Part shown: piece by piece, positions 1-41,293 of the stretch
How the letters are laid out: every line of letters starts with the position of its first letter
Position numbering within the stretch: the first letter of the stretch is position 1
Assembly (NCBI GenBank): GCA_964424295.1
Contig: CAYRHZ010000002.1
Coordinates: forward strand, 1 to 41,293
Origin: an uncultured Candidatus Saccharibacteria bacterium
GTDB lineage: Bacteria > Patescibacteriota > Minisyncoccia > Phycocordibacterales > DATDWN01
Direction of reading: 5' to 3'
DNA length: 41,293 nt
Notes under the pieces: model-generated
The model's input: only the letters and a program-made list of their open reading frames with translations
Told to the model about the DNA's origin: nothing
The model's database searches: none
Made by a program: the position numbers and the translations under genes

Positions 1-2
1 AT

Positions 3-638
3 TCACATAGACTTGGAATCATAAGAGATTGGAAATCTCGATGGTTTGGAGTAAAAAACAAATATAAAGAATTCCTAAAAAGCGATGTTCTTTTGAGAGA
101 ATATCTAGAAAAGAAATTCAGAGGTTTTTATGTATCTAATGTTGAAATGGAAAGAGGTGAAAAAGTTCTAAGAATCATAGTAGAAACATCTAGACCAGGT
201 ATGATCATTGGACGATCTGGAGAGGGTGCTGTTAAACTTCGAAATGACGTTTTGAAATTTATCGCTAGAAATAAACTATCTACAGGAGGTGAAGTAAAAA
301 TTGATATCAAAGAAATAAAATCTCCAGAATCAAATGCTTCTATCGTTGCACAAATGGTTGCAGACGGACTAGAAAAGAGACTTCCTTTCAGAAGAGTTGT
401 AAAACAAATGGTGGAGAAAGTAATGGCAAACAGAGATGTTAAGGGAGTTAGAGTTATTGTTTCAGGAATCTTGGGAGGAAACTCAATGGCAAGAACAGAA
501 ATGATAAAGAAGGGAAGAGTTCCACTTCAGACTTTCCGAGCAGACATCGACTACGCACAAGCTACAGCTAGACTGACACTTGGTGCTACTGGAGTAAAAG
601 TTTGGATATACAAAGGCGATATATTCGCAAAGAAATAA
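3..638 (+). CDS. rpsC: 30S ribosomal protein S3 (5' end outside window)
   Basis: Frame is open from nt 3 (SHRLGIIRDWKSRWFG...) and runs into tracked ORF 93..638. S3-like segments IIGRSGEGAVKLR and GILGGNSMARTE. Directly upstream of rplP. Confidence 0.95.
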   Translation, partial: SHRLGIIRDWKSRWFGVKNKYKEFLKSDVLLREYLEKKFRGFYVSNVEMERGEKVLRIIVETSRPGMIIGRSGEGAVKLRNDVLKFIARNKLSTGGEVKIDIKEIKSPESNASIVAQMVADGLEKRLPFRRVVKQMVEKVMANRDVKGVRVIVSGILGGNSMARTEMIKKGRVPLQTFRADIDYAQATARLTLGATGVKVWIYKGDIFAKK

Positions 639-652
639 TTTAAAGCACTACC

Positions 653-1075
653 ATGTTACTACCAAAAAAAGTAAAATACAGAAAATGGCATACAATGCGA
701 AAAAACCCTAGCAAGGTTGGGGTAGCTTCACGTGGTGCAAAAATAGATTTCGGATCACATGCTATAAAAGCAATGGACGGTGCAAGAATAATGTCTAACC
801 AGCTAGAAGCTGCTAGAAAAGCACTATCAAGAGCTCTTGGTAAAACAGGAAAGGTTTGGATTCGAGTTTTCCCAGATATGCCTCTTACAAAGAAACCAGC
901 TGAAGTAAAGCTTGGAAAAGGAAAAGGAGATCTTTTTGGATACTGCGCACCTGTTAAGCCAGGAAGAATCATTTTTGAAGTTGATGGTGTTACAGACGCT
1001 GTTGCAAGAGAGGCCCTAAGAAAAGCTGGAACAAAGCTTCCTCTTAAGACAAAGATAATCGCTAAAGCACATTAA
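653..1075 (+). CDS. rplP: 50S ribosomal protein L16
   Basis: N-terminus MLLPKKVKYRKWH and KLGKGKGDLFGYCAPVKPGRI are typical uL16. Position between rpsC and rpmC. Confidence 0.95.
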   Translation: MLLPKKVKYRKWHTMRKNPSKVGVASRGAKIDFGSHAIKAMDGARIMSNQLEAARKALSRALGKTGKVWIRVFPDMPLTKKPAEVKLGKGKGDLFGYCAPVKPGRIIFEVDGVTDAVAREALRKAGTKLPLKTKIIAKAH

Positions 1076-1089
1076 TTTACATTACTTTT

Positions 1090-1287
1090 ATGAAAATCAA
1101 AGAAATCGCAAAAAAGAATAAGGCAGAACTAGTAAAAATGCTCGGAGAGAGAAAAATGGCTCTAAGAGATTTCAGATTTTCTGTAAGTGGAAGCAATGTA
1201 AGAAATGTAAAGGAAGGAAAGGTTGCTAAAAAGGACATAGCGAGAATCCTTACATTGCTAAACAAGCAGTCAAATATTTCTGCATAA
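1090..1287 (+). CDS. rpmC: 50S ribosomal protein L29
   Basis: 65-aa helical protein (IKEIAKKNKAELVKMLGERKMALRDFRF) in the canonical slot between rplP and rpsQ. Confidence 0.9.
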   Translation: MKIKEIAKKNKAELVKMLGERKMALRDFRFSVSGSNVRNVKEGKVAKKDIARILTLLNKQSNISA

Positions 1288-1298
1288 TAAATAAACAT

Positions 1299-1547
1299 AT
1301 GAAAGATAACGCAAACAAAACAAATAAGGGAGGAGAAATGACAGGAGTTGTTGTTTCTACAAAGATGAAAGACACTGTGGTTGTAAAGGTGAAGAGATTT
1401 GTAAAACACCCTAAGTATGATAAGTATATGTCTATAGACAAGAAGTTTAAGGCGCACGATGCTGGAAACACAAAGCAAGTGGGGGACAAGGTAACAATAG
1501 TAGAAACTGCTCCTATTTCTAAGGACAAGAGGTTTAAAATCGCATAA
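1299..1547 (+). CDS. rpsQ: 30S ribosomal protein S17
   Basis: MTGVVVSTKMKDTVVVKVKRFVKHPKYDKY matches the uS17 OB-fold core. Operon position supports it. Confidence 0.93.
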   Translation: MKDNANKTNKGGEMTGVVVSTKMKDTVVVKVKRFVKHPKYDKYMSIDKKFKAHDAGNTKQVGDKVTIVETAPISKDKRFKIA

Positions 1548-1565
1548 GAATTTATTTAAAAATAT

Positions 1566-1943
1566 ATGATACAAGCAAGATCAATCGTTAAAATAGCTGA
1601 CAACTCTGGTGGTAAGATCGGAAGAGTTTTCAAAGTGCTGGGAAGCTCAAAGAAAAGATATGCTGGAATAGGAGAGTTGGTAGTTATTTCTATTCAAAAG
1701 GCAGAGCCAAGAAAGACAACTAAAAAGAAAGATGTTACTTATGCTCTAGTTGTAAGACAAAAAGCTCCTTTCAGAAGAAAAGACGGTTCATATATTAGAT
1801 TTGATGAAAACGCAGTTGTTCTTGTGGTTAAGGATCCAAAGAAAAAAGAACCAGTAGCAGGAAGAATTTTCGGACCAATCCCTAGAGAAATAGGAGAAGT
1901 TGGTTACCAAAAAATTATCTCTTTAGCGCCAGAGGTAGTATAA
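1566..1943 (+). CDS. rplN: 50S ribosomal protein L14
   Basis: MIQARSIVKIADNSGGK N-terminus, about 125 aa, correct operon position. Confidence 0.96.
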   Translation: MIQARSIVKIADNSGGKIGRVFKVLGSSKKRYAGIGELVVISIQKAEPRKTTKKKDVTYALVVRQKAPFRRKDGSYIRFDENAVVLVVKDPKKKEPVAGRIFGPIPREIGEVGYQKIISLAPEVV

Positions 1944-1954
1944 CTTTAAATAAA

Positions 1955-2173
1955 ATGAACGTAAAAAAAGACGACAAAGTAATAATTTTAACAGGAAAGG
2001 ACAAGGGTAAAACTGGTTCAGTAATAAAGGCTATGCCAAAAGATGGCAAGGTTATAGTTTCTGGAGTAAACATTTCTAAAAAACACCAAAAAGCTAGAAA
2101 GTCAGGAGAGAAGGGTCAGATAATTGAAAAAGCTATGCCAATAAGTGTTTCAAACGTTAAGAAAGCAAAATAA
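1955..2173 (+). CDS. rplX: 50S ribosomal protein L24
   Basis: KOW-type motif KKDDKVIILTGKDKGKTGSV. Position after rplN. Confidence 0.93.
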   Translation: MNVKKDDKVIILTGKDKGKTGSVIKAMPKDGKVIVSGVNISKKHQKARKSGEKGQIIEKAMPISVSNVKKAK

Positions 2174-2193
2174 AATAAGTAACAGCAAATATT

Positions 2194-2787
2194 ATGGAAT
2201 CAATTAAAACAAAAACAGGAAAAGCTTTCGAAGCACTAAAGGGAGAATTTGGTTATAAAAACCCTATGCAAGCACCTAAGGTAATGAAGGTTGTAGTTTC
2301 TTCTGGTATCGGATCTGTAAAAGATAAAAAGAAAATTGAACTTATAGCAGACAGACTTTCAAAAATCACAGGGCAAAAGCCATCTAGAAAGGGAGCAAAG
2401 ATTTCTATCGCAGCTTTCAAAGTTCGAGAAGGGGACCCAGTAGGAATGCAAATCACTTTGAGAGGCGCAAGAATGTATGATTTTCTAGACAGACTAGTAA
2501 ACATCGCTCTTCCGAGAACAAAGGACTTCCGAGGTATTTCTTCAAACGGAATTGACCAAATGGGTAACTATACTCTAGGAATAAAAGAAAACACTATTTT
2601 CCCAGAATCAGGAGACGAGGATTTGAAAGATGTTTTCGGACTTGCAGTAACAGTTGTAACAAACGTTAAAGATCCAAAGCAGACAAAAGCATTCCTTCTC
2701 CACTTAGGATTCCCATTTAAAAAGGTAGAAACTAAAGAAGTTAAAGCAAAGCTTGATCCAAAGAAAGGAAGATTCGCAAAGAAATAA
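2194..2787 (+). CDS. rplE: 50S ribosomal protein L5
   Basis: KNPMQAPKVMKVVVSSGIG and RGISSNGIDQMGNYTLGIKE are uL5-like. Position after rplX. Confidence 0.95.
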   Translation: MESIKTKTGKAFEALKGEFGYKNPMQAPKVMKVVVSSGIGSVKDKKKIELIADRLSKITGQKPSRKGAKISIAAFKVREGDPVGMQITLRGARMYDFLDRLVNIALPRTKDFRGISSNGIDQMGNYTLGIKENTIFPESGDEDLKDVFGLAVTVVTNVKDPKQTKAFLLHLGFPFKKVETKEVKAKLDPKKGRFAKK

Positions 2788-2790
2788 ACA

Positions 2791-2817
2791 AAAGACCACC
2801 TAACAGGTGGTTTTTTG
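2791..2817 (+). terminator. rho-independent terminator-like hairpin immediately after rplE
   Basis: accacct-aac-aggtggt (7-bp stem, 2795-2811) followed by a T6 run. Same ccacc/ggtgg style as hairpins at 20705 and 41186. Confidence 0.6.
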
Positions 2818-2822
2818 TTGTA

Positions 2823-2852
2823 TTGACAAAAAGCGGGAAAGTGTTATATAAT
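2823..2852 (+). promoter_or_regulatory. sigma70-like promoter (TTGACA, 18-nt spacer, TATAAT)
   Basis: TTGACA at 2823-2828 and TATAAT at 2847-2852, read directly from the sequence. Confidence 0.5.
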
Positions 2853-2899
2853 GCAACGCGGAAATGCCTACGTTTGGGCTATCCCACAGGAGACAGCAG

Positions 2900-3421
2900 A
2901 TGACGACAGCTACCGAATCGGCTACCACGACCAGTACGGAACAGGCCAGCACGAAGGACTTCTGGACGCAGGTCCAGGAGGTCGACCTCTCGGCCGTCCC
3001 GACGGATGCCATCGACCTCCACGAGCCGAAGGACGACGCCGTCGTTCTCGGCGAGGCGAGTGACATCTCTCGCAGGATCTACGTGGTGATGAACCGGGAG
3101 TCTCGCAAGTTCCACGAATTCGAGATTCAGCTTCTCGAGAAGGGAAGGAAGCACCAGGAGCTTCACACGGAATCGGGTGACGACGACCACAACTGCGCCG
3201 ACTTCAAGAAGGAAATCCTGCCCCTGGTGGAGGAGGGCAGGAAGCAGGCCGCACGGTTGGACCTCATCAGGTCCCTGTTCTGGACGTCGATGAAGATCGA
3301 CTTCCCGGACCTCGAAGGCAAGGAAAACATCTTCATCGCCCAGGGGTGGAAGGTGGGCCACGAGAAGCAGAGTCCCCGTGGCCGCTTCGGCGTCCGGGTG
3401 TACGAAGTTCAACATCGGTGA
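2900..3421 (+). CDS. hypothetical protein, GC-rich orphan (173 aa; T/S-rich acidic N-terminus, charged helical core)
   Basis: AGGAGA (2888-2893) lies 6 nt before ATG 2900. Tracked ORF 2864..3421 is the same frame. Strong G/C third-position bias. No motif I recognise. Confidence 0.7.
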   Translation: MTTATESATTTSTEQASTKDFWTQVQEVDLSAVPTDAIDLHEPKDDAVVLGEASDISRRIYVVMNRESRKFHEFEIQLLEKGRKHQELHTESGDDDHNCADFKKEILPLVEEGRKQAARLDLIRSLFWTSMKIDFPDLEGKENIFIAQGWKVGHEKQSPRGRFGVRVYEVQHR

Positions 3422-3498
3422 CCTGTTAGGTGCCCATCGGCACAACGGGTAGCGATGCATAGCTAGTCCGCTAAGTAAGTTCAGCGGCAGCAAACAGG
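3422..3498 (+). ncRNA. candidate structured RNA / 3' UTR element closed by cctgtt...aacagg
   Basis: cctgtt (3422-3427) pairs with aacagg (3493-3498). Enclosed hairpins are gtgcc-catc-ggcac, tagc-gatgcata-gcta and ccgct-(10 nt)-agcgg. Hand folding only. Confidence 0.3.
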
Positions 3499-3506
3499 AG
3501 TGTGTG

Positions 3507-3537
3507 GAGGTCGGCATCGTGCCGACCTCTTTTTTGT
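3507..3537 (+). terminator. rho-independent terminator of the GC-rich cassette
   Basis: gaggtcggc-atcgt-gccgacctc (9-bp GC-rich stem) followed by a T6 run. Confidence 0.8.
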
Positions 3538-3739
3538 TTGACTTTCAAAGGCTTAATTGTTAGTATGAACCCCGAGCTAATAAGCTCTATTTTGTTTGAA
3601 ATCATTCATATTCGGCGCATTTCTTTGTCGCCAGCTCCGCCTACTTCCTTTGCAGTATTTTTATACAGCTCGGTCGTATGCTCGCTGTCTTCGCGAACTG
3701 CATCCAAATCTGAATAATTTCAGAAATACATAAAACCTA

Positions 3740-3925
3740 ATGGCAAAAACATCAGTACTAGCAAGAGCAGCAAAGAAACAAAAGTTTTCTACTCGGGCAA
3801 CAAACCGATGTTTTAAATGTGGACGTGGAAGAGCATTCATGCGAGACTTTGGTCTTTGCAGAATCTGTTTCAGAGAGCTAGCCAATGAAGGAAAGATACC
3901 AGGAGTAAAGAAATCAAGCTGGTAA
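3740..3925 (+). CDS. rpsZ: 30S ribosomal protein S14, type Z (zinc-binding)
   Basis: 61 aa with CFKCGR...CRICFR (CxxC...CxxC) and C-terminal KKSSW. Precedes rpsH. Confidence 0.95.
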
Positions 3926-3997
3926 TTAAAAAAAGTAGTCTAGGCAAGTCCGGAGCCACTAGGTAAGGGAAACTACCAAGATATAATAAACAAAAAA

Positions 3998-4384
3998 ATG
4001 GACCCAATCTCAGACATGATAGTTCGAATAAAGAATGCAACAGACTCTAAAAAAGAATCTGTAGTTTTCCCTTATTCAAAAATCAAGCTAGCTATTCTAG
4101 AAATTTTACAAAAGGAAGGATATATAAAGTCTTTTGGTAAAAAGGGAAAGAAAGTTATCAAGTTCATAGATGTTACTTTGAGCTATGACGGAAAAGACGG
4201 AAGAATAAACGGAGTTAAAAGAGTTTCAAAGACTTCAAAAAGAGTTTACGTTGGATCAAAAGAAATCAAGAAAGTTAAAAATGGACTAGGTACTCTTGTT
4301 CTTTCAACTCCAAAAGGAATAATGACAGACAAAATGGCAAGAGATGCAAAGGTCGGTGGGGAAGCTCTATTTGAGATCTGGTAG
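3998..4384 (+). CDS. rpsH: 30S ribosomal protein S8
   Basis: MDPISDMIVRIKNA N-terminus and GGEALFEIW C-terminus. Confidence 0.95.
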   Translation: MDPISDMIVRIKNATDSKKESVVFPYSKIKLAILEILQKEGYIKSFGKKGKKVIKFIDVTLSYDGKDGRINGVKRVSKTSKRVYVGSKEIKKVKNGLGTLVLSTPKGIMTDKMARDAKVGGEALFEIW

Positions 4385-4407
4385 ATCAAAATTTAAATAT
4401 AAAATAT

Positions 4408-4941
4408 ATGTCAAGAATCGGTAAAAAAATAATAAGTATCCCAGCAGGAGTAGAAGTGACTTACAATCACCCAGTCTTAACTGTAAAAGGCAAAGAAGGA
4501 ACTCTTGTTAAAAATTTTAATAAAGATATAGAGATTACAATAACTCCAACTGAGATAACTCTAGTTCCAAAAGTTTCTACTCTGGCTAGTAGAGCTCTAT
4601 GGGGAACATACTCATCTCATATACAAAACATGGTAAAGGGCGTTGCGACTCCTTTCGTTAAGAAGCTTATTCTAGAAGGTATTGGATACAAGTCAGAAGT
4701 AAAAGGAACAAATCTTGTTCTTGCATTAGGATTTTCTCACCAAGTTATCGTTCCTATTCCAGAAGGACTTAAAGTCACTGCAGAAAAGAACATTATAGCT
4801 TCAACAGGTGCAGACAAAGAATTGGTTGGAAGCTTTGCGGCAAAGGTAAGATCTCTAAAGAAACCAGAACCATACAAAGGAAAGGGTATGAGATACGAAG
4901 GAGAAGTTATTAAGCGAAAACAAGGCAAGAAAACTGCATAA
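4408..4941 (+). CDS. rplF: 50S ribosomal protein L6
   Basis: MSRIGKKIISIPAGVEV N-terminus and KPEPYKGKGMRYEGE near the C-terminus. Confidence 0.95.
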   Translation: MSRIGKKIISIPAGVEVTYNHPVLTVKGKEGTLVKNFNKDIEITITPTEITLVPKVSTLASRALWGTYSSHIQNMVKGVATPFVKKLILEGIGYKSEVKGTNLVLALGFSHQVIVPIPEGLKVTAEKNIIASTGADKELVGSFAAKVRSLKKPEPYKGKGMRYEGEVIKRKQGKKTA

Positions 4942-4957
4942 TATCTAAAGTAAAAAA

Positions 4958-5308
4958 ATGAAATCATTAAACTCAAAAATTACAAATAGAATCAGAAGAC
5001 GAAACAGAATTCGATCTAAAATTTCTGGTACTTCTACTATGCCAAGACTTTCTGTGTTCAAATCAAACACAAGTATTTCAGCACAAATCATAGATGACAA
5101 TGCTGGAGTAACACTAGCGACAGCTCACAGTAGAGATGTAAAAGGAAAGGGATTGTTGGTAAAAGCAGCGCTTGTTGGAAAACTTGTTGCAGAGAAAGCT
5201 AAAGCTAAAAACATTGATAAGGTAGTTTTTGACAGAGGAGGATTCTTTTACGCTGGAAACGTTAAGGCTTTAGCAGAGGGAGCTCGAGAAGGAGGGCTTA
5301 AATTTTAA
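4958..5308 (+). CDS. rplR: 50S ribosomal protein L18
   Basis: [25 protein letters not shown] and [27 protein letters not shown] are uL18 signatures. Confidence 0.95.
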
Positions 5309-5314
5309 AAATAT

Positions 5315-5911
5315 ATGGAACCAGAAATAACAAACAATGATGTAAAAATAGAAGAGGTTGCTGTAGAGGCTGTTCCGCAAGAAGCTTCTTCTGAACGTGC
5401 TCCAAGAGATTTTAGAAAAAATTCTAGAAAACCAGGACCAAGAAGAGAAGCTCGAGTTAAGCCTGAGTTCGACCAAAAAATAATCGATATCCGAAGAGTT
5501 ACTCGTGTAGTTACCGGAGGTAGAAGATTTAGCTTCTCAGTTGCTGTTGTTATTGGAGACAGAAAAGGAAAAGTGGGCGTTGGTATGGGTAAGGCAGGGG
5601 ACACACCAGTTGCTATCGACAAAGCAGTAAGAGACGCTAGAAAGAACATGATCAAAGTTAATCTTACAAAGCACGCTTCACCTCTACACGAAGTGTCTGC
5701 TAAATTCTCAAGTTCAAGAGTTCTTATCATGAAGGCGCCTGGAAAGGGAGTTCTTGCTGGTTCATCAGTTCGTGTTGTTCTAGAGCTTGCTGGTATTAAA
5801 GAAGTTTCAGCTAAGATCTTTTCTAGAAGTAAAAACAAAATTAACAATGCAAAAGCAGCTGTTAAAGCATTGAAAATGATGAAGTCTACAAGAGTAAGCC
5901 AGAGCGCATAA
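5315..5911 (+). CDS. rpsE: 30S ribosomal protein S5 (with about 50-aa N-terminal extension)
   Basis: RVTRVVTGGRRFSFSVAVVIGDRKGKVGVGMGKA core. Followed directly by rplO. Confidence 0.94.
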   Translation: MEPEITNNDVKIEEVAVEAVPQEASSERAPRDFRKNSRKPGPRREARVKPEFDQKIIDIRRVTRVVTGGRRFSFSVAVVIGDRKGKVGVGMGKAGDTPVAIDKAVRDARKNMIKVNLTKHASPLHEVSAKFSSSRVLIMKAPGKGVLAGSSVRVVLELAGIKEVSAKIFSRSKNKINNAKAAVKALKMMKSTRVSQSA

Positions 5912-5921
5912 ATAAAATAAT

Positions 5922-6362
5922 ATGGAAAAACACAATTTAAAAAGAAAAACACCTAATAAGAAAACTAGAATAGTTGGAAGAGGTGGAAAGCACGCAAAAA
6001 CTTCTGGAAGAGGAACAAAAGGACAAAACGCTAGAGCCGGACACAAAAAGCGACCAGAAATTCGAGATTTCATCAAGAGAATTCCAAAACTTCGAGGACG
6101 AGGTAAAAACATCAACACAAGTATTCAAAATAAATACCACGTTGTTAACCTTGGTGATTTAAATAATCTATGTAAAAACGGAGACACTATTTCTCCAGAA
6201 ACTTTGGTAAAGTACAATGTTTTAAAGTTAGTAAAAGGAAAATTGCCTGAGGTAAAAATCTTGGGGGGAGGGGTATTAGACAAATCTCTAACCTTTAAGG
6301 GTTGTACAGTTTCTGCTTCTGCGAAATTGCAAATAGAGAAAGCGGGGGGTACTATTAACTAA
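5922..6362 (+). CDS. rplO: 50S ribosomal protein L15
   Basis: GRGGKHAKTSGRGTKGQNARAG glycine/basic N-terminal region. Position before secY. Confidence 0.94.
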   Translation: MEKHNLKRKTPNKKTRIVGRGGKHAKTSGRGTKGQNARAGHKKRPEIRDFIKRIPKLRGRGKNINTSIQNKYHVVNLGDLNNLCKNGDTISPETLVKYNVLKLVKGKLPEVKILGGGVLDKSLTFKGCTVSASAKLQIEKAGGTIN

Positions 6363-6373
6363 ACTGAAGCAAA

Positions 6374-7645
6374 ATGAAAGAATTTTTTAACAAGTTCACT
6401 CTAGTATTTCAAGACTCAGTTCTTCGAAAGAGAATTCTTTTTACTTTGTTTGCATTAGTGCTTTTTAGAGCTTTGTCTGCAGTTCCTATTTCTGGTATCG
6501 ACACTGGAAGACTTGCTCAGTTTTTTTCAAACAACCAGTTTCTAGGTCTACTTAATATTTTTTCAGGAGGAGGCTTATCACAGCTTTCTATTGTGATGCT
6601 TGGAGTTTCACCTTACATTACTGGCTCTATCATAATGCAACTTCTTACTATAATGTCTCCAAAGCTTAAGGCTATGTACCAGGAAGACGGGGAAGCTGGA
6701 AGAAGAAAATTCGCACAATACGGAAGAATGCTTACTGTACCACTTGCTTTACTACAAGGTTATTCATTTATTAAAATATTAGAAACACAACAGGTTATTG
6801 TTGGTCTATCTGGTATTGAGTTAATAACAAATCTAATTGTTATCACAGCTGGTTCCATTTTGCTTATGTGGATTGGAGAACTTGTGTCTGAATATGGAAT
6901 CGGTAATGGTATAAGTCTTATCATATTTGCAGGTATCGTAGCGGCTCTTCCTACTCAAATAGGTCAGCTTATATACGCTTTTGATCCTTCTCAAATACCG
7001 GTATACCTAGCTCTTATGGTTGTTGCGGCGCTTGTAATAGTCTTGGTTGTTGTTATCACAGAAGCAGAAAGACCGATACCTATTGTTCAAGCAAAACAAG
7101 TACGAGGTAACAGAGTTTTTGGGGGAGGATCTTCATATCTACCTTTGCGAATTAACCAAGCCGGAGTGATTCCAATCATATTTGCTCTATCTATACTTTT
7201 GTTCCCGCAAATGATCCTAAGATTTTTGCAAGGAATTAGTAACACTACTGTTCAAAGTATCTCAACTACCGCTTTAAATCTATTGGCAAATAGCTGGTTC
7301 TACGGAGTTTCTTATTTCTTTCTAGTGTTTATTTTCACTTACTTCTATACAGCAGTTACATTTGATCCAGATCAAATCTCTACAAACTTACAAAAGAACG
7401 GTTCATTTATTCCAGGAGTTCGACCGGGAAAATCTACTTCAGATCACATCTCTAGAATCCTAACTAGACTTACTTTGGTTGGAGCATTATTTCTAGGTGT
7501 AATAGCTGTGTTGCCGTTAATAGCATCACAAGTAACTGGTATTACTGCCATATCTGTTGGAGGAACATCACTTCTAATCGTAGTTTCAGTTGTTATTGAT
7601 TTGATTAAGAAGGTTGATGCTCAGGTATCTATCCGAGAGTACTAA
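6374..7645 (+). CDS. secY: preprotein translocase subunit SecY
   Basis: 423-aa polytopic membrane protein with GISPYITGSIIMQLL-type TM2 (GVSPYITGSIIMQLLT). Canonical position. Confidence 0.96.
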   Translation: MKEFFNKFTLVFQDSVLRKRILFTLFALVLFRALSAVPISGIDTGRLAQFFSNNQFLGLLNIFSGGGLSQLSIVMLGVSPYITGSIIMQLLTIMSPKLKAMYQEDGEAGRRKFAQYGRMLTVPLALLQGYSFIKILETQQVIVGLSGIELITNLIVITAGSILLMWIGELVSEYGIGNGISLIIFAGIVAALPTQIGQLIYAFDPSQIPVYLALMVVAALVIVLVVVITEAERPIPIVQAKQVRGNRVFGGGSSYLPLRINQAGVIPIIFALSILLFPQMILRFLQGISNTTVQSISTTALNLLANSWFYGVSYFFLVFIFTYFYTAVTFDPDQISTNLQKNGSFIPGVRPGKSTSDHISRILTRLTLVGALFLGVIAVLPLIASQVTGITAISVGGTSLLIVVSVVIDLIKKVDAQVSIREY

Positions 7646-7680
7646 AATCTTTCAAATCTGACGAACTCCAATCTATTCAC

Positions 7681-7711
7681 AAAAAAGACCTCTAAATCAG
7701 AGGTCTTTTTT
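7681..7711 (+). terminator. rho-independent terminator after secY
   Basis: agacctct-aaatc-agaggtct (8-bp stem, 7686-7706), with an A-run before and a T6 run after. Confidence 0.7.
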
Positions 7712-7724
7712 GTACCCGTGTCAA

Positions 7725-7754
7725 TTGGAATTTATGGTCCTTTATGGTTATATT
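7725..7754 (+). promoter_or_regulatory. promoter-like boxes TTGGAA, 18-nt spacer, TATATT
   Basis: TTGGAA at 7725-7730 and TATATT at 7749-7754. The spacer contains the direct repeat tttatggt x2. Confidence 0.35.
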
Positions 7755-7771
7755 TGTGTTGGGGGGGATTG

Positions 7772-8185
7772 ATGAAGATCATCGTCGCCGACAGAAGAGG
7801 GATCGTTTTTTCTGCTATCGAGGCGGGCCTGCGCAAGAGGAACATTCAGACCCCGACTGTGCTGGCCAGGGACGGAAAGACACTCCGCGAGTTTCTTGGC
7901 CTCTGCGCAGACGTAGTGGTGGTTTCGGCACAGCTTTTGCCGGGCTACACCACCAACGAACAACTGGCAGAGGAGGTGAAGAAACAGTGCTCTAGCGCCG
8001 TGTTTGTTGTCTACAACAGCGTGGTGGAGAAGCACGGTCCAAACGTCGACCTTCGGATTCCCAGCTTTGTTGGTGGTGGAGACAAAACTATCGGTCTTCA
8101 CATCGTAGACTATCTTTCCGACCACGTATTCGTCGTCGGCACTGGAGTCTACGTCCAGCTCAGCCTTGTATTCTCGTTCGATTAG
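7772..8185 (+). CDS. hypothetical protein, GC-rich orphan; receiver-like (CheY-fold) pattern lacking the phospho-acceptor Asp
   Basis: GGGGGGA (7761-7767) precedes ATG 7772. MKIIVADRR..., VVVVSAQLLPG and VFVVYNS align by eye with the native receiver at 27239 (ILLVDDD, IILMDIIMPG, IIMLTNQ), but with Ser in place of the acceptor Asp. Confidence 0.55.
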   Translation: MKIIVADRRGIVFSAIEAGLRKRNIQTPTVLARDGKTLREFLGLCADVVVVSAQLLPGYTTNEQLAEEVKKQCSSAVFVVYNSVVEKHGPNVDLRIPSFVGGGDKTIGLHIVDYLSDHVFVVGTGVYVQLSLVFSFD

Positions 8186-8215
8186 AGGGCGGACTTTTTG
8201 TCGCCCTTTTGTTTT
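8186..8215 (+). terminator. terminator-like hairpin after the second GC-rich ORF
   Basis: agggcgg-ac-ttttt-gtcgccct imperfect stem followed by TTTTGTTTT. Confidence 0.5.
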
Positions 8216-8233
8216 GTATGATATTATATCTTT

Positions 8234-8824
8234 ATGAATCAATTTACTTTCATTATCTTTGGACCTTCGGGTTCAGGGAAGGGTACTCAAGCACATTTAT
8301 TAATTGATCTTTTAAAAAAAATAGATAGCGAAAGAAAGGTAATGTATATTGAAACAGGACAGAGGTTTCGAGAATTTGCTGATAGTGGTTCTTATACTGC
8401 AACTTTGGTGAAGGGGGTTATGAGCACAGGGGCACTTCTTCCAGAATTTTTACCAATATGGATGTGGACAGAAATTCTAGTTCACGATTTTGCAGGTAAC
8501 GAGAATATTATTTTTGAAGGAGTATCTCGACGAGAGCACGAAGCCCCTATACTTGATTCGGCAATGCGATTTTATAAAAGAGAAAATCCTTACGTTATTT
8601 CAATAAATGTTTCAAAAGAATGGGCAACACAAAGACTTAATGCTCGAGGTAGATATGATGATACTCCTGCAGATATTATAGAGAGATTAAATTGGTACGA
8701 TAAAAATGTTGTACCAGCAATAGACTTTTTCAAGAATGATCCATACTATAAAATTCTAGAAATTAATGGAGAGCAGAGTATAGAGGACGTACATAAGGAA
8801 ATTGTACAAAAACTAGGAATCTGA
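8234..8824 (+). CDS. adk: adenylate kinase
   Basis: P-loop FGPSGSGKGTQA. 196 aa. Canonical position between secY and map. Confidence 0.9.
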   Translation: MNQFTFIIFGPSGSGKGTQAHLLIDLLKKIDSERKVMYIETGQRFREFADSGSYTATLVKGVMSTGALLPEFLPIWMWTEILVHDFAGNENIIFEGVSRREHEAPILDSAMRFYKRENPYVISINVSKEWATQRLNARGRYDDTPADIIERLNWYDKNVVPAIDFFKNDPYYKILEINGEQSIEDVHKEIVQKLGI

Positions 8825-8847
8825 TAGGCTGGCCTTTAAACAATAGG

Positions 8848-9615
8848 GTGATTAAAACAAAGAAACCAGAAGAAATAGAGATAATGAAAGAGGGCGGAAA
8901 ACGTCATGCTTTTATCTTGTCAGAATTGGCAAATATGGTGGCTCCAGGCATCTCTACTCAAATACTTGAAGACAAGGCAAGGGTGCTCATAGAAGAGGGC
9001 GGCGACAAGGCTGCGTTCTTAAACTACACACCAAGAGGGGCTAAAAGGCCTTACCCAGCAGCTCTTTGTGTTTCTGTAAACAACGAAATTGTTCACGGTA
9101 TACCAAACGAAAATCCAATGATATTGCAGGAAGGAGATGTTGTTACGCTCGACCTAGGACTTGTTCATGGGGGACTAATAACAGACAGTGCAATAACTGT
9201 GGGTGTGGGAAATGTAAGTGATGAGAATAGAAAACTAATGGAACACTGTAGAGAGGCACTTTATCTAGGAATAAAAGAGGCAAAAGGAGGAAATCATGTA
9301 GGAGATATTGGCTTTGCAATCGAATCTTTTGTAAGGCCTTTGGGATATGGCTTGTCAGAGGGATTGGCAGGCCACGGAGTTGGCTATAAGGTACACGAAG
9401 ATCCATTTGTTCCAAACGAAGGACGCCCTGGTCAAGGGGAAAAACTTATTCCCGGAATGGTTATTGCAATAGAGCCTATGATAACTCTTGGAAGTAGTAA
9501 AATCACATTAGATAAAGACGGATATACATACAAAACAAAAGACGGTTCAAATGCCGCACACTGTGAACACACCATTGTTGTTACAGAAGGCGATCCAATT
9601 ATTCTAACAAGCTAG
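8848..9615 (+). CDS. map: type I methionine aminopeptidase
   Basis: VHGIPN, DVVTLDLG, GHGVG and EPM metal-site motifs. GTG start per the ORF track. Confidence 0.93.
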   Translation: MIKTKKPEEIEIMKEGGKRHAFILSELANMVAPGISTQILEDKARVLIEEGGDKAAFLNYTPRGAKRPYPAALCVSVNNEIVHGIPNENPMILQEGDVVTLDLGLVHGGLITDSAITVGVGNVSDENRKLMEHCREALYLGIKEAKGGNHVGDIGFAIESFVRPLGYGLSEGLAGHGVGYKVHEDPFVPNEGRPGQGEKLIPGMVIAIEPMITLGSSKITLDKDGYTYKTKDGSNAAHCEHTIVVTEGDPIILTS

Positions 9616-9696
9616 AACTTTAGCCTAGCGAACTCTTGGCTTATATTTGTGAAGTTCTTTGGTTGTGGTATTGTATAGAAAATTAACCCAAACAAT

Positions 9697-10299
9697 ATGC
9701 ACCCAAAAAAAGAAAGAACACTAGTCATCATAAAACCGGATGGAATTCAGAGAACTTTAATAGGGGAGATAATAAAAAGATATGAAAGGGTGGGTCTAAA
9801 ATTAGTCGGAATAAAAATGCTTGTTCCAGACGCTCCACTTATTGAAAAACATTACACACTAGATCCAGAATGGAGAAGAATTACTGGTGAAAAAACTATT
9901 GCTAGCTATATTAAAAAGGGTGAAACTCCATGGACGACAGATCCGCTAGAAGTTACGAGAGTTGTTTTGCAAAATTTAATAAAATTTATGACATCAGGTC
10001 CAGTGGTGGCAATGGTTTGGGAAGGTGCGCACGCTGTAGAAATAGGAAGAAAGGTGACTGGAGGAACAGAGCCTAGAACCTCGGATGCCGGAACAATTAG
10101 AGGAGATTATGTCTTAGATTCCTATATGGTTTCAGATCATGACAAAAGAGCTGTTAGAAATCTGGTTCATGCATCAGGTTCACCCAAGGAAGCGGACATG
10201 GAGATTGAACATTGGTTTAGTGCAAATGAACTTACAGATTATAGACTAATTCAAGATCTGATTCTTTATGACGTTAACTTAGATGGTATTCTCGAATAG
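9697..10299 (+). CDS. ndk: nucleoside-diphosphate kinase (long form, 200 aa)
   Basis: ERTLVIIKPDGIQR, the active-site-like NLVHASGS, and an internal insertion relative to 140-150-aa Ndk proteins. Confidence 0.88.
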   Translation: MHPKKERTLVIIKPDGIQRTLIGEIIKRYERVGLKLVGIKMLVPDAPLIEKHYTLDPEWRRITGEKTIASYIKKGETPWTTDPLEVTRVVLQNLIKFMTSGPVVAMVWEGAHAVEIGRKVTGGTEPRTSDAGTIRGDYVLDSYMVSDHDKRAVRNLVHASGSPKEADMEIEHWFSANELTDYRLIQDLILYDVNLDGILE

Positions 10300-10304
10300 G
10301 TTCA

Positions 10305-10778
10305 CTATTGTCTTAAATAGTTTCTAAAATTAAAGTTTTTACCAGCTATTTTATAGCTACTACTTACTGAGCCAGGTCTTCCATTCAATGGTGCGGTATA
10401 TGTAAAAACCACATCGGAAACTTGGAATCTATCATTATTTAGATCTACAGCAACTCCAGTTCCTCGAGATATTGTCATTTTATTTCCAGTCTGTGATATG
10501 ACTAAAGGACTTTGCGCCCCCATGTCCGGTCTAGATATGGTCAGTATTGTTCCTCCACCAGAAACAGAAGCCCCTGTTGCTGAAGTTAATGCCCAGTTTA
10601 TTTTTCTATTCAAGAAAGTCCCTTCCTCTTCTATTTTTGTTGAGTCTATATTTCTTCTACCACCTTCAAGCAAGTTGTATGTTCCAACCACAGCTCCAGA
10701 CATAATAATCCCAAATAGAGCAATGTAAACCATTGTTTCCATCAAAGTAAACCCGGAATTGTTTTTTCGACTTTTCAT
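10305..10778 (-). CDS. prepilin-type N-terminal cleavage/methylation domain protein (pseudopilin)
   Basis: NNSGFTLMETMVYIALFGIIMSG is a class III signal (G|FTLxE plus hydrophobic helix). Confidence 0.85.
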   Translation of the reverse strand: MKSRKNNSGFTLMETMVYIALFGIIMSGAVVGTYNLLEGGRRNIDSTKIEEEGTFLNRKINWALTSATGASVSGGGTILTISRPDMGAQSPLVISQTGNKMTISRGTGVAVDLNNDRFQVSDVVFTYTAPLNGRPGSVSSSYKIAGKNFNFRNYLRQ

Positions 10779-12337
10779 TATGGTGTGGTGTATAAAACTT
10801 GTAATTTATCTGTAGATGCAAGGTTTGAAATGCCATATATCCAATCTCCATCAATATCAAAACCTAACGGTGCGAGGTTGCCAAAATTGAAGGCCTTAAA
10901 TCTCCCGGAGTTTAATGTGGCTGAGTTCCAATTTATATATTTACTATCCCAAATTTGAAATTCTTCTCCAGGTCTGTTGGTTCCTAAATATACATATTCT
11001 CCAGAAACTTTTATTGTAGATACATCAGATGAAACTTCTCCCTGACCTATTATTGGAAGGCTTGTAGCGGAATTTGTTATATTGAAAACATATAATTCAG
11101 GACCTACAGTGTTACTGCTTCTACCCAGATAAAGACTGTTTCCCACAAGAGAAATACTCATGCCGTCTTGAATTCCAGGTAGATCAACTGAGTTTATTTC
11201 CGAAACTGTGTCTCCAGTAACATCAAGTACCGCTAGTTCTCTTAAATTAGAATCTGATGCTATAAATGCTAATCTTTTAATAACATTTCCAACCTTCTGC
11301 TCTCGCACGATTAGATCGTTTACAGTTCTGTTTAGTTCAAAACCGTTTCCAATCTCAGTGGGCAGGGTTGGTGTGCTTATGTCAAAAATGTGAAATTCTG
11401 TTCCCAGAGTTTCTCTAACAGTGATATAAAGTCTTTGCCCGTATATATAAAGTCTATAGCCCTGTGGGTATGATCCAAATTGATCTACGTTTTGTAAAGT
11501 AACTTGTGTTTTTAAATCTGGATTATGAGAGTCTGTGACATCGAAAACTGACAATTGTTTTGTTGTTGTGGCAACAGCTACAAATGCATAGGTTCTTCCA
11601 GTGCTTAGGTCTTGTTCGACGTCAATCGCATTAATTTTTACTGAAAAACCATTTAGTTTTAAGTCGTATGAACCAACGGCAACAGGACTGGTTCCTATCC
11701 CAGTTGGAATATCGTAAACATAAAAGGAGGGGACTGTATTTGTTGTTGCATATATTTTTTTATGTAGGACATCGATACTAGTAAATTGTTTTCCTGGTGT
11801 GTTTGAAAGGGTGCCTACAGAGAGTGGGGAGTTATCTTTCCAGTTTCCGTTTGGTGTATTTAAAATACAGTCACCGCCTCGGTTAATTATTTCTTGTGAG
11901 TTTGTAAGGTTTGTATAAAGAGAGCTTTCTGTTCGGGGGTAGTTATTAACTTGCCAATCAACTTTTGCTTCAACAAATTTTGAACATGAAGAAATGTCAA
12001 TGATATTTGTTTCTACAAAATAACAAAGACCTCCGTCTATACAAGATTGGTCTGCTGGATCGGAAACAACAACAGATGCTACTCTTGGCTTTGAAACTGC
12101 TCCATAGAAGTCCTGTTTAATTAGTGATCTCAAGTCTTCTAATTCCGTTTTTGTTTTGTAGAGACCTTCATTTGATGTTCGACTTACTTGGGTCCAATAC
12201 TGTGCCGCAAAATTTCCTTGTAAGGCACCAGTAAGAACAATAGATATGAGCGCAAAAGCAATCATAAGCTCTAGTGTAGAGAATCCCACTTGTTTCAGTG
12301 CACGACCTGTATTTTTACCAAGCAATTTTTCCTTCAT
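10778..12337 (-). CDS. large pilin-headed protein with probable beta-propeller body (candidate tip adhesin)
   Basis: N-terminal QVGFSTLELMIAFALISIVLTG prepilin motif. It is followed by about 480 aa of repetitive beta-rich segments (YAFVAV, LYITVRE, LAFIASD, LYLGRSS, VYLGTNR). Confidence 0.8.
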   Translation of the reverse strand: MKEKLLGKNTGRALKQVGFSTLELMIAFALISIVLTGALQGNFAAQYWTQVSRTSNEGLYKTKTELEDLRSLIKQDFYGAVSKPRVASVVVSDPADQSCIDGGLCYFVETNIIDISSCSKFVEAKVDWQVNNYPRTESSLYTNLTNSQEIINRGGDCILNTPNGNWKDNSPLSVGTLSNTPGKQFTSIDVLHKKIYATTNTVPSFYVYDIPTGIGTSPVAVGSYDLKLNGFSVKINAIDVEQDLSTGRTYAFVAVATTTKQLSVFDVTDSHNPDLKTQVTLQNVDQFGSYPQGYRLYIYGQRLYITVRETLGTEFHIFDISTPTLPTEIGNGFELNRTVNDLIVREQKVGNVIKRLAFIASDSNLRELAVLDVTGDTVSEINSVDLPGIQDGMSISLVGNSLYLGRSSNTVGPELYVFNITNSATSLPIIGQGEVSSDVSTIKVSGEYVYLGTNRPGEEFQIWDSKYINWNSATLNSGRFKAFNFGNLAPLGFDIDGDWIYGISNLASTDKLQVLYTTP

Positions 12338-12782
12338 AATTTATGTTTATCTCAGCTGACATTCCTCTTGTTGTGTCTAGTACAGTAATAGCTCCGTTAT
12401 AGCTTGCATCTCCACTAAGCTGGGAGAATGTTACTTCTGTCGGTGCAAGTGGCGAGAATTCTAAATCATACGAAGAGTTTAGAACTATGTCTTTTGATGT
12501 GTCTCTTGTGGCAAAAGTATTTCCTTCAAAAATAATATATGTTTTACTTCCACCCGGATTAAAAGCAACCCCGTGAATTTTTTGGTTTATATTATTAAAT
12601 GAGTTTGCTCGGGCAGTTTGTAGGGCTGTTCCAATTGTGCTGACTTCAGATCGAAATGCGTCACCTCTAAAACTATTTATCTCAATAAAAGAGGCGACAG
12701 AACCTACAATAGTGACTAATCCTACGGTTATCAGGATTTCTAGTAGCGTGAATCCTCGTTTTTTGATTGTCACATTAGCCAT
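12315..12782 (-). CDS. prepilin-type pseudopilin
   Basis: KKRGFTLLEILITVGLVTIVGS class III signal. Overlaps the downstream gene by 23 nt. Confidence 0.85.
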   Translation of the reverse strand: MANVTIKKRGFTLLEILITVGLVTIVGSVASFIEINSFRGDAFRSEVSTIGTALQTARANSFNNINQKIHGVAFNPGGSKTYIIFEGNTFATRDTSKDIVLNSSYDLEFSPLAPTEVTFSQLSGDASYNGAITVLDTTRGMSAEININYEGKIAW

Positions 12783-13917
12783 TTAAGTTTTGAGTAATGC
12801 TGTAAATAGGAGTGATAATCGATATTGCTATGAAGCCAACTAGTATTCCCATAATTATCATAAGAGCTGGTTCGATTAAACTTGAAAGGTTTTTCGTAAA
12901 GTCATCTACTTGTGATTCATACAGTTCCGAAAGGTATATAAGTGAGTTTGAAAGATTACCGCTTCTTTCTCCAACAGAAATAATCTGTGAAAGTACGTCG
13001 GGGAACAGATGTCTTCTTGTTCCAAGATACAAGGAAATTTTATCCCCGCGATTTATACTAACTGATAATTTTTTAAATTCTTCTCGGTAAACCAAGTTGC
13101 TACTCGTTTTCTCCGCAATAGGTATTGCCTCGCTTACCGTAACGCCCCCCTTAAGCAGTAGTCCTATGGTCCTCGTGGAGTTTGCGAGGTTGTAATCTCT
13201 AATAATATTTCCAATCAGTGGAATTCTTAGTATGAATTTGTCGAAATAGAAGTGAAAGGTTTTACTTTTTTTCAGCACGAACATAAAACCAAGAACCGCT
13301 GAAGCTATAGCGAAGAAAATATATATACCATTATGTCTTATAAACTCACTTAAAAATATTACAATTCTAGTAGAGAGGGGGAGTTTTATGTGTAAGCTTT
13401 GAAAAACGGGCATAATTTTGGGGAATAGATAAATCATCAGGAATCCCGTAATTCCAAAAGTCGCAAGTGTAACAACGATAGGGTATACAAAGGCCCCAAC
13501 AACTTTTTTCTTTAAAACCTCCTTCTTTCGAAGCTCATCTGCCAGGTAGTCTAGGTTTTCTGAAAGTATCCCACTAGATTCACCGAAACTAATTATGTTT
13601 ATGGAAAAATCACTAAACATATTAGGGTACTTTGCTAGACTAGTAGAAAGCTGTTGGCCATTTGATACGTCCAAAATTATTGCATCTAAAATTCTAACGT
13701 AACCTTTTTTACGAGTTTGCTCCTTAATCATGTGTAAACTGTCCAGAACTGGAACTCCCGCCTTGACTAGAAATGAAAGTCTTTTGATAAAAAAAGTCTG
13801 ATCCTTGTTAGACATTTTTCCGAAAGATATTTTTTGCATTTCACTAAAATAACTCTTTCTTTCTTTGATAGGTTTTACTTCGACGTTTTCAATTTTTACA
13901 GTCTTTTTAGCTCTCAT
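12775..13917 (-). CDS. type II secretion / type IV pilus platform protein (GspF/PilC family)
   Basis: 380 aa with two repeats of the GspF-type domain and three TM segments. Overlaps the pseudopilin gene by 8 nt. Confidence 0.88.
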   Translation of the reverse strand: MRAKKTVKIENVEVKPIKERKSYFSEMQKISFGKMSNKDQTFFIKRLSFLVKAGVPVLDSLHMIKEQTRKKGYVRILDAIILDVSNGQQLSTSLAKYPNMFSDFSINIISFGESSGILSENLDYLADELRKKEVLKKKVVGAFVYPIVVTLATFGITGFLMIYLFPKIMPVFQSLHIKLPLSTRIVIFLSEFIRHNGIYIFFAIASAVLGFMFVLKKSKTFHFYFDKFILRIPLIGNIIRDYNLANSTRTIGLLLKGGVTVSEAIPIAEKTSSNLVYREEFKKLSVSINRGDKISLYLGTRRHLFPDVLSQIISVGERSGNLSNSLIYLSELYESQVDDFTKNLSSLIEPALMIIMGILVGFIAISIITPIYSITQNLNG

Positions 13918-13922
13918 ATATT

Positions 13923-15167
13923 TTATTCGTGTACAACTCGCAGGATCTCTTCTAGGGTGGTTTCGCCAGTTAGGGCTTTCATGAAACCATCTTCAAGCAT
14001 AGTTGTCATTCCTCTTTCTACGGCCAGTTTTTTTATTTCACTTGCTGAAGATTTTTTCAAAATAGCTTCTTTTATTACGTCATCAGCCACTAGAACCTCG
14101 TTTATAGAAAGTCTTCCAACGTAACCACTTTTGCCACATTTTTTACAACCTTTACCTTTGTAGAATTCACTGTCGTCCTTCATAAGTCTTCCAAATGGTG
14201 TTTCTTTCAAACTATCTATTAGTGCCTGTGTCATCTCAACTTTTTCTTTGCAGTTTTTGCATATTTTTCTGACAAGTCTTTGTCCAATAGCCACACTAAC
14301 AGTAGATGCGACAAGGTACTCTTCAATTCCCATATCTAAAAGACGGGGGAGAGTCGTGGCTGCATCGTTTGTATGTAGTGTTGAAAGTAGCAAGTGTCCA
14401 GTAAGGGCAGTATTCACTGCAATAGATGCTGTTTCAGCGTCACGAATTTCTCCAACCATAATAATGTTTGGATCTTGTCGAAGGATACTTCTTAGTCCAT
14501 TTGCAAAAGTTAGTCCCGATTTTGCATTTACTTGGATTTGTTCAATTTCATCTACAGCGTATTCAATAGGGTCTTCAATAGTCACGATTGAAACCTCCGG
14601 AGAATTTAACATCTTTATAAGAGTATAAAGAGTTGTGGTTTTTCCAGATCCAGTAGGTCCTGTAGAAAGGATCATTCCATTAGGTTTCTTCATTGCCTGT
14701 ACAATTTTCTTTACATCGCTTTGGCTAAAACCAAGAGATTCTAAGCTGAAAACTTCTGCTTTGTCAGAGAGAAGTCGCATAACAGCATTTTCTCCGTGGT
14801 ATGTTGGCACGATAGATACGCGAAGGTCTACAAATTCACCAGTTTCTTTCCCGTTTTCATGAAAGCTATATCTGAAACGACCATCCTGTGTTGCCTGGTG
14901 TTCGTCTGTGCGAAGTTTGGAAAGGACTTTTATTCTAGAGATTATCTCGTTATGTATGATTTTTGGGAAATCATGCGCTTCTTGTAGAACGCCGTCTATT
15001 CGAAATCTTACCCTTACGTTATCTACCCCTGGGTCAATATGGATGTCAGAAACCCTTGAATTATAGGCATTTTCCACTAAACAGTCGACAAGGTTTATGA
15101 TAGATATGTCTCTACCTTTTATTAAATCTGTCTCCAATATGTCCAGTTTTTCCTTAGTTGTAGTCAT
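13923..15167 (-). CDS. GspE/PilB-family assembly ATPase, short form without the N-terminal domain
   Basis: Walker A GPTGSGKTTT, Asp box, His box (LLLSTLHTNDA) and a tetracysteine CKNC...CKKC. Confidence 0.9.
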   Translation of the reverse strand: MTTTKEKLDILETDLIKGRDISIINLVDCLVENAYNSRVSDIHIDPGVDNVRVRFRIDGVLQEAHDFPKIIHNEIISRIKVLSKLRTDEHQATQDGRFRYSFHENGKETGEFVDLRVSIVPTYHGENAVMRLLSDKAEVFSLESLGFSQSDVKKIVQAMKKPNGMILSTGPTGSGKTTTLYTLIKMLNSPEVSIVTIEDPIEYAVDEIEQIQVNAKSGLTFANGLRSILRQDPNIIMVGEIRDAETASIAVNTALTGHLLLSTLHTNDAATTLPRLLDMGIEEYLVASTVSVAIGQRLVRKICKNCKEKVEMTQALIDSLKETPFGRLMKDDSEFYKGKGCKKCGKSGYVGRLSINEVLVADDVIKEAILKKSSASEIKKLAVERGMTTMLEDGFMKALTGETTLEEILRVVHE

Positions 15168-15252
15168 TTTAGGAGTTTCCTGCTTCTTCGGCTTTGGCAG
15201 AACTCTACTCCTAAGGTGTGCGTTTTACAACTTGAATTATCTTAAAAATGTG

Positions 15253-16413
15253 TTAATTTTTTGTGGCCTTTTTTACTGCATTTGCCACTGCTTTCGCTAC
15301 TCTTTTATCAAAAGGACTCGGAATAATATAACTAGGGGACAGTTCTTTTTTTGAAATTAGATTTGCTATTGCCCCAGCTGATGCAAGTTTCATTTCCGTT
15401 GTTATTTGCTTTGCGCCAGAATCTAGGACACCTCTAAATATTCCAGGAAAAACTAATACATTGTTTATTTGGTTAGGGTAGTCACTTCTACCAGTTCCAA
15501 AAACTTTTATTTTAGTTTTTTTAGCTTTTTCCATACTTATTTCTGGATTTGGGTTAGCCATTGCCAAGACTATTGGATCTTCTGCCATTTTTTTTACCCA
15601 TTCTGGTTTTAGAGCATCAGCTACGGACACACCGATAAAAACATCTGCAAGAGCTAGTGCCTCTTGTAGTCCACCTGTTTCATTTTTGCCATTTGTTTTT
15701 TCAGCAATCGCTTTCTTATATTTGTTTAAGTCTGTTCTATTTTTGTGCAGAGCGCTTTTACTATCCAGCATTATTATATTTTTTCCTGTTACTCCGTAAC
15801 TCATTAGGAGGTTAGCTATGGCTATAGCTGCAGAACCAGCACCGTTTATTACAACTTTAACCTTTGCTTTGTCCTTTTTTACAACCTTAAGGGCATTAAT
15901 TAGTGCTGAAAGTACCACAATAGCAGTACCATGCTGGTCGTCATGCATTACAGGGATATCCAACTCTTTTTTTAGTCTTTCCTCAATCTCAAAACATTTT
16001 GGTGCAGAAATGTCTTCTAAGTTTATTCCACCAAAACCAACAGATATTATTTTTATTGTTTTAATGATTTCTTCTGTATTTTGTGTGTCCAAACAAATAG
16101 GGTAGGCATCTACCCCAGCAAACTCTTTAAAAAGTATTGCCTTACCTTCCATCACTGGAAGTGCTCCATACGGACCAATATTGCCTAGTCCCAAGACGCT
16201 TGAGCCATCGGAAATGACAGCAACAGAGTTTGATTTTAGAGTGAGTCTGTTCGCCAGACTTTTGTCTTTTGATAAAACTCTAGAAACCTCTGCTATACCT
16301 GGCGTGTAGGCTACAGACAAGTCATTCTTATTTTTTATGGGTATTTTAGAATAAACCCCTAGTTTCCCCTTAAGTTTTCTATGTTTAGCCAGTGAAAGTT
16401 TATAATAGTCCAT
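15253..16413 (-). CDS. NAD(P)-dependent malic enzyme (short, 386 aa)
   Basis: LSVAYTPGIAEV, FGGINLEDISAPKCFEIE and VINGAGSAAIAI (Rossmann GxGxxA) are typical of malic enzymes. Confidence 0.88.
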   Translation of the reverse strand: MDYYKLSLAKHRKLKGKLGVYSKIPIKNKNDLSVAYTPGIAEVSRVLSKDKSLANRLTLKSNSVAVISDGSSVLGLGNIGPYGALPVMEGKAILFKEFAGVDAYPICLDTQNTEEIIKTIKIISVGFGGINLEDISAPKCFEIEERLKKELDIPVMHDDQHGTAIVVLSALINALKVVKKDKAKVKVVINGAGSAAIAIANLLMSYGVTGKNIIMLDSKSALHKNRTDLNKYKKAIAEKTNGKNETGGLQEALALADVFIGVSVADALKPEWVKKMAEDPIVLAMANPNPEISMEKAKKTKIKVFGTGRSDYPNQINNVLVFPGIFRGVLDSGAKQITTEMKLASAGAIANLISKKELSPSYIIPSPFDKRVAKAVANAVKKATKN

Positions 16414-16538
16414 ATTTAAAAAAGTAAGTATCTATTGTACTACAATCCTAAAATATTAGTATTGTCTTATTTTACATAAAAACATACAATTAAGTGGTAA
16501 TTTAAATTAATAATAAACTAGTCGGATTTTAATAAAAT

Positions 16539-19500
16539 ATGAAAAAAATTTTAATACTTGTTTTGTTCTATCTCGCATTACTTACTCCATTAAAAGATCT
16601 CTCTGCTCAATCAAGCGATATAATATTCTCGATGAACTGTGCATCGTCTAGCGATACCAATTGTGGTTGGCCAGGTAGCGTACCAGAAAACGCACATCAC
16701 TCCAGAACTTTCTTGCAAGGCGGTGGGCCAAATGGTCAAAATGCCATGCGCTTCAATTACCTCAATAGTGGGGGATATGATGAGTTTTATTTAGGGTGGT
16801 CTGGATTCATCGAGCAGGAAAACCTTCCGCAAGGATCCACTCGCTATTATCGTTTCCGACTTCGCTATACTCCTGAAACTATATTCAATGGCTATAACTC
16901 AAGTGGAGGAACAGGGCGTATGTTAAACAAGTATCTCATTGTGGGTGATGGTTGTGGTAGTAATTGTAGACCTATTCTCCAGGCTTATACCTACGACATG
17001 ACAGGTAATTTTAGAGTCACGTTGCAAATTGATGGTGGTGCATATCCAATAACAGTTGACAATCTCACAGCTGGAGTCTGGTATGATATTCAGCTAGAAC
17101 TTAACACTTCTAGTAGTACTTCTAACCCAAATGGTAGCTATAAGATGTGGGTTAACAACAATAACTATTCTTCACCAAGTGCACAGACTTCTGGTTTCCA
17201 ACTCAACCCAGTTCGTTGGGGTTATGTTGCTTTTGGATTCTACTCAAACCATGTAGTAACTTCTCAAGGGCAAGTAGGCATGATTCTGACAGATTTCCAA
17301 GCAGCAAGGAGTTTTAATTCAAACTGGTATGGTGGTGGCTCAACCACACCTCCTCCTCCAACCGTTACTGTTCCTACAGCACCAGCATCTCTTTCAGCGT
17401 CACCAGCAGGAACATCACAAGTAAACCTATCCTGGACAGACTCATCAAACAACGAAACAGGATTCAGAATAGAAAGAAAGACAGGTTCAGCTGGAACATA
17501 CGCAGAAATAGCTACAGTAGGTGCAAATACAACAACATATCAAAACACAGGTCTTACTGCTTCTACACAGTATTACTACAGAGTAAGAGCATACAACTCT
17601 GCGGGTAACTCGTCTTACTCAGTAGAATCTATAGCAGTGACTTCTAACCCAACAACAGTATCTCCTTCAACACGATTTACAGTAGGGCAACGTGTTCAAA
17701 CTACAGCTAATGTAAATGTTAGGAGTACAGCATCAGCCACAGGAGCTCTCTTGGGGACACAAGCACTTGGAGCACTGGGTACAATAGTAAGTGGGGGCAC
17801 TTCAGTAGACGGGTACTACTGGTGGAATGTTAACTTCGATTCAGGCGTAGATGGTTGGAGTGTAGAAACATTTCTAAATCCATATACTGCACCTGCAACA
17901 CCAACCCCAACAACTAGTGGTGTATTCTTTAACGAAGGATGGGAGTCTGGAAGTAAAGCCAACTCTTTCAATAGTAGTGGTTATGGAAATTTATTAAACA
18001 GTACCCAATATAGTGTTCAAACATCTACTCGATCTACTGGAAGTTATGGTTTAAGACATGGTCTTACAACGGGTATGACTGGAGGGGATGCTCAATATGC
18101 GACACAACACTTTGGGGATTCAGTTACAGGACCAGTTGTTTCAGGTACAGCTGGTAACACATATAGTGACGTATATGCTCAATGGAAGGTATTCTACTCA
18201 CCAGGGTTTAATTTTGCCGTAAATCCAAAGCAGGTGATTTTTGGTACACAAGATTCCAGAAGACACGACAATTCTTGTTGTAATCCTTGGGTATCACACT
18301 ATATGCTAATAAATAGTTATGGTGGTTATTTTCAAGCAGAAGGAAATAATAAACAAGGGGCAAGTGGACAATGGTTAAACATAGGACTAAACCAAAGTGG
18401 ATATTCAGGATCAAATAGATACGCTATACAATCTGGAAGATGGTATACGATAGAAGTTAGAAGAAGATTAAATGATGCAAACCAAGATAATGGTGTATTT
18501 GAAATGTGGATTGATGGAACACTTGTTGCTCGACATTCGAATGTAAGATGGAGAGTTCCATGGACAGGAACATTTGGAGATGATTTCACACGTGGCACAA
18601 ACTTCTTTATGATATCGGATTATCTAACCGATGGAATACCAGTGCCAGCAAATCAAGAAATATACTATGATGATGTAAAACTTAGTACAAGTTATATAGG
18701 CACTAGTGGCACAACAACCCCTACACCCCCACCGCCAGTAACACCAACAGCAGACATTAGGGCAAACAACTCAACTTCACCAATATCAATAGTTAGTGGT
18801 AGTTCAGCCACAATATCTTGGGCATCTACAAATACAACTACATGTTCTGTATCACCAAGTAGTTGGACAGGAACAAGTGGTTCCCAATCAACAGGAGCAC
18901 TTACAGCTAGTAGAACATATACAATCTCTTGTACTGGTTCAGGCGGGACAGTTACAGACTCTATTTCGGTTAATGTTACACCTCCACCCGACACAACACC
19001 TCCAGCAGTCTCTGTATCATCACCGGTTTCAGGTTCTACAGTAAGTGGAACAGTAACAGTCTCAGCTAATGCATCAGACAACATAGGTGTAGCAGGAGTT
19101 CAATTTAGATTAAATGGAGTGAACCTAGGAATTGAAGACACAACATCTCCATATTCTGTATCATGGAACACCACAACAGCAACAAACGGAATACACACAC
19201 TTACAGCTGTTGCTAGAGATGCAGCTGGTAACACAACCACATCATCCGCTGTGTCTGTTACAGTAAATAATGTAACTGTAACACCTGCTCCAACAGTTAC
19301 AATCTCAGCATCTCCTACATCTGTAACTGTAGGAAGTTCATCAACACTTTCATGGTCTTCAACAAACGCAACATCTTGTACAGCAAGTGGAGCGTGGTCA
19401 GGAAGTAGAGGAACATCCGGAACCATGTCTGTTTCTCCAACTACCTCATCAACATATACTCTTTCATGTACAGGAGCGGGAGGAACAGTAACACAGTCAA

Positions 19501-20246
19501 CTACTGTTTTTGTGGAAACAAATACACAAGTAACTACAAATCCAGGAACAGTTACAACTCTATCTGTGTCACAAACAAACACAACATCGGTCACACTTTC
19601 ATTTGTTGAAGTAAATGATGGAACTGGGCTTCCATCACAATATGATGTGAGATTTGCTTCTCCAACCCTATCTTGGGGATCAGCGGGAAGTGTGACATCA
19701 GGAACATGTTCTACGCCACTACAAGGAACAACAATAGGAGGCACAAAGACTTGTACAGTAGACAACCTTAATCCGGGTACACAGTATGGATTCCAACTAG
19801 TTTCATTTAGAGGAACACTTAATCAGAATGCTGTGTTTGGTGGTCTTTCCAACAAAGTTACAACTACTACTCTTACAACCACTGCTCCTCCACCTCCACC
19901 ACCAACAGAAACCCTACCGTCTTTGGATATAATGGAGCCAAAAGTAGGAGACAGAGTCCAAACAACAACTAGAGTTAGTGTAAGAGAAACTCCAGGTGGT
20001 GACAGAATAGGTTCTCAACCTAGAAATTCTAAAGGTACGGTAATAGAGGGACCAATAGAGGGGGGTAGTCATCTTTGGTACAAAGTAGACTATGACTCTG
20101 GTGTAGATGGCTGGTCATCAGCAACCTATCTAACCAAAGTTAGTGTAACAGCTATGACAGAAGATGAGATAAGAAACAGTATTGCGAACATATTCTTGTT
20201 GATTAATCAACTACAAGAACAACTAAATAAAATGAAGATTAATTAG
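16539..20246 (+). CDS. 1235-aa secreted multidomain surface protein
   Basis: Signal peptide MKKILILVLFYLALLTPLKDLSAQ. Two jelly-roll/LamG-like regions (KMWVNNN..., FEMWIDGTLV), two FN3-like units (YYYRVRAYNSAGNS; GTQYGFQLVSF) and two SH3b-like units (DGYYWWNVNFDSGVDGW; HLWYKVDYDSGVDGW). Also Ig-like repeats and P/T linkers. Domain names are by-eye inference. Confidence 0.9.
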   Translation: MKKILILVLFYLALLTPLKDLSAQSSDIIFSMNCASSSDTNCGWPGSVPENAHHSRTFLQGGGPNGQNAMRFNYLNSGGYDEFYLGWSGFIEQENLPQGSTRYYRFRLRYTPETIFNGYNSSGGTGRMLNKYLIVGDGCGSNCRPILQAYTYDMTGNFRVTLQIDGGAYPITVDNLTAGVWYDIQLELNTSSSTSNPNGSYKMWVNNNNYSSPSAQTSGFQLNPVRWGYVAFGFYSNHVVTSQGQVGMILTDFQAARSFNSNWYGGGSTTPPPPTVTVPTAPASLSASPAGTSQVNLSWTDSSNNETGFRIERKTGSAGTYAEIATVGANTTTYQNTGLTASTQYYYRVRAYNSAGNSSYSVESIAVTSNPTTVSPSTRFTVGQRVQTTANVNVRSTASATGALLGTQALGALGTIVSGGTSVDGYYWWNVNFDSGVDGWSVETFLNPYTAPATPTPTTSGVFFNEGWESGSKANSFNSSGYGNLLNSTQYSVQTSTRSTGSYGLRHGLTTGMTGGDAQYATQHFGDSVTGPVVSGTAGNTYSDVYAQWKVFYSPGFNFAVNPKQVIFGTQDSRRHDNSCCNPWVSHYMLINSYGGYFQAEGNNKQGASGQWLNIGLNQSGYSGSNRYAIQSGRWYTIEVRRRLNDANQDNGVFEMWIDGTLVARHSNVRWRVPWTGTFGDDFTRGTNFFMISDYLTDGIPVPANQEIYYDDVKLSTSYIGTSGTTTPTPPPPVTPTADIRANNSTSPISIVSGSSATISWASTNTTTCSVSPSSWTGTSGSQSTGALTASRTYTISCTGSGGTVTDSISVNVTPPPDTTPPAVSVSSPVSGSTVSGTVTVSANASDNIGVAGVQFRLNGVNLGIEDTTSPYSVSWNTTTATNGIHTLTAVARDAAGNTTTSSAVSVTVNNVTVTPAPTVTISASPTSVTVGSSSTLSWSSTNATSCTASGAWSGSRGTSGTMSVSPTTSSTYTLSCTGAGGTVTQSTTVFVETNTQVTTNPGTVTTLSVSQTNTTSVTLSFVEVNDGTGLPSQYDVRFASPTLSWGSAGSVTSGTCSTPLQGTTIGGTKTCTVDNLNPGTQYGFQLVSFRGTLNQNAVFGGLSNKVTTTTLTTTAPPPPPPTETLPSLDIMEPKVGDRVQTTTRVSVRETPGGDRIGSQPRNSKGTVIEGPIEGGSHLWYKVDYDSGVDGWSSATYLTKVSVTAMTEDEIRNSIANIFLLINQLQEQLNKMKIN

Positions 20247-20256
20247 AAATACAATA

Positions 20257-20288
20257 TAAAAAAACTCGAGTTAACTCGGGTTTTTTTA
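20257..20288. terminator. bidirectional terminator / extended palindrome
   Basis: aactcgag-ttaa-ctcgggtt stem flanked by an A7 run and a T7 run. The outer arms acaatat...atattgt also pair. Confidence 0.7.
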
Positions 20289-20344
20289 TATTGTATTTTT
20301 TCTAAAACATTGCTCGGTTCACTATGTGTATATATAATACATTT

Positions 20345-20653
20345 ATGTTTAAAAAAATAACGTCATTTATTATTAGTTCCACATTATTATTTAGTTTTTT
20401 ACCAAATATTTCTTTTGCGCAAACATCACCAACCGCTCAGCCACTGGTAACTCAGGGTGATATGGTTTATTTAGGTAAATTTTCCGTTCCATCCAATGAT
20501 GGTACTGGTAGAGGAAATTCTGTTGATAGTCTGGATTATGGAGGTTTTGGTTTAGGAATGGGAGCAGATGGTTGGGTAGCAGAGAAATACATAACCAAAG
20601 CTACTGTAGCAATGACTGATGAAGATTACAGACAAAACAAAACATATATCTAA
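20345..20653 (+). CDS. small secreted protein, collapsed paralog of the C-terminus of the 1235-aa protein
   Basis: Signal peptide MFKKITSFIISSTLLFSFLPNISFAQ. The tail GADGWVAEKYITKATVAMTDEDYRQN parallels GVDGWSSATYLTKVSVTAMTEDEIRNS at 20100-20180. ATG 20345 lies 6 nt after TATAAT (20333-20338). Confidence 0.65.
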   Translation: MFKKITSFIISSTLLFSFLPNISFAQTSPTAQPLVTQGDMVYLGKFSVPSNDGTGRGNSVDSLDYGGFGLGMGADGWVAEKYITKATVAMTDEDYRQNKTYI

Positions 20654-20704
20654 TCATCAAATACTTACAAGAGAGAATCGCTGGTCAGAATTAAAAAAAA
20701 CATC

Positions 20705-20728
20705 AAAACCACCCTTTTGGGTGGTTTT
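20705..20728. terminator. bidirectional terminator hairpin
   Basis: aaaa-ccaccc-tttt-gggtgg-tttt, between the + strand ORF and the - strand tRNA-Ser. Confidence 0.7.
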
Positions 20729-20737
20729 GATTTACTG

Positions 20738-20826
20738 CGGAGACGGACGGATTCGAACCGTCGGTACCGTTTAAAGGGTACACCTCTTTAGCAAAGAGGC
20801 ACGTTAGACCACTCTGACACGTCTCC
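20738..20826 (-). tRNA. tRNA-Ser (anticodon GCU), class II
   Basis: Reverse complement is ggagacg...cgtctcc-g. Features: 7-bp acceptor, anticodon loop ttGCTaa (20790-20792), long variable arm gtacc/ggtac, T arm gacgg-ttcgaat-ccgtc, G73. I could not pair the D stem cleanly by hand. Confidence 0.8.
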
Positions 20827-20840
20827 AGTTGATATTTAGG

Positions 20841-20868
20841 TTAGCATATTTTATGTATTAGGTATAAT
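20841..20868 (+). promoter_or_regulatory. promoter-like boxes TTAGCA, 16-nt spacer, TATAAT
   Basis: TTAGCA at 20841-20846 and TATAAT at 20863-20868. Confidence 0.4.
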
Positions 20869-20887
20869 ATTCCTCTCGGAGACCTTC

Positions 20888-21336
20888 ATGCCAGACAAGA
20901 ATGGCTAACCACAAAAGAGTTCGCCGACCTTATTTCCGTCGGAGAGTGCACTGTCTATAGGTGGATTTACGACGACATCATCCCGTACTTCAACAGCCGC
21001 ATACCAAGGAGGTACGCAAACAAGATCGAGAGATTGTGGGCGAAAACCTGCACACCTTCCGAGTTCGCTAGACATCTCGGCGTCAGCCCATCGAAAGTAG
21101 ACATTCTGATGAGTAAGGGGAAACTTCGGGGCATCAGGGTGCTGAGAAAGGTCAGGCTGTATCTAAAGGACCTGAAAAAGGTCAGAGAGGATAAAGACCT
21201 GGTCCAGAAAGGAGATGTTGTTTACAAAAACAAGAGGGGCTTTGCGCGGTACTCGAAGAAGAGAAAGACCGCGATTGCTCTTTTGGGTAACCATTCCCCA
21301 AACAGAAAGAAAAGAGGTAAAAAGGCAGATTTGTGA
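20888..21336 (+). pseudogene. frameshifted tandem excisionase/MerR-type HTH protein gene (GC-rich)
   Basis: GGAGA (20878-20882) plus ATG 20888 opens only MPDKNG*, with the stop at 20906-20908. The long frame from 20902 encodes two HTH units (WLTTKEFADLISVGECTVYRWIYDDIIP... and CTPSEFARHLGVSPSKVDILMSKGKLRGIRV...) plus a basic tail. That frame has no ATG/GTG/TTG before TTG 21034. Confidence 0.6.
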
Positions 21337-21339
21337 TTA

Positions 21340-21366
21340 GGGCGCCCGTGATTTTTCCGGGCGCCC
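21340..21366 (+). terminator. GC-rich hairpin after the HTH gene
   Basis: gggcgcccg-(9 nt)-cgggcgccc is a 9-bp stem. The downstream T-tract is weak. Confidence 0.45.
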
Positions 21367-21372
21367 GTTCTA

Positions 21373-21401
21373 TTACAATTTCATTAAAAATTTTGTATAC
21401 T
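21373..21401 (+). promoter_or_regulatory. promoter-like boxes TTACAA, 17-nt spacer, TATACT, 9 nt upstream of the partial tRNA 5' copy
   Basis: TTACAA at 21373-21378 and TATACT at 21396-21401. The repeat ggataggtgggtgag begins at 21411. Confidence 0.45.
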
Positions 21402-21410
21402 TGGAAAATT

Positions 21411-21425
21411 GGATAGGTGGGTGAG
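21411..21425 (+). repeat. 15-nt exact copy of the 5' end of the tRNA at 21529
   Basis: ggataggtgggtgag occurs at 21411-21425 and at 21529-21543, separated by 103 nt of mostly GC-rich sequence. Confidence 0.9.
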
Positions 21426-21528
21426 ATGGGTGAAGGGCAGAACTGCTTCTGTCCAAACCGGCCGAAGAGCCGACCACGAACACGCCGGATCGCTTTAGCG
21501 AATCCAATTTGAACGAAGTGAATATATT

Positions 21529-21615
21529 GGATAGGTGGGTGAGTGGTTTAAACCAGCAGTTTACTAAACTGCCGTCTGGGAAACTGGACCGCGAGTTCAA
21601 ATCTCGCCCTATCCG
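21529..21615 (+). tRNA. class II tRNA, Ser-type by architecture, with unusual anticodon ACU
   Basis: Acceptor ggatagg/cctatcc with G73, D arm ggt-gagtggtttaa-acc. Anticodon arm gcagt-ttACTaa-actgc (21563-21565). Variable arm gtctgg-gaaa-ctggac, T arm gcgag-ttcaaat-ctcgc. Confidence 0.7.
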
Positions 21616-21714
21616 CAGGATTCAACAAAATATATTTTGTTGGAGATTTGAAAGACGGAGCGCGACGGTGCGAGTCCGGGTAGGGAAAGTTTTTAACAAA
21701 AAACTATTCCTGAC

Positions 21715-21734
21715 CAAATCTCGCCCTATCCGCA
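21715..21734 (+). repeat. 20-nt exact copy of the 3' end of the tRNA at 21529
   Basis: caaatctcgccctatccgca occurs at 21598-21617 and at 21715-21734, 97 nt apart. Confidence 0.9.
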
Positions 21735-21735
21735 T

Positions 21736-22404
21736 TTAGTGCGCAATAGTGAATCCGTAAACGTTTACAGCTCCCATATCGAGTAATGTTTTCCGCGCTT
21801 CATTTAGTGTGCTTCCAGTTGTAACGACATCATCAATTAGAAAAACATATTTACCAGATATTCTTTCATCTGCTTTAAAACACCCAACGAGATTTTCTGT
21901 TCTTTCTGTTTTTGACTGGCTTAAACTTTGTTTAGGGGTTTCTTTTATTTTTTCAAACCACTGTGGCGCATACAGAAGAGTTCTTTGCAAATCATTCTCT
22001 ACTATAGCTCGGGAGATTAGTTCGCTTTGGTTGTATCCACGTTCAGTTCTGCTTTTTGCGGTCAAAGGAATTGGAATGAGAACAAACTCTGCTTTTGCAT
22101 CAAAGAGCAGTACATCTGAAATAACTATCAACATTTCATCGAAAAACATTTTTCCTATAGTTCCAAGAGGTAGTATATTTTCTCTGTATTTTAGTTCCCA
22201 TATTATTGCCTTCACTCGCTTGTTTTTGTATGAAAATAGGGGATTGATCCAATCGTTGTCTTGAACCCTCTCAGCTTTAGGTAGGGCATGTATACTTTTC
22301 TCGTCCAGCCTCCGGACTATCTCATAGTCAGACCTTACGGGCAATATGAAATCTATGATAGTTTTAAAAAATTCCAGCACTATTTCTATTGTATTTTTTA
22401 ACAT
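21736..22404 (-). CDS. comFC: ComF-family phosphoribosyltransferase-domain protein
   Basis: C-terminal PRT motif YVFLIDDVVTTGSTLNEARKTLLDMGA. The N-terminus has no Cys zinc-finger. Confidence 0.85.
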   Translation of the reverse strand: MLKNTIEIVLEFFKTIIDFILPVRSDYEIVRRLDEKSIHALPKAERVQDNDWINPLFSYKNKRVKAIIWELKYRENILPLGTIGKMFFDEMLIVISDVLLFDAKAEFVLIPIPLTAKSRTERGYNQSELISRAIVENDLQRTLLYAPQWFEKIKETPKQSLSQSKTERTENLVGCFKADERISGKYVFLIDDVVTTGSTLNEARKTLLDMGAVNVYGFTIAH

Positions 22405-22458
22405 ATATCACTATTTATTATACACTTTTGGTTATGATATAATATTCTCATATATTTT

Positions 22459-23580
22459 ATGTCAAACTTCCTATCTAGTATCACAAATTTGTTTAACAAA
22501 AAAAGCGTAAGTGTTCTAGGTATAGACATAGGTTCTTCCTCTATTAAAATAGTTCAAATAAGTAAAAAAAATGGCCGAGCGGTTTTGGAAACTTATGGAG
22601 AACTTGCTTTAGGGCCATACACAGGAAAGGGGGTTGGCGAGTCTGTGGCTTTGCCGCAAGAGAAAATCATAGAAGCAATAGGGGACATGTTAAAAGAGAA
22701 GGAGGTAAATATAACAACGCTTACCTGTGGAGTAGCCATTCCTTTTTCTTCTAGTTTGATGGCAGTTATCGATATGCCCGTTGTGCCAAGAAAAGAACTT
22801 GAACAAATGATTCCACTAGAGGCTCGAAAGTATGTTCCAGTCCCAATTTCAGAAGTTACCCTTGATTGGTACATTATTCCAGAGGATAAAAATACTAAGC
22901 CATTAGCAACAGATGAGCCAGAGAAAATAAAACCACAACTTGAAGTTCTAATAGTTGCTTTACATAACGACACAATTAGTAAGTATAAAAATATTGTTTC
23001 TAAAACAGGATTAGATGTTGGATTTTTCGAAATAGAAATATTTAGCACAATGCGCTCTGTTTTGGATCAGGAGACAACTCCAGTTTTGGTTATTGACATG
23101 GGTGCATCCAGTACAAAGCTATATATGGTAGAGAGGGGAATACTTAGAGCATCGCACATGGTAGAGAGGGGATCTTATGACATAACAAACGAATTATCAA
23201 AGTCTTTAGGGATATCACTTACAGATGCTGAGTATCTAAAAAGAGAAAAAGGACTTCTGGGAGAGACAAACGGTATTCAACTAAAAGATGTTGCTTCATT
23301 TACGCTAAACTATATTTTTACAGAAGCAGAAAGATTCATGGTTACGTATCAAAAAAAATATAATAAAGACGTGACAAAAGTGTCACTTGTAGGAGGGGGC
23401 AGTGCTCTTAAGGGAGTTGCTCCTTTTGCAAAAGACATACTCAAAGCAGAAGTTGTTGCCGGGGATCCTTTTTCAAAGCTATTGGCTCCAGCTTTTTTGG
23501 AGAAAGTTTTGAAAGAGACAGGTCCTGAATTTGCTGTTGCAGTGGGTGTGGCGTTACGAAGGTTACAAGACTTGGGGTAA
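22459..23580 (+). CDS. pilM: type IV pilus assembly protein PilM (actin-like ATPase fold)
   Basis: VLGIDIGSSSIKIVQISKKNG N-terminal actin-fold phosphate-1 motif, and LVGGGSALKG later. Heads the pilus cluster. Confidence 0.88.
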   Translation: MSNFLSSITNLFNKKSVSVLGIDIGSSSIKIVQISKKNGRAVLETYGELALGPYTGKGVGESVALPQEKIIEAIGDMLKEKEVNITTLTCGVAIPFSSSLMAVIDMPVVPRKELEQMIPLEARKYVPVPISEVTLDWYIIPEDKNTKPLATDEPEKIKPQLEVLIVALHNDTISKYKNIVSKTGLDVGFFEIEIFSTMRSVLDQETTPVLVIDMGASSTKLYMVERGILRASHMVERGSYDITNELSKSLGISLTDAEYLKREKGLLGETNGIQLKDVASFTLNYIFTEAERFMVTYQKKYNKDVTKVSLVGGGSALKGVAPFAKDILKAEVVAGDPFSKLLAPAFLEKVLKETGPEFAVAVGVALRRLQDLG

Positions 23581-23647
23581 AACTTCCAAATTTGGCCAAT
23601 TTCATCGTCGGCAACATCAAGTTGCCGTTCTGAAACCCACGGGTTCA

Positions 23648-23686
23648 GAAAACTCCGCGCTACTTATGGAGTGGCGCGGAGTTTTC
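23648..23686. terminator. strong GC hairpin with flanking A/T runs (third of three consecutive hairpins after pilM)
   Basis: gaaaactccgcgc-(13 nt)-gcgcggagttttc is a 13-bp perfect stem. It is preceded by hairpins 23609-23627 (cggcaac/gttgccg) and 23630-23648 (ctgaa-a-ccc/gggttcag). Confidence 0.55.
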
Positions 23687-23774
23687 CAATTATATTCCTT
23701 CTATTTAGCGAAATCATAAGTTTTTAGGACATTGCGCAGGAAATTAGAAAACAACAACGAACGAAAAGAAGACT

Positions 23775-23857
23775 GAAGCACTGTTTGAGCGCTTGTATTC
23801 AAGGCGAGTTTGCGAAAGTGCTATGCTTCAAGGATATTGTTTTCTTGATTACTGAGC
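23775..23857. repeat. conserved non-coding bipartite motif, copy A
   Basis: 23775-23815 matches 30239-30279 at 38 of 41 positions (hand alignment). 23830-23857 (aaggatattgttttcttgattactgagc) matches 30373-30400. Confidence 0.8.
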
Positions 23858-23973
23858 GAGAGGAATTTTCTACCAAGAAAATATCCGTGCTCTAAAAACA
23901 AACAATCGAGAGGGTTTTTATACACAGTTTAAATAGTTTTTTATACTTGTATGTACTATAATTTGTAAATATT

Positions 23974-24576
23974 ATGGAACCAAAGTTTCAAACTTCTTTT
24001 ATACCTAAAAAACAAATTGGCGGAGACTCTGATAGGGTTACCGTAAAAGAGGGTGTAAATATATTTTCTTTAGCATCTACTATTATTGGCTTGTTTACGG
24101 CGCTACTTTTTGGGGGTTTGTACGGTTACAATACTCTGCTTTTGAAGCAGATTGTTCAGGCAGATCAGGACGTTAACTCGGCCAGAGAAGCTATCCAGCC
24201 AGAAGAGATTAAAAAACTCCTAGACGACAACTCTAGAATAACAGCTTCAATAGGCTTACTTGAAAACCACTTGGCCACATCCAATCTACTTTACCTTTTG
24301 GGCGACACCGCTGTTAAAAAACTAAGATTTAACGATTTTTCTTATATCAATAAAAACGGTTCTCCTTCCATAACCATTGGTGGTGAAGTTCAAACATTTA
24401 ATGCGCTTGCTAGCCAACAAGAGGCACTTGCTTCAAATGAACTTATAAAAAACTTGCATTTCGGTGATTTAACTCTTGGAGATCTTGGAAGTGTTAAATT
24501 TAAATTCTCTGCAAGATTAGATCCGAGTCTGGTTTCGTACAAGAAGGTAATTGAAAATAATAATTTGGAACAATAA
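23974..24576 (+). CDS. PilN-like bitopic pilus assembly protein
   Basis: Single TM (IFSLASTIIGLFTALLFGGLYGY) then a coiled/periplasmic domain. Position after pilM. Family assignment rests on context. Confidence 0.7.
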   Translation: MEPKFQTSFIPKKQIGGDSDRVTVKEGVNIFSLASTIIGLFTALLFGGLYGYNTLLLKQIVQADQDVNSAREAIQPEEIKKLLDDNSRITASIGLLENHLATSNLLYLLGDTAVKKLRFNDFSYINKNGSPSITIGGEVQTFNALASQQEALASNELIKNLHFGDLTLGDLGSVKFKFSARLDPSLVSYKKVIENNNLEQ

Positions 24577-24577
24577 C

Positions 24578-25129
24578 ATGAAGTCACTAGCACCATTACT
24601 TGTAATAGCACTTTGTATCGGAGCATATTTCGTGTATATAAAGCCATTAGCTGTAGAGGTTAAGATAAATACAATAAAAAAAGCTCAGTATACTGATGTT
24701 CTGAATAGAGTTAAGGAGATCAAACAAAAAAGGGAAGAGGTTCTGGCAGACTATAATAGTATTTCAGAAGAGGACGTTAGTAGACTAAAGAAAATTATTC
24801 CTGAAACATTAAATCCTGTGGTTCTCTCAAACGACTTGAGCAAATTAGCTTCAGATAACCAGGTTACACTAAAGGAATTTAAGGTCAGTGATACAAGTGC
24901 AGATGCTGGTGCTGTTGCTGAAGTGACAGAGTCAATTTACAAGAAAACTACAATAAACATGACCTTTTCTGGTCAGTATGAAAATTTTGTAAGATTTCTA
25001 ACGGATGTAGAGTCTGGTTTAAGTTTGATAGATATAGTTAGTTTGAACATAAAATCTGTAGATTCATCATCGGGCAGACAAATGCCGATGGATTATGTAT
25101 TGGAAGTTAATACTTATTCTTTAAGATAA
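24578..25129 (+). CDS. PilO-like bitopic pilus assembly protein
   Basis: ATG 24578 lies 1 nt after the upstream stop; the tracked ORF starts at TTG 24551. N-terminal TM plus coiled coil. Assignment rests on context. Confidence 0.7.
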   Translation: MKSLAPLLVIALCIGAYFVYIKPLAVEVKINTIKKAQYTDVLNRVKEIKQKREEVLADYNSISEEDVSRLKKIIPETLNPVVLSNDLSKLASDNQVTLKEFKVSDTSADAGAVAEVTESIYKKTTINMTFSGQYENFVRFLTDVESGLSLIDIVSLNIKSVDSSSGRQMPMDYVLEVNTYSLR

Positions 25130-25135
25130 GACAAC

Positions 25136-25480
25136 ATGAACGTAACACCATCTACACAAAAAATTATAGTTTCTCTCGCGATATTTTTACTGCTTGGTTA
25201 TGTGGTCTACTCCACACTCAATGTTGATGTTAGTGGGACTGTTAGTTTAGACGGTCAAACAATTGAAGCTCCGGTGGGACAAGACATACTTATCCTTTCT
25301 GATAAATTGGAATCAGTTAACATAAACAAAGAGATTTTTTCTTCAGAAGTTTTTAAAAGTCTGGTAGACATATCTGTTGAAGTTTCTCCCGAGACGCAGG
25401 GAAGAGTTAATCCTTTTGCGCAAATTGGAACTGACGGCTCTACTTTAGGCACAAATTTGTCTACGACAACGAGAAGATAA
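25136..25480 (+). CDS. small membrane-anchored protein in the PilP position
   Basis: N-terminal TM IIVSLAIFLLLGYVVYS. Tightly packed between the PilO-like gene and pilB. Confidence 0.65.
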   Translation: MNVTPSTQKIIVSLAIFLLLGYVVYSTLNVDVSGTVSLDGQTIEAPVGQDILILSDKLESVNINKEIFSSEVFKSLVDISVEVSPETQGRVNPFAQIGTDGSTLGTNLSTTTRR

Positions 25481-25493
25481 ACATATTTAAATC

Positions 25494-27218
25494 ATGGATA
25501 TTATTCAAATACTGGTACAGAAAGGACTACTAGATAAAAAGGATGTCGACTCCATAAAAGAAGAGGCCGTTTCCTCTGGTCTAACAATAGAACAGGCTTT
25601 AATAAAAAGGGGTATACCTCCGCAAGATATTTTAATTGCAAAAGGAGAGTATTTTGATATACCGACAAAAAGCTTAGGTGAAATTGCTATAACGGAAAAA
25701 ATTTTAAGATATATTCCAGAAGATTCTGCTTCTCATTATCATTTGGTACCTGTTGCTGTTTCAAAAGGTGTGTTGGAGGTTGGGATGGTTAACCCAGACG
25801 ACATAGAGGCGAGAGATGCTCTTAATTTCATATCTTCAAAAACAGGCATGCCGTTTAAAATATTCCTGATTACAGAGTCTGATTTTGAAAAGGTTTTTGC
25901 TCAGTATAAGGGTTTTACCGCAGAAGTTTCAAAATCGTTGTCAGAACTAGAGAACGAATTAAAAATGGAGACAAGCATGGCAGAGGAGAGAGTTAAGGCC
26001 GAGAATGCAGATACAACAGCACAGGATACACAGCTAGCAGAAGATGCTCCTGTGACAAAGATTGTGGCGACGATTCTTCGGTATGCAACTGACGGTAATG
26101 CTTCTGACGTTCACATTGAACCGTGGAGAGAAAATGTAAAGGTTAGATTTCGAGTCGACGGAACAATGAATACCAGCTTAATGCTTCCTATAAAAGTGCA
26201 TCCTGCGGTTGTGGCTCGTATAAAGATATTGAGTGAAATGAGGCTTGATGAAAAAAGAAAACCGCAAGACGGTCGTTTCACCACCAGAATTGATGATAGA
26301 AAAATCGATTTTCGTGTATCTACCTTTCCTACATACTTTGGAGAGAAAGTGGTGATGAGACTTCTTGATCAAGAGAAAGGTGTTAAGGGGCTAGACAAGC
26401 TGGGCTTGAGTGAAAGAAACTTGGGAATGATAAGGTCAGCTATAAAAAAGCCTTTCGGACTTATTTTGATATCAGGACCGACCGGTTCAGGAAAAACAAC
26501 AACACTTTATTCGATGCTAAACGAGCTAGATAGAGAACATCAAAACGTACTCTCTCTTGAAGATCCTATCGAATATAACATCGAGGGTATTTCACAGTCT
26601 CAGGTTCAAGCTGAAATCGGTTATACATTTGCGACTGGTCTTCGTACTACACTCCGTCAGGACCCAGACATAATCATGGTGGGAGAAATTCGAGATAAAG
26701 AAACAGCACAGCTTGCAATTCAAGCTGCTCTTACAGGACACTTGGTGCTTTCCACTATCCACACCAACACAGCAACCGGAGTTATACCTAGGCTTATAGA
26801 CATGGGTGTGGACCCTTATCTTATCGCGCCCACTCTTATTTTGGCGATTGCTCAAAGACTCACATCAGCAGCTTGTCCTGGTTCAGGACAGCCTGAGAAA
26901 GTAGTGGGAAGTTTGAAAGCTATGATCGACAAACAGTTTAGTGATTTACCTGAAAAATATTTATCTGAAATAGGACTTAAGGATGAGGTTTATAAACTCG
27001 GAACAAGTGCTGATTGTCCAAACGGCATAAGGGGTAGAATCGCGGTTATGGAGGTTTTTGAAATGGACAAGGATTTAGAGGGGGCAATATTGAAGGGAGC
27101 AAATGAGCTTGAAATATTTAAAATTGTAAGATCAAAAGGCATGATTTCAATGAAAGAAGACGCGATTGTAAAATCAATGAACCAACTTGTTCCATTTGAA
27201 GAAGTGAACATGTTATAA
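25494..27218 (+). CDS. pilB: type IV pilus assembly ATPase PilB (full length, with N-terminal GspE-N domain)
   Basis: Walker A GPTGSGKTTT, VLSTIHTN His box, 574 aa. Confidence 0.92.
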   Translation: MDIIQILVQKGLLDKKDVDSIKEEAVSSGLTIEQALIKRGIPPQDILIAKGEYFDIPTKSLGEIAITEKILRYIPEDSASHYHLVPVAVSKGVLEVGMVNPDDIEARDALNFISSKTGMPFKIFLITESDFEKVFAQYKGFTAEVSKSLSELENELKMETSMAEERVKAENADTTAQDTQLAEDAPVTKIVATILRYATDGNASDVHIEPWRENVKVRFRVDGTMNTSLMLPIKVHPAVVARIKILSEMRLDEKRKPQDGRFTTRIDDRKIDFRVSTFPTYFGEKVVMRLLDQEKGVKGLDKLGLSERNLGMIRSAIKKPFGLILISGPTGSGKTTTLYSMLNELDREHQNVLSLEDPIEYNIEGISQSQVQAEIGYTFATGLRTTLRQDPDIIMVGEIRDKETAQLAIQAALTGHLVLSTIHTNTATGVIPRLIDMGVDPYLIAPTLILAIAQRLTSAACPGSGQPEKVVGSLKAMIDKQFSDLPEKYLSEIGLKDEVYKLGTSADCPNGIRGRIAVMEVFEMDKDLEGAILKGANELEIFKIVRSKGMISMKEDAIVKSMNQLVPFEEVNML

Positions 27219-27238
27219 TGATAGTATAATTACATTCT

Positions 27239-27631
27239 ATGGAAGTAGAGAAAAAAAATATAAAAATACTTTTGGTTGATGATGACAGGTTTCTTCTCGA
27301 TATGTATCTTTTGAAGTTTAAAAAATCTGGTTTAGAGATAGATACTGCTTCGAACGGAACAACTGCACTAGAGAAAATAAAATCAGGAGTAGACTACAGT
27401 ATTATTCTAATGGATATAATTATGCCCGGAATGGACGGCCTCGAGCTTTTAAAGGCTATTAGAGATCAGAAGTTGCAACCAAAATCAGTTATAATTATGT
27501 TGACCAATCAGGCTGACGATGAAGATAAAGCAAAGGCATTGGGAGTAGACGGGTACATAATTAAAGCGACGACTATACCTTCTGAGGTTGTGGAGAAAGT
27601 TTTAACAATTTATAAAAATAAGAAAAAATAA
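27239..27631 (+). CDS. stand-alone response-regulator receiver (CheY-like)
   Basis: LLVDDD, the phospho-acceptor context IILMDIIMPGMDG, MLTN and YIIK motifs. No output domain. Confidence 0.9.
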   Translation: MEVEKKNIKILLVDDDRFLLDMYLLKFKKSGLEIDTASNGTTALEKIKSGVDYSIILMDIIMPGMDGLELLKAIRDQKLQPKSVIIMLTNQADDEDKAKALGVDGYIIKATTIPSEVVEKVLTIYKNKKK

Positions 27632-28699
27632 ATGTCTGCAGACTATAAAAAAGATTTTGAAGGATTGGTAGATGTCATGGTTAAAGATAGTGCTTCTGAC
27701 CTGCATCTCTCCGAAGGTAGAAAACCAATTATACGGTCATCTGGAGTTTTGATCCCACTTGAAAATTATCCAGCACTTTCACACGCAGACATAAAAGGTA
27801 TTTTAGACAGCTTACTTGATACAGTAAAGAGAGATGTATTTAGCTCAAAAAAGGAAGTAGATTTTTCATTTGAGAGTGATTCGGGTGTGAGATTTAGAGG
27901 CAATGCATTTTATAGATTTGGAAAAATAAGTATTGCCCTCCGACTTATTCCTAGTCAGATAAAAACTTTAAGTGAGTTGAGGATTCCTTCAATACTTGAA
28001 ACTTTCACTAGAAAAAAACAAGGATTCTTTTTGGTGGTGGGTCCAACAGGGCAGGGGAAAAGTACAACTTTGGCTTCAATGATAGAAATGATAAACCAGG
28101 AAAGACTGGCTCATATTATTACAATCGAAGACCCTGTCGAGTATGTTTTTGAATCAAAGCGATCAATCATTGATCAGAGAGAGGTAATGGAAGACACCCC
28201 AGATTTTCATACAGCCCTACAGGGAGCATTTAGACAAGATATAGACGTCCTAATGATTGGAGAAATGAGAACACCGGCAGATATTTCTGCGGCGGTTACC
28301 GCTGCTGAAACGGGACACTTGGTTTTTTCAACCCTACACACAAACAATGCCGCTCAAACTATTGACCGTATCATTGATTCTTTTGAGACTACCGCACAAA
28401 AACAGATCAGAACACAGTTGGCATCTAGTTTAATTGCCGTTTTCTCACAGAGACTCATCCCAACAGTTTCAAAGGGTCTAGTTCCAGCTGTTGAATTACT
28501 TATAAACAACACAGCCGTTGCAAACTTGATTAGAGAAGGAAGAATTCATGAAATAAATTCTGTAATTGAAACAAGTTCAGATCAAGGGATGATTGACCTT
28601 AACAGATATTTGAGTGATTTGGTTAGGGCAGGGGATATTTCAATTGAAAATGCTTATCTATACACGCAAAACTCAAAGGGTCTAGATAGAATGCTGTAA
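27632..28699 (+). CDS. pilT: twitching-motility retraction ATPase PilT
   Basis: 355 aa, Walker A GPTGQGKSTT, FSTLHTNNAAQTIDRI, AIRNLIREG-like AVANLIREG. Confidence 0.92.
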   Translation: MSADYKKDFEGLVDVMVKDSASDLHLSEGRKPIIRSSGVLIPLENYPALSHADIKGILDSLLDTVKRDVFSSKKEVDFSFESDSGVRFRGNAFYRFGKISIALRLIPSQIKTLSELRIPSILETFTRKKQGFFLVVGPTGQGKSTTLASMIEMINQERLAHIITIEDPVEYVFESKRSIIDQREVMEDTPDFHTALQGAFRQDIDVLMIGEMRTPADISAAVTAAETGHLVFSTLHTNNAAQTIDRIIDSFETTAQKQIRTQLASSLIAVFSQRLIPTVSKGLVPAVELLINNTAVANLIREGRIHEINSVIETSSDQGMIDLNRYLSDLVRAGDISIENAYLYTQNSKGLDRML

Positions 28700-28731
28700 G
28701 TCTATCATCTAATTTCTAAATTCTATTCAAT

Positions 28732-29943
28732 ATGATATTTAAATATAAGGCAGTTACAAATACAGGGGAGGCAAGAGCTGGCACTATTGAGGCTTTTAAT
28801 GTTGATATTGCCATAAACCAACTTCAAAAGAATGGGTTGCTTATTTCTCAGATAACCTCAGCAGATGACGCTGGTAATAAATTTACGGTACCTCTACTTT
28901 CTTTTTTTAATGGAATTTCAAACAAGGATATAGTTATTTTGTCTCGCCAAATAGCCACACTTTTCCAAGCCCAAGTTTCTGCTCTTAGAATTTTTAGACT
29001 ATTGAGCGAACAGGTTGAAAATGCAACTTTAAAAAAGTATCTCATCACAATATCAGAGGATATTCAGGGAGGAAGCTCTATATCAAACGCCATTGAAAAA
29101 TACCCATCAGCCTTTTCTGGTTTCTATGTAAACATGGTTAAGTCTGGAGAAGAGTCCGGAAAACTAGATGAAATATTCAACTACCTGGCTGATTATATGG
29201 ATAGAACTTACGAAGTTACATCCAAAGCAAAAAATGCCTTGATATATCCTGCTTTCATTATCCTAACCTTTGTCGGTGTTATGGGCCTCATGTTTACCGT
29301 TATTATCCCAAAAATAGCACTTATGATAACTGACTCAGGTCAGCCCATACCTTTTTACACTCAGGTGGTGCTTTGGATAAGTAATATATTGGTTAACCAC
29401 ATAATACTAATCCTGATAGCTATAGTGGTTATTTGTTATTTAGTTTACACATATATAAAAACAGAAGAGGGGGCTCAGTATTTGGATAGGCTTAAACTAG
29501 AAGTCCCATACTTAGGCAGTTTGTATAGGAAACTATATCTTTCCAGAATTTCAGATAACCTAAATACCATGATTATCAGTGGTATACCAATATTGAAAGC
29601 TTTGGAAATAACCGCTGCGGTTGTAGATAATAAAATCTATCAGGGTATCTTAACAGATGCGTTAAAGAGGGTTAAAGAGGGAACTCCACTTTCTGATGCG
29701 TTTTCAGAGCATAAAGAAATACCGGTTTTGCTTACCCAAATGATAAAAGTTGGTGAAGAAACGGGGGAGCTAGGTAAAATCCTTAAATCTCTATCGAACT
29801 TCTACCAGAGAGAGGTTACTTCTGCCGTAGATACTTTGGTGGGTCTTATTGAGCCTATTATGATCGTGGGTCTTGGATTGGGAGTGGGATTTTTGTTGGC
29901 GGCTGTGCTAATGCCTATTTACAACATCGCTTCCGCTACGTAA
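28732..29943 (+). CDS. pilC: type IV pilus platform protein PilC
   Basis: 403 aa with duplicated GspF domains, e.g. MVKSGEESGKLDEIF and MIKVGEETGELGKIL. Confidence 0.92.
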   Translation: MIFKYKAVTNTGEARAGTIEAFNVDIAINQLQKNGLLISQITSADDAGNKFTVPLLSFFNGISNKDIVILSRQIATLFQAQVSALRIFRLLSEQVENATLKKYLITISEDIQGGSSISNAIEKYPSAFSGFYVNMVKSGEESGKLDEIFNYLADYMDRTYEVTSKAKNALIYPAFIILTFVGVMGLMFTVIIPKIALMITDSGQPIPFYTQVVLWISNILVNHIILILIAIVVICYLVYTYIKTEEGAQYLDRLKLEVPYLGSLYRKLYLSRISDNLNTMIISGIPILKALEITAAVVDNKIYQGILTDALKRVKEGTPLSDAFSEHKEIPVLLTQMIKVGEETGELGKILKSLSNFYQREVTSAVDTLVGLIEPIMIVGLGLGVGFLLAAVLMPIYNIASAT

Positions 29944-30010
29944 TTTCTGGTCTTTTTACTCAATCTCATCTTCTAAAATTTGAAAAACATCTTCACCGTA
30001 CTAGGTTGTA

Positions 30011-30088
30011 AACCTTACAGGTTCGGTAAACTTTTCGCATTCTGATTACAGGACGCTCAAAGTCTTGCGAAATGATACCCATCATTTC
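30011..30088. repeat. hairpin-rich non-coding element, copy 1 (shared blocks with 41061-41165)
   Basis: The blocks aaccttacaggttc, cattctga and cgaaatgat-accc-atcatttctc occur in the same order as in the copy near tRNA-Asp. Confidence 0.7.
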
Positions 30089-30238
30089 TCACCTCCTCGT
30101 ATTTTCAAATTCTCAACGTCGGATTTCATCCAGATTTGGAGGTTTTATGCAATTAGTTTCAGCGATTACTCGAGGATTAAGGGTTTTCAGAGTCCCACGG
30201 AGACAATTAGTGATTGACGACGAAGATTGAATAAGCAC

Positions 30239-30400
30239 GAAGCACTGTTTGAGCACTTGTAATCAAGGCGAGTCTGCGAGTGAGAAGTGATGTTATCACT
30301 TCGCAAGACCTTGAACGTTTTGTACACAAAATGTGAAAGGTGTACTGTTCCTGTAAGGAAGGCTCTGGAGTAAGGAAGATTGTTTTCTTGATTTCCGAGC
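30239..30400. repeat. conserved non-coding bipartite motif, copy B (with about 90-nt insertion between the halves)
   Basis: 30239-30279 and 30373-30400 match copy A. The insertion carries the hairpin gaagtgat-gtt-atcacttc. Confidence 0.8.
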
Positions 30401-30473
30401 ATAGCAAAACCCCTACTAGGGTTTATGCGTGTCTTTAAAACTTATGATTTGAAGCCCTTATCCACAGGGGTAC

Positions 30474-30502
30474 TTTTATTACTAGAAACAGGGACGTATA
30501 AT
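30474..30502 (+). promoter_or_regulatory. candidate pilin promoter (TTTTAT, 17-nt spacer, TATAAT) with about 105-nt leader
   Basis: TATAAT at 30497-30502. The leader contains the small hairpins cgttt-agaaa-aaacg and ctctc-aagg-gagag. Confidence 0.4.
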
Positions 30503-30608
30503 ATAGTTATTCGTTTAGAAAAAACGGTAGACTCTCAAGGGAGAGGAGCGGTCGAGTGGTAAAATTAGAATTATTTATAAGAAAAAGTTAATAATTTAAA
30601 AATTAATT

Positions 30609-31055
30609 ATGTCAAAAAGATTTTCAAAAGGTTTTACACTTATTGAGTTGTTGGTTGTTATTGCAATTATCGGTATCTTGTCATCAGTAGTTTTGGCTTC
30701 ACTTAACACAGCAAGAACAAAAGGTGCTGATGCTGCAGTAAAAGCAAACCTTTCAGGTATCCGAGCTCAAGCAGAATTATTCTATGATACAGGAAGTACA
30801 TACGTTGGAGCTTGTGCAGTTGGAGCAGGAACACTTAACGCAGGAGTTCTAGCAGCAGTTGCAGCAACAAACCCTACAGGAACAGTTGCGATAAACGCAA
30901 TCCAAACTACAGGAAACGGATCTTGTAATGCAGCTCTAGGAACTTGGACAGCTCAAGCACCTCTAAAGAGTTCAGGTCACTGGTGTGTAGATAGTGCAGG
31001 TAACTCAAGAGCTAATGCTTCATTGCTAGCAGCTAACGCTACTGTTTGCCCTTAG
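30609..31055 (+). CDS. pilA: type IV major pilin
   Basis: SKGFTLIELLVVIAIIGILSSVVLASLNTAR class III signal. C-terminal Cys pair (CVDS...TVCP). Confidence 0.9.
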   Translation: MSKRFSKGFTLIELLVVIAIIGILSSVVLASLNTARTKGADAAVKANLSGIRAQAELFYDTGSTYVGACAVGAGTLNAGVLAAVAATNPTGTVAINAIQTTGNGSCNAALGTWTAQAPLKSSGHWCVDSAGNSRANASLLAANATVCP

Positions 31056-31076
31056 TCTTACTTAGTTTATGTTTTA

Positions 31077-31107
31077 ACAAAAAAGCCGGCTATGCCGGTT
31101 TTTTTGT
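31077..31107 (+). terminator. rho-independent terminator after the first pilin
   Basis: aaaaaagccggc-tat-gccggttttttt. Confidence 0.75.
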
Positions 31108-31177
31108 TGATAAGTGGTTTGTTCCTTGTCTTTAAACAATGCTAGAATGAGGTAACAAGTAACTTATTTAATATAAA

Positions 31178-31600
31178 ATGTTAAAAACAAAAAATTCTGG
31201 TTTCACCCTTATTGAGCTACTGGTTGTAATAGGAATAATAGGAATTCTGTCTTCTGTTATACTTGCGCAACTAAACACTTCTAGAAACAAGGGAACAGAT
31301 GCTTCGATAAAGAGTACTATGAACAATGCCTCGGGTGCTGCTCAGATTTATTACGATATTCACAATAATAGTAACTGGAACTTAGTTTGTACGGCGGCAA
31401 ACGGTTTGGGCCCAATAATGACAAGACTTGCCGAGATTGCTAACGGAGGTGTTGCTGCATGTAGTGGTTCTGCTCAAAACGGATGGAGAGCTCATGCTCA
31501 ACTCAAGTATCAAACTGGCTACTGGTGTGCTGACTACACTGGAACAAAAAAGCTTTGCACCAACGTACCTTCAGGATTTACTTGTGCACCAGGTTGTTAA
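31178..31600 (+). CDS. type IV pilin paralog
   Basis: NSGFTLIELLVVIGIIGILSSVILAQLNTSR. Cys-rich C-terminus. Confidence 0.9.
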   Translation: MLKTKNSGFTLIELLVVIGIIGILSSVILAQLNTSRNKGTDASIKSTMNNASGAAQIYYDIHNNSNWNLVCTAANGLGPIMTRLAEIANGGVAACSGSAQNGWRAHAQLKYQTGYWCADYTGTKKLCTNVPSGFTCAPGC

Positions 31601-31654
31601 CACTTTTTATTGTTATTTTAAAGTTTTTGTTTTTTTGGGTGCTATAATATATTT

Positions 31655-32500
31655 ATGGATTTGTTATTTATACTATCCGCTTTTGTACTAGGAACTCTTG
31701 TAGGTAGCTTTGTGAATGTCATAAGTCTGAGGTATGGCACAGGACTGTCTCCCACAGTAGGGAGGTCTCAATGTTTTAGTTGTAGTACACAACTAAAATG
31801 GTTTGAACTTATTCCTGTTGTTAGTTTCATCTTTTTAAGAGGGGAATGTAGGACATGTAAGGCCAAAATATCGTATCAGTATCCTCTGGTCGAGTTTGTT
31901 CTGGGTGTAGTTTTTATTGGAATAATTTTGAGACAAATAAGCCTTTGGCCTATATATAGCTCTTTTGATAATGGTTTGTTGTATTCGTCACTACTAGCAA
32001 TTTATTACTTTATTATTTTCAGTATTTTGTTTGTGATAATGATTTATGATTTTCATCATAAAATTATCCCTAATTTTTTTGTGTATCTCTTTATTTTCCT
32101 AAGTTCCGTAAAGTTGTTATTCTTTATTTATTTAAAGTATCCAGGCATTACACACATGGATTTGTTTGATCTATCTGCCCCCCTTGTTCTTTTTATAGCT
32201 TTTGGTCTGTTGTGGCTAGTCTCAGGAGGTAGGTGGATAGGTTTTGGTGATGTGAAGTTGGTTTTTGGGATAGGGGCTCTTTTGGGTTTTGTCTACGGTG
32301 TAGGGGCAGTTGTTCTCGGTTTCTGGATAGGCGCTTTGTGGAGCATATTTATCTTACTTAGACAGAAACTGTTTAACACAGGCGAAAACTTTGGGATGAA
32401 ATCAGAATTGCCGTTTGCACCTTTTTTGATTGTAGGAACAATTTTGGTATTTCTACTTAGAATGGATGTAATGAATCTATCAGGTTTCTTTGGAATATAA
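31655..32500 (+). CDS. pilD: prepilin peptidase / N-methyltransferase (A24 family)
   Basis: N-terminal CFSC...CRTC zinc motif. Polytopic, with the conserved FGDVKL aspartate context. Confidence 0.9.
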   Translation: MDLLFILSAFVLGTLVGSFVNVISLRYGTGLSPTVGRSQCFSCSTQLKWFELIPVVSFIFLRGECRTCKAKISYQYPLVEFVLGVVFIGIILRQISLWPIYSSFDNGLLYSSLLAIYYFIIFSILFVIMIYDFHHKIIPNFFVYLFIFLSSVKLLFFIYLKYPGITHMDLFDLSAPLVLFIAFGLLWLVSGGRWIGFGDVKLVFGIGALLGFVYGVGAVVLGFWIGALWSIFILLRQKLFNTGENFGMKSELPFAPFLIVGTILVFLLRMDVMNLSGFFGI

Positions 32501-32510
32501 TTAATTAAAA

Positions 32511-33095
32511 ATGCGAAATTGCAAAAAAGGTTTTACTCTTATTGAATTACTAGTTTCTGTTTCAATAATCGGAATTATTTTGACGGTAGTACTTTGGAAT
32601 TTTGGAGGATTTAATGAAAAATTGGCACTATCTTCTGCGGCACAAGAGATGGCACTTTCTATTAGGCAGACTCAAACCTATGGCATAAATGTTAGGGAGT
32701 CGGCAGTAAGTACAAATCAATTTAGTAATGCATACGGAATCTATATAAGTTCACTTACTCCATCTAGTTACGTGGTTTATGTAGATAGTAACGGCAACAA
32801 CACATATAACGCTGGCACAGATGTTTTGGTAGAGACTGTTAGTCTTCGAAACGGCATGACGATTTCAGGAGTTTGTAATAACGGAACCTCGGGGTGCACC
32901 ACTCCTTCAGGTGGGGTTGGTGCCAATATTACTTTTCTTAGACCAAATCCAGACGCTAGAATATATTTTACAAACAACTTAGGGGTAAACATAGCGGGTG
33001 GGCCTGTAGCCCTTGGAAAAATTCAACTCCGGTCTCCAAAGGGGACATTTGTTTATGTTATAATCGAAAGCACAGGACAAATAACCTTACAGTAG
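32511..33095 (+). CDS. minor pilin (GspH/FimT-like)
   Basis: KKGFTLIELLVSVSIIGIILTV prepilin signal. Confidence 0.85.
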   Translation: MRNCKKGFTLIELLVSVSIIGIILTVVLWNFGGFNEKLALSSAAQEMALSIRQTQTYGINVRESAVSTNQFSNAYGIYISSLTPSSYVVYVDSNGNNTYNAGTDVLVETVSLRNGMTISGVCNNGTSGCTTPSGGVGANITFLRPNPDARIYFTNNLGVNIAGGPVALGKIQLRSPKGTFVYVIIESTGQITLQ

Positions 33096-33103
33096 TTAAT
33101 AAA

Positions 33104-33676
33104 ATGAAACCAAGGATTAATAAAGAAAAAGGCTTTACTTTGATAGAGATAATGGTTTCGGTTTCTATTTTTGCTGTAATAATGTTAATTGCTAGCGGTT
33201 CCATATACAGTGTTTTTGATGCTAACAAAAAATCTCAATCTTTGCGTAGTGTTATGGATAATTTGAATTTTTCTCTTGAATCAATGACAAGGTCAATACG
33301 TTTTGGGAGTGCTTATCATTGTGACATAACTCAGGGGACACCACCTTTTCCACCCAGGGACTGTTCTACGGCTGCAAATTCTATTTCAGTGAGAGATTCA
33401 AATGGGAATGACGTTGCTTATAGGCTATCTAACGGAAGAATTGTTAGAACTATAAATCTTGGAGCTGACACTTACATAACTAGTTCGGATGTAACAATAG
33501 ATAACTTGCGGTTCTTTGTGTACGGCTCTGCACCTTATTCAAGTGGTTCAAATATAAACCAGCCGAGAGTTATAGTTCAAGTCATTGGTCATGCTGGGTC
33601 TGGGCCAAAAACTACAATTCAATCCGCTTTTACTTTGCAAACAATGATTTCTCAGAGGCTGTTTGATTCGCAATAA
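33104..33676 (+). CDS. minor pilin (PilW-like by position)
   Basis: EKGFTLIEIMVSVSIFAVIMLIASG prepilin signal. Confidence 0.85.
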   Translation: MKPRINKEKGFTLIEIMVSVSIFAVIMLIASGSIYSVFDANKKSQSLRSVMDNLNFSLESMTRSIRFGSAYHCDITQGTPPFPPRDCSTAANSISVRDSNGNDVAYRLSNGRIVRTINLGADTYITSSDVTIDNLRFFVYGSAPYSSGSNINQPRVIVQVIGHAGSGPKTTIQSAFTLQTMISQRLFDSQ

Positions 33677-33680
33677 AACC

Positions 33681-34211
33681 ATGAAAATTTTAAATAAAAA
33701 AAATGGATTTACTATCGTAGAGACACTTGTGGCAATAGGTATTTTGTCAGTTTCTATTTTAGCTGGATTTACGGCTGTGCAAAATGGTTTGAAATCATCT
33801 AATACCGCAAAAAACCAAATAACAGCTTTCTACTTGGTTCAGGAAGGTATGGAATTTATAAAGAATAAAAGAGATGATAACGCCTTAGATTTTATAAACG
33901 GAGGTCCTAGCACTTGGCTTACTGGTTTAGGTACTTGTACTGGTAGCGGAACATGTCAGGTGGATCCTCCACAGGGAACAGTAAGTGCGTGTACGGGGGG
34001 TCCCGCTACTTGTAACGTTCTTGTGCTCACTTCCGCTACGGGACTTTATGGTTACGGAGCAGGTACACAAACAAGTTTTAGGAGGGGTATACAAATCAGA
34101 CCGGGGACTTTGGCAGATGAAGTTTTTGTAACAATTACAATAAGCTGGTTGCAAGGAAATACAACAAAATCTTTTCAAGTTACACAATCAGTATTTAATA
34201 GACTTCAATAA
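33681..34211 (+). CDS. minor pilin (PilV-like by position)
   Basis: ATG 33681 gives MKILNKKNGFTIVETLVAIGILSVS. The tracked ORF starts at 33663, overlapping the upstream gene. Confidence 0.82.
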   Translation: MKILNKKNGFTIVETLVAIGILSVSILAGFTAVQNGLKSSNTAKNQITAFYLVQEGMEFIKNKRDDNALDFINGGPSTWLTGLGTCTGSGTCQVDPPQGTVSACTGGPATCNVLVLTSATGLYGYGAGTQTSFRRGIQIRPGTLADEVFVTITISWLQGNTTKSFQVTQSVFNRLQ

Positions 34212-34212
34212 T

Positions 34213-34668
34213 ATGAAAAATCAAAAAGGATTTACATTGCTAGTATCAATAGTTGTTACATCTATGATTTTGGTGGCTTCTTTTGCTGTAGTAAATGTTG
34301 CTGTAAAGCAATTAATACTAGCTAACTCAAATGAGAATTCTCAGTTTGCGTTTTATAACGCTGATAGTGGAGTCGAGTGTGCTGTATACTGGGATTTTTT
34401 TGGAGGATCGAGTTCCTTTACAAACCCATCTGTAACTAGAAATATTACATGCGGTTCAGGCGGTTCTGTGAGCGCTGTGGGTAATGGTACCGCTACAACA
34501 ACTTTTACAGTTATTTTGCCTACAGGCTGTGCAAATGTTTCTGTCGGTAAACACAGCATTGCAGGTGGGGTTTTAACTATTGTTGATTCTAGGGGCTATA
34601 ACACTTGTGCCGCTGGAGCATTTAGGAGGCTCGAAAGAGCGGAGAAACTTTCTTACACTACTATCTAA
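34213..34668 (+). CDS. minor pilin-like protein without Glu5 (PilX-like)
   Basis: QKGFTLLVSIVVTSMILVASFAV. The fifth residue after the Gly is Val, not Glu. Confidence 0.8.
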   Translation: MKNQKGFTLLVSIVVTSMILVASFAVVNVAVKQLILANSNENSQFAFYNADSGVECAVYWDFFGGSSSFTNPSVTRNITCGSGGSVSAVGNGTATTTFTVILPTGCANVSVGKHSIAGGVLTIVDSRGYNTCAAGAFRRLERAEKLSYTTI

Positions 34669-34724
34669 TTTAGTGTCTTTAGTGAGTGTGTTATTTTCTT
34701 GTTATTTTGCTAGTATAAAAATGA

Positions 34725-36740
<2,016 letters not shown>

Positions 36741-36775
36741 TTCTATCGCTAATATGCTATTATCCTTAAACATAT

Positions 36776-37057
36776 ATGGTAAATAAGGAAGAAATCAAAA
36801 ACCTAGCTAGTTTGGCTAGAATGGGGCTTGGGGATGAAGAAGCCGAAAGTCTAACAAAGGAGTTGGATTCTATTTTGGATTATGTGGGCCAAATAAAAGA
36901 GTCAAAAACTGATGATATTTCTGTTGTTCCTGTACTTAGAAACGTAATGAGAGATGATATTCCTAAAAATGCTGATAGAGAATACACAGAAGATATTTTA
37001 AATAACGCTCCAGCAAGGGAGGGGAATTTTCTAAAGGTTAAAAAAATACTAGGATAA
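36776..37057 (+). CDS. gatC: Asp/Glu-tRNA amidotransferase subunit C
   Basis: 93 aa, IKNLASLARMGLGDEEAESLTKELDSILDYV. Directly upstream of gatA. Confidence 0.9.
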   Translation: MVNKEEIKNLASLARMGLGDEEAESLTKELDSILDYVGQIKESKTDDISVVPVLRNVMRDDIPKNADREYTEDILNNAPAREGNFLKVKKILG

Positions 37058-37061
37058 AATC

Positions 37062-38486
37062 ATGATTGATTTAAAACAACTTACAATAAAGGATGCTAGA
37101 GAGCATTTAGATAAAAAAGATTTTACTGCAAAAGAGCTGGCTCAAGCTTATCTTTTAAATATTTCAAAAGTAAATCCAGAAATAAACGCTTTTCTCGAGG
37201 TTTATGATGATGTATTAAAACAAGCGGAAGAGGCTGATGAGAGAATTGCAAAAGGAGAAAGTTTGCCTCTACTGGGAATACCGCTAGGCATAAAGGATAA
37301 TATTTTGATTAAAGGTAAAAAAGCTACTTCAGGTTCAAAAATTCTAGAAGGCTTTGTTTCTCCATATGACGCAACTGTTATTACTAAATTAAAAAATGCC
37401 GGTGCGGTTTTTCTGGGCAGAGTAAATATGGATGAGTTTGCGATGGGAGGCTCAACAGAGAATTCTGCTTTTGGAGTAACTAGAAATCCAGTAGATCAGT
37501 CTAGGGTTCCTGGAGGTTCTTCTGGGGGTTCTGTGGCCTCGGTCGCTATGGATGGAGCTCTTGCATCACTGGGATCTGATACGGGAGGATCTGTGCGTGA
37601 ACCAGCATCTTTTTGTGGAGTTGTCGGGCTGAAGCCTACTTACGGTGGGGTTTCTAGATATGGACTCATGGCACTAGGTTCTTCTCTTGATGTTATTGGT
37701 CCAATAACTAAAACAGCAACTGATTCCGAGATTCTTTTTAATGTAATAAAAGGTAGTGATCCCATGGATAGTACAAGTATCAGTCCGGATACTTATAAAA
37801 AAGCAAATACAAATCCAAAAACTATTGGAGTGCCTTATCATATTTTAGAAAAAGGTGGAATGAGCAAGGAGGCTAGGGAAGTTTTTGATAATGCTGTAGA
37901 AAAGTTAAAGGCTCTAGGTTATGAAATAAAAGATATCAAACTTCCAAACATAGAGTATTCTTTGGCTGTTTATTACATCATAATGCCAGCAGAGGCTTCT
38001 TCTAATCTGGCTCGTTTCGATGGTGTGAAGTACGGGCTGCATATTGAGGGGGATAATCTTTTGCAAGACTATTTAAAAAGTAGAGGAACTGGTTTTGGTA
38101 AAGAGGTGAGAAGAAGAATTCTAATAGGAACTTATGTTTTGTCTGCCGGTTATCATGATGCTTATTACAATAAAGCAATTAAGCTTAGAGAAAAAATTTC
38201 AAAAGATTTTAGCACAGCTTTTGAACATGTGGATGCAATACTTACGCCAACAACTACTGGTCCAGCTTTCAAGATAGGTGAAAAAGCAAATGACCCACTA
38301 TCCCTTTACTTAGAAGATGTTTTTACCGTACCGGCAAACATTGTAGGAATTCCAGCTATTTCAATTCCTTCTGGCACAGTTTCTGTAGAAGGTAAAAATT
38401 TACCTCTTGGTTTACAAATAATGGCACCCCATAACTCTGAGGATGTATTATTTTCAATTTCAAAAAAGTTTTTAGGTGAAAACTAG
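37062..38486 (+). CDS. gatA: Asp/Glu-tRNA amidotransferase subunit A
   Basis: Amidase signature GGSSGGSVASVA...GSDTGGSVREPASFCG. Confidence 0.95.
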   Translation: MIDLKQLTIKDAREHLDKKDFTAKELAQAYLLNISKVNPEINAFLEVYDDVLKQAEEADERIAKGESLPLLGIPLGIKDNILIKGKKATSGSKILEGFVSPYDATVITKLKNAGAVFLGRVNMDEFAMGGSTENSAFGVTRNPVDQSRVPGGSSGGSVASVAMDGALASLGSDTGGSVREPASFCGVVGLKPTYGGVSRYGLMALGSSLDVIGPITKTATDSEILFNVIKGSDPMDSTSISPDTYKKANTNPKTIGVPYHILEKGGMSKEAREVFDNAVEKLKALGYEIKDIKLPNIEYSLAVYYIIMPAEASSNLARFDGVKYGLHIEGDNLLQDYLKSRGTGFGKEVRRRILIGTYVLSAGYHDAYYNKAIKLREKISKDFSTAFEHVDAILTPTTTGPAFKIGEKANDPLSLYLEDVFTVPANIVGIPAISIPSGTVSVEGKNLPLGLQIMAPHNSEDVLFSISKKFLGEN

Positions 38487-38518
38487 ATACTGTTTCTCTG
38501 CTGCTGTATAATGTTTGT

Positions 38519-39949
38519 ATGGCAGATGAAAAAAAACCAGCTGGTGACAAGCCAGCTCCTCCAAAGCCTGATCCTTTTGTCGATATAGTTTGGACAATGG
38601 TGACCATTTTTTTAGTACTCTATGCATTTAATGCTGTGCTGGCTTTTTTTACTGGGGGAAATGGAAACTTGGCCTCAAAAGGATGGAGGAATTTTACTCC
38701 AAGAAACATTATTCTTTCTGAAACTCAGCCCATTTCATCCCTAGAGAATCCATTAGGGGCAAAGTTTGTAGTTACGAGTTATAGTGCGGATATTTTCGGT
38801 GCTCCAGGGGGAACTAAAATTGGAGAAAAGCGTTTGGGAGATAAGGGCACTATTGTAGGCGGGCCTATTACAGAAGATGGACAAAAGTATTGGAAAGTAA
38901 AATTTGAAGACGGTACTACTGGTTGGATATCGGAAAAAGATATCGGAGCTTTGCCCCAGAAAATTACTCCAATGTCAGAGGTGGAAACATTGATTGGAAC
39001 TCCAGTTGAAACTATGGGGTCTACACCAGTTTATTCAGAGCCCGGCGGAAAACAAATTGCAATTGAACCTGCTGGAAGCGGTGGAACTATATTGGAAGGT
39101 CCAATAATTAAAAATGGTGTTAAATATTGGCACGTAATATTTGACGATGGTGTGGATGGGTGGGTTAGGGAGGGGGATCTTTATAGTTTGCGAGACGGAA
39201 AAAAACCGTTGAGCACGATGGATACATTAATTGGAGGGGACGTGGTTTCTTCTAAAGATGGTGTGGAAATATTTGATACCCCTGGGGGGAGAGTTGTAGG
39301 TACTGTTGATAAGGGCCAGTCAGGAGAAATAATAGAGGGACCTTTAGTACGAAATGGAGTTAAATATTGGCATGTCAGGTTTGATAATGGGCAAGAAGGT
39401 TGGGTGTCTGAAAATGATTTAAATTATGTTGAAGAAGGGGAGCTCAGCCCACTAGCTAGGATAGTAATTTTTATTTGGAAATTATTGAAGTATCTTAAAT
39501 ATTTATTGATCTTCCTTTCTATTGTACTTGTTGGTTTTATTTATCATTTATTTAAAAGCTTGAGCAAGCTTAGGATTCAGGAAAAGAGTTTGCTGTACCC
39601 ACAGTTTTCTGAAGATAGTAAAAAAGCAGTTGTTAAAAATTCACAATGGGAAAAAGTTGTAAGCCATGTAAATTCAGAAAATCAGAATGACTGGAGACAA
39701 GGTATTATGGAGGCAGATATTATGTTGGATGACCTATTGGGAGAGCTAGGTTTAGTGGGGGATAATATGGGAGAAAAACTAAAATCTGTAAATAGGGGAG
39801 ACTTTAAAACTATAGACAATGCTTGGGAGGCACATAAAGTAAGAAACAATATCGCTCATGAAGGATTGAGTTTTGGTTTGACCCACAGAGAAGCTAAAAG
39901 AGTCATAAGTTTATACAAGTCAGTATTTGATGAGTTTAAACTAATCTAA
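38519..39949 (+). CDS. two-TM membrane protein with three SH3b-like repeats and a C-terminal HEPN-like helical domain
   Basis: TM1 VTIFLVLYAFNAVLAFFTG. Three repeats of G..G.I.EGP...NG.KYWHV.FD.G..GW. TM2 LLIFLSIVLVGFIYHLF. C-terminal IMEADIMLDDLLGELG...AWEAHKVRNNIAHEG contains an R-x4-H motif. Confidence 0.85.
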   Translation: MADEKKPAGDKPAPPKPDPFVDIVWTMVTIFLVLYAFNAVLAFFTGGNGNLASKGWRNFTPRNIILSETQPISSLENPLGAKFVVTSYSADIFGAPGGTKIGEKRLGDKGTIVGGPITEDGQKYWKVKFEDGTTGWISEKDIGALPQKITPMSEVETLIGTPVETMGSTPVYSEPGGKQIAIEPAGSGGTILEGPIIKNGVKYWHVIFDDGVDGWVREGDLYSLRDGKKPLSTMDTLIGGDVVSSKDGVEIFDTPGGRVVGTVDKGQSGEIIEGPLVRNGVKYWHVRFDNGQEGWVSENDLNYVEEGELSPLARIVIFIWKLLKYLKYLLIFLSIVLVGFIYHLFKSLSKLRIQEKSLLYPQFSEDSKKAVVKNSQWEKVVSHVNSENQNDWRQGIMEADIMLDDLLGELGLVGDNMGEKLKSVNRGDFKTIDNAWEAHKVRNNIAHEGLSFGLTHREAKRVISLYKSVFDEFKLI

Positions 39950-39955
39950 AATAAT

Positions 39956-40381
39956 ATGTCACACGAGGGATATAAAAATGAAACAATAAAAAGCCCCGAA
40001 GAGTTAGAGGCTGACAGACTAACGTCATGTATATACGGTCTTGATTACTATGTATCTGAAAGAAAACTACCTTGTTTAACAGAAGTCGCAGAGATTGATA
40101 GTGGGGTGGGCACTTTAGAAACAAAGAAAATTGAAAATGCTATTACGAACGAAGAATACCTTGCGGGTCTAAGGGAAATTTTAGAAAGAGTTAGGGGTAT
40201 AGCCATTTCATCAGGTGTGCCAGAAGGAGATGTGACTGACGAGGCTCTTATGGGTTATTTCAGTATGAAAGAAATTGAGAGTTCTTTATTTGAAGAGAGA
40301 AGAGCTAGAGATAGAAACGCCGGACTTAGCCCAGAGCATTCTCTATTAAAGGAGATTTTTAGAGATGATAAGGAGAATTAG
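39956..40381 (+). CDS. hypothetical acidic protein (141 aa)
   Basis: Starts 7 nt after the upstream stop. No recognisable motif. Confidence 0.65.
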   Translation: MSHEGYKNETIKSPEELEADRLTSCIYGLDYYVSERKLPCLTEVAEIDSGVGTLETKKIENAITNEEYLAGLREILERVRGIAISSGVPEGDVTDEALMGYFSMKEIESSLFEERRARDRNAGLSPEHSLLKEIFRDDKEN

Positions 40382-40388
40382 GTAAATT

Positions 40389-40412
40389 AAAAACACCCGA
40401 AAGGGTGTTTTT
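40389..40412 (+). terminator. rho-independent terminator
   Basis: aaaa-acaccc-gaaa-gggtgt-tttt. Confidence 0.8.
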
Positions 40413-40421
40413 AATTTGCGC

Positions 40422-40443
40422 GGGTTAGGGGAGAGGGTTAGGG
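40422..40443 (+). other. canonical G-quadruplex-forming motif with two TTAGGG units
   Basis: GGGttaGGGGagaGGGttaGGG: four G-tracts of at least 3 with 3-nt loops, in a convergent intergenic gap. Confidence 0.5.
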
Positions 40444-40449
40444 CTGCGT

Positions 40450-41004
40450 TTATTGATTGTATCCATAGGCATTTTTAACATATTGCCAACTTAGCCAAAC
40501 TTTGGAATTAGCTTTTTGAAAACTAAGTATTGCCTGTCTGTCATCATAACCAAGATGTGCTGGTGAAATATAATAAAGATTATCATCTTTATCTTTTAAG
40601 ATAAAACTATAGAATGGTCCTGTTCCCGAATCCACCGAGGCAATTCCGTGTTTTGTACCAGCAACAATTTTTTCAAGAGTAAATTCTCTGGGTGCTTTTA
40701 GTTCGTCTACTGTTCTGCCGCCATAGTCTAGGACATACATTTTTTCTGACTCATTCATCAATCTACTCGGATATATTTCTTGAGCTACATCGTATAAAAT
40801 TTTTGTGCAATTAGAATTTGCATAATCAGGGTGATGTCCAACAACTACAAAAGAATCTTTTTCAAGTGTCAGAACAGCATCTTTTAAATCCGGGGGTATG
40901 CTTACAGTTTTTTCTGAAAAAACGCAAGTTGGAAAAAACTCTTGGTTAAGTCGGTTATAGAAAACTCCAGCTACTACAATAATGACAATTATAAGTACTT
41001 TCAT
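40450..41004 (-). CDS. hypothetical exported/membrane-anchored protein (184 aa)
   Basis: N-terminal hydrophobic MKVLIIVIIVVAGVFY. No recognisable motif. Confidence 0.7.
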   Translation of the reverse strand: MKVLIIVIIVVAGVFYNRLNQEFFPTCVFSEKTVSIPPDLKDAVLTLEKDSFVVVGHHPDYANSNCTKILYDVAQEIYPSRLMNESEKMYVLDYGGRTVDELKAPREFTLEKIVAGTKHGIASVDSGTGPFYSFILKDKDDNLYYISPAHLGYDDRQAILSFQKANSKVWLSWQYVKNAYGYNQ

Positions 41005-41060
41005 TTAACTAAATTGTATCAAATTGAAACCAAAAATTCATATTATTTGGCCGGAATCTC

Positions 41061-41165
41061 GAACCTTACAGGTTCAGTACCCCTTGTCGATTTTTTCATT
41101 CATTTCATTCTGAAAAAATCAGGCAAGGGCTTCGAGCCCGGACGAAATGTCTACCCAGACATTTC
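41061..41165. repeat. hairpin-rich non-coding element, copy 2
   Basis: gaacc-ttaca-ggttc (41061-41075), cattctga, and cgaaatgtct-accc-agacatttctc (41144-41165) parallel 30011-30088. Confidence 0.7.
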
Positions 41166-41180
41166 TCCGTGTCGGCAAGC

Positions 41181-41205
41181 AAAAACCACCCAAGGGTGGC
41201 TTTTG
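41181..41205 (-). terminator. terminator hairpin downstream of tRNA-Asp
   Basis: ccaccc-aa-gggtgg (41186-41199). A T-run follows it on the minus strand. Confidence 0.65.
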
Positions 41206-41208
41206 TTG

Positions 41209-41282
41209 CGCGACCGGCCGGACTCGAACCGGTAACCTCTCCCGTGACAGGGGAGTGCTCTAACCAGTTGAGCTACGATCGC
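41209..41282 (-). tRNA. tRNA-Asp (anticodon GUC)
   Basis: Reverse complement: gcgatcg-ta-gctc-aactggtta-gagc-a-ctccc-ctGTCac-gggag-aggtt-accgg-ttcgagt-ccggc... Clean cloverleaf, 74 nt, CCA not encoded. Confidence 0.9.
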
Positions 41283-41293
41283 ATCTGGTTAAC

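Follow-up and report, generated by a model that had tools for sequence, protein, structure and literature searches.

Phage morons are units of promoter, ORF and terminator with an atypical composition that are inserted between conserved genes and are more often AT-richer; the P22 moron locus reportedly illustrates the concept. Flexible islets are pangenome hot spots flanked by core genes, and their content is exchanged by homologous recombination. The S10-spc-alpha block of ribosomal protein genes, usually deemed invariant, serves as the standard marker when uncultivated CPR/Patescibacteria genomes are placed. Here we describe a putative accessory-gene cassette that lies inside this block in a Saccharibacteria genome, between rplE and rpsZ, and that shares features with both morons and flexible islets. 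A search of the literature on ribosomal-operon insertions and GC-rich islands in Saccharibacteria returned nothing describing it.

In the 41,293-nucleotide stretch of DNA that was analysed (the window), rplE and rpsZ, both identified by Pfam, end at 2787 and start at 3740, respectively, leaving a gap of 952 nt. An earlier interpretation made from the letters alone, here called the sequence-only reading, had measured the same gap and treated all of it as one cassette. An autonomous unit is indeed predicted, but it spans only ~2823-3536; the gap is made up of several parts, with the native rpsZ promoter at 3538-3593 and a separate segment at 3594-3739. These parts are listed below together with a sister unit found further downstream.

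2194-2787, plus strand: rplE (ribosomal protein L5), the left conserved flank, with Pfam domains Ribosomal_L5 and Ribosomal_L5_C
2787-2819, plus strand: intrinsic terminator of rplE, a hairpin with A-tract, stem and T-tract (dG -19.7 kcal/mol, z -5.75 versus shuffles)
2823-2852, plus strand: putative cassette promoter, TTGACA-18-TATAAT, matching the consensus at 12/12 positions
2866-2879, plus strand: short 5'UTR stem-loop GCCTA..TGGGC, a 6-pair consensus hairpin of four orthologous leaders with one compensatory change
2888-2893, plus strand: Shine-Dalgarno (SD) sequence AGGAGA, 6 nt upstream of the ATG at 2900, with a predicted anti-SD duplex of -7.1 kcal/mol
2900-3421, plus strand: ORF X, 173 codons, encoding a member of an undescribed protein family
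3422-3505, plus strand: cassette 3'UTR, partly conserved, with an AGTTCA motif in the alignment of four cassettes and no known RNA family
3506-3536, plus strand: cassette intrinsic terminator, an 11-bp stem (3506-3530, 7 G-C pairs) followed by a T-run (dG -19.8 kcal/mol, z -6.0)
3538-3593, plus strand: native rpsZ promoter TTGACT-17-TAGTAT with a leader hairpin (3574-3587)
3594-3739, minus strand: second, separate extra segment of 146 nt with an 11/13 terminal inverted repeat (TIR; 3596-3608 and 3711-3723)
3606-3707, minus strand: 33-codon ORF with a TTG start, within the 146-nt segment
3740-3925, plus strand: rpsZ (zinc-type S14), the right conserved flank (Pfam Ribosomal_S14, 1e-23)
7646-8233, plus strand: sister cassette in the secY|adk gap, with a hairpin (7679-7713), ORF2 (7772-8185) and a terminator (8184-8209)

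The promoter, SD sequence, ORF and terminator together form what is predicted to be an autonomous monocistronic unit. A perfect TTGACA-N18-TATAAT occurs at this one site in the 41-kb window, with 0.01 expected by chance, and TTGACA together with GTGTTATAYAAT is conserved in the cassette promoters of L007, L011, L012 and L021. The promoter, the terminator hairpin after rplE and the SD sequence had all been called by the sequence-only reading and stand as described. It was also right that native genes lack an SD sequence: predicted anti-SD pairing is about 0 for nearly all of them versus -7.1 kcal/mol for X, and the SD region of the orthologues conserves GGGAGAC. The rplE terminator is kept in L007, L011, L012 and L020, with one A-U pair exchanged for G-C as a compensatory pair, and a hairpin equivalent to the cassette terminator is present in L007, L011, L012 and L021. 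The cassette had been credited with a structured tail and a 9-bp terminator; the terminator is real, but its stem has 11 bp, and the tail is a partly conserved 3'UTR whose fold signal comes mostly from the terminator. Folded as a single sequence, the 5'UTR stem-loop is not significant (z 0.1), so the evidence for it is weak, and a structured regulator in the 5'UTR, with a 6-bp hairpin and a single compensatory change to its credit, was rejected. At the gathering threshold, Rfam models detected tRNAs alone in the window and nothing in the cassette 5'UTR or 3' tail; the best sub-threshold scores in 2700-3800 were 20-22 bits against cut-offs of 60-99. A 12-nt perfect inverted repeat (2797-2808 and 3421-3432) was considered as a recombination site and rejected as a feature of the family because orthologous cassettes lack it.

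Comparison with relatives revealed several states of the gap. Five contigs of the same species from five samples (L002-L006) carry an empty site, as the sequence-only reading had suggested checking; their flanks are 96-99% identical at the nucleotide level and their L5 protein is identical. The cassette is therefore a true presence/absence polymorphism among near-identical strains. In the empty site, rplE is followed by a different hairpin of equal strength (-20.8 kcal/mol) and then by the conserved TTGACT-17-TAGTAT promoter of rpsZ, the promoter and leader region being 95% identical to that in the window and conserved also in L007, L011, L012, L020 and L021. Contrary to what had been proposed, the operon is not broken by the cassette: terminator and promoter are present even where the site is empty, so the break is native. 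The idea of a one-off foreign insertion did not survive either, as diverged and equally GC-rich orthologues of X, with 43-51% amino acid identity, are found in precisely this gap in five or more further Saccharibacteria lineages, among them L007/L008/L009, L011, L012 and L021/L022, and the terminator, promoter, 5'UTR and SD sequence of these cassettes are conserved with ours. In L020, a sixth lineage, the gap holds an unrelated GC-rich gene encoding a 150-aa membrane protein. Contiguous assemblies of other lineages share the layout, and an independent Logan contig is 100% identical over window positions 1781-3464, spanning the left junction and ending at 3464, which bears out the assembly.

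Between empty and filled sites the entire spacer from stop codon to promoter is replaced. TIRs and target site duplications (TSDs) were sought for 2788-3536 against the empty site and none were found; the cassette appears to carry no signature of transposition or site-specific recombination. Mismatches to the empty-site strains climb from 0-2 to 4-9 per 200 nt in 2201-2794, in a comparison that draws on five contigs, all short, and on a limited number of mismatches: counts per 200 nt are 0-2 over 401-2400 and then 5 and 4 for L005, and 1-4 over 401-2200 and then 5, 7 and 9 for L002. Such clustering beside the junction suggests that the spacer is exchanged through homologous recombination within the conserved flanks.

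The rplE|rpsZ gap is not the only one of its kind. ORF2 of the sister cassette encodes a 137-aa protein with a CheY-like (pseudo-receiver) fold; its GC content is 0.52-0.54, its GC3 0.61-0.63 and its SD pairing -9.5. Orthologues of ORF2 are found in the secY|adk gap of L007 and L020, and an unrelated gene lies there in L003 and L012, so that this gap appears to behave like the rplE|rpsZ hot spot. Extra ORFs are also present in the rplB|rpsS gap of two relatives. The 146-nt segment next to rpsZ, in place of which the five empty-site strains have only 11 nt, shares an identical stretch of 16 nt (TTGGATGCAGTTCGCG) with a 45-aa ORF in the rplV-rpsC gap of L007, and its 33-codon ORF shows weak protein similarity to that ORF (E about 0.07).

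The atypical composition noted earlier was confirmed. ORF X has a GC content of 0.60, with 0.60, 0.37 and 0.83 at the three codon positions, versus 37% for the host and a GC3 of 0.19-0.34 (~0.25) for native genes. The sequence-only reading had held that copies of native composition in relatives would mark an ordinary lineage gene; the gene is present there, but the copies are GC-rich, at 0.60-0.62 where the flanks of the long loci have 0.38. In four other contexts, distant members of the X family likewise exceed their flanks in GC content, and the cargo genes of the hot spots are all GC-richer than the host. A third GC-richer ORF in the window adjoins a tRNA gene and encodes an excisionase-type HTH protein, indicating that the mobile DNA of this genome tends towards a higher GC content.

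The product of X had been said to match nothing, whereas it appears to belong to a previously undescribed family of small proteins with a confident structural model, for which we found 47 cluster representatives. The family, tested against family libraries with 43 aligned members, gave no meaningful match in Pfam, NCBIfam, PHROG, PADLOC or PDB sequence profiles: PADLOC-DB returned no defence-system match, with three single-member hits among the 43 (E 0.003-0.007), and the top PDB profile matches were de novo designed helical bundles. A word-indexed protein search recovered the protein itself alone with X as query and four unnamed proteins with the family profile, and a profile scan of genome contigs with the close X alignment found one locus, which belongs to the L007 genome. 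Metagenome contigs scanned with the X protein and with the promoter pattern gave nothing. X is acidic and cytoplasmic, and its N-terminus is disordered and rich in Thr, Ser and Ala. Structure prediction, proposed by the sequence-only reading together with a fold search, gave an AlphaFold model with a pLDDT of 89, in which a long antiparallel helical hairpin (~36 residues per arm) stands on a small base formed by a three-stranded sheet. The hairpin tip carries a conserved His-x3-His...Cys and is acidic, reading ESGDDDHNC in the studied allele, where the tip residues of interest are His85, His89, His97 and Cys99. Foldseek searches against PDB and BFVD returned nothing at E <= 0.001, and generic helical hairpins alone at E > 0.3.

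The four closest homologues extend 30-40 aa further at their C-termini: a Gly-rich linker is followed there by a short tail of amphipathic/basic character. The studied allele has no such tail and could be decaying. In an alternative frame, NIGDLLGAHRHNG faintly resembles MNLGDALQSG of P0003, but in a tblastn search for a remnant of the tail in the 3'UTR this out-of-frame resemblance was not significant, leaving a frameshift origin of the loss unproven. X evolves fast, with a dN/dS of 0.37-0.55 versus 0.04-0.06 for rplE. We infer that X may act by partner binding, as an adaptor or regulator that is perhaps tethered or docked through its tail, and not as an enzyme; the family is a candidate for a role in epibiont-host or epibiont-phage conflict.

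Altogether, we consider it probable (roughly 0.65) that the cassette is an accessory-gene unit that resides in a native terminator/promoter gap, is expressed autonomously and is exchanged by homologous recombination. X would be transcribed from the cassette's own consensus sigma-70 promoter and translated via a canonical SD sequence, absent from the host's own genes, and the intrinsic terminator would end the transcript just upstream of the native rpsZ promoter. The predicted transcript would begin near 2859 and extend for about 680 nt to near 3536, and rpsZ would have a start of its own near 3573. With its own promoter and terminator, the cassette would be insulated from rplE/rpsZ expression and vice versa. 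The rplE|rpsZ gap would be a hot spot of recombination that exists in three or more states, namely empty, occupied by the X family, or occupied by the unrelated membrane-protein gene. Gain, loss and exchange of the cassette most likely proceed by homologous recombination within the conserved genes on either side, plausibly once DNA has been taken up by natural transformation. Natural competence has been shown in Saccharibacteria, and cassettes with ~1 kb of flanking homology integrate into their intergenic sites (PMC10633639). The proposed recombination model leaves the persistent GC-richness of X and the other cargo unaccounted for.

One rival explanation is a recent horizontal import, in which a 'moron' would have arrived independently in each lineage, in the same gap, from a GC-rich, SD-using donor; this donor could be the epibiont's actinobacterial host, its phages or a GC-rich mobile element. 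Two features speak for such a donor, a GC3 of 0.83 where the host has 0.25 and an SD sequence of canonical type in a genome whose genes lack one, and the GC-richer cargo of every hot spot, the excisionase-type ORF beside the tRNA gene and the GC-rich distant family members are in line with it. The identities among X proteins are moreover star-like, remaining at 43-51% irrespective of host distance. Yet tblastn with X found no match in 50,697 phage records and none in 72,556 plasmid records except over 35 residues at E = 0.3; nothing was found in IMG/VR viral contigs scanned for X, the promoter module, ORF2 and the palindromic repeat. None of the 43 aligned family members (0/43) resembles a protein of a 65-70% GC genome in amino acid composition, and of them all it is the ribosomal-operon copies that are the most GC-like. 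The ORF is accompanied by its AT-rich control region, which diverges at host rate (74-82% nucleotide identity across relatives versus 79-86% for rplE), and site and architecture are common to five lineages. We regard import as unlikely.

The same shared site and control region would suit an ordinary ancestral gene that was vertically inherited and deleted in one cluster of strains, being neither mobile nor exchangeable. Two further observations fit such a history: dS between X orthologues is about 1.0-1.3, as high as that of rplE for the same genome pairs, and the terminator type that precedes the cassette prevails in the clade, occurring even in L020 with its different cargo, the rplE hairpin of the empty-site strains being the odd one out. 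A gene inherited in this way, however, should not be replaced by a different one in L020, nor should divergence climb beside the junction. The divergence of X is also decoupled from host distance, as the closest hosts, L011 and L012, have X proteins that are just 45% identical, and residence over a dS of ~1 should erase a GC3 of 0.8 unless selection holds it. Simple vertical inheritance seems improbable to us.

The compositional puzzle is that the orthologues hold a GC3 of ~0.8 in genomes with a GC3 of ~0.25 although synonymous sites are saturated, the GC-richness showing no amelioration. It is tempting to speculate that GC-rich single-gene cassettes equipped with a promoter and SD sequence, such as X, the pseudo-receiver ORF2 and the L020 membrane protein, form a distinct Saccharibacteria class whose composition is selected, with X as a tail-docked or exported host-interaction factor; this is a long shot. 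If true, the GC-rich codons would be held by selection and would not be left over from recent transfer, the selection possibly being for expression under particular tRNA/nucleotide conditions in epibiotic growth or, alternatively, for mRNA resistance to A/U-targeting nucleases. X would then be a fast-evolving host-interaction factor, and the basic/amphipathic C-terminal tail of its homologues would serve to dock it to the membrane or to export it, for example by the T4SS described as essential but substrate-less (PMC10633639).

A free-standing selfish gene of the homing-endonuclease type, which would cleave vacant rplE|rpsZ sites and then be copied into them by repair, is very improbable. The intergenic position between highly conserved genes, the own promoter and the presence/absence polymorphism would agree with it, and the flank divergence would fit co-conversion tracts, but the 43 members contain no GIY-YIG, HNH, LAGLIDADG or other nuclease domain in Pfam, NCBIfam or PHROG, structure searches with the predicted fold, a helical hairpin on a small sheet, gave nothing nuclease-like, and distant family members lie in unrelated contexts that do not look polymorphic. 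Although the window probably stems from a metagenome assembly and a minus-strand ORF overlapping X (2879-3517, 212 aa) is longer than X, an assembly chimera or a non-coding or minus-strand feature is effectively refuted, as the arrangement is repeated in the independent contig and in seven contigs of other lineages, both flanks are collinear with relatives, the plus frame has the coding GC3 of 0.83 whereas the minus ORF has a mirrored shadow pattern (GC1 0.77), homologues in the plus frame yield the pLDDT-89 model, and promoter and SD sequence face the plus frame.

The sequence-only reading is thus partly supported. Exchangeable single-gene cassettes appear to have recurrent harbours in the terminator/promoter gaps of the ribosomal block in this Saccharibacteria clade, which provides concrete and easily surveyed accessory-gene hot spots in an obligate epibiont with a tiny genome. 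The gaps may also be natural 'safe harbour' sites with matching promoter, SD sequence and terminators that could serve Saccharibacteria transformation.

Compared with known systems, the protein and the cassette show resemblances of different depth. Like GreA/GreB, DksA and the N-terminal domain of HelD, X has an antiparallel helical hairpin on a small base and a potentially functional tip, acidic and with residues of the metal-ligand type. This is a resemblance only, as the X hairpin is inserted between base strands and there is no sequence match: Gre and DksA are absent from the Pfam and Foldseek matches, and HelD reaches a probability of only 0.15-0.16. Integron gene cassettes likewise consist of a single ORF of foreign-looking composition at a recurrent site. 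Unlike them, however, our cassette has its own promoter, its 3' region contains a terminator hairpin only and no attC-like imperfect palindrome, the whole spacer is replaced with no insertion at a G|TT core, and the 12-nt inverted repeat is not conserved. Region 2788-3536 does not belong with MITEs or IS elements, the 11/13 TIR being confined to the separate segment 3594-3739, nor, with its helical-hairpin product, with free-standing homing endonucleases.

The resemblance to phage morons is closer. The cassette is an autonomous unit bracketed by terminators, with its own promoter and terminator as judged from sequence signals and a composition distinct from its surroundings, and it lies between genes that are adjacent in relatives and is dispensable, since strains without it exist. 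Unlike morons, which belong to phages or prophages, it resides in the ribosomal-protein superoperon of a cellular chromosome, its GC content exceeds that of its host, and its orthologues persist at the same site across species. With flexible islets the cassette shares a gap that is either empty or filled with alternative cargo, replacement of the whole spacer in the apparent absence of mobility genes and of TIR or TSD, and a mismatch density that rises in the flanking core genes, in a phylum that is naturally transformable (PMC10633639). The present locus differs from them in that the cargo consists of single genes, that the hot spots are terminator/promoter gaps in the most conserved operon of the genome, and that each cargo gene comes with a consensus -35/-10 promoter and an SD sequence of a type that the host genes do not use.

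The interval between rplE and rpsZ measures 952 nt, and the hairpin, promoter, Shine-Dalgarno (SD) sequence, 173-codon ORF and terminator that the sequence-only reading had placed there were each located, with coordinates and fold z-scores computed (X is the product of the ORF; empty strains are same-species strains that lack the cassette).

ends 2787: rplE, 197 aa, Pfam Ribosomal_L5 and L5_C
2787-2819: hairpin with flanking A- and T-tracts, dG -19.7 kcal/mol, z -5.75 versus shuffles
2823-2852: TTGACA-N18-TATAAT promoter, sole perfect match in the 41 kb window (0.01 expected)
2888-2893: AGGAGA SD, 6 nt upstream of ATG 2900
2900-3421, plus strand: X ORF, 173 codons
3506-3530: terminator, 11-bp stem, dG -19.8, z -6.0
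3538-3593: native rpsZ promoter and leader, 95% identical in empty strains
3594-3739: second extra segment, 146 nt, unrelated to the cassette; 11 nt at the same place in empty strains
starts 3740: rpsZ, 61 aa, Pfam Ribosomal_S14

Comparison with the empty strains indicates that the 952 nt are composite, comprising a cassette proper (about 2823-3536), a native part and the second extra segment. GC content is 0.59-0.61 over 2850-3450 and 0.31-0.42 in the adjoining ribosomal genes. The G/C-rich third positions noted earlier held up, the X ORF having a GC of 0.60/0.37/0.83 by codon position versus a GC3 of 0.19-0.34 in all native window ORFs. So did the absence of SD sequences from native genes, whose upstream regions are A/T-rich: of 34 native starts, nearly all have a predicted anti-SD pairing of about 0 kcal/mol, the X ORF has one of -7.1 kcal/mol, and an SD is present at all three GC-richer ORFs (2900, 7772 and 21034). 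A minus-strand ORF of 212 aa overlapping X has a mirror "shadow" pattern (GC1 0.77); judged from sequence, the coding strand of the cassette is plus.

The segment 3594-3739, which separates the native rpsZ leader from the rpsZ start, has a terminal inverted repeat (11/13; 3596-3608 / 3711-3723) and, on the minus strand, a TTG-started 33-codon ORF (3606-3707). It has an exact 16-mer, TTGGATGCAGTTCGCG (encoding LDAVR), in common with an inserted 45-aa ORF in the rplV|rpsC gap of L007, a locus of another Saccharibacteria lineage, and could represent a mobile mini-gene or a remnant. A perfect 12-nt inverted repeat was also seen, with one arm (2797-2808, CACCTAACAGGT) forming the loop region of the rplE terminator and the other (3421-3432, ACCTGTTAGGTG) beginning at the final stop-codon base of X, where this allele ends before the tail of its homologues; the repeat is absent from the orthologous cassettes.

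As to whether the insertion might be chimeric, an independent Logan contig (run SRR12762304) is 100% identical to the window over 1781-3464 and therefore spans the left junction. An exact look-up of the L5 protein added five contigs, each from another sample (L002-L006, the empty strains); they lack the cassette and match the window at 95.6-99.3% identity in the flanks. We conclude from these alignments that the cassette is a real insertion/deletion polymorphism and not a chimera. After the rplE stop, the empty strains have a 35-nt spacer with a different hairpin (GGGCCCC-ATA-GGGGC, A/T tracts, dG -20.8), followed by TTTGACTTTCAAAGGCTTAATTGTTAGTAT, a TTGACT-17-TAGTAT promoter, and then a small hairpin and rpsZ. 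Since a terminator and a promoter are already present there, the break between rplE and rpsZ is native to the lineage and was not caused by the cassette, contrary to the earlier proposal that the insert had broken the operon.

A word-indexed protein search with X returned the window's own protein alone. When 1.84 billion cluster representatives were scanned with HMMER, 47 proteins scored E <=0.001, although the sequence-only reading had recognised no match for the product. The four closest matches besides the window's own protein (E 1e-35 to 1.6e-23, identity 40-47%) all have their genes in the rplE|rpsZ gap of other genomes: P0002 on a 119-kb contig of an uncultured Candidatus Saccharibacteria MAG and in two further assemblies, P0004 on a 63-kb JGI contig, and P0003 and P0005 on short Logan contigs bounded by the 3' end of rplE and the 5' end of rpsZ. 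In the shared layout, the rplE stop is followed by a hairpin, ACAA-A/G-AGACC-R-CC; a T-run and GTT-R-Y-ATTGACAAA; GTGTTATA-Y-AAT, GGAAAGGCC and a small stem-loop; GGGAGAC and ATGACGACAGCGACTGAA; and a GC-rich terminator and the rpsZ promoter. Relatives therefore carry the same gene, as would be expected of an ordinary lineage gene, but not at native composition: the orthologue ORFs have a GC of 0.60-0.62 and a GC3 of 0.72-0.77, versus 0.38 GC in the remainder of the long loci (L007 and L012). The junction in sister genomes is thus empty in L002-L006, holds an X orthologue in other lineages and holds a different gene in the locus L020.

Ribosomal proteins and SecY are 86-92% identical among these genomes and the window, and X is 43-51% identical. 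Nei-Gojobori estimates for the same genome pairs gave dN 0.38-0.52, dS 0.95-1.34 and dN/dS 0.37-0.55 for X and dN 0.05-0.08, dS 1.06-1.47 and dN/dS 0.04-0.06 for rplE, all of them rough because synonymous sites are near saturation. The non-coding control region from stop codon to ATG is 74-82% identical, comparable to rplE DNA (79-86%), and X coding DNA is 63-68% identical. Identities of X do not follow how closely the hosts are related: L011 and L012, the nearest pair of hosts, have X proteins 45% identical. These rates and identities indicate that X is under weak or diversifying constraint. Either X has been resident at the site throughout the divergence of these lineages or the lineages have exchanged it; under either history, a GC3 of about 0.8 persists in genomes with a GC3 of about 0.25. 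The GC-richness may be held by selection on mRNA or codon usage, or may come from repeated exchange with a GC-rich pool not yet sampled. The amino-acid composition of 43 aligned family members does not support a recent import from a donor of 65-70% GC, the most GC-like among them being the ribosomal-operon copies themselves.

The structural comparison suggested for X gave a confident AlphaFold model from the alignment of these 43 members (mean pLDDT 89, pTM 0.78); Foldseek searches of PDB and BFVD returned only generic helical hairpins (best E 0.33). Profile and sequence searches against Pfam, PHROGs, PADLOC, NCBIfam and PDB were negative. In the model, a disordered Thr/Ser/Ala-rich segment (residues 1-20) precedes a short helix (21-26), a strand (48-52), two long antiparallel helices (55-91 and 99-134) and a beta-hairpin (144-154) that completes a small sheet at the base. 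The five close members have invariant residues at the base (DFWxQVQxVDLS, LG..S...RR, W128, K132 and FP), in the hairpin (GWKVG) and flanking the tip (H85, H89 and C99), where their spacing suggests a possible metal site closing the tip, LHTESGDDDHNC in the window allele. The family has an acidic body (mean net charge -7.7), and many members end in a Gly-rich linker and an amphipathic or basic motif (e.g. LDRFLRAFEFRG, WMDRLFRRRGRSE, ILERIFGGARKH), which, as a lead, we take to resemble C-terminal membrane-targeting helices or basic secretion tails. The window allele is 30-40 residues shorter than its four closest homologues and has no such tail; no frameshift remnant of the tail could be demonstrated at window X. 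The genes of more distant members (20-34% identity) stand alone outside ribosomal neighbourhoods, often oriented opposite to their neighbours and without a conserved partner gene beside them. The distant loci L013, L014, L018 and L019 have a long leader, a terminator and, where the start can be placed clearly, an SD, with gene/flank GC of 0.46/0.38, 0.57/0.37, 0.50/0.43 and 0.63/0.50; the first three also have a TTGACA-type promoter. Our preferred reading, held with low confidence, is that X functions as a non-enzymatic, fast-evolving binding or adaptor protein.

The different gene in the rplE|rpsZ gap of L020 (GC 0.53, GC3 0.66) specifies a 150-aa protein with a transmembrane helix at its N-terminus. 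Upstream of this gene are the rplE hairpin and a TTGACA promoter, as well as a long leader and a GAGGAG SD. The window itself contains a second such island:

7646-8233: GC-rich, terminator-bracketed island between secY and adk
7679-7713: island hairpin, dG -20.3
7772-8185: ORF2, 137 aa, GGGGGGA SD, GC3 0.61-0.63
8184-8209: ORF2 terminator

Orthologues of ORF2 occupy the secY|adk gap in L007 (42%, E 1.6e-24) and L020 (52%), and five more were found in the protein database; in L012 and L003 this gap holds an unrelated gene of about 280 aa. The ORF2 model (pLDDT 85) has a receiver fold of the CheY type (Foldseek E about 1e-3, TM 0.56-0.63) with an invariant Ser52 at the presumed phospho-acceptor Asp position, judged by eye against the canonical receiver motif, so that ORF2 may be a stand-alone pseudo-receiver. 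Upstream of the window, the rplB|rpsS gap is enlarged in relatives: L007 (2633-4069) has two GC-richer ORFs of 148 and 104 aa, L012 (1806-2350) has one of 85 aa with no detectable similarity to that pair, and the empty strain L002 (1179-1834) has 656 nt with zero called genes. Hot-spot cargo proteins gave no Pfam or PHROG matches. TTGACA-N16-18-TANNNT sites lie upstream of cargo genes, rpsS and rpsZ, and the superoperon of this clade therefore appears naturally segmented by terminator/promoter pairs; the cassettes would occupy seams where insertion has no polarity cost.

A palindromic intergenic repeat of about 115 nt, starting CAAATCTGRCGAACTCC, was observed 6-8 nt past the secY, map and rplE stops in relatives (L020 7741-7860 and 9839-9955; L021 278-395), with only a 5' stub after secY in the window (7649-7675). 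Its consensus hairpin has 38 pairs, 3 with compensatory changes, and it has no match in Rfam or viral contigs. Two tRNA-Ser genes flank a third GC-richer stretch (about 47% GC, 20830-21740), where the product of an ORF ending at 21336 has HTH domains of the excisionase type in tandem (Pfam HTH_17 4.7e-10; PHROG "excisionase"). The tRNA 5' part ATTGGATAGGTGGGTGAG and 3' end AAATCTCGCCCTATCCGCA occur in two copies each, and the stretch resembles what an element integrated at tRNA-Ser would leave behind. The tRNA-Ser at 21529-21616, adjoining this putative remnant, has anticodon ACT (ARAGORN); an unmodified-A34 anticodon is unusual for Ser.

Relative to the empty allele, the whole interval from stop codon to rpsZ -35 is replaced. 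The cassette ends are alike (T-run, GTT, TTGAC; 2811-2830 and 3530-3549, 75% identical), and such similar junctions could mediate deletion. Mismatches between window and empty strains are non-uniform along the flanks. In L005 there are 0-2 per 200 nt over 401-2400, with 5 and 4 in the final 400 nt before the junction; in L002 there are 1-4 over 401-2200, then 5, 7 and 9. The sequence adjoining the junction on the right has 3-6 per 200 nt, and the most diverged stretch is the secY 3' part adjoining the second hot spot (10-25 per 200 nt). This pattern is as expected if the occupied or empty allele were imported with flanking DNA via homologous recombination. Natural competence and intergenic integration of homology-flanked cassettes have been shown experimentally in Saccharibacteria (PMC10633639).

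Set against known systems, the cassette resembles a phage moron in operation (promoter, ORF, terminator and odd composition); the moron-like label stands to that extent but fails on the defining phage context. Searches of phage records and viral contigs found no relative of X, its promoter module or ORF2, and searches of plasmid records found none of X. An integron cassette was rejected, as the unit has its own promoter and no attC, and so was a MITE or IS, as no terminal inverted repeats or target-site duplication were found on the cassette. It is likewise distinct from homing endonucleases, from known defence genes and from known RNA elements. Its behaviour is that of cargo at a recombination hot spot flanked by core genes. 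What is new is the undescribed protein family of X, the persistence of a GC-rich composition without explanation, the uniform "foreign-style" expression signals and GC-richness among otherwise unrelated cargo genes, and the location in the seams of a ribosomal-protein superoperon, recurrent across species.

Follow-up and report, generated by a model that had tools for sequence, protein, structure and literature searches.

Three small GC-rich units in an AT-rich bacterial chromosome, designated C1, C2 and C3, are probably autonomous, moron-like cassettes of a fast-evolving class found across the clade, swapped by homologous recombination through conserved flanks and persistently GC-rich. The window (the whole stretch of 41,293 nucleotides analysed here) is 38.2% GC overall and belongs to the chromosome of a Paceibacteria/Parcubacteria-like member of the Patescibacteria. 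C1 occupies the gap between rplE and rpsN, C2 that between secY and adk, and C3 that between two tRNA-Ser genes. The units were compared with 43 native ORFs of the window and with loci from about 80 relatives (labelled L001, L002, L004 and so on), and slot statistics were drawn from 41 related loci with an S5 identity of at least 70%.

Anatomy and composition of the three units

The features of the three loci are as follows.

2795–2819, + strand: rplE (L5) terminator hairpin ACCACCTGTTAGGTGGT and T-run, left border of the L5/S14 slot (rplE 2194–2787; L5 by Pfam)
2823–2852, + strand: C1 promoter TTGACA-18-TATAAT, 12/12, AT-rich (30% GC)
2853–2899, + strand: C1 5′UTR, 57% GC, with SD AGGAGA at 2888–2893
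2900–3421, + strand: C1 ORF, 173 aa, GC3 0.83
3422–3537, + strand: C1 3′UTR, 55% GC, and intrinsic terminator (3506–3530 plus T-run, 11 pairs)
3538–3593, + strand: native rpsN (S14) promoter TTGACT-17-TAGTAT with its conserved leader hairpin, bordering the slot on the right (rpsN ORF 3740–3925)
7686–7711, + strand: secY terminator hairpin and T-run, left border of the SecY/Adk slot (secY 6374–7645; SecY by Pfam)
7725–7771, + strand: C2 promoter-like site TTGGAA-18-TATATT (7725–7754, weak match, 9/12) and SD GGGGGGGA (7761–7768)
7772–8185, + strand: C2 ORF, 137 aa, GC3 0.66
8184–8233, + strand: C2 terminator (hairpin 8184–8209, 9 pairs plus T-run), then adk promoter (−10 TATTAT at 8222–8227; adk starts at 8234)
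20737–20826, − strand: tRNA-Ser(GCU), left border of the C3 locus, in the same arrangement in L084 and L087
20841–20887, + strand: C3 promoter TTAGCA-16-TATAAT (20841–20868, 10/12) and SD GGAGA (20878–20882)
20888–21336, + strand: C3, GC-rich allele (GC3 0.62–0.63) of a 149-aa tandem HTH_17 protein, frame broken
21340–21366, + strand: C3 GC-stem hairpin GGGCGCCCG-N9-CGGGCGCCC, 9-bp stem without a good T-run, kept in all relatives
21411–21734, + strand: tRNA-Ser(ACU) region (tRNA 21529–21616), right border of the C3 locus

The only long GC islands well above background in the window are found here (2801–3575, 56%; 7726–8200, 53%; 20876–21600, 48%). GC3 is 0.83 in C1, 0.66 in C2 and 0.62 in C3, compared with 0.268 ± 0.038 in the native ORFs (z = 15, 10.4 and 9.4), and no gene of the window has an intermediate value, in agreement with the original prediction of three self-contained and compositionally atypical units. 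GC-richness ends at the unit borders, since GC3 is low in the adjoining codons (0.29 in the last 100 of L5, 0.22 in the last 100 of SecY and 0.24 in the first 100 of adk). The UTRs are GC-rich like the ORFs, unlike the promoters. GC1 is also elevated in C1 and C2 (0.60 vs 0.47), as expected from long residence under any kind of GC pressure.

A purine-rich SD that native genes lack had been described, and this is borne out by predicted pairing with an assumed anti-SD: C1, C2 and C3 reach −7.4, −10.5 and −6.6 kcal/mol, whereas none of the 43 native genes reaches −6 kcal/mol and their mean (−0.84) is weaker than that of random positions (−2.7). The earlier view of the SD as a mark of foreign origin is not supported as such, because AT-rich C3 orthologs also have GGAGG. 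Sigma70-like boxes match at all 12 positions in C1 and at 10 in C3, but C2 matches at only 9 of 12 positions; −10-like boxes also stand upstream of native genes, many of which look leaderless, so that such boxes are not exclusive to the three units. All three units end in a GC-stem hairpin as stated, but that of C3 lacks a proper T-run. C1 and C2 do start at the T-run of a native terminator, immediately 3′ of the L5 and SecY terminators. The short direct repeats bracketing them, read earlier as possible target duplications, are terminator T-runs adjoining −35 boxes and occur at chance frequency (TTTTTTGTT 13 times and TTTTGTA 23 times on both strands of the window). As predicted, no integrase or transposase was found among the scanned ORFs of the window, and no repeat or end sequence common to C1, C2 and C3 was detected.

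Products of C1 and C2

The C1 family is uncharacterised (about 160–215 aa, motif H-x3-H..C..FW..EFPEL), and searches of Pfam, PHROG and PADLOC with C1 gave no match. The AF2 models of the two products are confident, with pLDDT values of 85 and 89. In the predicted C1 structure the N-terminus is disordered, and a long antiparallel helical hairpin is accompanied by a small beta element; the product is possibly a metal-binding helical-hairpin protein with a conserved H-x3-H..C. An RNA had been proposed 3′ of C1, but no Rfam family matched this region, and the terminator accounts for much of its fold z-score of −3. C1 relatives are longer at the C-terminus by about 45 residues where the window has the C1 3′UTR, which may thus be a decayed coding tail; a tblastn search of this region for such a tail gave no significant match. 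Promoter and 5′UTR are kept in the L004 ortholog, whose GC3 is 0.71, and C1 and its ortholog are separated by a dN of 0.44 and a dS of 1.19. C1-family genes in three other contexts are likewise GC-richer at third positions than their neighbours (0.73 vs 0.43, 0.51 vs 0.26–0.41, 0.58 vs 0.32–0.42), and a fourth (GC3 0.83) lies on a 749-bp contig without neighbours.

The guesses of a pseudo-receiver for C2 and a tandem HTH protein for C3 were sound. C2 has a predicted receiver-like (CheY-like) alpha/beta fold in which Ser52 takes the phospho-acceptor position and the acceptor Asp is absent. The best structural matches of the model are receiver domains (TM about 0.6, E about 1e-3, 11–23% identity), and Pfam Response_reg did not match C2. 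From the model, the product likely acts as an adaptor or regulator that does not depend on phosphorylation. Compared with L001 and L006, C2 has a dN/dS of about 0.15; this ratio, the dN and dS of C1 and the confident AF2 models speak for protein coding. A block upstream of C2, GTCAATTGGAATTT, is kept in L001.

Slots in relatives

Spacers of at least 400 bp were found in 21 of 25 L2/S19 gaps, 22 of 33 L5/S14 gaps and 17 of 35 SecY/Adk gaps; 13, 16 and 13 of these, respectively, contain an ORF whose GC3 exceeds that of the host by 0.2 or more. Spacers shorter than 200 bp occur in 2, 10 and 16 cases, and for the 478 other spacers of the operon the median is 11 bp. Most GC3-outlier ORFs of the slots (42/46) are oriented like the operon, and an SD of −6 kcal/mol or stronger precedes 88% of 41 slot ORFs vs 14% of 403 native ORFs (p = 1.5e-19). 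Each slot is shared by several unrelated families, with no family in two slots and no Pfam domain found in the slot families. Insertion sites are empty in some relatives, where the terminator is followed by the next promoter: L005 has nothing between the L5 terminator and the S14 promoter, and in L005 and L014 the secY terminator is directly followed by adk. The rpsN promoter and leader hairpin are kept in L001, L004, L005, L011 and L019.

These distributions bear on the initial proposal of one GC-rich donor or mobile element that supplied all three pieces of cargo and inserted them with target-site duplications, which now seems highly improbable. The common direction of deviation and the promoter/SD/hairpin architecture of C1, C2 and C3 would suit such a donor. 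Against it, the C1 and C2 families are slot-specific, recurring at their own slots in relatives, and were not encountered as a pair elsewhere. Relatives have AT-rich native orthologs at the C3 locus, and the repeats are chance-level T-runs. The units also differ in GC3, lack a common end sequence and an integrase among the scanned ORFs, and agree in codon usage in direction only (RSCU r = 0.50, 0.18 and 0.46, with 0.18 for C1–C3). Together these findings contradict a single donor.

Allele exchange

Cassette alleles do not follow their hosts. L001 and L006 are 99% identical in SecY but only 45% in C2, and C2 identity correlates poorly with SecY identity (Spearman 0.13); L084 and L087 are 100% identical in PilM, ComF and PilB but only 86% in C3. 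Between the window and L002, dS is 0.02 in C2 and 0.29 in SecY. In this one strain pair, a low-divergence tract of about 700 bp (7695–8394, ~1%, with flanks at ~6.5%) spans C2 and reaches adk. The native genes adk and ndk are mosaic or replaced yet AT-rich. With the empty sites, host-incongruent alleles and this recent recombination tract, the units behave as horizontally exchanged accessory DNA in sequence comparisons, as originally proposed, although part of the incongruence could come from very fast, uneven divergence. Among the genes of the host are ones for ComF-like and type IV pilus components. Exchange would proceed by DNA uptake and then homologous recombination through the conserved flanks, and would require neither an integrase nor target duplication.

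C3, a GC-rich allele of a native gene

The view of C3 as foreign cargo is not supported. Its orthologs are ordinary AT-rich genes (GC3 0.25–0.35) at the same locus with the same promoter and hairpin, and its promoter/SD region is host-like in sequence and kept in AT-rich relatives. The HTH_17 gene is conserved in the clade, and C3 is a GC-rich allele of it, with a frame that is disabled in this assembly. One nucleotide is missing after 20907 (codon 7, TAC to TA), a deletion absent from all relatives; it cuts off the ATG at 20888 and leaves the long frame without an in-frame start. In this lineage, tRNA-Ser(ACU) has an insert of roughly 100 nt on either side, and the inserts carry duplicated tRNA ends.

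Compared with its nearest ortholog, C3 shows 49 AT-to-GC vs 9 GC-to-AT synonymous changes, both transitions and transversions, whereas those between AT-rich allele pairs are symmetric; all synonymous comparisons are near saturation. GC1 and GC2 are unshifted, and the AT-rich flanks match those of relatives. Xenologous replacement from an unsampled GC-richer relative would fit these data as well as change in situ.

Proposed persistence of GC-richness

The class seems to keep its GC-richness over time rather than to carry the fading signature of one donor: C2 alleles separated by dS >2.6 all have GC3 values of 0.49–0.66. This is the weakest step of the proposed mechanism, in which a putative GC-favouring force, such as selection on transcript or codons or biased conversion, acts on the transcribed unit.

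Alternatively, GC-richness could be passive: the cassettes would have been imported recently or repeatedly and not yet ameliorated, the source being an unsampled reservoir of higher GC, or several (such as host bacteria, or GC-richer Patescibacteria and the phages or plasmids of these), with the GC-rich C3 as a xenologous replacement. This is possible, if rather unlikely. Composition, SD and consensus signals typical of 'ordinary' bacteria, the raised GC1 of C1 and C2, the frequent allele exchange and the presence of relatives with 47–52% GC among the loci all point this way, as does a cassette GC3 that is roughly independent of the host value (0.55 and 0.58 where the host has 0.38 and 0.27; 0.59 and 0.53 where it has 0.29 and 0.43). 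However, the families are GC-rich across saturated dS though they reside in AT-rich genomes, natively AT-rich genes swapped at the same loci remain AT-rich, and neither the unshifted GC1 and GC2 of C3 nor its relative-like flanks suit an import. Homologs on viral contigs or in GC-rich genomes were not found, among few readable family contexts, most of them on short contigs.

GC-biased gene conversion, linked to recombination, has reportedly been proposed for bacteria. Here the slots would be recombination hot spots where G/C-biased heteroduplex repair raised weakly selected cassette sites. Frequent recombination at these loci and the almost purely synonymous C3 shift are consistent with this, but we regard it as improbable: borders are sharp even though the low-divergence tract enters adk, the mosaic adk and ndk stayed AT-rich, and AT-rich C3 alleles are equally exchangeable. 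To our knowledge, reported bacterial cases are also far smaller than a rise from 0.27 to 0.83.

Altogether, in the favoured reading of exchanged, persistently GC-rich cassettes, each unit follows a native terminator and starts with its own sigma70-type promoter at the T-run. A GC-rich 5′UTR with a strong SD leads to a small ORF, also GC-rich, and a GC-stem hairpin or terminator of the unit itself precedes the next native promoter. Such an anatomy is predicted to allow independent transcription and SD-led translation without disturbing the flanking operon, in a host that itself is AT-rich and would not use SDs. In relatives, the gaps with very conserved borders (L2/S19, L5/S14, SecY/Adk and the tRNA-Ser pair) are either empty or occupied by other, unrelated GC-rich SD-led genes, with alleles swapping between lineages.

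Comparison with known systems

Atypical orphan response regulators and pseudo-receivers such as HP1043 (PDB 2hqo, 2pln) are among the C2 model matches and share a stand-alone domain without phospho-acceptor Asp; C2 differs in lacking a Pfam Response_reg match and an output domain and in its 11–23% identity to receivers. Integron gene cassettes are also small one-gene units, mostly of unknown function and often of atypical composition, whose presence at a fixed place varies; here, every unit brings a promoter and a terminator of its own, with no integrase, attC-like shared repeat or common platform promoter. In Streptomyces, bldA/TTA provides rare-codon-gated regulators, and stress regulons show codon-biased translation. 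Similarly, a minority of mostly regulatory genes is written here in genome-rare codons, which by pure analogy could couple unit translation to particular tRNAs or states, although GC-richness here extends over the whole transcript including UTRs and is not confined to a few codons.

Phage 'morons' are reportedly single extra genes with their own promoter and terminator, inserted between genes adjacent in relatives, and the units resemble them in this, in a composition unlike the surroundings and in being dispensable and variable between relatives. They differ in residing in a bacterial chromosome, within the ribosomal-protein/secY/adk super-operon and a tRNA pair rather than a prophage, in having no viral homologs found, and in a translation-initiation mode unlike that of native genes. 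Core-flanked hot spots of horizontal transfer and flexible islets are also said to occur, one of them being the hypervariable region that lies between rRNA genes in SAR11. Accessory DNA of AT-rich genomes is usually AT-richer, not GC-richer, than its host. The slots described here differ from such hot spots in holding single small, co-oriented genes rather than multi-gene islands, within the genome's most conserved operon and with a distinct GC-rich, SD-led signature. As in those hot spots, a few fixed intervals with highly conserved borders collect accessory gene gain, loss and replacement, with exchange that would proceed via flanking homology without dedicated recombinases.

Three GC-rich units and their expression signals

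Besides three tRNAs, the window carries rplE, rpsN, rpsH through secY, adk, map and ndk as well as type IV pilus and competence-like genes, and its overall GC content is 38.2%. Only three long islands lie well above this background (2801-3575, 56% GC; 7726-8200, 53%; 20876-21600, 48%), and they contain the following units (positions on the forward strand):

2900-3421, C1, GC-rich unit in the gap between rplE and rpsN
7772-8185, C2, GC-rich unit in the gap between secY and adk
20888-21336, C3, GC-rich unit between two tRNA-Ser genes

GC at third codon positions (GC3) is 0.83 in C1, 0.66 in C2 and 0.62 in C3, compared with 0.268 ± 0.038 in the 43 other (native) ORFs, with no ORF intermediate, and codon-position GC follows a coding pattern in each of the three frames. 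The composition of all three is unlike that of their neighbours, as is typical of morons. Native codons stay AT-rich right to the unit borders, and the GC-rich stretch consists of 5'UTR, ORF and 3'UTR, with the promoter excluded. On the first principal axis of codon usage, the units lie at -4.4 to -7.8 and native genes at -1.15 to 1.88. Among themselves, the units are only moderately alike (RSCU r = 0.50, 0.18 and 0.46).

Predicted pairing with the anti-Shine-Dalgarno (anti-SD) sequence is strong in C1, C2 and C3 (-7.4, -10.5 and -6.6 kcal/mol), and none of the 43 native genes reaches -6. Promoters predicted by consensus scan range from a perfect TTGACA-18-TATAAT in C1 (12/12) to 10/12 in C3 and only 9/12 in C2, and a GC-stem hairpin closes each unit (C1, 3506-3530; C2, 8184-8209; C3, 21340-21366). 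By these predictions each unit has its own promoter and its own terminator, another moron property, and would be expressed independently. The description of small, GC-rich, SD-led units ending in hairpins is therefore upheld (GC3 0.62-0.83 versus 0.27; strong SD in 3/3 versus 0/43 native genes).

Over the whole window, regions upstream of the 43 native ORFs pair with the anti-SD more weakly than random positions do, and an SD is absent. Many native genes of the window have a TATAAT-like box 6-10 nt 5' of the ATG, which suggests that leaderless or SD-independent initiation may be widespread among them. Downstream of the rpsN promoter, a hairpin with a U-run (GAGCTAATAAGCTC TATTTT, 3574-3593) is conserved in the window and in five of the related loci recovered for comparison and numbered from L001 (L001, L004, L005, L011 and L019); a role in attenuation or autoregulation is possible. 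About 150 additional nt (3588-3739, 39% GC), absent from relatives, lie upstream of the rpsN ATG in the window.

Polymorphic slots across the clade

Within a bacterial chromosome, the ribosomal-protein/secY operon counts as the stretch of greatest stability. Using ribosomal protein S5 as query, 80 related loci were recovered (best 86% identical), all from Patescibacteria MAGs and labeled Parcubacteria, Paceibacterota, Zambryskibacteria, Minisyncoccia or 'Saccharibacteria'. Operon genes were named and every spacer was measured in all loci, the main set being 41 loci in which S5 identity is 70% or more. Ordinary operon spacers in this set have a median of 11 bp; the L2/S19, L5/S14 and SecY/Adk gaps (slots) are bimodal, either below 200 bp or 0.4-1.4 kb long and GC-rich. 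Long-gap ORFs encode about 150 aa and have the orientation of the operon in 42 of 46 cases. Their GC and SD signature is class-wide, with a median GC3 of 0.58 (host about 0.27) and a strong SD in 88%, versus 14% of native operon genes. Clustered by BLAST, these ORFs fall into several unrelated families in each slot, none of them common to two slots, and the 13 slot proteins tested have no Pfam domain. Among the more remote loci (S5 below 70%), most slots are tight or contain genes whose composition is unremarkable.

Comparison of insertion sites across relatives, proposed with the original prediction, did reveal empty sites. The L5/S14 spacer is 46-119 bp in eight loci (L005, L010, L011, L019, L024, L027, L028 and L043), and 14 loci have a SecY/Adk spacer of 22-112 bp; C1 and C2, like morons, thus lie between genes that are adjacent in related genomes. 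An empty site consists of a terminator followed by the next promoter, and the cassette is positioned exactly between them. The result is one interval with conserved flanks, differing content and both empty and occupied states, as in core-flanked hot spots of horizontal gene transfer (HGT). Because the cassette sits between a terminator and the next promoter, the arrangement also accounts for the short bracketing repeats once read as possible target duplications: two terminators in succession supply TTTTTTGTT and TTTTGTA as their T-runs, a -35 box (TTGAC) comes next in each case, and both strings occur at chance frequency, 13 and 23 times in the window. Target-site duplication was therefore rejected. 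No inverted repeat brackets any unit (transposon, IS and MITE test), no repeat or end sequence common to the units was found, and the scanned window ORFs contain no integrase or transposase domain, as had been noted before. An assembly chimera is ruled out by the same junctions in independent NCBI, JGI, ENA and Logan assemblies.

Relatives contain further ORFs with outlying GC3, some outside the operon and others at L2/S19 or Map/Ndk (L001 697-1251 and 16752-17066; L009 14286-14696, Map/Ndk), and L044 has a block of about 2.3 kb (1951-4260, 61% GC) whose ORFs have GC3 of 0.84-0.89. Immediately 3' of the secY stop (window 7646-7680), a motif A(A/C)TTCCAAATCTGGCGAACTCC... is conserved in many loci (L016, L020, L025, L032, L034 and L001 among them), cassette present or not.

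Exchange between lineages

Cassette alleles and their flanks have incongruent histories. Between L001 and L006, SecY is 99% and Adk 93% identical, and C2 is 45% identical; over all pairs, C2 and SecY identities are hardly correlated (rho 0.13). PilM, ComF and PilB are identical between L084 and L087, where C3 is 86% identical and the neighbourhood is rearranged. Conversely, divergence between the window and L002 is about 6.5% through secY but falls to about 1% in 7695-8394, a tract that includes C2 and runs 160 nt into adk (dS 0.02, versus 0.29 in secY). Cassette alleles are thus swapped independently of host lineage, again as in HGT hot spots, and the exchange would proceed by homologous recombination through the conserved flanks after DNA uptake.

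Between secY and C2, L002 (~1474-1676) is about 105 nt longer than the window (7646-7700), an indel that borders the low-divergence tract. The genes adk (8234-8824) and ndk (9697-10299) are phylogenetically mosaic, yet both are AT-rich. Identity of the window's Adk to any relative does not exceed 60% (SecY, 86-87%), and window Ndk is 80-86% identical to L022, L010, L008 and L028 and only 49-54% identical to the closest relatives L001, L004, L006 and L009.

Protein families of C1 and C2

In a word-indexed protein search, C1 matched nothing but itself. It is not an orphan, however: among 1.8 billion representatives, a full HMMER scan detected 47 relatives (150-215 aa) in which H-x3-H, a Cys, a Trp and an EFPEL-like motif are conserved. 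The nearest relative is a gene in the same L5/S14 slot of L004 (46% identical, same promoter and 5'UTR, GC3 0.71-0.72), and scans for the close C1 family gave only L004's contig or no match. Among all locus ORFs, the C1-family HMM matches only the window and L004, and the idea that all L5/S14 slot genes are one fast-evolving family was rejected. Distant members occur in other contexts and exceed their neighbours in GC3: 0.73 versus 0.43 after a tag-like gene (L094), 0.51 versus 0.26-0.41 in L098, and 0.58 versus 0.32-0.42 before glyS (L100). One member is annotated in Ca. Taylorbacteria. In the AF2 model of C1 (pLDDT 89), a long antiparallel helical hairpin is accompanied by small beta elements, and the N-terminus is disordered; no PDB neighbour is significant, the matches being generic helical hairpins at E >0.2, and a fold-based function was dropped. 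C1 relatives run about 45 residues past the window's stop, and from this family length the region 3' of C1 is plausibly a decayed coding tail, although tblastn does not demonstrate it. The structured RNA gene originally proposed there was rejected: the region has no Rfam match, and its fold signal owes much to the terminator.

The gap between secY and adk is the site of all six database homologs of C2 (52-98% identical) and of its copies in L001, L002, L004, L006, L009 and L012; jackhmmer with C2 retrieves this family only. A dN/dS of about 0.15 indicates that the C2 protein is under purifying selection. Best PDB matches to its AF2 model (pLDDT 85) are receiver domains, with TM only 0.5-0.63 and E ~1e-3, and a CheY-like (beta-alpha)5 fold is a candidate. 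C2 has no Pfam match at E 0.1 or better, the response regulator receiver PF00072 included. The phospho-acceptor Asp expected at the end of beta3 is absent from C2, all seven family members having an invariant Ser52 after the strand VVVS by our own reading of the alignment against predicted strands. Functions of the unit products are putative.

C3 and the tRNA-Ser locus

The long frame of C3 has two matches to HTH_17, the excisionase-type HTH (PF12728; E = 1.4e-12, 48.1 bits, cut-off 27, in two stretches), and C3 matches excisionase/regulator families of PHROG. The tandem-HTH assignment is borne out, in a frame that is broken here: the start codon is missing, ATG 20888 is out of frame, and relative to L088, L090, L087 and L084 a 1-nt deletion at codon 7 occurs in the window only, which may be an assembly error. 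Six homologs of 149-150 aa begin MPDKNGYT. Orthologs occupy the same locus (tRNA-Ser(GCU), gene, tRNA-Ser(ACU), adjoining comF and pilM), and their promoter, SD and hairpin are shared as well. Five lineages have AT-rich alleles (GC3 0.25-0.35; L090, L087, L084, L091 and L093), and the only two representative genomes with a C3 allele (L103 and L104) have the AT-rich one of L084 (GC3 0.26). The GC-rich form (GC3 0.60-0.63) is confined to the window and L088, which are 96% identical. Synonymous differences from the nearest AT-rich ortholog are 49 AT-to-GC and 9 GC-to-AT, including transitions and transversions; they are symmetric in pairs of AT-rich alleles, and GC1 and GC2 of C3 are unshifted. 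Since the orthologs are AT-rich at the same locus with the same signals, and the shift is synonymous, C3 is a resident gene whose allele was recoded or replaced, and not the foreign gene first supposed.

The tRNA-Ser at 21529-21616 (also L084 6525-6612 and L087 6525-6612) has anticodon ACU in a loop TTACTAA that is conserved in relatives; its neighbour is a normal tRNA-Ser(GCU). A serine tRNA with A34 is unusual in bacteria. In the window (21411-21734) and L088 (531-909) only, an insert of about 100 nt lies on either side of it and the tRNA ends are duplicated: in the window, GGATAGGTGGGTGAG at 21411 is repeated at 21529, and AAATCTCGCCCTATCCGCA at 21599 is repeated at 21716. GC is 53% in the first insert; the core of the second recurs inverted in L084 (~5790-5990) and L085, beside duplicated pieces of the other tRNA-Ser. 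The inserts look like a small element targeting tRNA-Ser genes. A motif of about 51 nt (GG.G.AGATGG.TGG...) at 17844-17894, 20100-20150 and 20561-20611 is common to a 1235-aa Big_7/fn3 surface protein (16539-20246) and the downstream small ORF 20324-20653, and suggests that they share a C-terminal module.

Origin of the GC richness

Accessory DNA of AT-rich bacteria is normally AT-richer than the host. The units were originally likened to cargo of one GC-rich donor, a reading upheld in part: they are atypical, autonomous by prediction and exchanged, whereas a single donor and target duplications are not found and C3 is a resident gene. The main rival explanation is that an unsampled GC-richer reservoir feeds the cassettes, whose donor signature is fading. 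Against it, high GC3 persists across alleles at saturated synonymous divergence inside AT-rich genomes and is raised in every context sampled, searches found no GC-rich or viral source, and the C3 change is confined to the ORF. It could also be hypothesized that gBGC drives cassette GC; however, unit borders are sharp, and equally exchangeable neighbours and AT-rich C3 alleles stay AT-rich. Because the evidence opposes both, a GC-favouring force acting on the cassette gene class is favoured with moderate confidence. A more specific version is tentative and, on balance, doubtful: in a clade of Patescibacteria, one genome may hold two gene 'dialects', an AT-rich, SD-less, often leaderless bulk and a GC-rich, SD-dependent, autonomously transcribed minority of small genes. 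Selection on codons or the transcript, or a targeted conversion, would actively impose the GC richness of the minority on the transcribed unit and maintain it there, and no donor would have contributed it. C3 would then be an ortholog switching from AT-rich to GC-rich in one lineage, its promoter, terminator and amino-acid composition untouched.

Across a CPR clade, the ribosomal-protein/secY operon thus has docking gaps for swappable, by prediction self-expressed genes that differ from the host in composition and predicted translation start. Locally maintained base composition is a potentially important question raised by the units. If their GC richness is actively maintained, they offer a clean natural system for studying gene-level base composition apart from genome-wide mutation bias, and would show in what way SD-dependent and SD-independent initiation coexist in one cell. 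In Patescibacteria MAGs, the units will mislead HGT detection, binning, contamination filters and the concatenation of ribosomal-protein markers. The cassettes also encode a pool of proteins that evolve fast and are candidates for a part in strain-level interactions of episymbionts.

Comparison with known systems

In the full-text literature searched, GC-rich, SD-led cassettes in the Patescibacteria ribosomal operon are not described, an absence of evidence limited to that library. C1 and C2 are set in a ribosomal protein operon and C3 in a tRNA/pilus locus, neither being phage or prophage. Viral contigs of IMG/VR contain no relatives of C1, C2 or C3, PHROG and PADLOC give no matches for C1, C2 and seven other slot proteins, and the PHROG matches of C3 are only generic excisionase/HTH; on these searches a phage origin was rejected. 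Unlike integron cassettes, the units have no shared attC-type repeat, and no integrase is present among the scanned ORFs. They work like phage morons in position, own signals and composition, but differ in that C1-C3 do not reside in a phage or prophage genome. Altogether, the intervals in which they sit amount to core-flanked HGT hot spots.

Follow-up and report, generated by a model that had tools for sequence, protein, structure and literature searches.

The window (the whole stretch of DNA analysed, 41,293 nt) comes from a Paceibacteria (Patescibacteria/CPR) bacterium and contains, between the secY and adk genes of the spc ribosomal-protein operon, a GC-rich ORF that matches no protein family. 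An initial annotation had described a receiver-like protein lacking the acceptor Asp, encoded by a unit of terminator, promoter-like boxes, G-rich Shine-Dalgarno sequence, 137-codon ORF and second terminator. All of these elements were recovered by consensus scan, folding and ORF list, and a recount of positions 7861–7920 again gave 37 G+C in 60 nt.

The unit between secY and adk

The two core genes are separated by 588 nt (ORF list), and the region was resolved into the following features.

6374–7645, plus strand: secY, upstream core gene and conserved left flank (ORF list; PF00344 at orthologous loci)
7679–7713, plus strand: hairpin flanked by A6 and T6, end of the secY transcript (−20.3 kcal/mol, z = −8.0)
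7720–7754, plus strand: GTCAATTGG motif (7720–7728) overlapping a promoter-like TTGGAA-N18-TATATT (7725–7754) (consensus scan)
7761–7767, plus strand: G7 run resembling a Shine-Dalgarno sequence, 4 nt 5' of the ATG (sequence)
7772–8185, plus strand: ORF of 137 aa with predicted receiver fold; the ATG at 7772 is backed by the family alignment
7925–7930, plus strand: codons of S52-A53, equivalent of the phospho-acceptor Asp (aligned weakly with EvgA, RcsB and the native receiver)
8156–8173, plus strand: codons of Q129-L-S-L-V-F134, predicted beta sliding-clamp motif (hexameric, QLxLxF), followed by S-F-D-COOH
8184–8216, plus strand: GC-rich hairpin with T-tract, ORF terminator (consensus scan; terminator call at 8184–8209, −14 kcal/mol, z = −4.1)
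8198–8227, plus strand: adk promoter-like TTGTCG-N18-TATTAT with TG extension (consensus scan)
8234–8824, plus strand: adk, downstream core gene and conserved right flank (ORF list; PF00406 at orthologous loci)
7748–8242, minus strand: antisense ORF of 164 aa, not a gene (omega 1.0–1.2)

The hairpin at 7679–7713 was near-identical in all cassette-bearing relatives, and similar hairpins were present in cassette-less relatives (L007, L011 and L014); it was therefore rejected as a part of the inserted unit and is, judged from these alignments, ancestral to the locus and outside the variable unit. The GTCAATTGG motif was exact at ten loci, among which seven different alleles are represented (L086 and L001 are one contig, and L002 and L003 are near-identical to the window's allele), and a related motif, GTCAATTTG, was found in cassette-less L011. 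The spacing of TTGGnn-N18 to a −10-like box was retained in relatives as judged by eye, and the promoter-like pair at 7725–7754 may serve as the promoter of the ORF. Relatives carried GGAGG or GGGG runs at the place of the window's G7 run, a GGGCGG...CCGCCC hairpin with differing loops 3' of the ORF, and TGnTATA(T/A)T-like boxes ahead of adk, for which TTGTCG-N18-TATTAT is the putative promoter. The 5' UTR of the ORF showed no excess folding (z = +0.4), an Rfam search of the region returned no RNA family, and in a non-systematic look nearby no attC-like site, integrase or partner gene was seen. Neighbours at all loci examined were secY, adk, map and ndk, with no adjacent histidine kinase gene. 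The ORF is predicted to form a monocistronic plus-strand unit, transcribed independently from its own promoter-like site and bounded by terminators. A search for RNA-seq runs containing the sequence found none.

The initial annotation had taken secY and adk to be normally adjacent. Adjacency is a common state, since the gap was below 120 nt in 26 of 80 related Paceibacteria loci, the nearest gene-lacking relatives included; many other Paceibacteria instead have a gap of about 650 nt with an unrelated nucleotide-kinase gene on the minus strand. This longer gap had been considered as a diverged copy of the ORF and was rejected on account of the kinase gene. The ORF was absent at L007, L008 and L011 and is thus subject to presence/absence polymorphism among close relatives.

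Both junctions were spanned with 0 differences by a contig from an independent run (X1; 2162 nt, depth 8.9, covering 7300–8334), near-identical copies were obtained from two other samples (L002 and L003), and the same architecture was found in more than 12 independent assemblies. The organism occurs in wastewater and freshwater samples (runs X1–X4). Omega of the sense frame was 0.13, 0.17 and 0.21 in three informative pairs, as against 1.2, 0.97 and 1.1 in the open antisense frame; the plus frame is under purifying selection, and the strand chosen in the initial annotation was borne out. Among coding statistics for the two strands, omega favoured the plus strand, and the pattern of GC by codon position did not tell the two frames apart. 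The latter, together with the greater length of the antisense ORF (164 aa) and its complete overlap with the plus-strand ORF, would fit an antisense gene, or else a segment that is an assembly chimera and not a plus-strand gene. The antisense ORF does exist in the ORF list, and owes its lack of stops here to the high G+C of the segment; its frame evolves neutrally and contains 1–4 stops in L004, L087, L089 and L091, no minus-strand ORF of at least 70 aa was found in L001 or L010, and the antisense ORF had no Pfam match. The antisense and chimera readings were ruled out by these omega values and stops and by the junction contig, so that their probability is negligible.

Fold and active-site residues

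Homologs at 98% down to 25% identity made up a family of about 25 alleles. Searches of Pfam, NCBIfam, PADLOC, PHROGs and PDB sequences with the window protein and all 25 members identified no family (PADLOC, 0 matches; PHROGs, only single matches at E > 0.04). PF00072 did not match the window protein at E ≤ 10 and matched one of the 25 members at E = 0.16, and a profile search of 1.84 billion proteins returned no canonical receivers. The alignment by eye to the native receiver at 27239, proposed in the initial annotation, was without statistical support because BLASTP gave E = 11, which is not significant, and hhalign against a small receiver alignment only 30% probability. The only other signals were scattered matches below threshold to response regulators (EvgA, RcsB, VanR-O), all in the N-terminal half.

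AlphaFold (AF2) models of the window protein (pLDDT 85, pTM 0.82) and of a 29%-identical allele (pLDDT 81), whose input alignments were shallow (7 and 9 sequences), gave the same outcome in Foldseek: the top matches in PDB and BFVD (viral) were almost all CheY-like receivers, at moderate similarity (TM 0.5–0.65, E ~1e-3). PIN, TIR and Toprim-like folds had been considered and were set aside, receivers dominating the Foldseek lists instead. Receivers have a (beta-alpha)5 fold around a five-stranded parallel sheet. The modelled order was b1-a1-b2-a2-b3-a3-b4-loop-b5-a5, and in both models alpha4 was missing between b4 and b5 and replaced by a loop (DSSP). On these models, the 137-aa protein is predicted to have a CheY-like fold, with a match at fold level only; the product is cytoplasmic. 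The receiver-like fold of the initial annotation was thereby supported, by Foldseek matches and not by PF00072. None of the three outcomes that it had named as speaking against it (no receiver fold, better coding statistics on the minus strand, unsupported junctions) was observed.

Which residue is equivalent to the acceptor Asp depended on the alignment, S52 being placed opposite D52 of EvgA, and A53 opposite D56 of RcsB and D59 of the native receiver. Position 52 was Ser in 21, Cys in 2 and Ala in 2 of the 25 members and position 53 was Ala, Gly, Asn, Thr, Leu or Val, so that Asp or Glu occurred at neither position in any member, in agreement with the acceptor position without Asp that had been proposed. 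The acidic pair likewise reads D7-R8, as first described, and not DD (position 7 Asp/Glu in 25/25, position 8 Arg/Lys in 22/25). Placed via secondary structure and not by superposition, the end of b4, where receivers have Thr/Ser, was Y81-N82-G83, and that of b5, where they have Lys (K-P), was I96-P97; position 96 was Ile, Leu or Val throughout the 25 members, and Lys did not occur there. A single active-site residue of receivers, D7, is kept out of five, and the other four (second acidic residue, acceptor Asp, Thr/Ser and Lys) are gone. Since the active site is reduced to D7, Asp phosphorylation cannot be the mode of action, and the protein, as read from its residues, is a pseudo-receiver unable to work in this way.

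The protein might instead be a true single-domain response regulator that receives its phosphate at an atypical residue such as S52, or from an atypical kinase; the receiver-like fold, the retained D7 and Ser at position 52 in 21 of the 25 members, with Cys in two, would fit this. Four of the five catalytic residues are gone, however, position 52 is Ala in two alleles, PF00072 finds no match whereas it scores a canonical receiver in the same window at E = 8e-21, and no kinase gene adjoins the ORF; this explanation is therefore considered very improbable. The other conserved residues of the pseudo-receiver lie at the C-terminal ends of b1, b3, b4 and b5 (D7-R8-x-G10, S52, Y81-N82-G83 and P97), on the face that bears the active site in receivers, and may form a binding surface.

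Aspartate-less receiver (ALR) or pseudo-receiver domains are known from atypical response regulators (PMC4395418; PMC12632262), and one of these, HP1043 of Helicobacter pylori (PDB 2hqo, 2pln), was among the Foldseek matches (TMq 0.62). Like such domains, the ORF protein has a predicted CheY-like alpha/beta fold without acceptor Asp and is presumably phosphorylation-independent. It differs in that it is matched by none of the Pfam models for receivers or pseudo-receivers, in the loss of four of the five residues instead of one or two, in the absence of alpha4, in being a stand-alone protein with a C-terminal linear motif and no output domain, and in its position at a hypervariable locus within a ribosomal-protein operon. 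Pseudo-receivers have been defined as computationally identified members of the receiver or a minor pseudo-receiver Pfam family in which at least one of the five residues is missing (PMC12632262); Pfam does not place the ORF protein in this class, to which it would belong by predicted fold only.

The C-terminal tail

Motifs that bind the beta sliding clamp are defined as Q-phi-x-[L/M]-[F/L] or Q-phi-x-[L/M]-x-[F/L], and are C-terminal in Pol II and Pol IV (QLGLF and QLVLGL; PMC11139829). Members of the ORF family ended in Q-L-x-L-F or Q-L-x-L-x-[LF], with five- and six-residue forms interchanging among alleles; the motif lay within the last 3–11 residues of the protein and formed the extreme C-terminus in 15 alleles. 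Q129 was present in 24 of 24 tail-bearing members and L132 in 22 of 25, and the terminal residue was Phe or Leu. The strict motif was found in 19 of 28 alleles and a loose form in 27 of 28, as compared with a background rate of no more than 1% among the C-termini of 1565 ORFs from this DNA; nine of the 28 deviated at motif position 2 or 4 (QQRLF, QKRLF, QPSLF, QGVLPF, QLSFVF, QLAIDF and others), and allele P0015 was without motif. The motif codons varied synonymously among alleles (CAG/CAA; CTC/CTT/CTG/TTG), and conservation is therefore at the protein level. Dalrymple is said to have given QL[SD]LF as the clamp-binding consensus in 2001.

With a confidence of about one half, we interpret the protein, on its sequence features, as a clamp-docking pseudo-receiver encoded at a recombining hypervariable locus. 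The flexible tail (QLxLF or QLxLx[LF]; here QLSLVF) would bind the beta sliding clamp (DnaN) at its hydrophobic pocket and so tether the pseudo-receiver domain to clamps on DNA, where the domain might compete for the clamp with its other clients or bring in a partner via its own conserved face. The dnaN gene was not found in the 41,293-nt window.

A phosphorylation-independent pseudo-receiver that acts as adaptor or regulator without any link to the clamp, its tail being another docking peptide, a degradation tag or a back-packing strand, would be fitted equally by the fold and the absent active-site residues, and pseudo-receivers are common, with a mode of action that is mostly unknown (PMC12632262). 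The window protein carries the motif three residues short of its end (QLSLVF-SFD), the preceding residues 125–128 were modelled as a beta-strand and residues 119–128 as a beta-hairpin running into the motif, and a third of the alleles depart from the strict definition. On the other hand, the motif conforms to the published clamp definition in both its five- and its six-residue forms, its Gln is invariant, and it either ends the chain or precedes acidic residues. Low confidence was assigned to the tail in both models (window protein, pLDDT 77 at residues 121–130 and 49 at 131–137; distant, 29%-identical allele, 35 at residues 121–130), as would suit the exposed, disordered end or loop in which clamp-binding motifs lie. 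We know of no alternative motif that fits the Q-L-x-L-F tail as precisely, and an adaptor without clamp link is held to be possible but rather unlikely.

The family has in common with clamp ligands such as Pol II and Pol IV the motif itself, at or near the free C-terminus, with invariant Gln, interchangeable five- and six-residue forms and a flank that is likewise acidic or the carboxyl terminus. Known clamp ligands are polymerases, repair enzymes, Hda, YabA, transposases and the like, and none is a small receiver-fold protein like the one predicted here; in the literature, no paper linking a receiver fold with the sliding clamp and no clamp ligand of receiver fold was found. YabA and Hda are small regulators that dock on DnaN and may be functional analogues of the ORF protein. 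The Caulobacter toxin SocB and phage-encoded clamp inhibitors are also small proteins that act via DnaN docking. The ORF protein has no sequence or fold relationship to any of these, and no identified DnaA-binding or toxin features and no adjoining antitoxin or adaptor gene. A toxin–antitoxin, anti-phage defence or phage gene was looked for with PADLOC and PHROGs and among phage, plasmid and IMG/VR sequences, and neither a match to a known family nor a paired neighbour was found for the monocistronic unit. Should the tail bind DnaN, the protein would be the first receiver-fold clamp ligand, and one of the few orphan proteins specific to CPR for which there is a clue to function. To our knowledge, replication control in CPR, whose genomes are small, is essentially unknown.

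Allele exchange and base composition

An exhaustive search of 1.84 billion representative proteins returned 18 relatives only, a word-indexed profile search gave no further members, and a metagenome scan with a narrow alignment found two contigs only, from one metagenome. No relative was present in 50,697 phage records, 72,556 plasmids and 2.9 M viral contigs (IMG/VR). All alleles whose context was examined (about 15 distinct) were located at the secY–adk junction, in one clade, and the gene is a conserved polymorphic locus and not a one-off insertion. Neither this, nor the allele exchange, nor the C-terminal clamp-type motif had been noted in the initial annotation.

ORF identity ranged from 24 to 89% among genomes with 89–97% identical adk, and the two identities were uncorrelated (Spearman 0.15, p = 0.15); SecY of relatives was 78–99% identical at the amino acid level. 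Between L001 and L004, dN was 0.56 for the ORF, 0.006 for secY and 0.03 for adk. Synonymous divergence was lower in the ORF than in its flanks between L004 and L087 (dS 0.235 as against 1.1–1.5) and between the window and L002 (0.02 as against 0.21–0.29); the ORF value thus lay 5–10 times below that of the flanks in two pairs, while in other pairs it had reached saturation, and identity changed sharply at the ends of the ORF. The ORF behaves as a replaceable allele that is exchanged among lineages independently of the flanking core genes, with exchange breakpoints in the conserved promoter and hairpin regions. Whatever its function, a single gene within the universally conserved spc operon can act as a freely exchanged, hypervariable allele.

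Hypervariability together with horizontal spread suggests a selective pressure of conflict type or of frequency-dependent type. It is a tentative and fairly unlikely extension of this that the secY–adk slot, and probably the rplE–rpsN slot, is a recombination-driven hypervariable locus within the genome's most conserved operon, where the conserved flanks would allow alleles to move between quite distant Paceibacteria, and that its degenerate receiver, tethered to DnaN as a new class of clamp ligand, takes part in genetic conflict; such a protein could govern whether proteins of phages or of rival mobile elements gain access to the clamp, or might provide strain-specific replication control in an epibiotic lifestyle. 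At replacement-type flexible genomic islands (O-antigen and pilin loci), one locus holds many divergent alleles that are exchanged by homologous recombination through conserved flanks. The secY–adk slot is likewise fixed between core genes; its alleles diverge to as little as 24% identity on near-identical backgrounds, their phylogeny is incongruent with that of the flanks, their composition is atypical, and some relatives have the gene while others lack it. In contrast to these islands, it consists of a single 0.4-kb gene in the conserved spc operon and not of a multi-gene cluster, is enriched in GC and not in AT, and encodes a cytoplasmic product and not a surface structure.

The ORF has 54.1% G+C, the rest of the window 37.7%. 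Its GC3 was 0.66 as compared with 0.22–0.25 in the flanks, and in 13 alleles GC3 was 0.49–0.67 for the ORF and 0.19–0.38 for adk. Base frequencies at fourfold sites were A.20, C.24, G.27 and T.28 in the ORF and A.41, C.10, G.11 and T.39 in adk. The GC-rich part was the coding part only, the promoter region being host-like (30–39% G+C).

Such a composition could be the relic of a donor richer in GC (phage, plasmid or host bacterium), the ORF then being a foreign or selfish gene of recent arrival in the operon that has no function in the cell. The unit's own promoter-like site and terminators, its absence from L007, L008 and L011, the spread of alleles faster than that of the flanks, and the presence in the window of two further GC-rich units, one in this operon and one beside tRNA genes, would agree with this origin. 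The same junction is, however, occupied in lineages with adk only 51–60% identical, GC3 is 0.49–0.67 in all 13 alleles even though synonymous sites are saturated between them, the G+C enrichment is confined to the coding part, the ORF is under purifying selection (omega 0.13–0.21), and the phage, plasmid and viral reservoirs are empty while all relatives with examined context lie at secY–adk. A functionless recent import is accordingly judged improbable, and recent foreign origin explains the synonymous base use poorly.

The persistent, roughly unbiased use of bases at synonymous sites in an AT-rich genome is probably best explained by frequent recombination, with GC-biased gene conversion (gBGC), or by mRNA-level selection. 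In bacteria, recombination has been described as linked to GC content (PMC4450053). On the tentative reading given above, gene conversion would occur often enough at the slot to hold synonymous sites near 50% G+C in a genome of 38%. A base composition held far from genomic equilibrium over long divergence bears on the question of selection versus biased gene conversion, and the slot would, if this is true, lend itself naturally to testing for GC-biased gene conversion in bacteria. Where a metagenome-assembled genome shows a 'GC island', this is not necessarily a chimera or a recent transfer. Within the 41 kb, 414-nt windows of at least 50% G+C were found at two places, the ORF unit and the first cassette (about 2700–3700).

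Layout and coding strand of the secY–adk unit

The window derives from a member of the Patescibacteria (CPR); its nearest species representatives by SecY are uncultured Paceibacteria/Parcubacteria-type genomes, Zambryskibacteria-labelled MAGs among them, and the runs containing its sequence came from wastewater, freshwater and groundwater metagenomes. The GC-rich segment between secY and adk is a real plus-strand gene, and the receiver-shaped protein that it encodes lacks the acceptor Asp; the observation and core interpretation of the initial annotation hold, and its coordinates and counts were correct. New elements are a tail of clamp-binding type, a tiny family confined to one intergenic slot, allelic exchange and a maintained base composition, a combination that is undescribed. 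The interval between the end of secY (7645) and the start of adk (8234) is 588 nt long.

Features of the secY–adk interval
7679–7713: hairpin with A6 and T6 on its flanks (−20.3 kcal/mol, z = −8.0)
7725–7754: promoter-like TTGGAA-N18-TATATT (sequence pattern)
7761–7767: G7 Shine-Dalgarno run (sequence)
7772–8185, + strand: ORF of 137 codons
8184–8209: terminator after the ORF (z = −4.1)
8198–8227: promoter-like site for adk (sequence pattern)

The start at 7772 was fixed by family alignment and the Shine-Dalgarno run; a GTG at 7718 and the ATG of one annotation (family protein P0001) are not conserved. Downstream of the secY stop and before the terminator there is an indel polymorphism (window 7669–7680; loci of relatives L001 9760–9900, L002 1497–1600 and L084 500–640), at which relatives and other strains (metagenome runs X3 and X4) carry approximately 100–140 nt, with imperfect inverted repeats within, that are absent from the window.

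Both junctions are supported: a 2162-nt contig of run X1 matches window 7300–8334 without a single difference, copies whose ORFs have 97–98% amino-acid identity were present in two further samples, and the same architecture (secY, terminator, promoter, ORF of ~130 aa, GC hairpin, adk) was seen in more than 12 independent assemblies. The plus strand favoured in the initial annotation also has the better coding statistics: omega was 0.13, 0.17 and 0.21 for this frame in three informative allele pairs, and 1.2, 0.97 and 1.1 for the open antisense frame (7748–8242, − strand, 164 aa) in the same pairs. Stops interrupt the antisense frame in L004, L087, L089 and L091, and no minus-strand ORF of at least 70 aa was present in L001 or L010; the antisense ORF is therefore open only owing to the GC-rich segment.

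Predicted fold, acceptor site and C-terminal motif

The 137-aa protein was recognised by none of Pfam, NCBIfam, PADLOC, PHROGs and the PDB sequences. When 1.84 billion representative proteins were searched exhaustively with a profile, 18 relatives (126–155 aa) came up, and not one of the canonical receivers, which number in the millions. The AlphaFold2 model of the window protein is confident (pLDDT 85, pTM 0.82), with the order b1-a1-b2-a2-b3-a3-b4-loop-b5-a5, then a short hairpin and a tail of low confidence; helix alpha4 is absent. Allele P0021, at 29% identity, gave a model (pLDDT 81) that shares this core and is disordered over its last ten residues (pLDDT 35). In Foldseek both models fall among CheY-like receiver domains in the PDB (TM 0.5–0.65, E about 1e-3), with phosphorylation-independent HP1043 among the matches, and the outcome was the same for the window model against the viral BFVD set. 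As the models match CheY-like receivers, the receiver-like character proposed in the initial annotation is supported at fold level only; its by-eye alignment with the native receiver at 27239 has no statistical support (BLASTP E = 11; 30% hhalign probability against a small alignment of that receiver with CheY, Spo0F and PhoB sequences). Receivers are defined by five residues: DD, D, T and K (PMC12632262).

Receiver-defining positions in the window protein and among 25 family members
First acidic residue: D7; D in 21, E in 4
Second acidic residue: R8; R or K in 22
Acceptor Asp: S52 or A53; position 52 S in 21, C in 2, A in 2; position 53 A, G, N, T, L or V
Thr/Ser at b4 end: Y81-N82-G83; no conserved Ser/Thr; position 83 G in 22, S in 2, C in 1
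Lys before Pro at b5 end: I96-P97; I, L or V, never Lys

Alignment with EvgA puts the acceptor position at S52, and alignments with RcsB and the native receiver put it at A53. Neither position is acidic in any of the 25 members, and Asp phosphorylation of the family protein is on this sequence evidence excluded; the acidic pair DR and the lack of the acceptor Asp are as first described. Because the receiver profile (PF00072) does not match it, four of the five defining residues differ and alpha4 is absent, the protein should not be filed in the receiver family, 'receiver-like fold' being the defensible wording. On the face where receivers have their active site, D7-R8-x-G10, S52, Y81-N82-G83, D93 and P97 are conserved, plus K70 on a3, and together may form a binding surface.

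Within the variable C-terminal third, the most conserved feature is Q129 (24/24 tails), after which come L130 (17 members), a free position, L132 (22 members) and F or x-[LF]. Among the variants are QLSLF, QLQLF, QLALF, QLELF, QLRLL, QLDLDL, QLHLPL, QLELEL and QLVLSL, and QLSLVF is that of the window protein. These tails fit the published motif of beta sliding-clamp ligands, canonically Q-phi-x-[L/M]-[F/L] or Q-phi-x-[L/M]-x-[F/L], of which QLxLF and QLxLxF bind best, often at the C-terminal tail (e.g. Pol II, Pol IV) and flanked by acidic residues or the carboxyl terminus (PMC11139829). The strict form fits 19 of 28 alleles and the loose form 27, and the motif is the very C-terminus in 15; in the same DNA, at most 1% of 1565 ORF C-termini have the strict form, and most of these 16 matches are probably family members. 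Since motif codons vary synonymously among alleles, constraint acts on the peptide; several alleles are degenerate at motif position 2 or 4. No literature tying receiver folds to the clamp was found. Clamp docking via the C-terminal motif, as predicted from these tails, is the preferred mechanism, with an even chance of being correct.

Distribution, allele exchange and base composition

In a set of 80 loci anchored on SecY and taken from GTDB species representatives, only the nearest relatives (SecY 78–99% identical) have a family member. L007, L008 and L011, which are just as close, lack the gene; there secY and adk are adjacent, as the initial annotation had expected, with a spacing of 57–116 nt. 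The terminator upstream of the ORF is ancestral, because relatives without the gene have a similar one. Every allele with examined context lies between secY and adk, and searches of phage, plasmid and IMG/VR collections found no relatives. A secY–adk gap of ~650 nt in many of the more distant Paceibacteria (L027–L079) contains a minus-strand, cytidylate-kinase-like P-loop nucleotide-kinase gene; the junction is therefore held by different genes in different clades.

ORF identity is uncorrelated with adk identity (Spearman 0.15): it ranges from 24% to 89% in seven genomes with adk 89–97% identical, and is 63% between the window and L089 although adk is only 56% identical. Between the window and L002, dS is 0.29 for secY, 0.21 for adk and 0.02 for the ORF; between L004 and L087 it is 1.14, 1.50 and 0.235. 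Between L001 and L004, dN is 0.006, 0.03 and 0.56, with synonymous sites of the ORF saturated. Because of this discordance with the flanks and the abrupt change of identity profiles at the ORF ends, the coding sequence is a replaceable allele, with exchange running through the conserved promoter and hairpin flanks.

The ORF has 54.1% G+C against 37.7% in the rest of the window, and 414-nt segments of at least 50% G+C occur only here and in a first GC-rich cassette near 2700–3700. GC3 is 0.49–0.67 in all 13 alleles examined against 0.19–0.38 in adjacent adk, and the 100 nt upstream of each ORF are host-like (30–39% G+C). At fourfold sites the ORF uses the four bases almost evenly (A.20, C.24, G.27, T.28); those of adk are A.41, C.10, G.11, T.39. 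As synonymous sites between alleles are saturated, the composition is maintained and is not a legacy of a recent donor. A candidate cause that would fit is GC-biased gene conversion at a locus of frequent recombination (PMC4450053), with mRNA selection as the alternative.

Other GC-rich units and neighbouring genes

The first GC-rich cassette (2790–3535, between rplE and rpsN) has a terminator hairpin, a near-consensus promoter (TTGACA-N17-TATAAT), an ORF at 2864–3421 (185 aa, GC3 0.83, no Pfam hit), a structured-looking tail of ~90 nt and a terminator at ~3507–3533. Other GC-rich ORFs fill this slot in relatives: that of L005 (133–768) is 45% identical to the window's, and those of L001 (5084–5542) and L006 (755–1258) are members of an unrelated family whose N-terminus is hydrophobic. 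L007 and L011, which also lack the secY–adk gene, have nothing in the slot.

A third unit (20860–21740), between tRNA genes at 20738–20826 (−) and 21529–21615 (+), has a TATAAT-like box, an ORF from ~20889 whose N-terminus resembles an excisionase-type helix-turn-helix (WLTTKEFADLISVGECTVYRWIYDD) and a GC hairpin at 21341–21367. Partial repeats of the tRNA 5' end (21410–21428) and 3' end (21718–21737) point to the remains of an integrated element.

Two sets of type IV pilus/type II secretion-like genes (10305–15167 and 22459–32500) hold PilB- and PilT-type ATPases, PilC-type platform proteins, PilM, PilO, a prepilin peptidase and several N-methyl pilins; the canonical single-domain receiver (27239–27631; PF00072, E = 8e-21) lies between two ATPase genes. 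A 1235-aa ORF at 16539–20246, slightly raised in G+C (0.41–0.44), has Big_7, fibronectin type III and SH3_3 domains and a weak polysaccharide-lyase match, and looks like a large surface protein.

Follow-up and report, generated by a model that had tools for sequence, protein, structure and literature searches.

The described systems closest to the locus analysed here include integrase-mediated integration into tRNA genes, with its attL and attR sites and cis-mobilisable remnants. As at our locus, a repeat of the 3' segment from the T-loop onwards keeps the tRNA intact, tandem arrays form at one tRNA, and filled and empty sites are found among relatives. The folded hairpins of integron attC and CTX sites, compared here from sequence alone, are imperfect palindromes with arms resembling the attachment site, and they share the succession of direct copy, loop, inverted copy, backbone, and direct copy; as in integron CALINs, the arrays carry hardly any cargo or none and have no integrase beside them. 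MITE-like repeats (Correia, REP/BIME) are likewise small, non-coding, and hairpin-forming, vary in presence among strains, and sometimes contain terminators. In archaea, transposed tRNA introns of the BHB type, which Fujishima and colleagues are said to have described in 2010, reportedly lie at D-loop or T-loop positions, and they resemble our case as related short inserts in the D-loops and T-loops of different tRNA genes. Our locus lies in a window of 41,293 nucleotides (the whole stretch of DNA that was analysed), a piece of Zambryskibacteria-like (CPR) chromosome from an uncultured bacterium of the Patescibacteria, and centres on a tRNA-Ser(ACU) gene, from which 2 short modules, S1 upstream and S2 downstream, separate partial copies of its ends.

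Comparison of S1, S2, and related modules with these systems revealed that (i) unlike integrase-mediated integrations, the modules measure only about 100–230 nt, are without an integrase, duplicate the tRNA 5' end as well, and contain, within a structured and conserved interior, the target in inverted copy; (ii) unlike attC sites, they have no GTTRRRY core (GTTCGAA misfits), their boundaries lie at varying T-loop positions, no IntI or Xer was found, and their attachment site is the end of a tRNA gene; (iii) unlike those of MITE-like repeats, their inverted segments copy the local target and are not element-specific, their target duplication is long and of variable length, and they are restricted to tRNA genes; and (iv) in contrast to the archaeal introns, their host is a bacterium and the interrupted copy is a partial pseudo-copy beside an intact gene. 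The modules do not fit a derivative of a MITE or DDE transposon, since the inverted segments copy the local tRNA and the repeat length is not fixed (15 to about 40 nt). Splicing is not needed here, because the exon sequence is duplicated and the intact gene is present, and we know of no splicing endonuclease in this bacterium. A self-splicing or BHB intron was also rejected: no Rfam intron family matched even at E ≤ 10, and the intron mode of ARAGORN gave nothing credible. For the combination of a direct and an inverted target copy, at either tRNA end, with conserved cores in D-loops or T-loops, no described counterpart was found in Rfam, the phage and plasmid records, or the literature searched.

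The tRNA-Ser(ACU) gene and its surroundings

The class II tRNA-Ser(ACU) gene occupies positions 21529–21616 of the plus strand, with the anticodon at 21563–21565. ARAGORN called it as tRNA-Ser(act), and the Rfam model RF00005 scored it at 56 bits, above the curated gathering score of 29. These results bear out the good class II cloverleaf proposed in the preliminary description, which was made without database searches; neither ARAGORN nor the Rfam tRNA and tmRNA models returned a pseudogene verdict. In the ARAGORN drawing, the acceptor stem measures 7 bp, the variable stem measures 6 bp and is capped by a GAAA loop, and G73 is present; the D-loop and T-loop (TTCAAAT) are intact, and the anticodon loop reads ttACTaa. 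A tmRNA or two-piece tmRNA was rejected, as the ARAGORN tmRNA search and Rfam were negative. The anticodon loop TTTACTAAA is unchanged across more than 15 independent assemblies, and orthologues are present in the related loci L007–L009, L012, L014, L015, L018, L019, L261, L283, L294, and L297–L304, the L294 copy being identical to that of the window. In addition, tRNA-Ser(ACU) occurs in at least 120 IMG/VR contigs, mostly within phage tRNA arrays, and all 30 of the tested ones were confirmed. Because the gene is conserved in relatives and common in phage arrays, a sequencing error and a pseudogene can both be dismissed; tRNA-Ser(ACU) is a real, clade-conserved gene that is predicted to be functional.

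A conventional tRNA-Ser(GCU), which the preliminary description had placed nearby, was located by ARAGORN as tRNA-Ser(gct) at 20737–20826 on the minus strand (Rfam 46.9 bits). It is the divergent partner of the ACU gene and is identical to the L294 copy, and many relatives keep the 2 genes adjoining. Relative to L294, the tRNA pair is inverted, with breakpoints exactly at both tRNA 3' ends. Partial copies of tRNA-Ser(GCU) of at least 11 nt are absent elsewhere in the window, and none of at least 8 nt lies within ~240 nt downstream of its 3' end.

Between the 2 tRNAs lies an excisionase-type HTH_17 gene with 2 HTH stretches (20888–21336, plus strand; Pfam HTH_17, E 1.4e-12), which appears to be frameshifted after codon 6. 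Homologues of 149 aa are found at the same locus in L298–L304 and are absent from L294 and L297. The promoter proposed earlier was recovered by a consensus scan, as a consensus match only: the promoter-like element ATTACA-N18-TATACT (21372–21401, plus strand) ends 9 nt ahead of the upstream copy of the tRNA 5' end. In L302, the same element lies ahead of S1, and in L299 it lies immediately ahead of the tRNA. On the other side, a gene for a ComF-family phosphoribosyltransferase (21736–22404, minus strand; Pfam PF00156) is the conserved flank by which orthologous loci were located; a look-up of its exact protein sequence returned no record.

Decoding by tRNA-Ser(ACU)

The bacterial A34 tRNAs that are closest to this one are tRNA-Arg with ACG or ICG, the unmodified A34 tRNA-Thr of Mycoplasma, and the extra A34 tRNAs of Oenococcus, which share with it a gene-encoded A34 and a small AT-rich genome. 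By contrast, the ACU anticodon belongs to a split codon box, a GCU isoacceptor is also present, and inosine here would misread AGA, which is an Arg codon in this genome. A check of codon usage gave 135 AGT and 55 AGC codons; among the Arg codons, AGA predominates (218 uses), and it is aligned with Arg of Escherichia coli LigA at 7 positions. A reassignment of AGA to Ser, which would permit an ICU anticodon, is ruled out by the alignment of AGA with these conserved positions. In E. coli, an unmodified ACU anticodon decoded AGU only (PMC11066159). Since AGA still aligns with conserved Arg, tRNA-Ser(ACU) most probably decodes AGU through an A34 that is left unmodified. The anticodon is unusual, as the preliminary description held, but the rarity that it implied has to be qualified, with tRNA-Ser(ACU) found clade-wide and frequently in phage tRNA arrays. 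This conserved tRNA offers a naturally occurring example of A34 within a split codon box, beside tRNA-Ser(GCU) and with AGA as the main Arg codon; widespread as it is in phage arrays, it makes a good test of what keeps A34 from misreading.

Two modules between partial copies of the tRNA ends

Both ends of the ACU gene recur, on the plus strand, in identical form. The sequence ATTGGATAGGTGGGTGAG is present at 21408–21425 and 21526–21543 (spacing 118 nt, 100% identity) and comprises ATT and tRNA positions 1–15, in keeping with the earlier claim that the first 15 nt recur exactly 118 nt upstream; with the flank, the repeat extends to 18 nt. The sequence CAAATCTCGCCCTATCCGCA is present at 21598–21617 and 21715–21734 (spacing 117 nt, 100% identity); its 20 nt run from CAAAT of the T-loop through G73 to CA, and the last 20 nt of the tRNA do recur exactly downstream, as claimed. 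The other descriptive statements on the repeats and their layout were likewise borne out. Chance is excluded for the 20-mer, which never occurred twice at up to 3 mismatches in 100 shuffles; the 15-mer has 2 exact copies and one chance match with 2 mismatches. The distal 5' copy is the left boundary of S1, and such S1-type repeats match the local tRNA in L018, L283, L261, and L302. The distal 3' copy bounds S2 on the right, immediately next to the stop codon of ComF; in L299 and L294, a tRNA 3' end occupies this position beside the stop codon.

The S1 module has a size of about 100 nt plus the 18-nt repeat and lies at the D-loop position, where a copy of tRNA positions 1–15 is split off. Its interior (21426–21525, plus strand), delimited by alignment, folds, and the model R2, includes hairpin 1 (21435–21454), hairpin 2 (21459–21472), an inverted copy of tRNA positions 6–12 (21480–21486), hairpin 3 (21487–21505), and a conserved tail (21506–21525). 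Hairpin 3 ends in ATCC, which could pair with GGAT of the 5' copy. In the S1 alignment, for which only three or four independent lineages are known, 88.5% of the cells are paired and 11 pairs are changed on both sides. The S1 copies of the window and L302 are identical at 105 of 118 nt (89%), with ComF 62% identical there, and share an identical 23-nt unpaired tail. Scores of R2 range from 105 to 136 bits and were obtained only in the window, L018, L283, L261, and L302–L304; of 37 matches in a metagenome scan for S1, 2 were real (L261 and L283). No conserved ORF was found in S1, and a small ORF is ruled out by frames that differ among the window, L018, and L261 and by the compensatory stem changes. 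The strong purifying selection on S1, including its 23-nt unpaired tail, would also suit an RNA beneficial to the host.

The S2 module consists of 97 nt plus the 20-nt repeat and lies at the T-loop position, where a copy of the last 20 tRNA nt is split off. Its interior (21618–21714, plus strand), delimited by the repeats, RNAalifold, and the model R1, is of a type that we designate type B. It begins with GGAT (a partial inverted acceptor) and contains an AT palindrome (21623–21642), the inverted T-loop/T-stem copy GAGATTTGAA (21643–21652), which had been overlooked earlier, the motif AGACGGAGCG starting at 21652, the T-stem 5' strand GCGAGT (21670–21675), and a core hairpin (21678–21714). GCGAGT and CAAATCTCGC (21715–21724) fit the look of a split T-arm noted in the preliminary description, and the covariance model of this split-T-arm domain also matches intact T-arm and acceptor ends of tRNAs, with the inserted hairpin deleted. 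RNAalifold on type B yielded 20 pairs, 6 of them doubly changed. The R1 model scores 84.7 bits at S2 of the window, 42–84 bits in L004, L016, L003, L026, L018, L023, L025, and L302, and a lower 26–33 bits in L030 and L022; type B was detected down to 30–38% ComF identity. In L299, a partial 5' copy of tRNA-Ser(GCU), comprising positions 1–40, carries a type-B core (60/69 identical) in its D-loop, a different site from that in the window. A related module, type A, follows tRNA-Asp within the window.

Apart from tRNA, no Rfam family was found in the window (gathering thresholds and E ≤ 10) or in 19 relatives (gathering thresholds), and a scan of the "X" element at E ≤ 0.1 gave nothing. With introns allowed and scores relaxed, the ARAGORN calls in S1 and S2 overlapped one another and were all spurious, and neither module could be read by hand as another complete, intron-bearing tRNA. 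No recombinase or transposase is encoded among the 22 window ORFs scanned or adjoining any module, and no excised form or fresh insertion was seen. BLAST matches to phages and plasmids were limited to the tRNA part, the best annotated phage match being a GCU tRNA. The modules were judged not to be viral in origin: viral contigs gave 0 matches to the S1 pattern, and the 22 type-A and 34 type-B 16-mer matches are near a rough chance estimate, with none in a module-like context. The literature searched held nothing on bacterial tRNA-Ser(ACU), the tRNAs of Zambryskibacteria, or such modules. The modules, which recur at tRNA genes in this bacterial group, are undescribed and have no counterpart in Rfam, the phage and plasmid records, or the literature searched.

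Filled and empty sites in related loci

Alignment with relatives revealed both empty and filled loci. In L299–L301, nothing intervenes between the same promoter and the tRNA or between the tRNA and the ComF stop codon, and S1 and S2 are absent. In L294 (ComF 93% identical), the tRNA is identical, and S1, S2, and the HTH gene are all missing. L299 and L294 are exact empty sites. By contrast, in L302–L304 (ComF 62% identical), S1 and type B are placed as in the window, in the full layout. A simple tandem of degenerate tRNA genes, which the preliminary description had named among the findings that would overturn it, was not seen in this form, but the modules are partly derived from tRNA. L018 has 2 downstream modules and its close strain L283 has one; arrays of modules occur in L003, L018, and L261, and chimeric modules in L015 and L283. 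A filled/empty pattern of this kind could also be obtained by deletion between direct repeats.

All modules follow a common design. Outward from the tRNA end, a short spacer, which is often an intrinsic terminator, is followed by the inverted copy, the conserved hairpin-rich interior, and the direct copy, and this layout is mirrored between the 5' and 3' ends. Agreement of both copies, direct and inverted, with the local tRNA is seen in the window, L003, L008, L015, L018, L261, L023, and L025; the inversion of the internal copy is proven by the non-palindromic T-loops of L003 (AGTCGAA) and the window (ATTTGAA). The internal segment forms a duplex of 15–25 bp with the terminal copy in 17 of 17 modules. 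Pairing is possible between the inverted copy and the direct one, which makes every module a long hairpin with a basal stem that mimics the end of the tRNA gene. One intact tRNA is left, because each insertion duplicates the terminal segment that it interrupts. These comparisons show discrete, structured modules that are conserved yet dispensable and that occur at different tRNAs and in different loops. Their repeat lengths are 15, 17, 18, 20, 21, 23, and about 40 nt; this range of duplicated lengths is a poor fit to one fixed staggered-cut mechanism.

Origin of the modules

We consider it probable that S1 and S2 are small insertion elements, non-autonomous and directed at the ends of tRNAs, with the partial tRNA copies as their boundary repeats. 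One reading in the preliminary description, that of 2 small insertions with target duplications, gains support from the empty L299–L301 and L294 as against the filled L302–L304. It is possible, though unlikely, that the modules are instead structured RNAs serving the host, either as leader and trailer or as separate mimics of a tRNA minihelix, which would regulate how tRNA-Ser is folded, processed, or used, with an inverted copy that alternates between the tRNA end and the direct copy as a decoy. The compensatory changes and strongly conserved unpaired segments of S1 are consistent with such a role, as are the fold of the 333-nt region 21408–21740, tRNA included, at z = −5.8 and a promoter placed so that transcription would start at the 5' copy. 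In some modules, the end is an encoded GCCA and the acceptor and T-stem together make up a helix, type B is found at the same locus across distant Paceibacteria, and S1 and type B are found together at ACU tRNAs. However, close relatives with the identical tRNA or the same promoter do without the modules, a canonical intrinsic terminator precedes most downstream modules, and the same core lies inside the D-loop of a different tRNA pseudo-copy. A stem kept for pairing only need not match the neighbouring tRNA exactly, and the tandem arrays and chimeras resemble the dynamics of elements. The unusual precursor with processed extensions suggested earlier may describe the transcript here, but the extensions are not required for the tRNA, because sister genomes have the same tRNA and promoter without the modules.

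It is very unlikely that the repeats are attL and attR scars of an integrase-bearing prophage or island that integrated into the tRNA and later lost all but about 100 nt. The 3' direct repeat does bound an insert from the T-loop to the 3' end, which is reported (Williams, NAR, 2002) to be the usual identity block of T-loop-type tRNA integration; an excisionase-type HTH gene adjoins, GC content is raised across 20750–21800, and in L007, 1.3 kb of cargo lies between the tRNA and the distal 3' copy. However, a tyrosine or serine integrase is absent among the 22 scanned window ORFs and from the gene lists of the related loci, the duplication is not confined to the 3' end (S1 copies positions 1–15 with 3 upstream nt, and L299 copies GCU positions 1–40), and the HTH gene is stable at the locus whether modules are present or not. 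Random decay would not yield interiors of roughly 100–150 nt that recur across lineages with covariation, the internal inverted copies are left unexplained, and the module motifs are at chance level in viral contigs and without similarity in phage and plasmid records. The description of the repeats as att-like scars was only loosely right: there is no integrase and no sizeable element, the 5' end is duplicated, and the fillers are conserved and structured. A tandem of three tRNA-Ser copies, the outer two degenerated save for one end, would agree with the near-equal repeat spacings of 118 and 117 nt, with the partly tRNA-derived modules (type B has GCGAG...CTCGC and the acceptor 3' strand, and R1 matches real T-arms), and with the true partial 5' copy of tRNA-Ser(GCU), positions 1–40, in L299. 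We regard it as highly improbable: 15–20 nt of 100% identity beside an unalignable rest is impossible by neutral decay, the interiors are conserved across genomes with compensatory changes, neither ARAGORN nor Rfam detected a pseudo-tRNA in S1 or S2 even at relaxed settings, and the inverted copies and non-tRNA cores are unexplained.

As insertion elements, S1 would have inserted at the D-loop position and S2 at the T-loop position, the terminal segment being duplicated each time. We infer an insertion mechanism with mobility in trans and subsequent processing: the recombination activity that moves or copies the elements would be encoded elsewhere and would work on the ends and loops of tRNAs, it may be responsible for the inversion of this genome's tRNA pair as well, and the modules here are probably co-transcribed with the tRNA and then trimmed off. 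A further proposal, which we regard as doubtful, is that the modules are target-mimicking hairpin elements that fold as single strands to copy the attachment site. A host recombinase would then insert them into tRNA D-loops and T-loops in the manner of attC and CTX, the same activity would flip the tRNA-Ser pair, and the elements would be retargeted through an inverted copy that co-varies with the target. If true, this would be an integron-like cassette system with tRNA ends as attachment sites in CPR bacteria.

The CPR/Patescibacteria have small genomes and are thought to be poor in mobile DNA; strain-polymorphic modules would be an unseen source of rearrangement and a useful strain marker. 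The tRNA fragments that the modules create can mislead both tRNA annotation and island finders based on att sites. At ACU tRNAs, S1 and type-B modules are always found together and may be one composite unit instead of 2 independent insertions.

The tRNA-Ser(ACU) gene and its duplicated ends

ARAGORN called 3 tRNAs in the window, namely tRNA-Ser(act) (21529-21616, plus strand), tRNA-Ser(gct) (20737-20826, minus strand), and tRNA-Asp (41208-41282, minus strand). The ACU gene scored 56 bits against the Rfam tRNA model (gathering score 29), above the neighboring GCU gene, and its cloverleaf has a 7-bp acceptor stem, the anticodon loop ttACTaa, a 6-bp variable stem with a GAAA loop, a TTCAAAT T-loop, and G73. 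These results confirm the class II Ser-type tRNA with anticodon ACU that the preliminary description had folded by hand, as well as the conventional tRNA-Ser(GCU) that it had placed nearby. The 2 genes are likewise paired near the phosphoribosyltransferase gene ComF (21736-22404, minus strand in the window) in the related loci L007, L008, L009, L012, L014, L015, L018, L019, L294, L297, L298, L299, and L302-304, and L261 and L283 carry an ACU gene as well. Because the anticodon loop of the relatives' copies is invariably TTTACTAAA and their Rfam scores are 54-57 bits in the genome loci scanned, a base-calling error at 21563 is excluded, and tRNA-Ser(ACU) is no local oddity. A pattern search of IMG/VR for class II tRNAs with the TTTACTAAA loop matched at least 120 contigs; tRNA-Ser(act) was found in 30 of 30 contigs scanned, mostly within phage tRNA arrays together with decoders of A/U-ending codons. 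The array neighbors (contigs L081-L200) are Arg(UCU), Ile(UAU), Asn, Gln, Thr(UGU), Lys, and Glu, and one array (L098) has an additional tRNA-Gly(ACC).

Codon counts in the window are higher for AGT (135) than for AGC (55), and AGA (218) is the main arginine codon. Since the LigA AGA codons at positions 66, 206, 224, 371, 375, 400, and 432 lie opposite arginine in E. coli LigA, the genetic code is standard, and AGA would be misread by a tRNA with inosine at position 34. An orthogonal tRNA given an ACU anticodon read AGU (9.4%) in E. coli and neither AGC nor AGA, and deamination occurred in just 3 of 15 A34 anticodons (PMC11066159). tRNA-Ser(ACU) is probably a dedicated AGU reader with an unmodified A34.

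Both ends of the gene are duplicated, as had been noted by eye: each of two sequences, an 18-mer (at 21408 and at 21526) and a 20-mer (at 21598 and at 21715), is present twice without a mismatch, and neither repeat was reproduced in shuffled sequence. The promoter reported 9 nt ahead of the upstream copy was located there as a promoter-like ATTACA-N18-TATACT. The T-loop and T-stem also recur in inverted form as GAGATTTGAA (21643-21652), which had escaped the preliminary description. We designate the upstream module, in the D-loop position, S1 (distal 5' copy 21408-21425, interior 21426-21525) and the downstream module, in the T-loop position, S2 (interior 21618-21714, distal 3' copy 21715-21734).

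Empty and filled sites in relatives

In L299-301, the HTH gene, hairpin, and promoter are all as in the window, the promoter stands directly against the tRNA (...TGTATACTGGAAAAATT followed by GGATAGG), and the tRNA 3' end stands directly against the ComF stop (...CCTATCCGCA followed by TTTAATGTGC); the 3 loci are exact empty sites for both modules. L294, whose ComF is 93% identical and whose 2 tRNAs are identical to those of the window, has a 68-nt spacer between the tRNAs and lacks S1, S2, and the HTH gene. In L302-304, ComF is just 62% identical, and the full layout is nevertheless retained: GCU(-), HTH, promoter, S1, ACU(+), type-B module, and ComF(-). These comparisons settle that the partial tRNA copies are module boundaries and that the modules are dispensable. 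The number of downstream modules differs even between close strains (2 in L018 versus 1 in L283). ACU tRNAs have both S1 and a type-B module in the window, L302-304, L018, L283, and L261, and neither in L294, L297-299, L008, L012, L014, L015, L019, and L009; therefore, the 2 modules may be coupled.

Architecture of the modules

S1 opens with the 5' copy (positions 1-15) and 2 hairpins. Positions 6-12 then recur as a 7-nt inverted copy, and a third hairpin, a short complement of positions 1-4, and a conserved 20-nt tail lead up to the tRNA. Its covariance model matched only the window, L018, L283, L261, and L302-304, with 105-136 bits. In the alignment, which was fitted to the model and holds few sequences (5 rows, including the unrelated weak match L033 at 13.5 bits), 88.5% of cells are paired, 11 pairs are changed on both sides, and 6 of the 8 pairs of hairpin 1 carry such changes. 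The window and L302 share 105 of 118 nt, including all of the last 48, and differ mostly at paired positions. The inverted segment follows the local tRNA, that is to say, ATCCATC lies opposite GATGGAT in L018 and L261, ACACGCC opposite GGTGGGT in the window, and GTCTACC opposite GGTGGAT in L302. No conserved ORF was found in S1. S1 is a constrained structured element.

S2 is one member of a wider module family, designated type B, and is colinear with the modules of L004/L016, L003, and L026; in its 3' domain, a hairpin interrupts a T-stem fold (GCGAG/CTCGC). The type-B model also matched L018, L023, L025, and L302, and more weakly L030 and L022, and its matches include genomes with ComF identities down to 30-38%. 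L003, L008, and L015 have a second interior, type A, and chimeric modules are present in L015 and L283. The plan is common to all modules and is mirrored at the 5' end. Moving away from the tRNA end, a spacer, in many cases a canonical terminator, comes first; next are an inverted copy of the local tRNA end, which a small hairpin sometimes splits, then the interior, and finally a direct copy of that end. The terminal copy pairs with an internal segment in a 15-25-bp duplex in all 17 modules tested. Because the T-loops of L003 and the window are non-palindromic, the internal copy is truly inverted.

Two further arrangements were observed. In L003 (4780-5277), type A, type B, and type A modules stand in tandem behind a tRNA-Ser(GCU) of a second kind, and all three terminate in the same copy, 17-21 nt long, of the 3' end of this tRNA. 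A conserved, structured-looking element "X" of about 250 nt (...CGTACGATTCAAT...AGCCACCACGC...GATTAGTAGCT...CATTCGAACTT...ACACCGCA), without a match in Rfam or ARAGORN, stands upstream of type-B modules, where the tRNA would otherwise be, in L004 (~2905-3090, minus), L016, L010 (~4905-5130, minus), and L022 (~5640-5900, minus).

Modules at other tRNAs and inversion of the tRNA pair

Upstream of the intact GCU gene of L299 lies a partial 5' copy of tRNA-Ser(GCU) (2790-2945, minus; positions 1-17 and 20-40), in whose D-loop, between positions 17 and 20, a hairpin and a type-B core are inserted; 60 of 69 core nucleotides are identical to the window. At 41045-41207 (minus) of the window, an intrinsic terminator and then a type-A module come after tRNA-Asp(GUC). 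This module contains an inverted segment resembling a T-arm, the motif GGGGTACTGAACCTGTAAG, and a direct copy of the tRNA-Asp T-loop/T-stem, GGTTCGAGATTCCGGCC. GGGGTACTGAACCTGTAAG is identical to the motif in the L015 module behind tRNA-Ser(GCU). The modules are therefore not confined to tRNA-Ser.

The whole divergent tRNA-Ser pair is inverted between the window (20737-21734) and L294 (1394-1639). The breakpoints coincide exactly with the 3' ends of the two tRNAs (TGCGGA...TCCGCA), up to which both outer flanks are conserved. We take this inversion, the placements at other tRNAs, and the chimeric modules as indications that the modules move and recombine. The loop of the bidirectional terminator by tRNA-Ser(GCU) (20715-20718) is TTTT in the window and AAAA in L294 on identical stems, a hairpin-loop flip. 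L298 and L299, with 100% identical ComF, have the block in opposite orientations and different far flanks.

Origin of the modules

The window, with ribosomal protein genes, secY, adk, map, ligA, gatA, type IV pilus genes, and, abutting the distal 3' copy, a ComF 54-65% identical to Candidatus Zambryskibacteria homologs, is a CPR bacterial chromosome of 38% GC, rising to 44-50% over 20750-21800. The HTH_17 gene (20888-21336) resides at the locus in several genomes, with modules present or absent, and thus provides no evidence of a prophage. Its ATG with a Shine-Dalgarno sequence lies at 20888, but that frame stops at 20906; because homologs are 149 aa long and the HTH domains are in a different frame from 20902, the window copy is frameshifted or misassembled close to its start.

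The best-supported reading is that S1 and S2 are two small insertion modules, each duplicating the tRNA end that it interrupted, and that they belong to families populating tRNA genes in Paceibacteria. The modules are discrete, dispensable, and structurally constrained, and they occur at different tRNAs and loops. The preliminary interpretation is partly supported: among its explanations, two insertions with target duplication are favored. Scars of the classical integrase type fit poorly, as do tandem tRNA copies that simply decayed. Neither the 22 window ORFs that were scanned nor the genes listed for related loci included an integrase, module motifs occurred in viral contigs at chance level only, and BLAST against phage and plasmid records matched the tRNA part alone. 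The main rival is a structured RNA that serves the host, which the strong conservation of S1 keeps alive. Rfam gave no family besides tRNA in the window and the relatives' loci scanned, and ARAGORN and Rfam found neither a tmRNA nor an intron fold in the window. Under the insertion reading, the arrangement may be likened to the folded-hairpin recombination of attC and CTX: a folded hairpin recombining with a duplex site would leave, between two direct copies, first a spacer, then an inverted copy, and then the interior. The modules look like a variant of a known phenomenon, the insertion at tRNA genes that duplicates its target, and there is a real chance that they are more novel than that.

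In L007, the two tRNA-Ser genes are separated by a 357-aa ORF (4727-5800), which has an equivalent in L009. By eye, this ORF shows LAGLIDADG-like motifs (LLGDGN..., DTDGCF), which suggest that an insertion of the homing-endonuclease type took place at this same hotspot. At 39154-39168, GGATGGGTGGGTTAG within the ORF 38519-39949 resembles the tRNA 5' end with 2 mismatches, which is consistent with chance.
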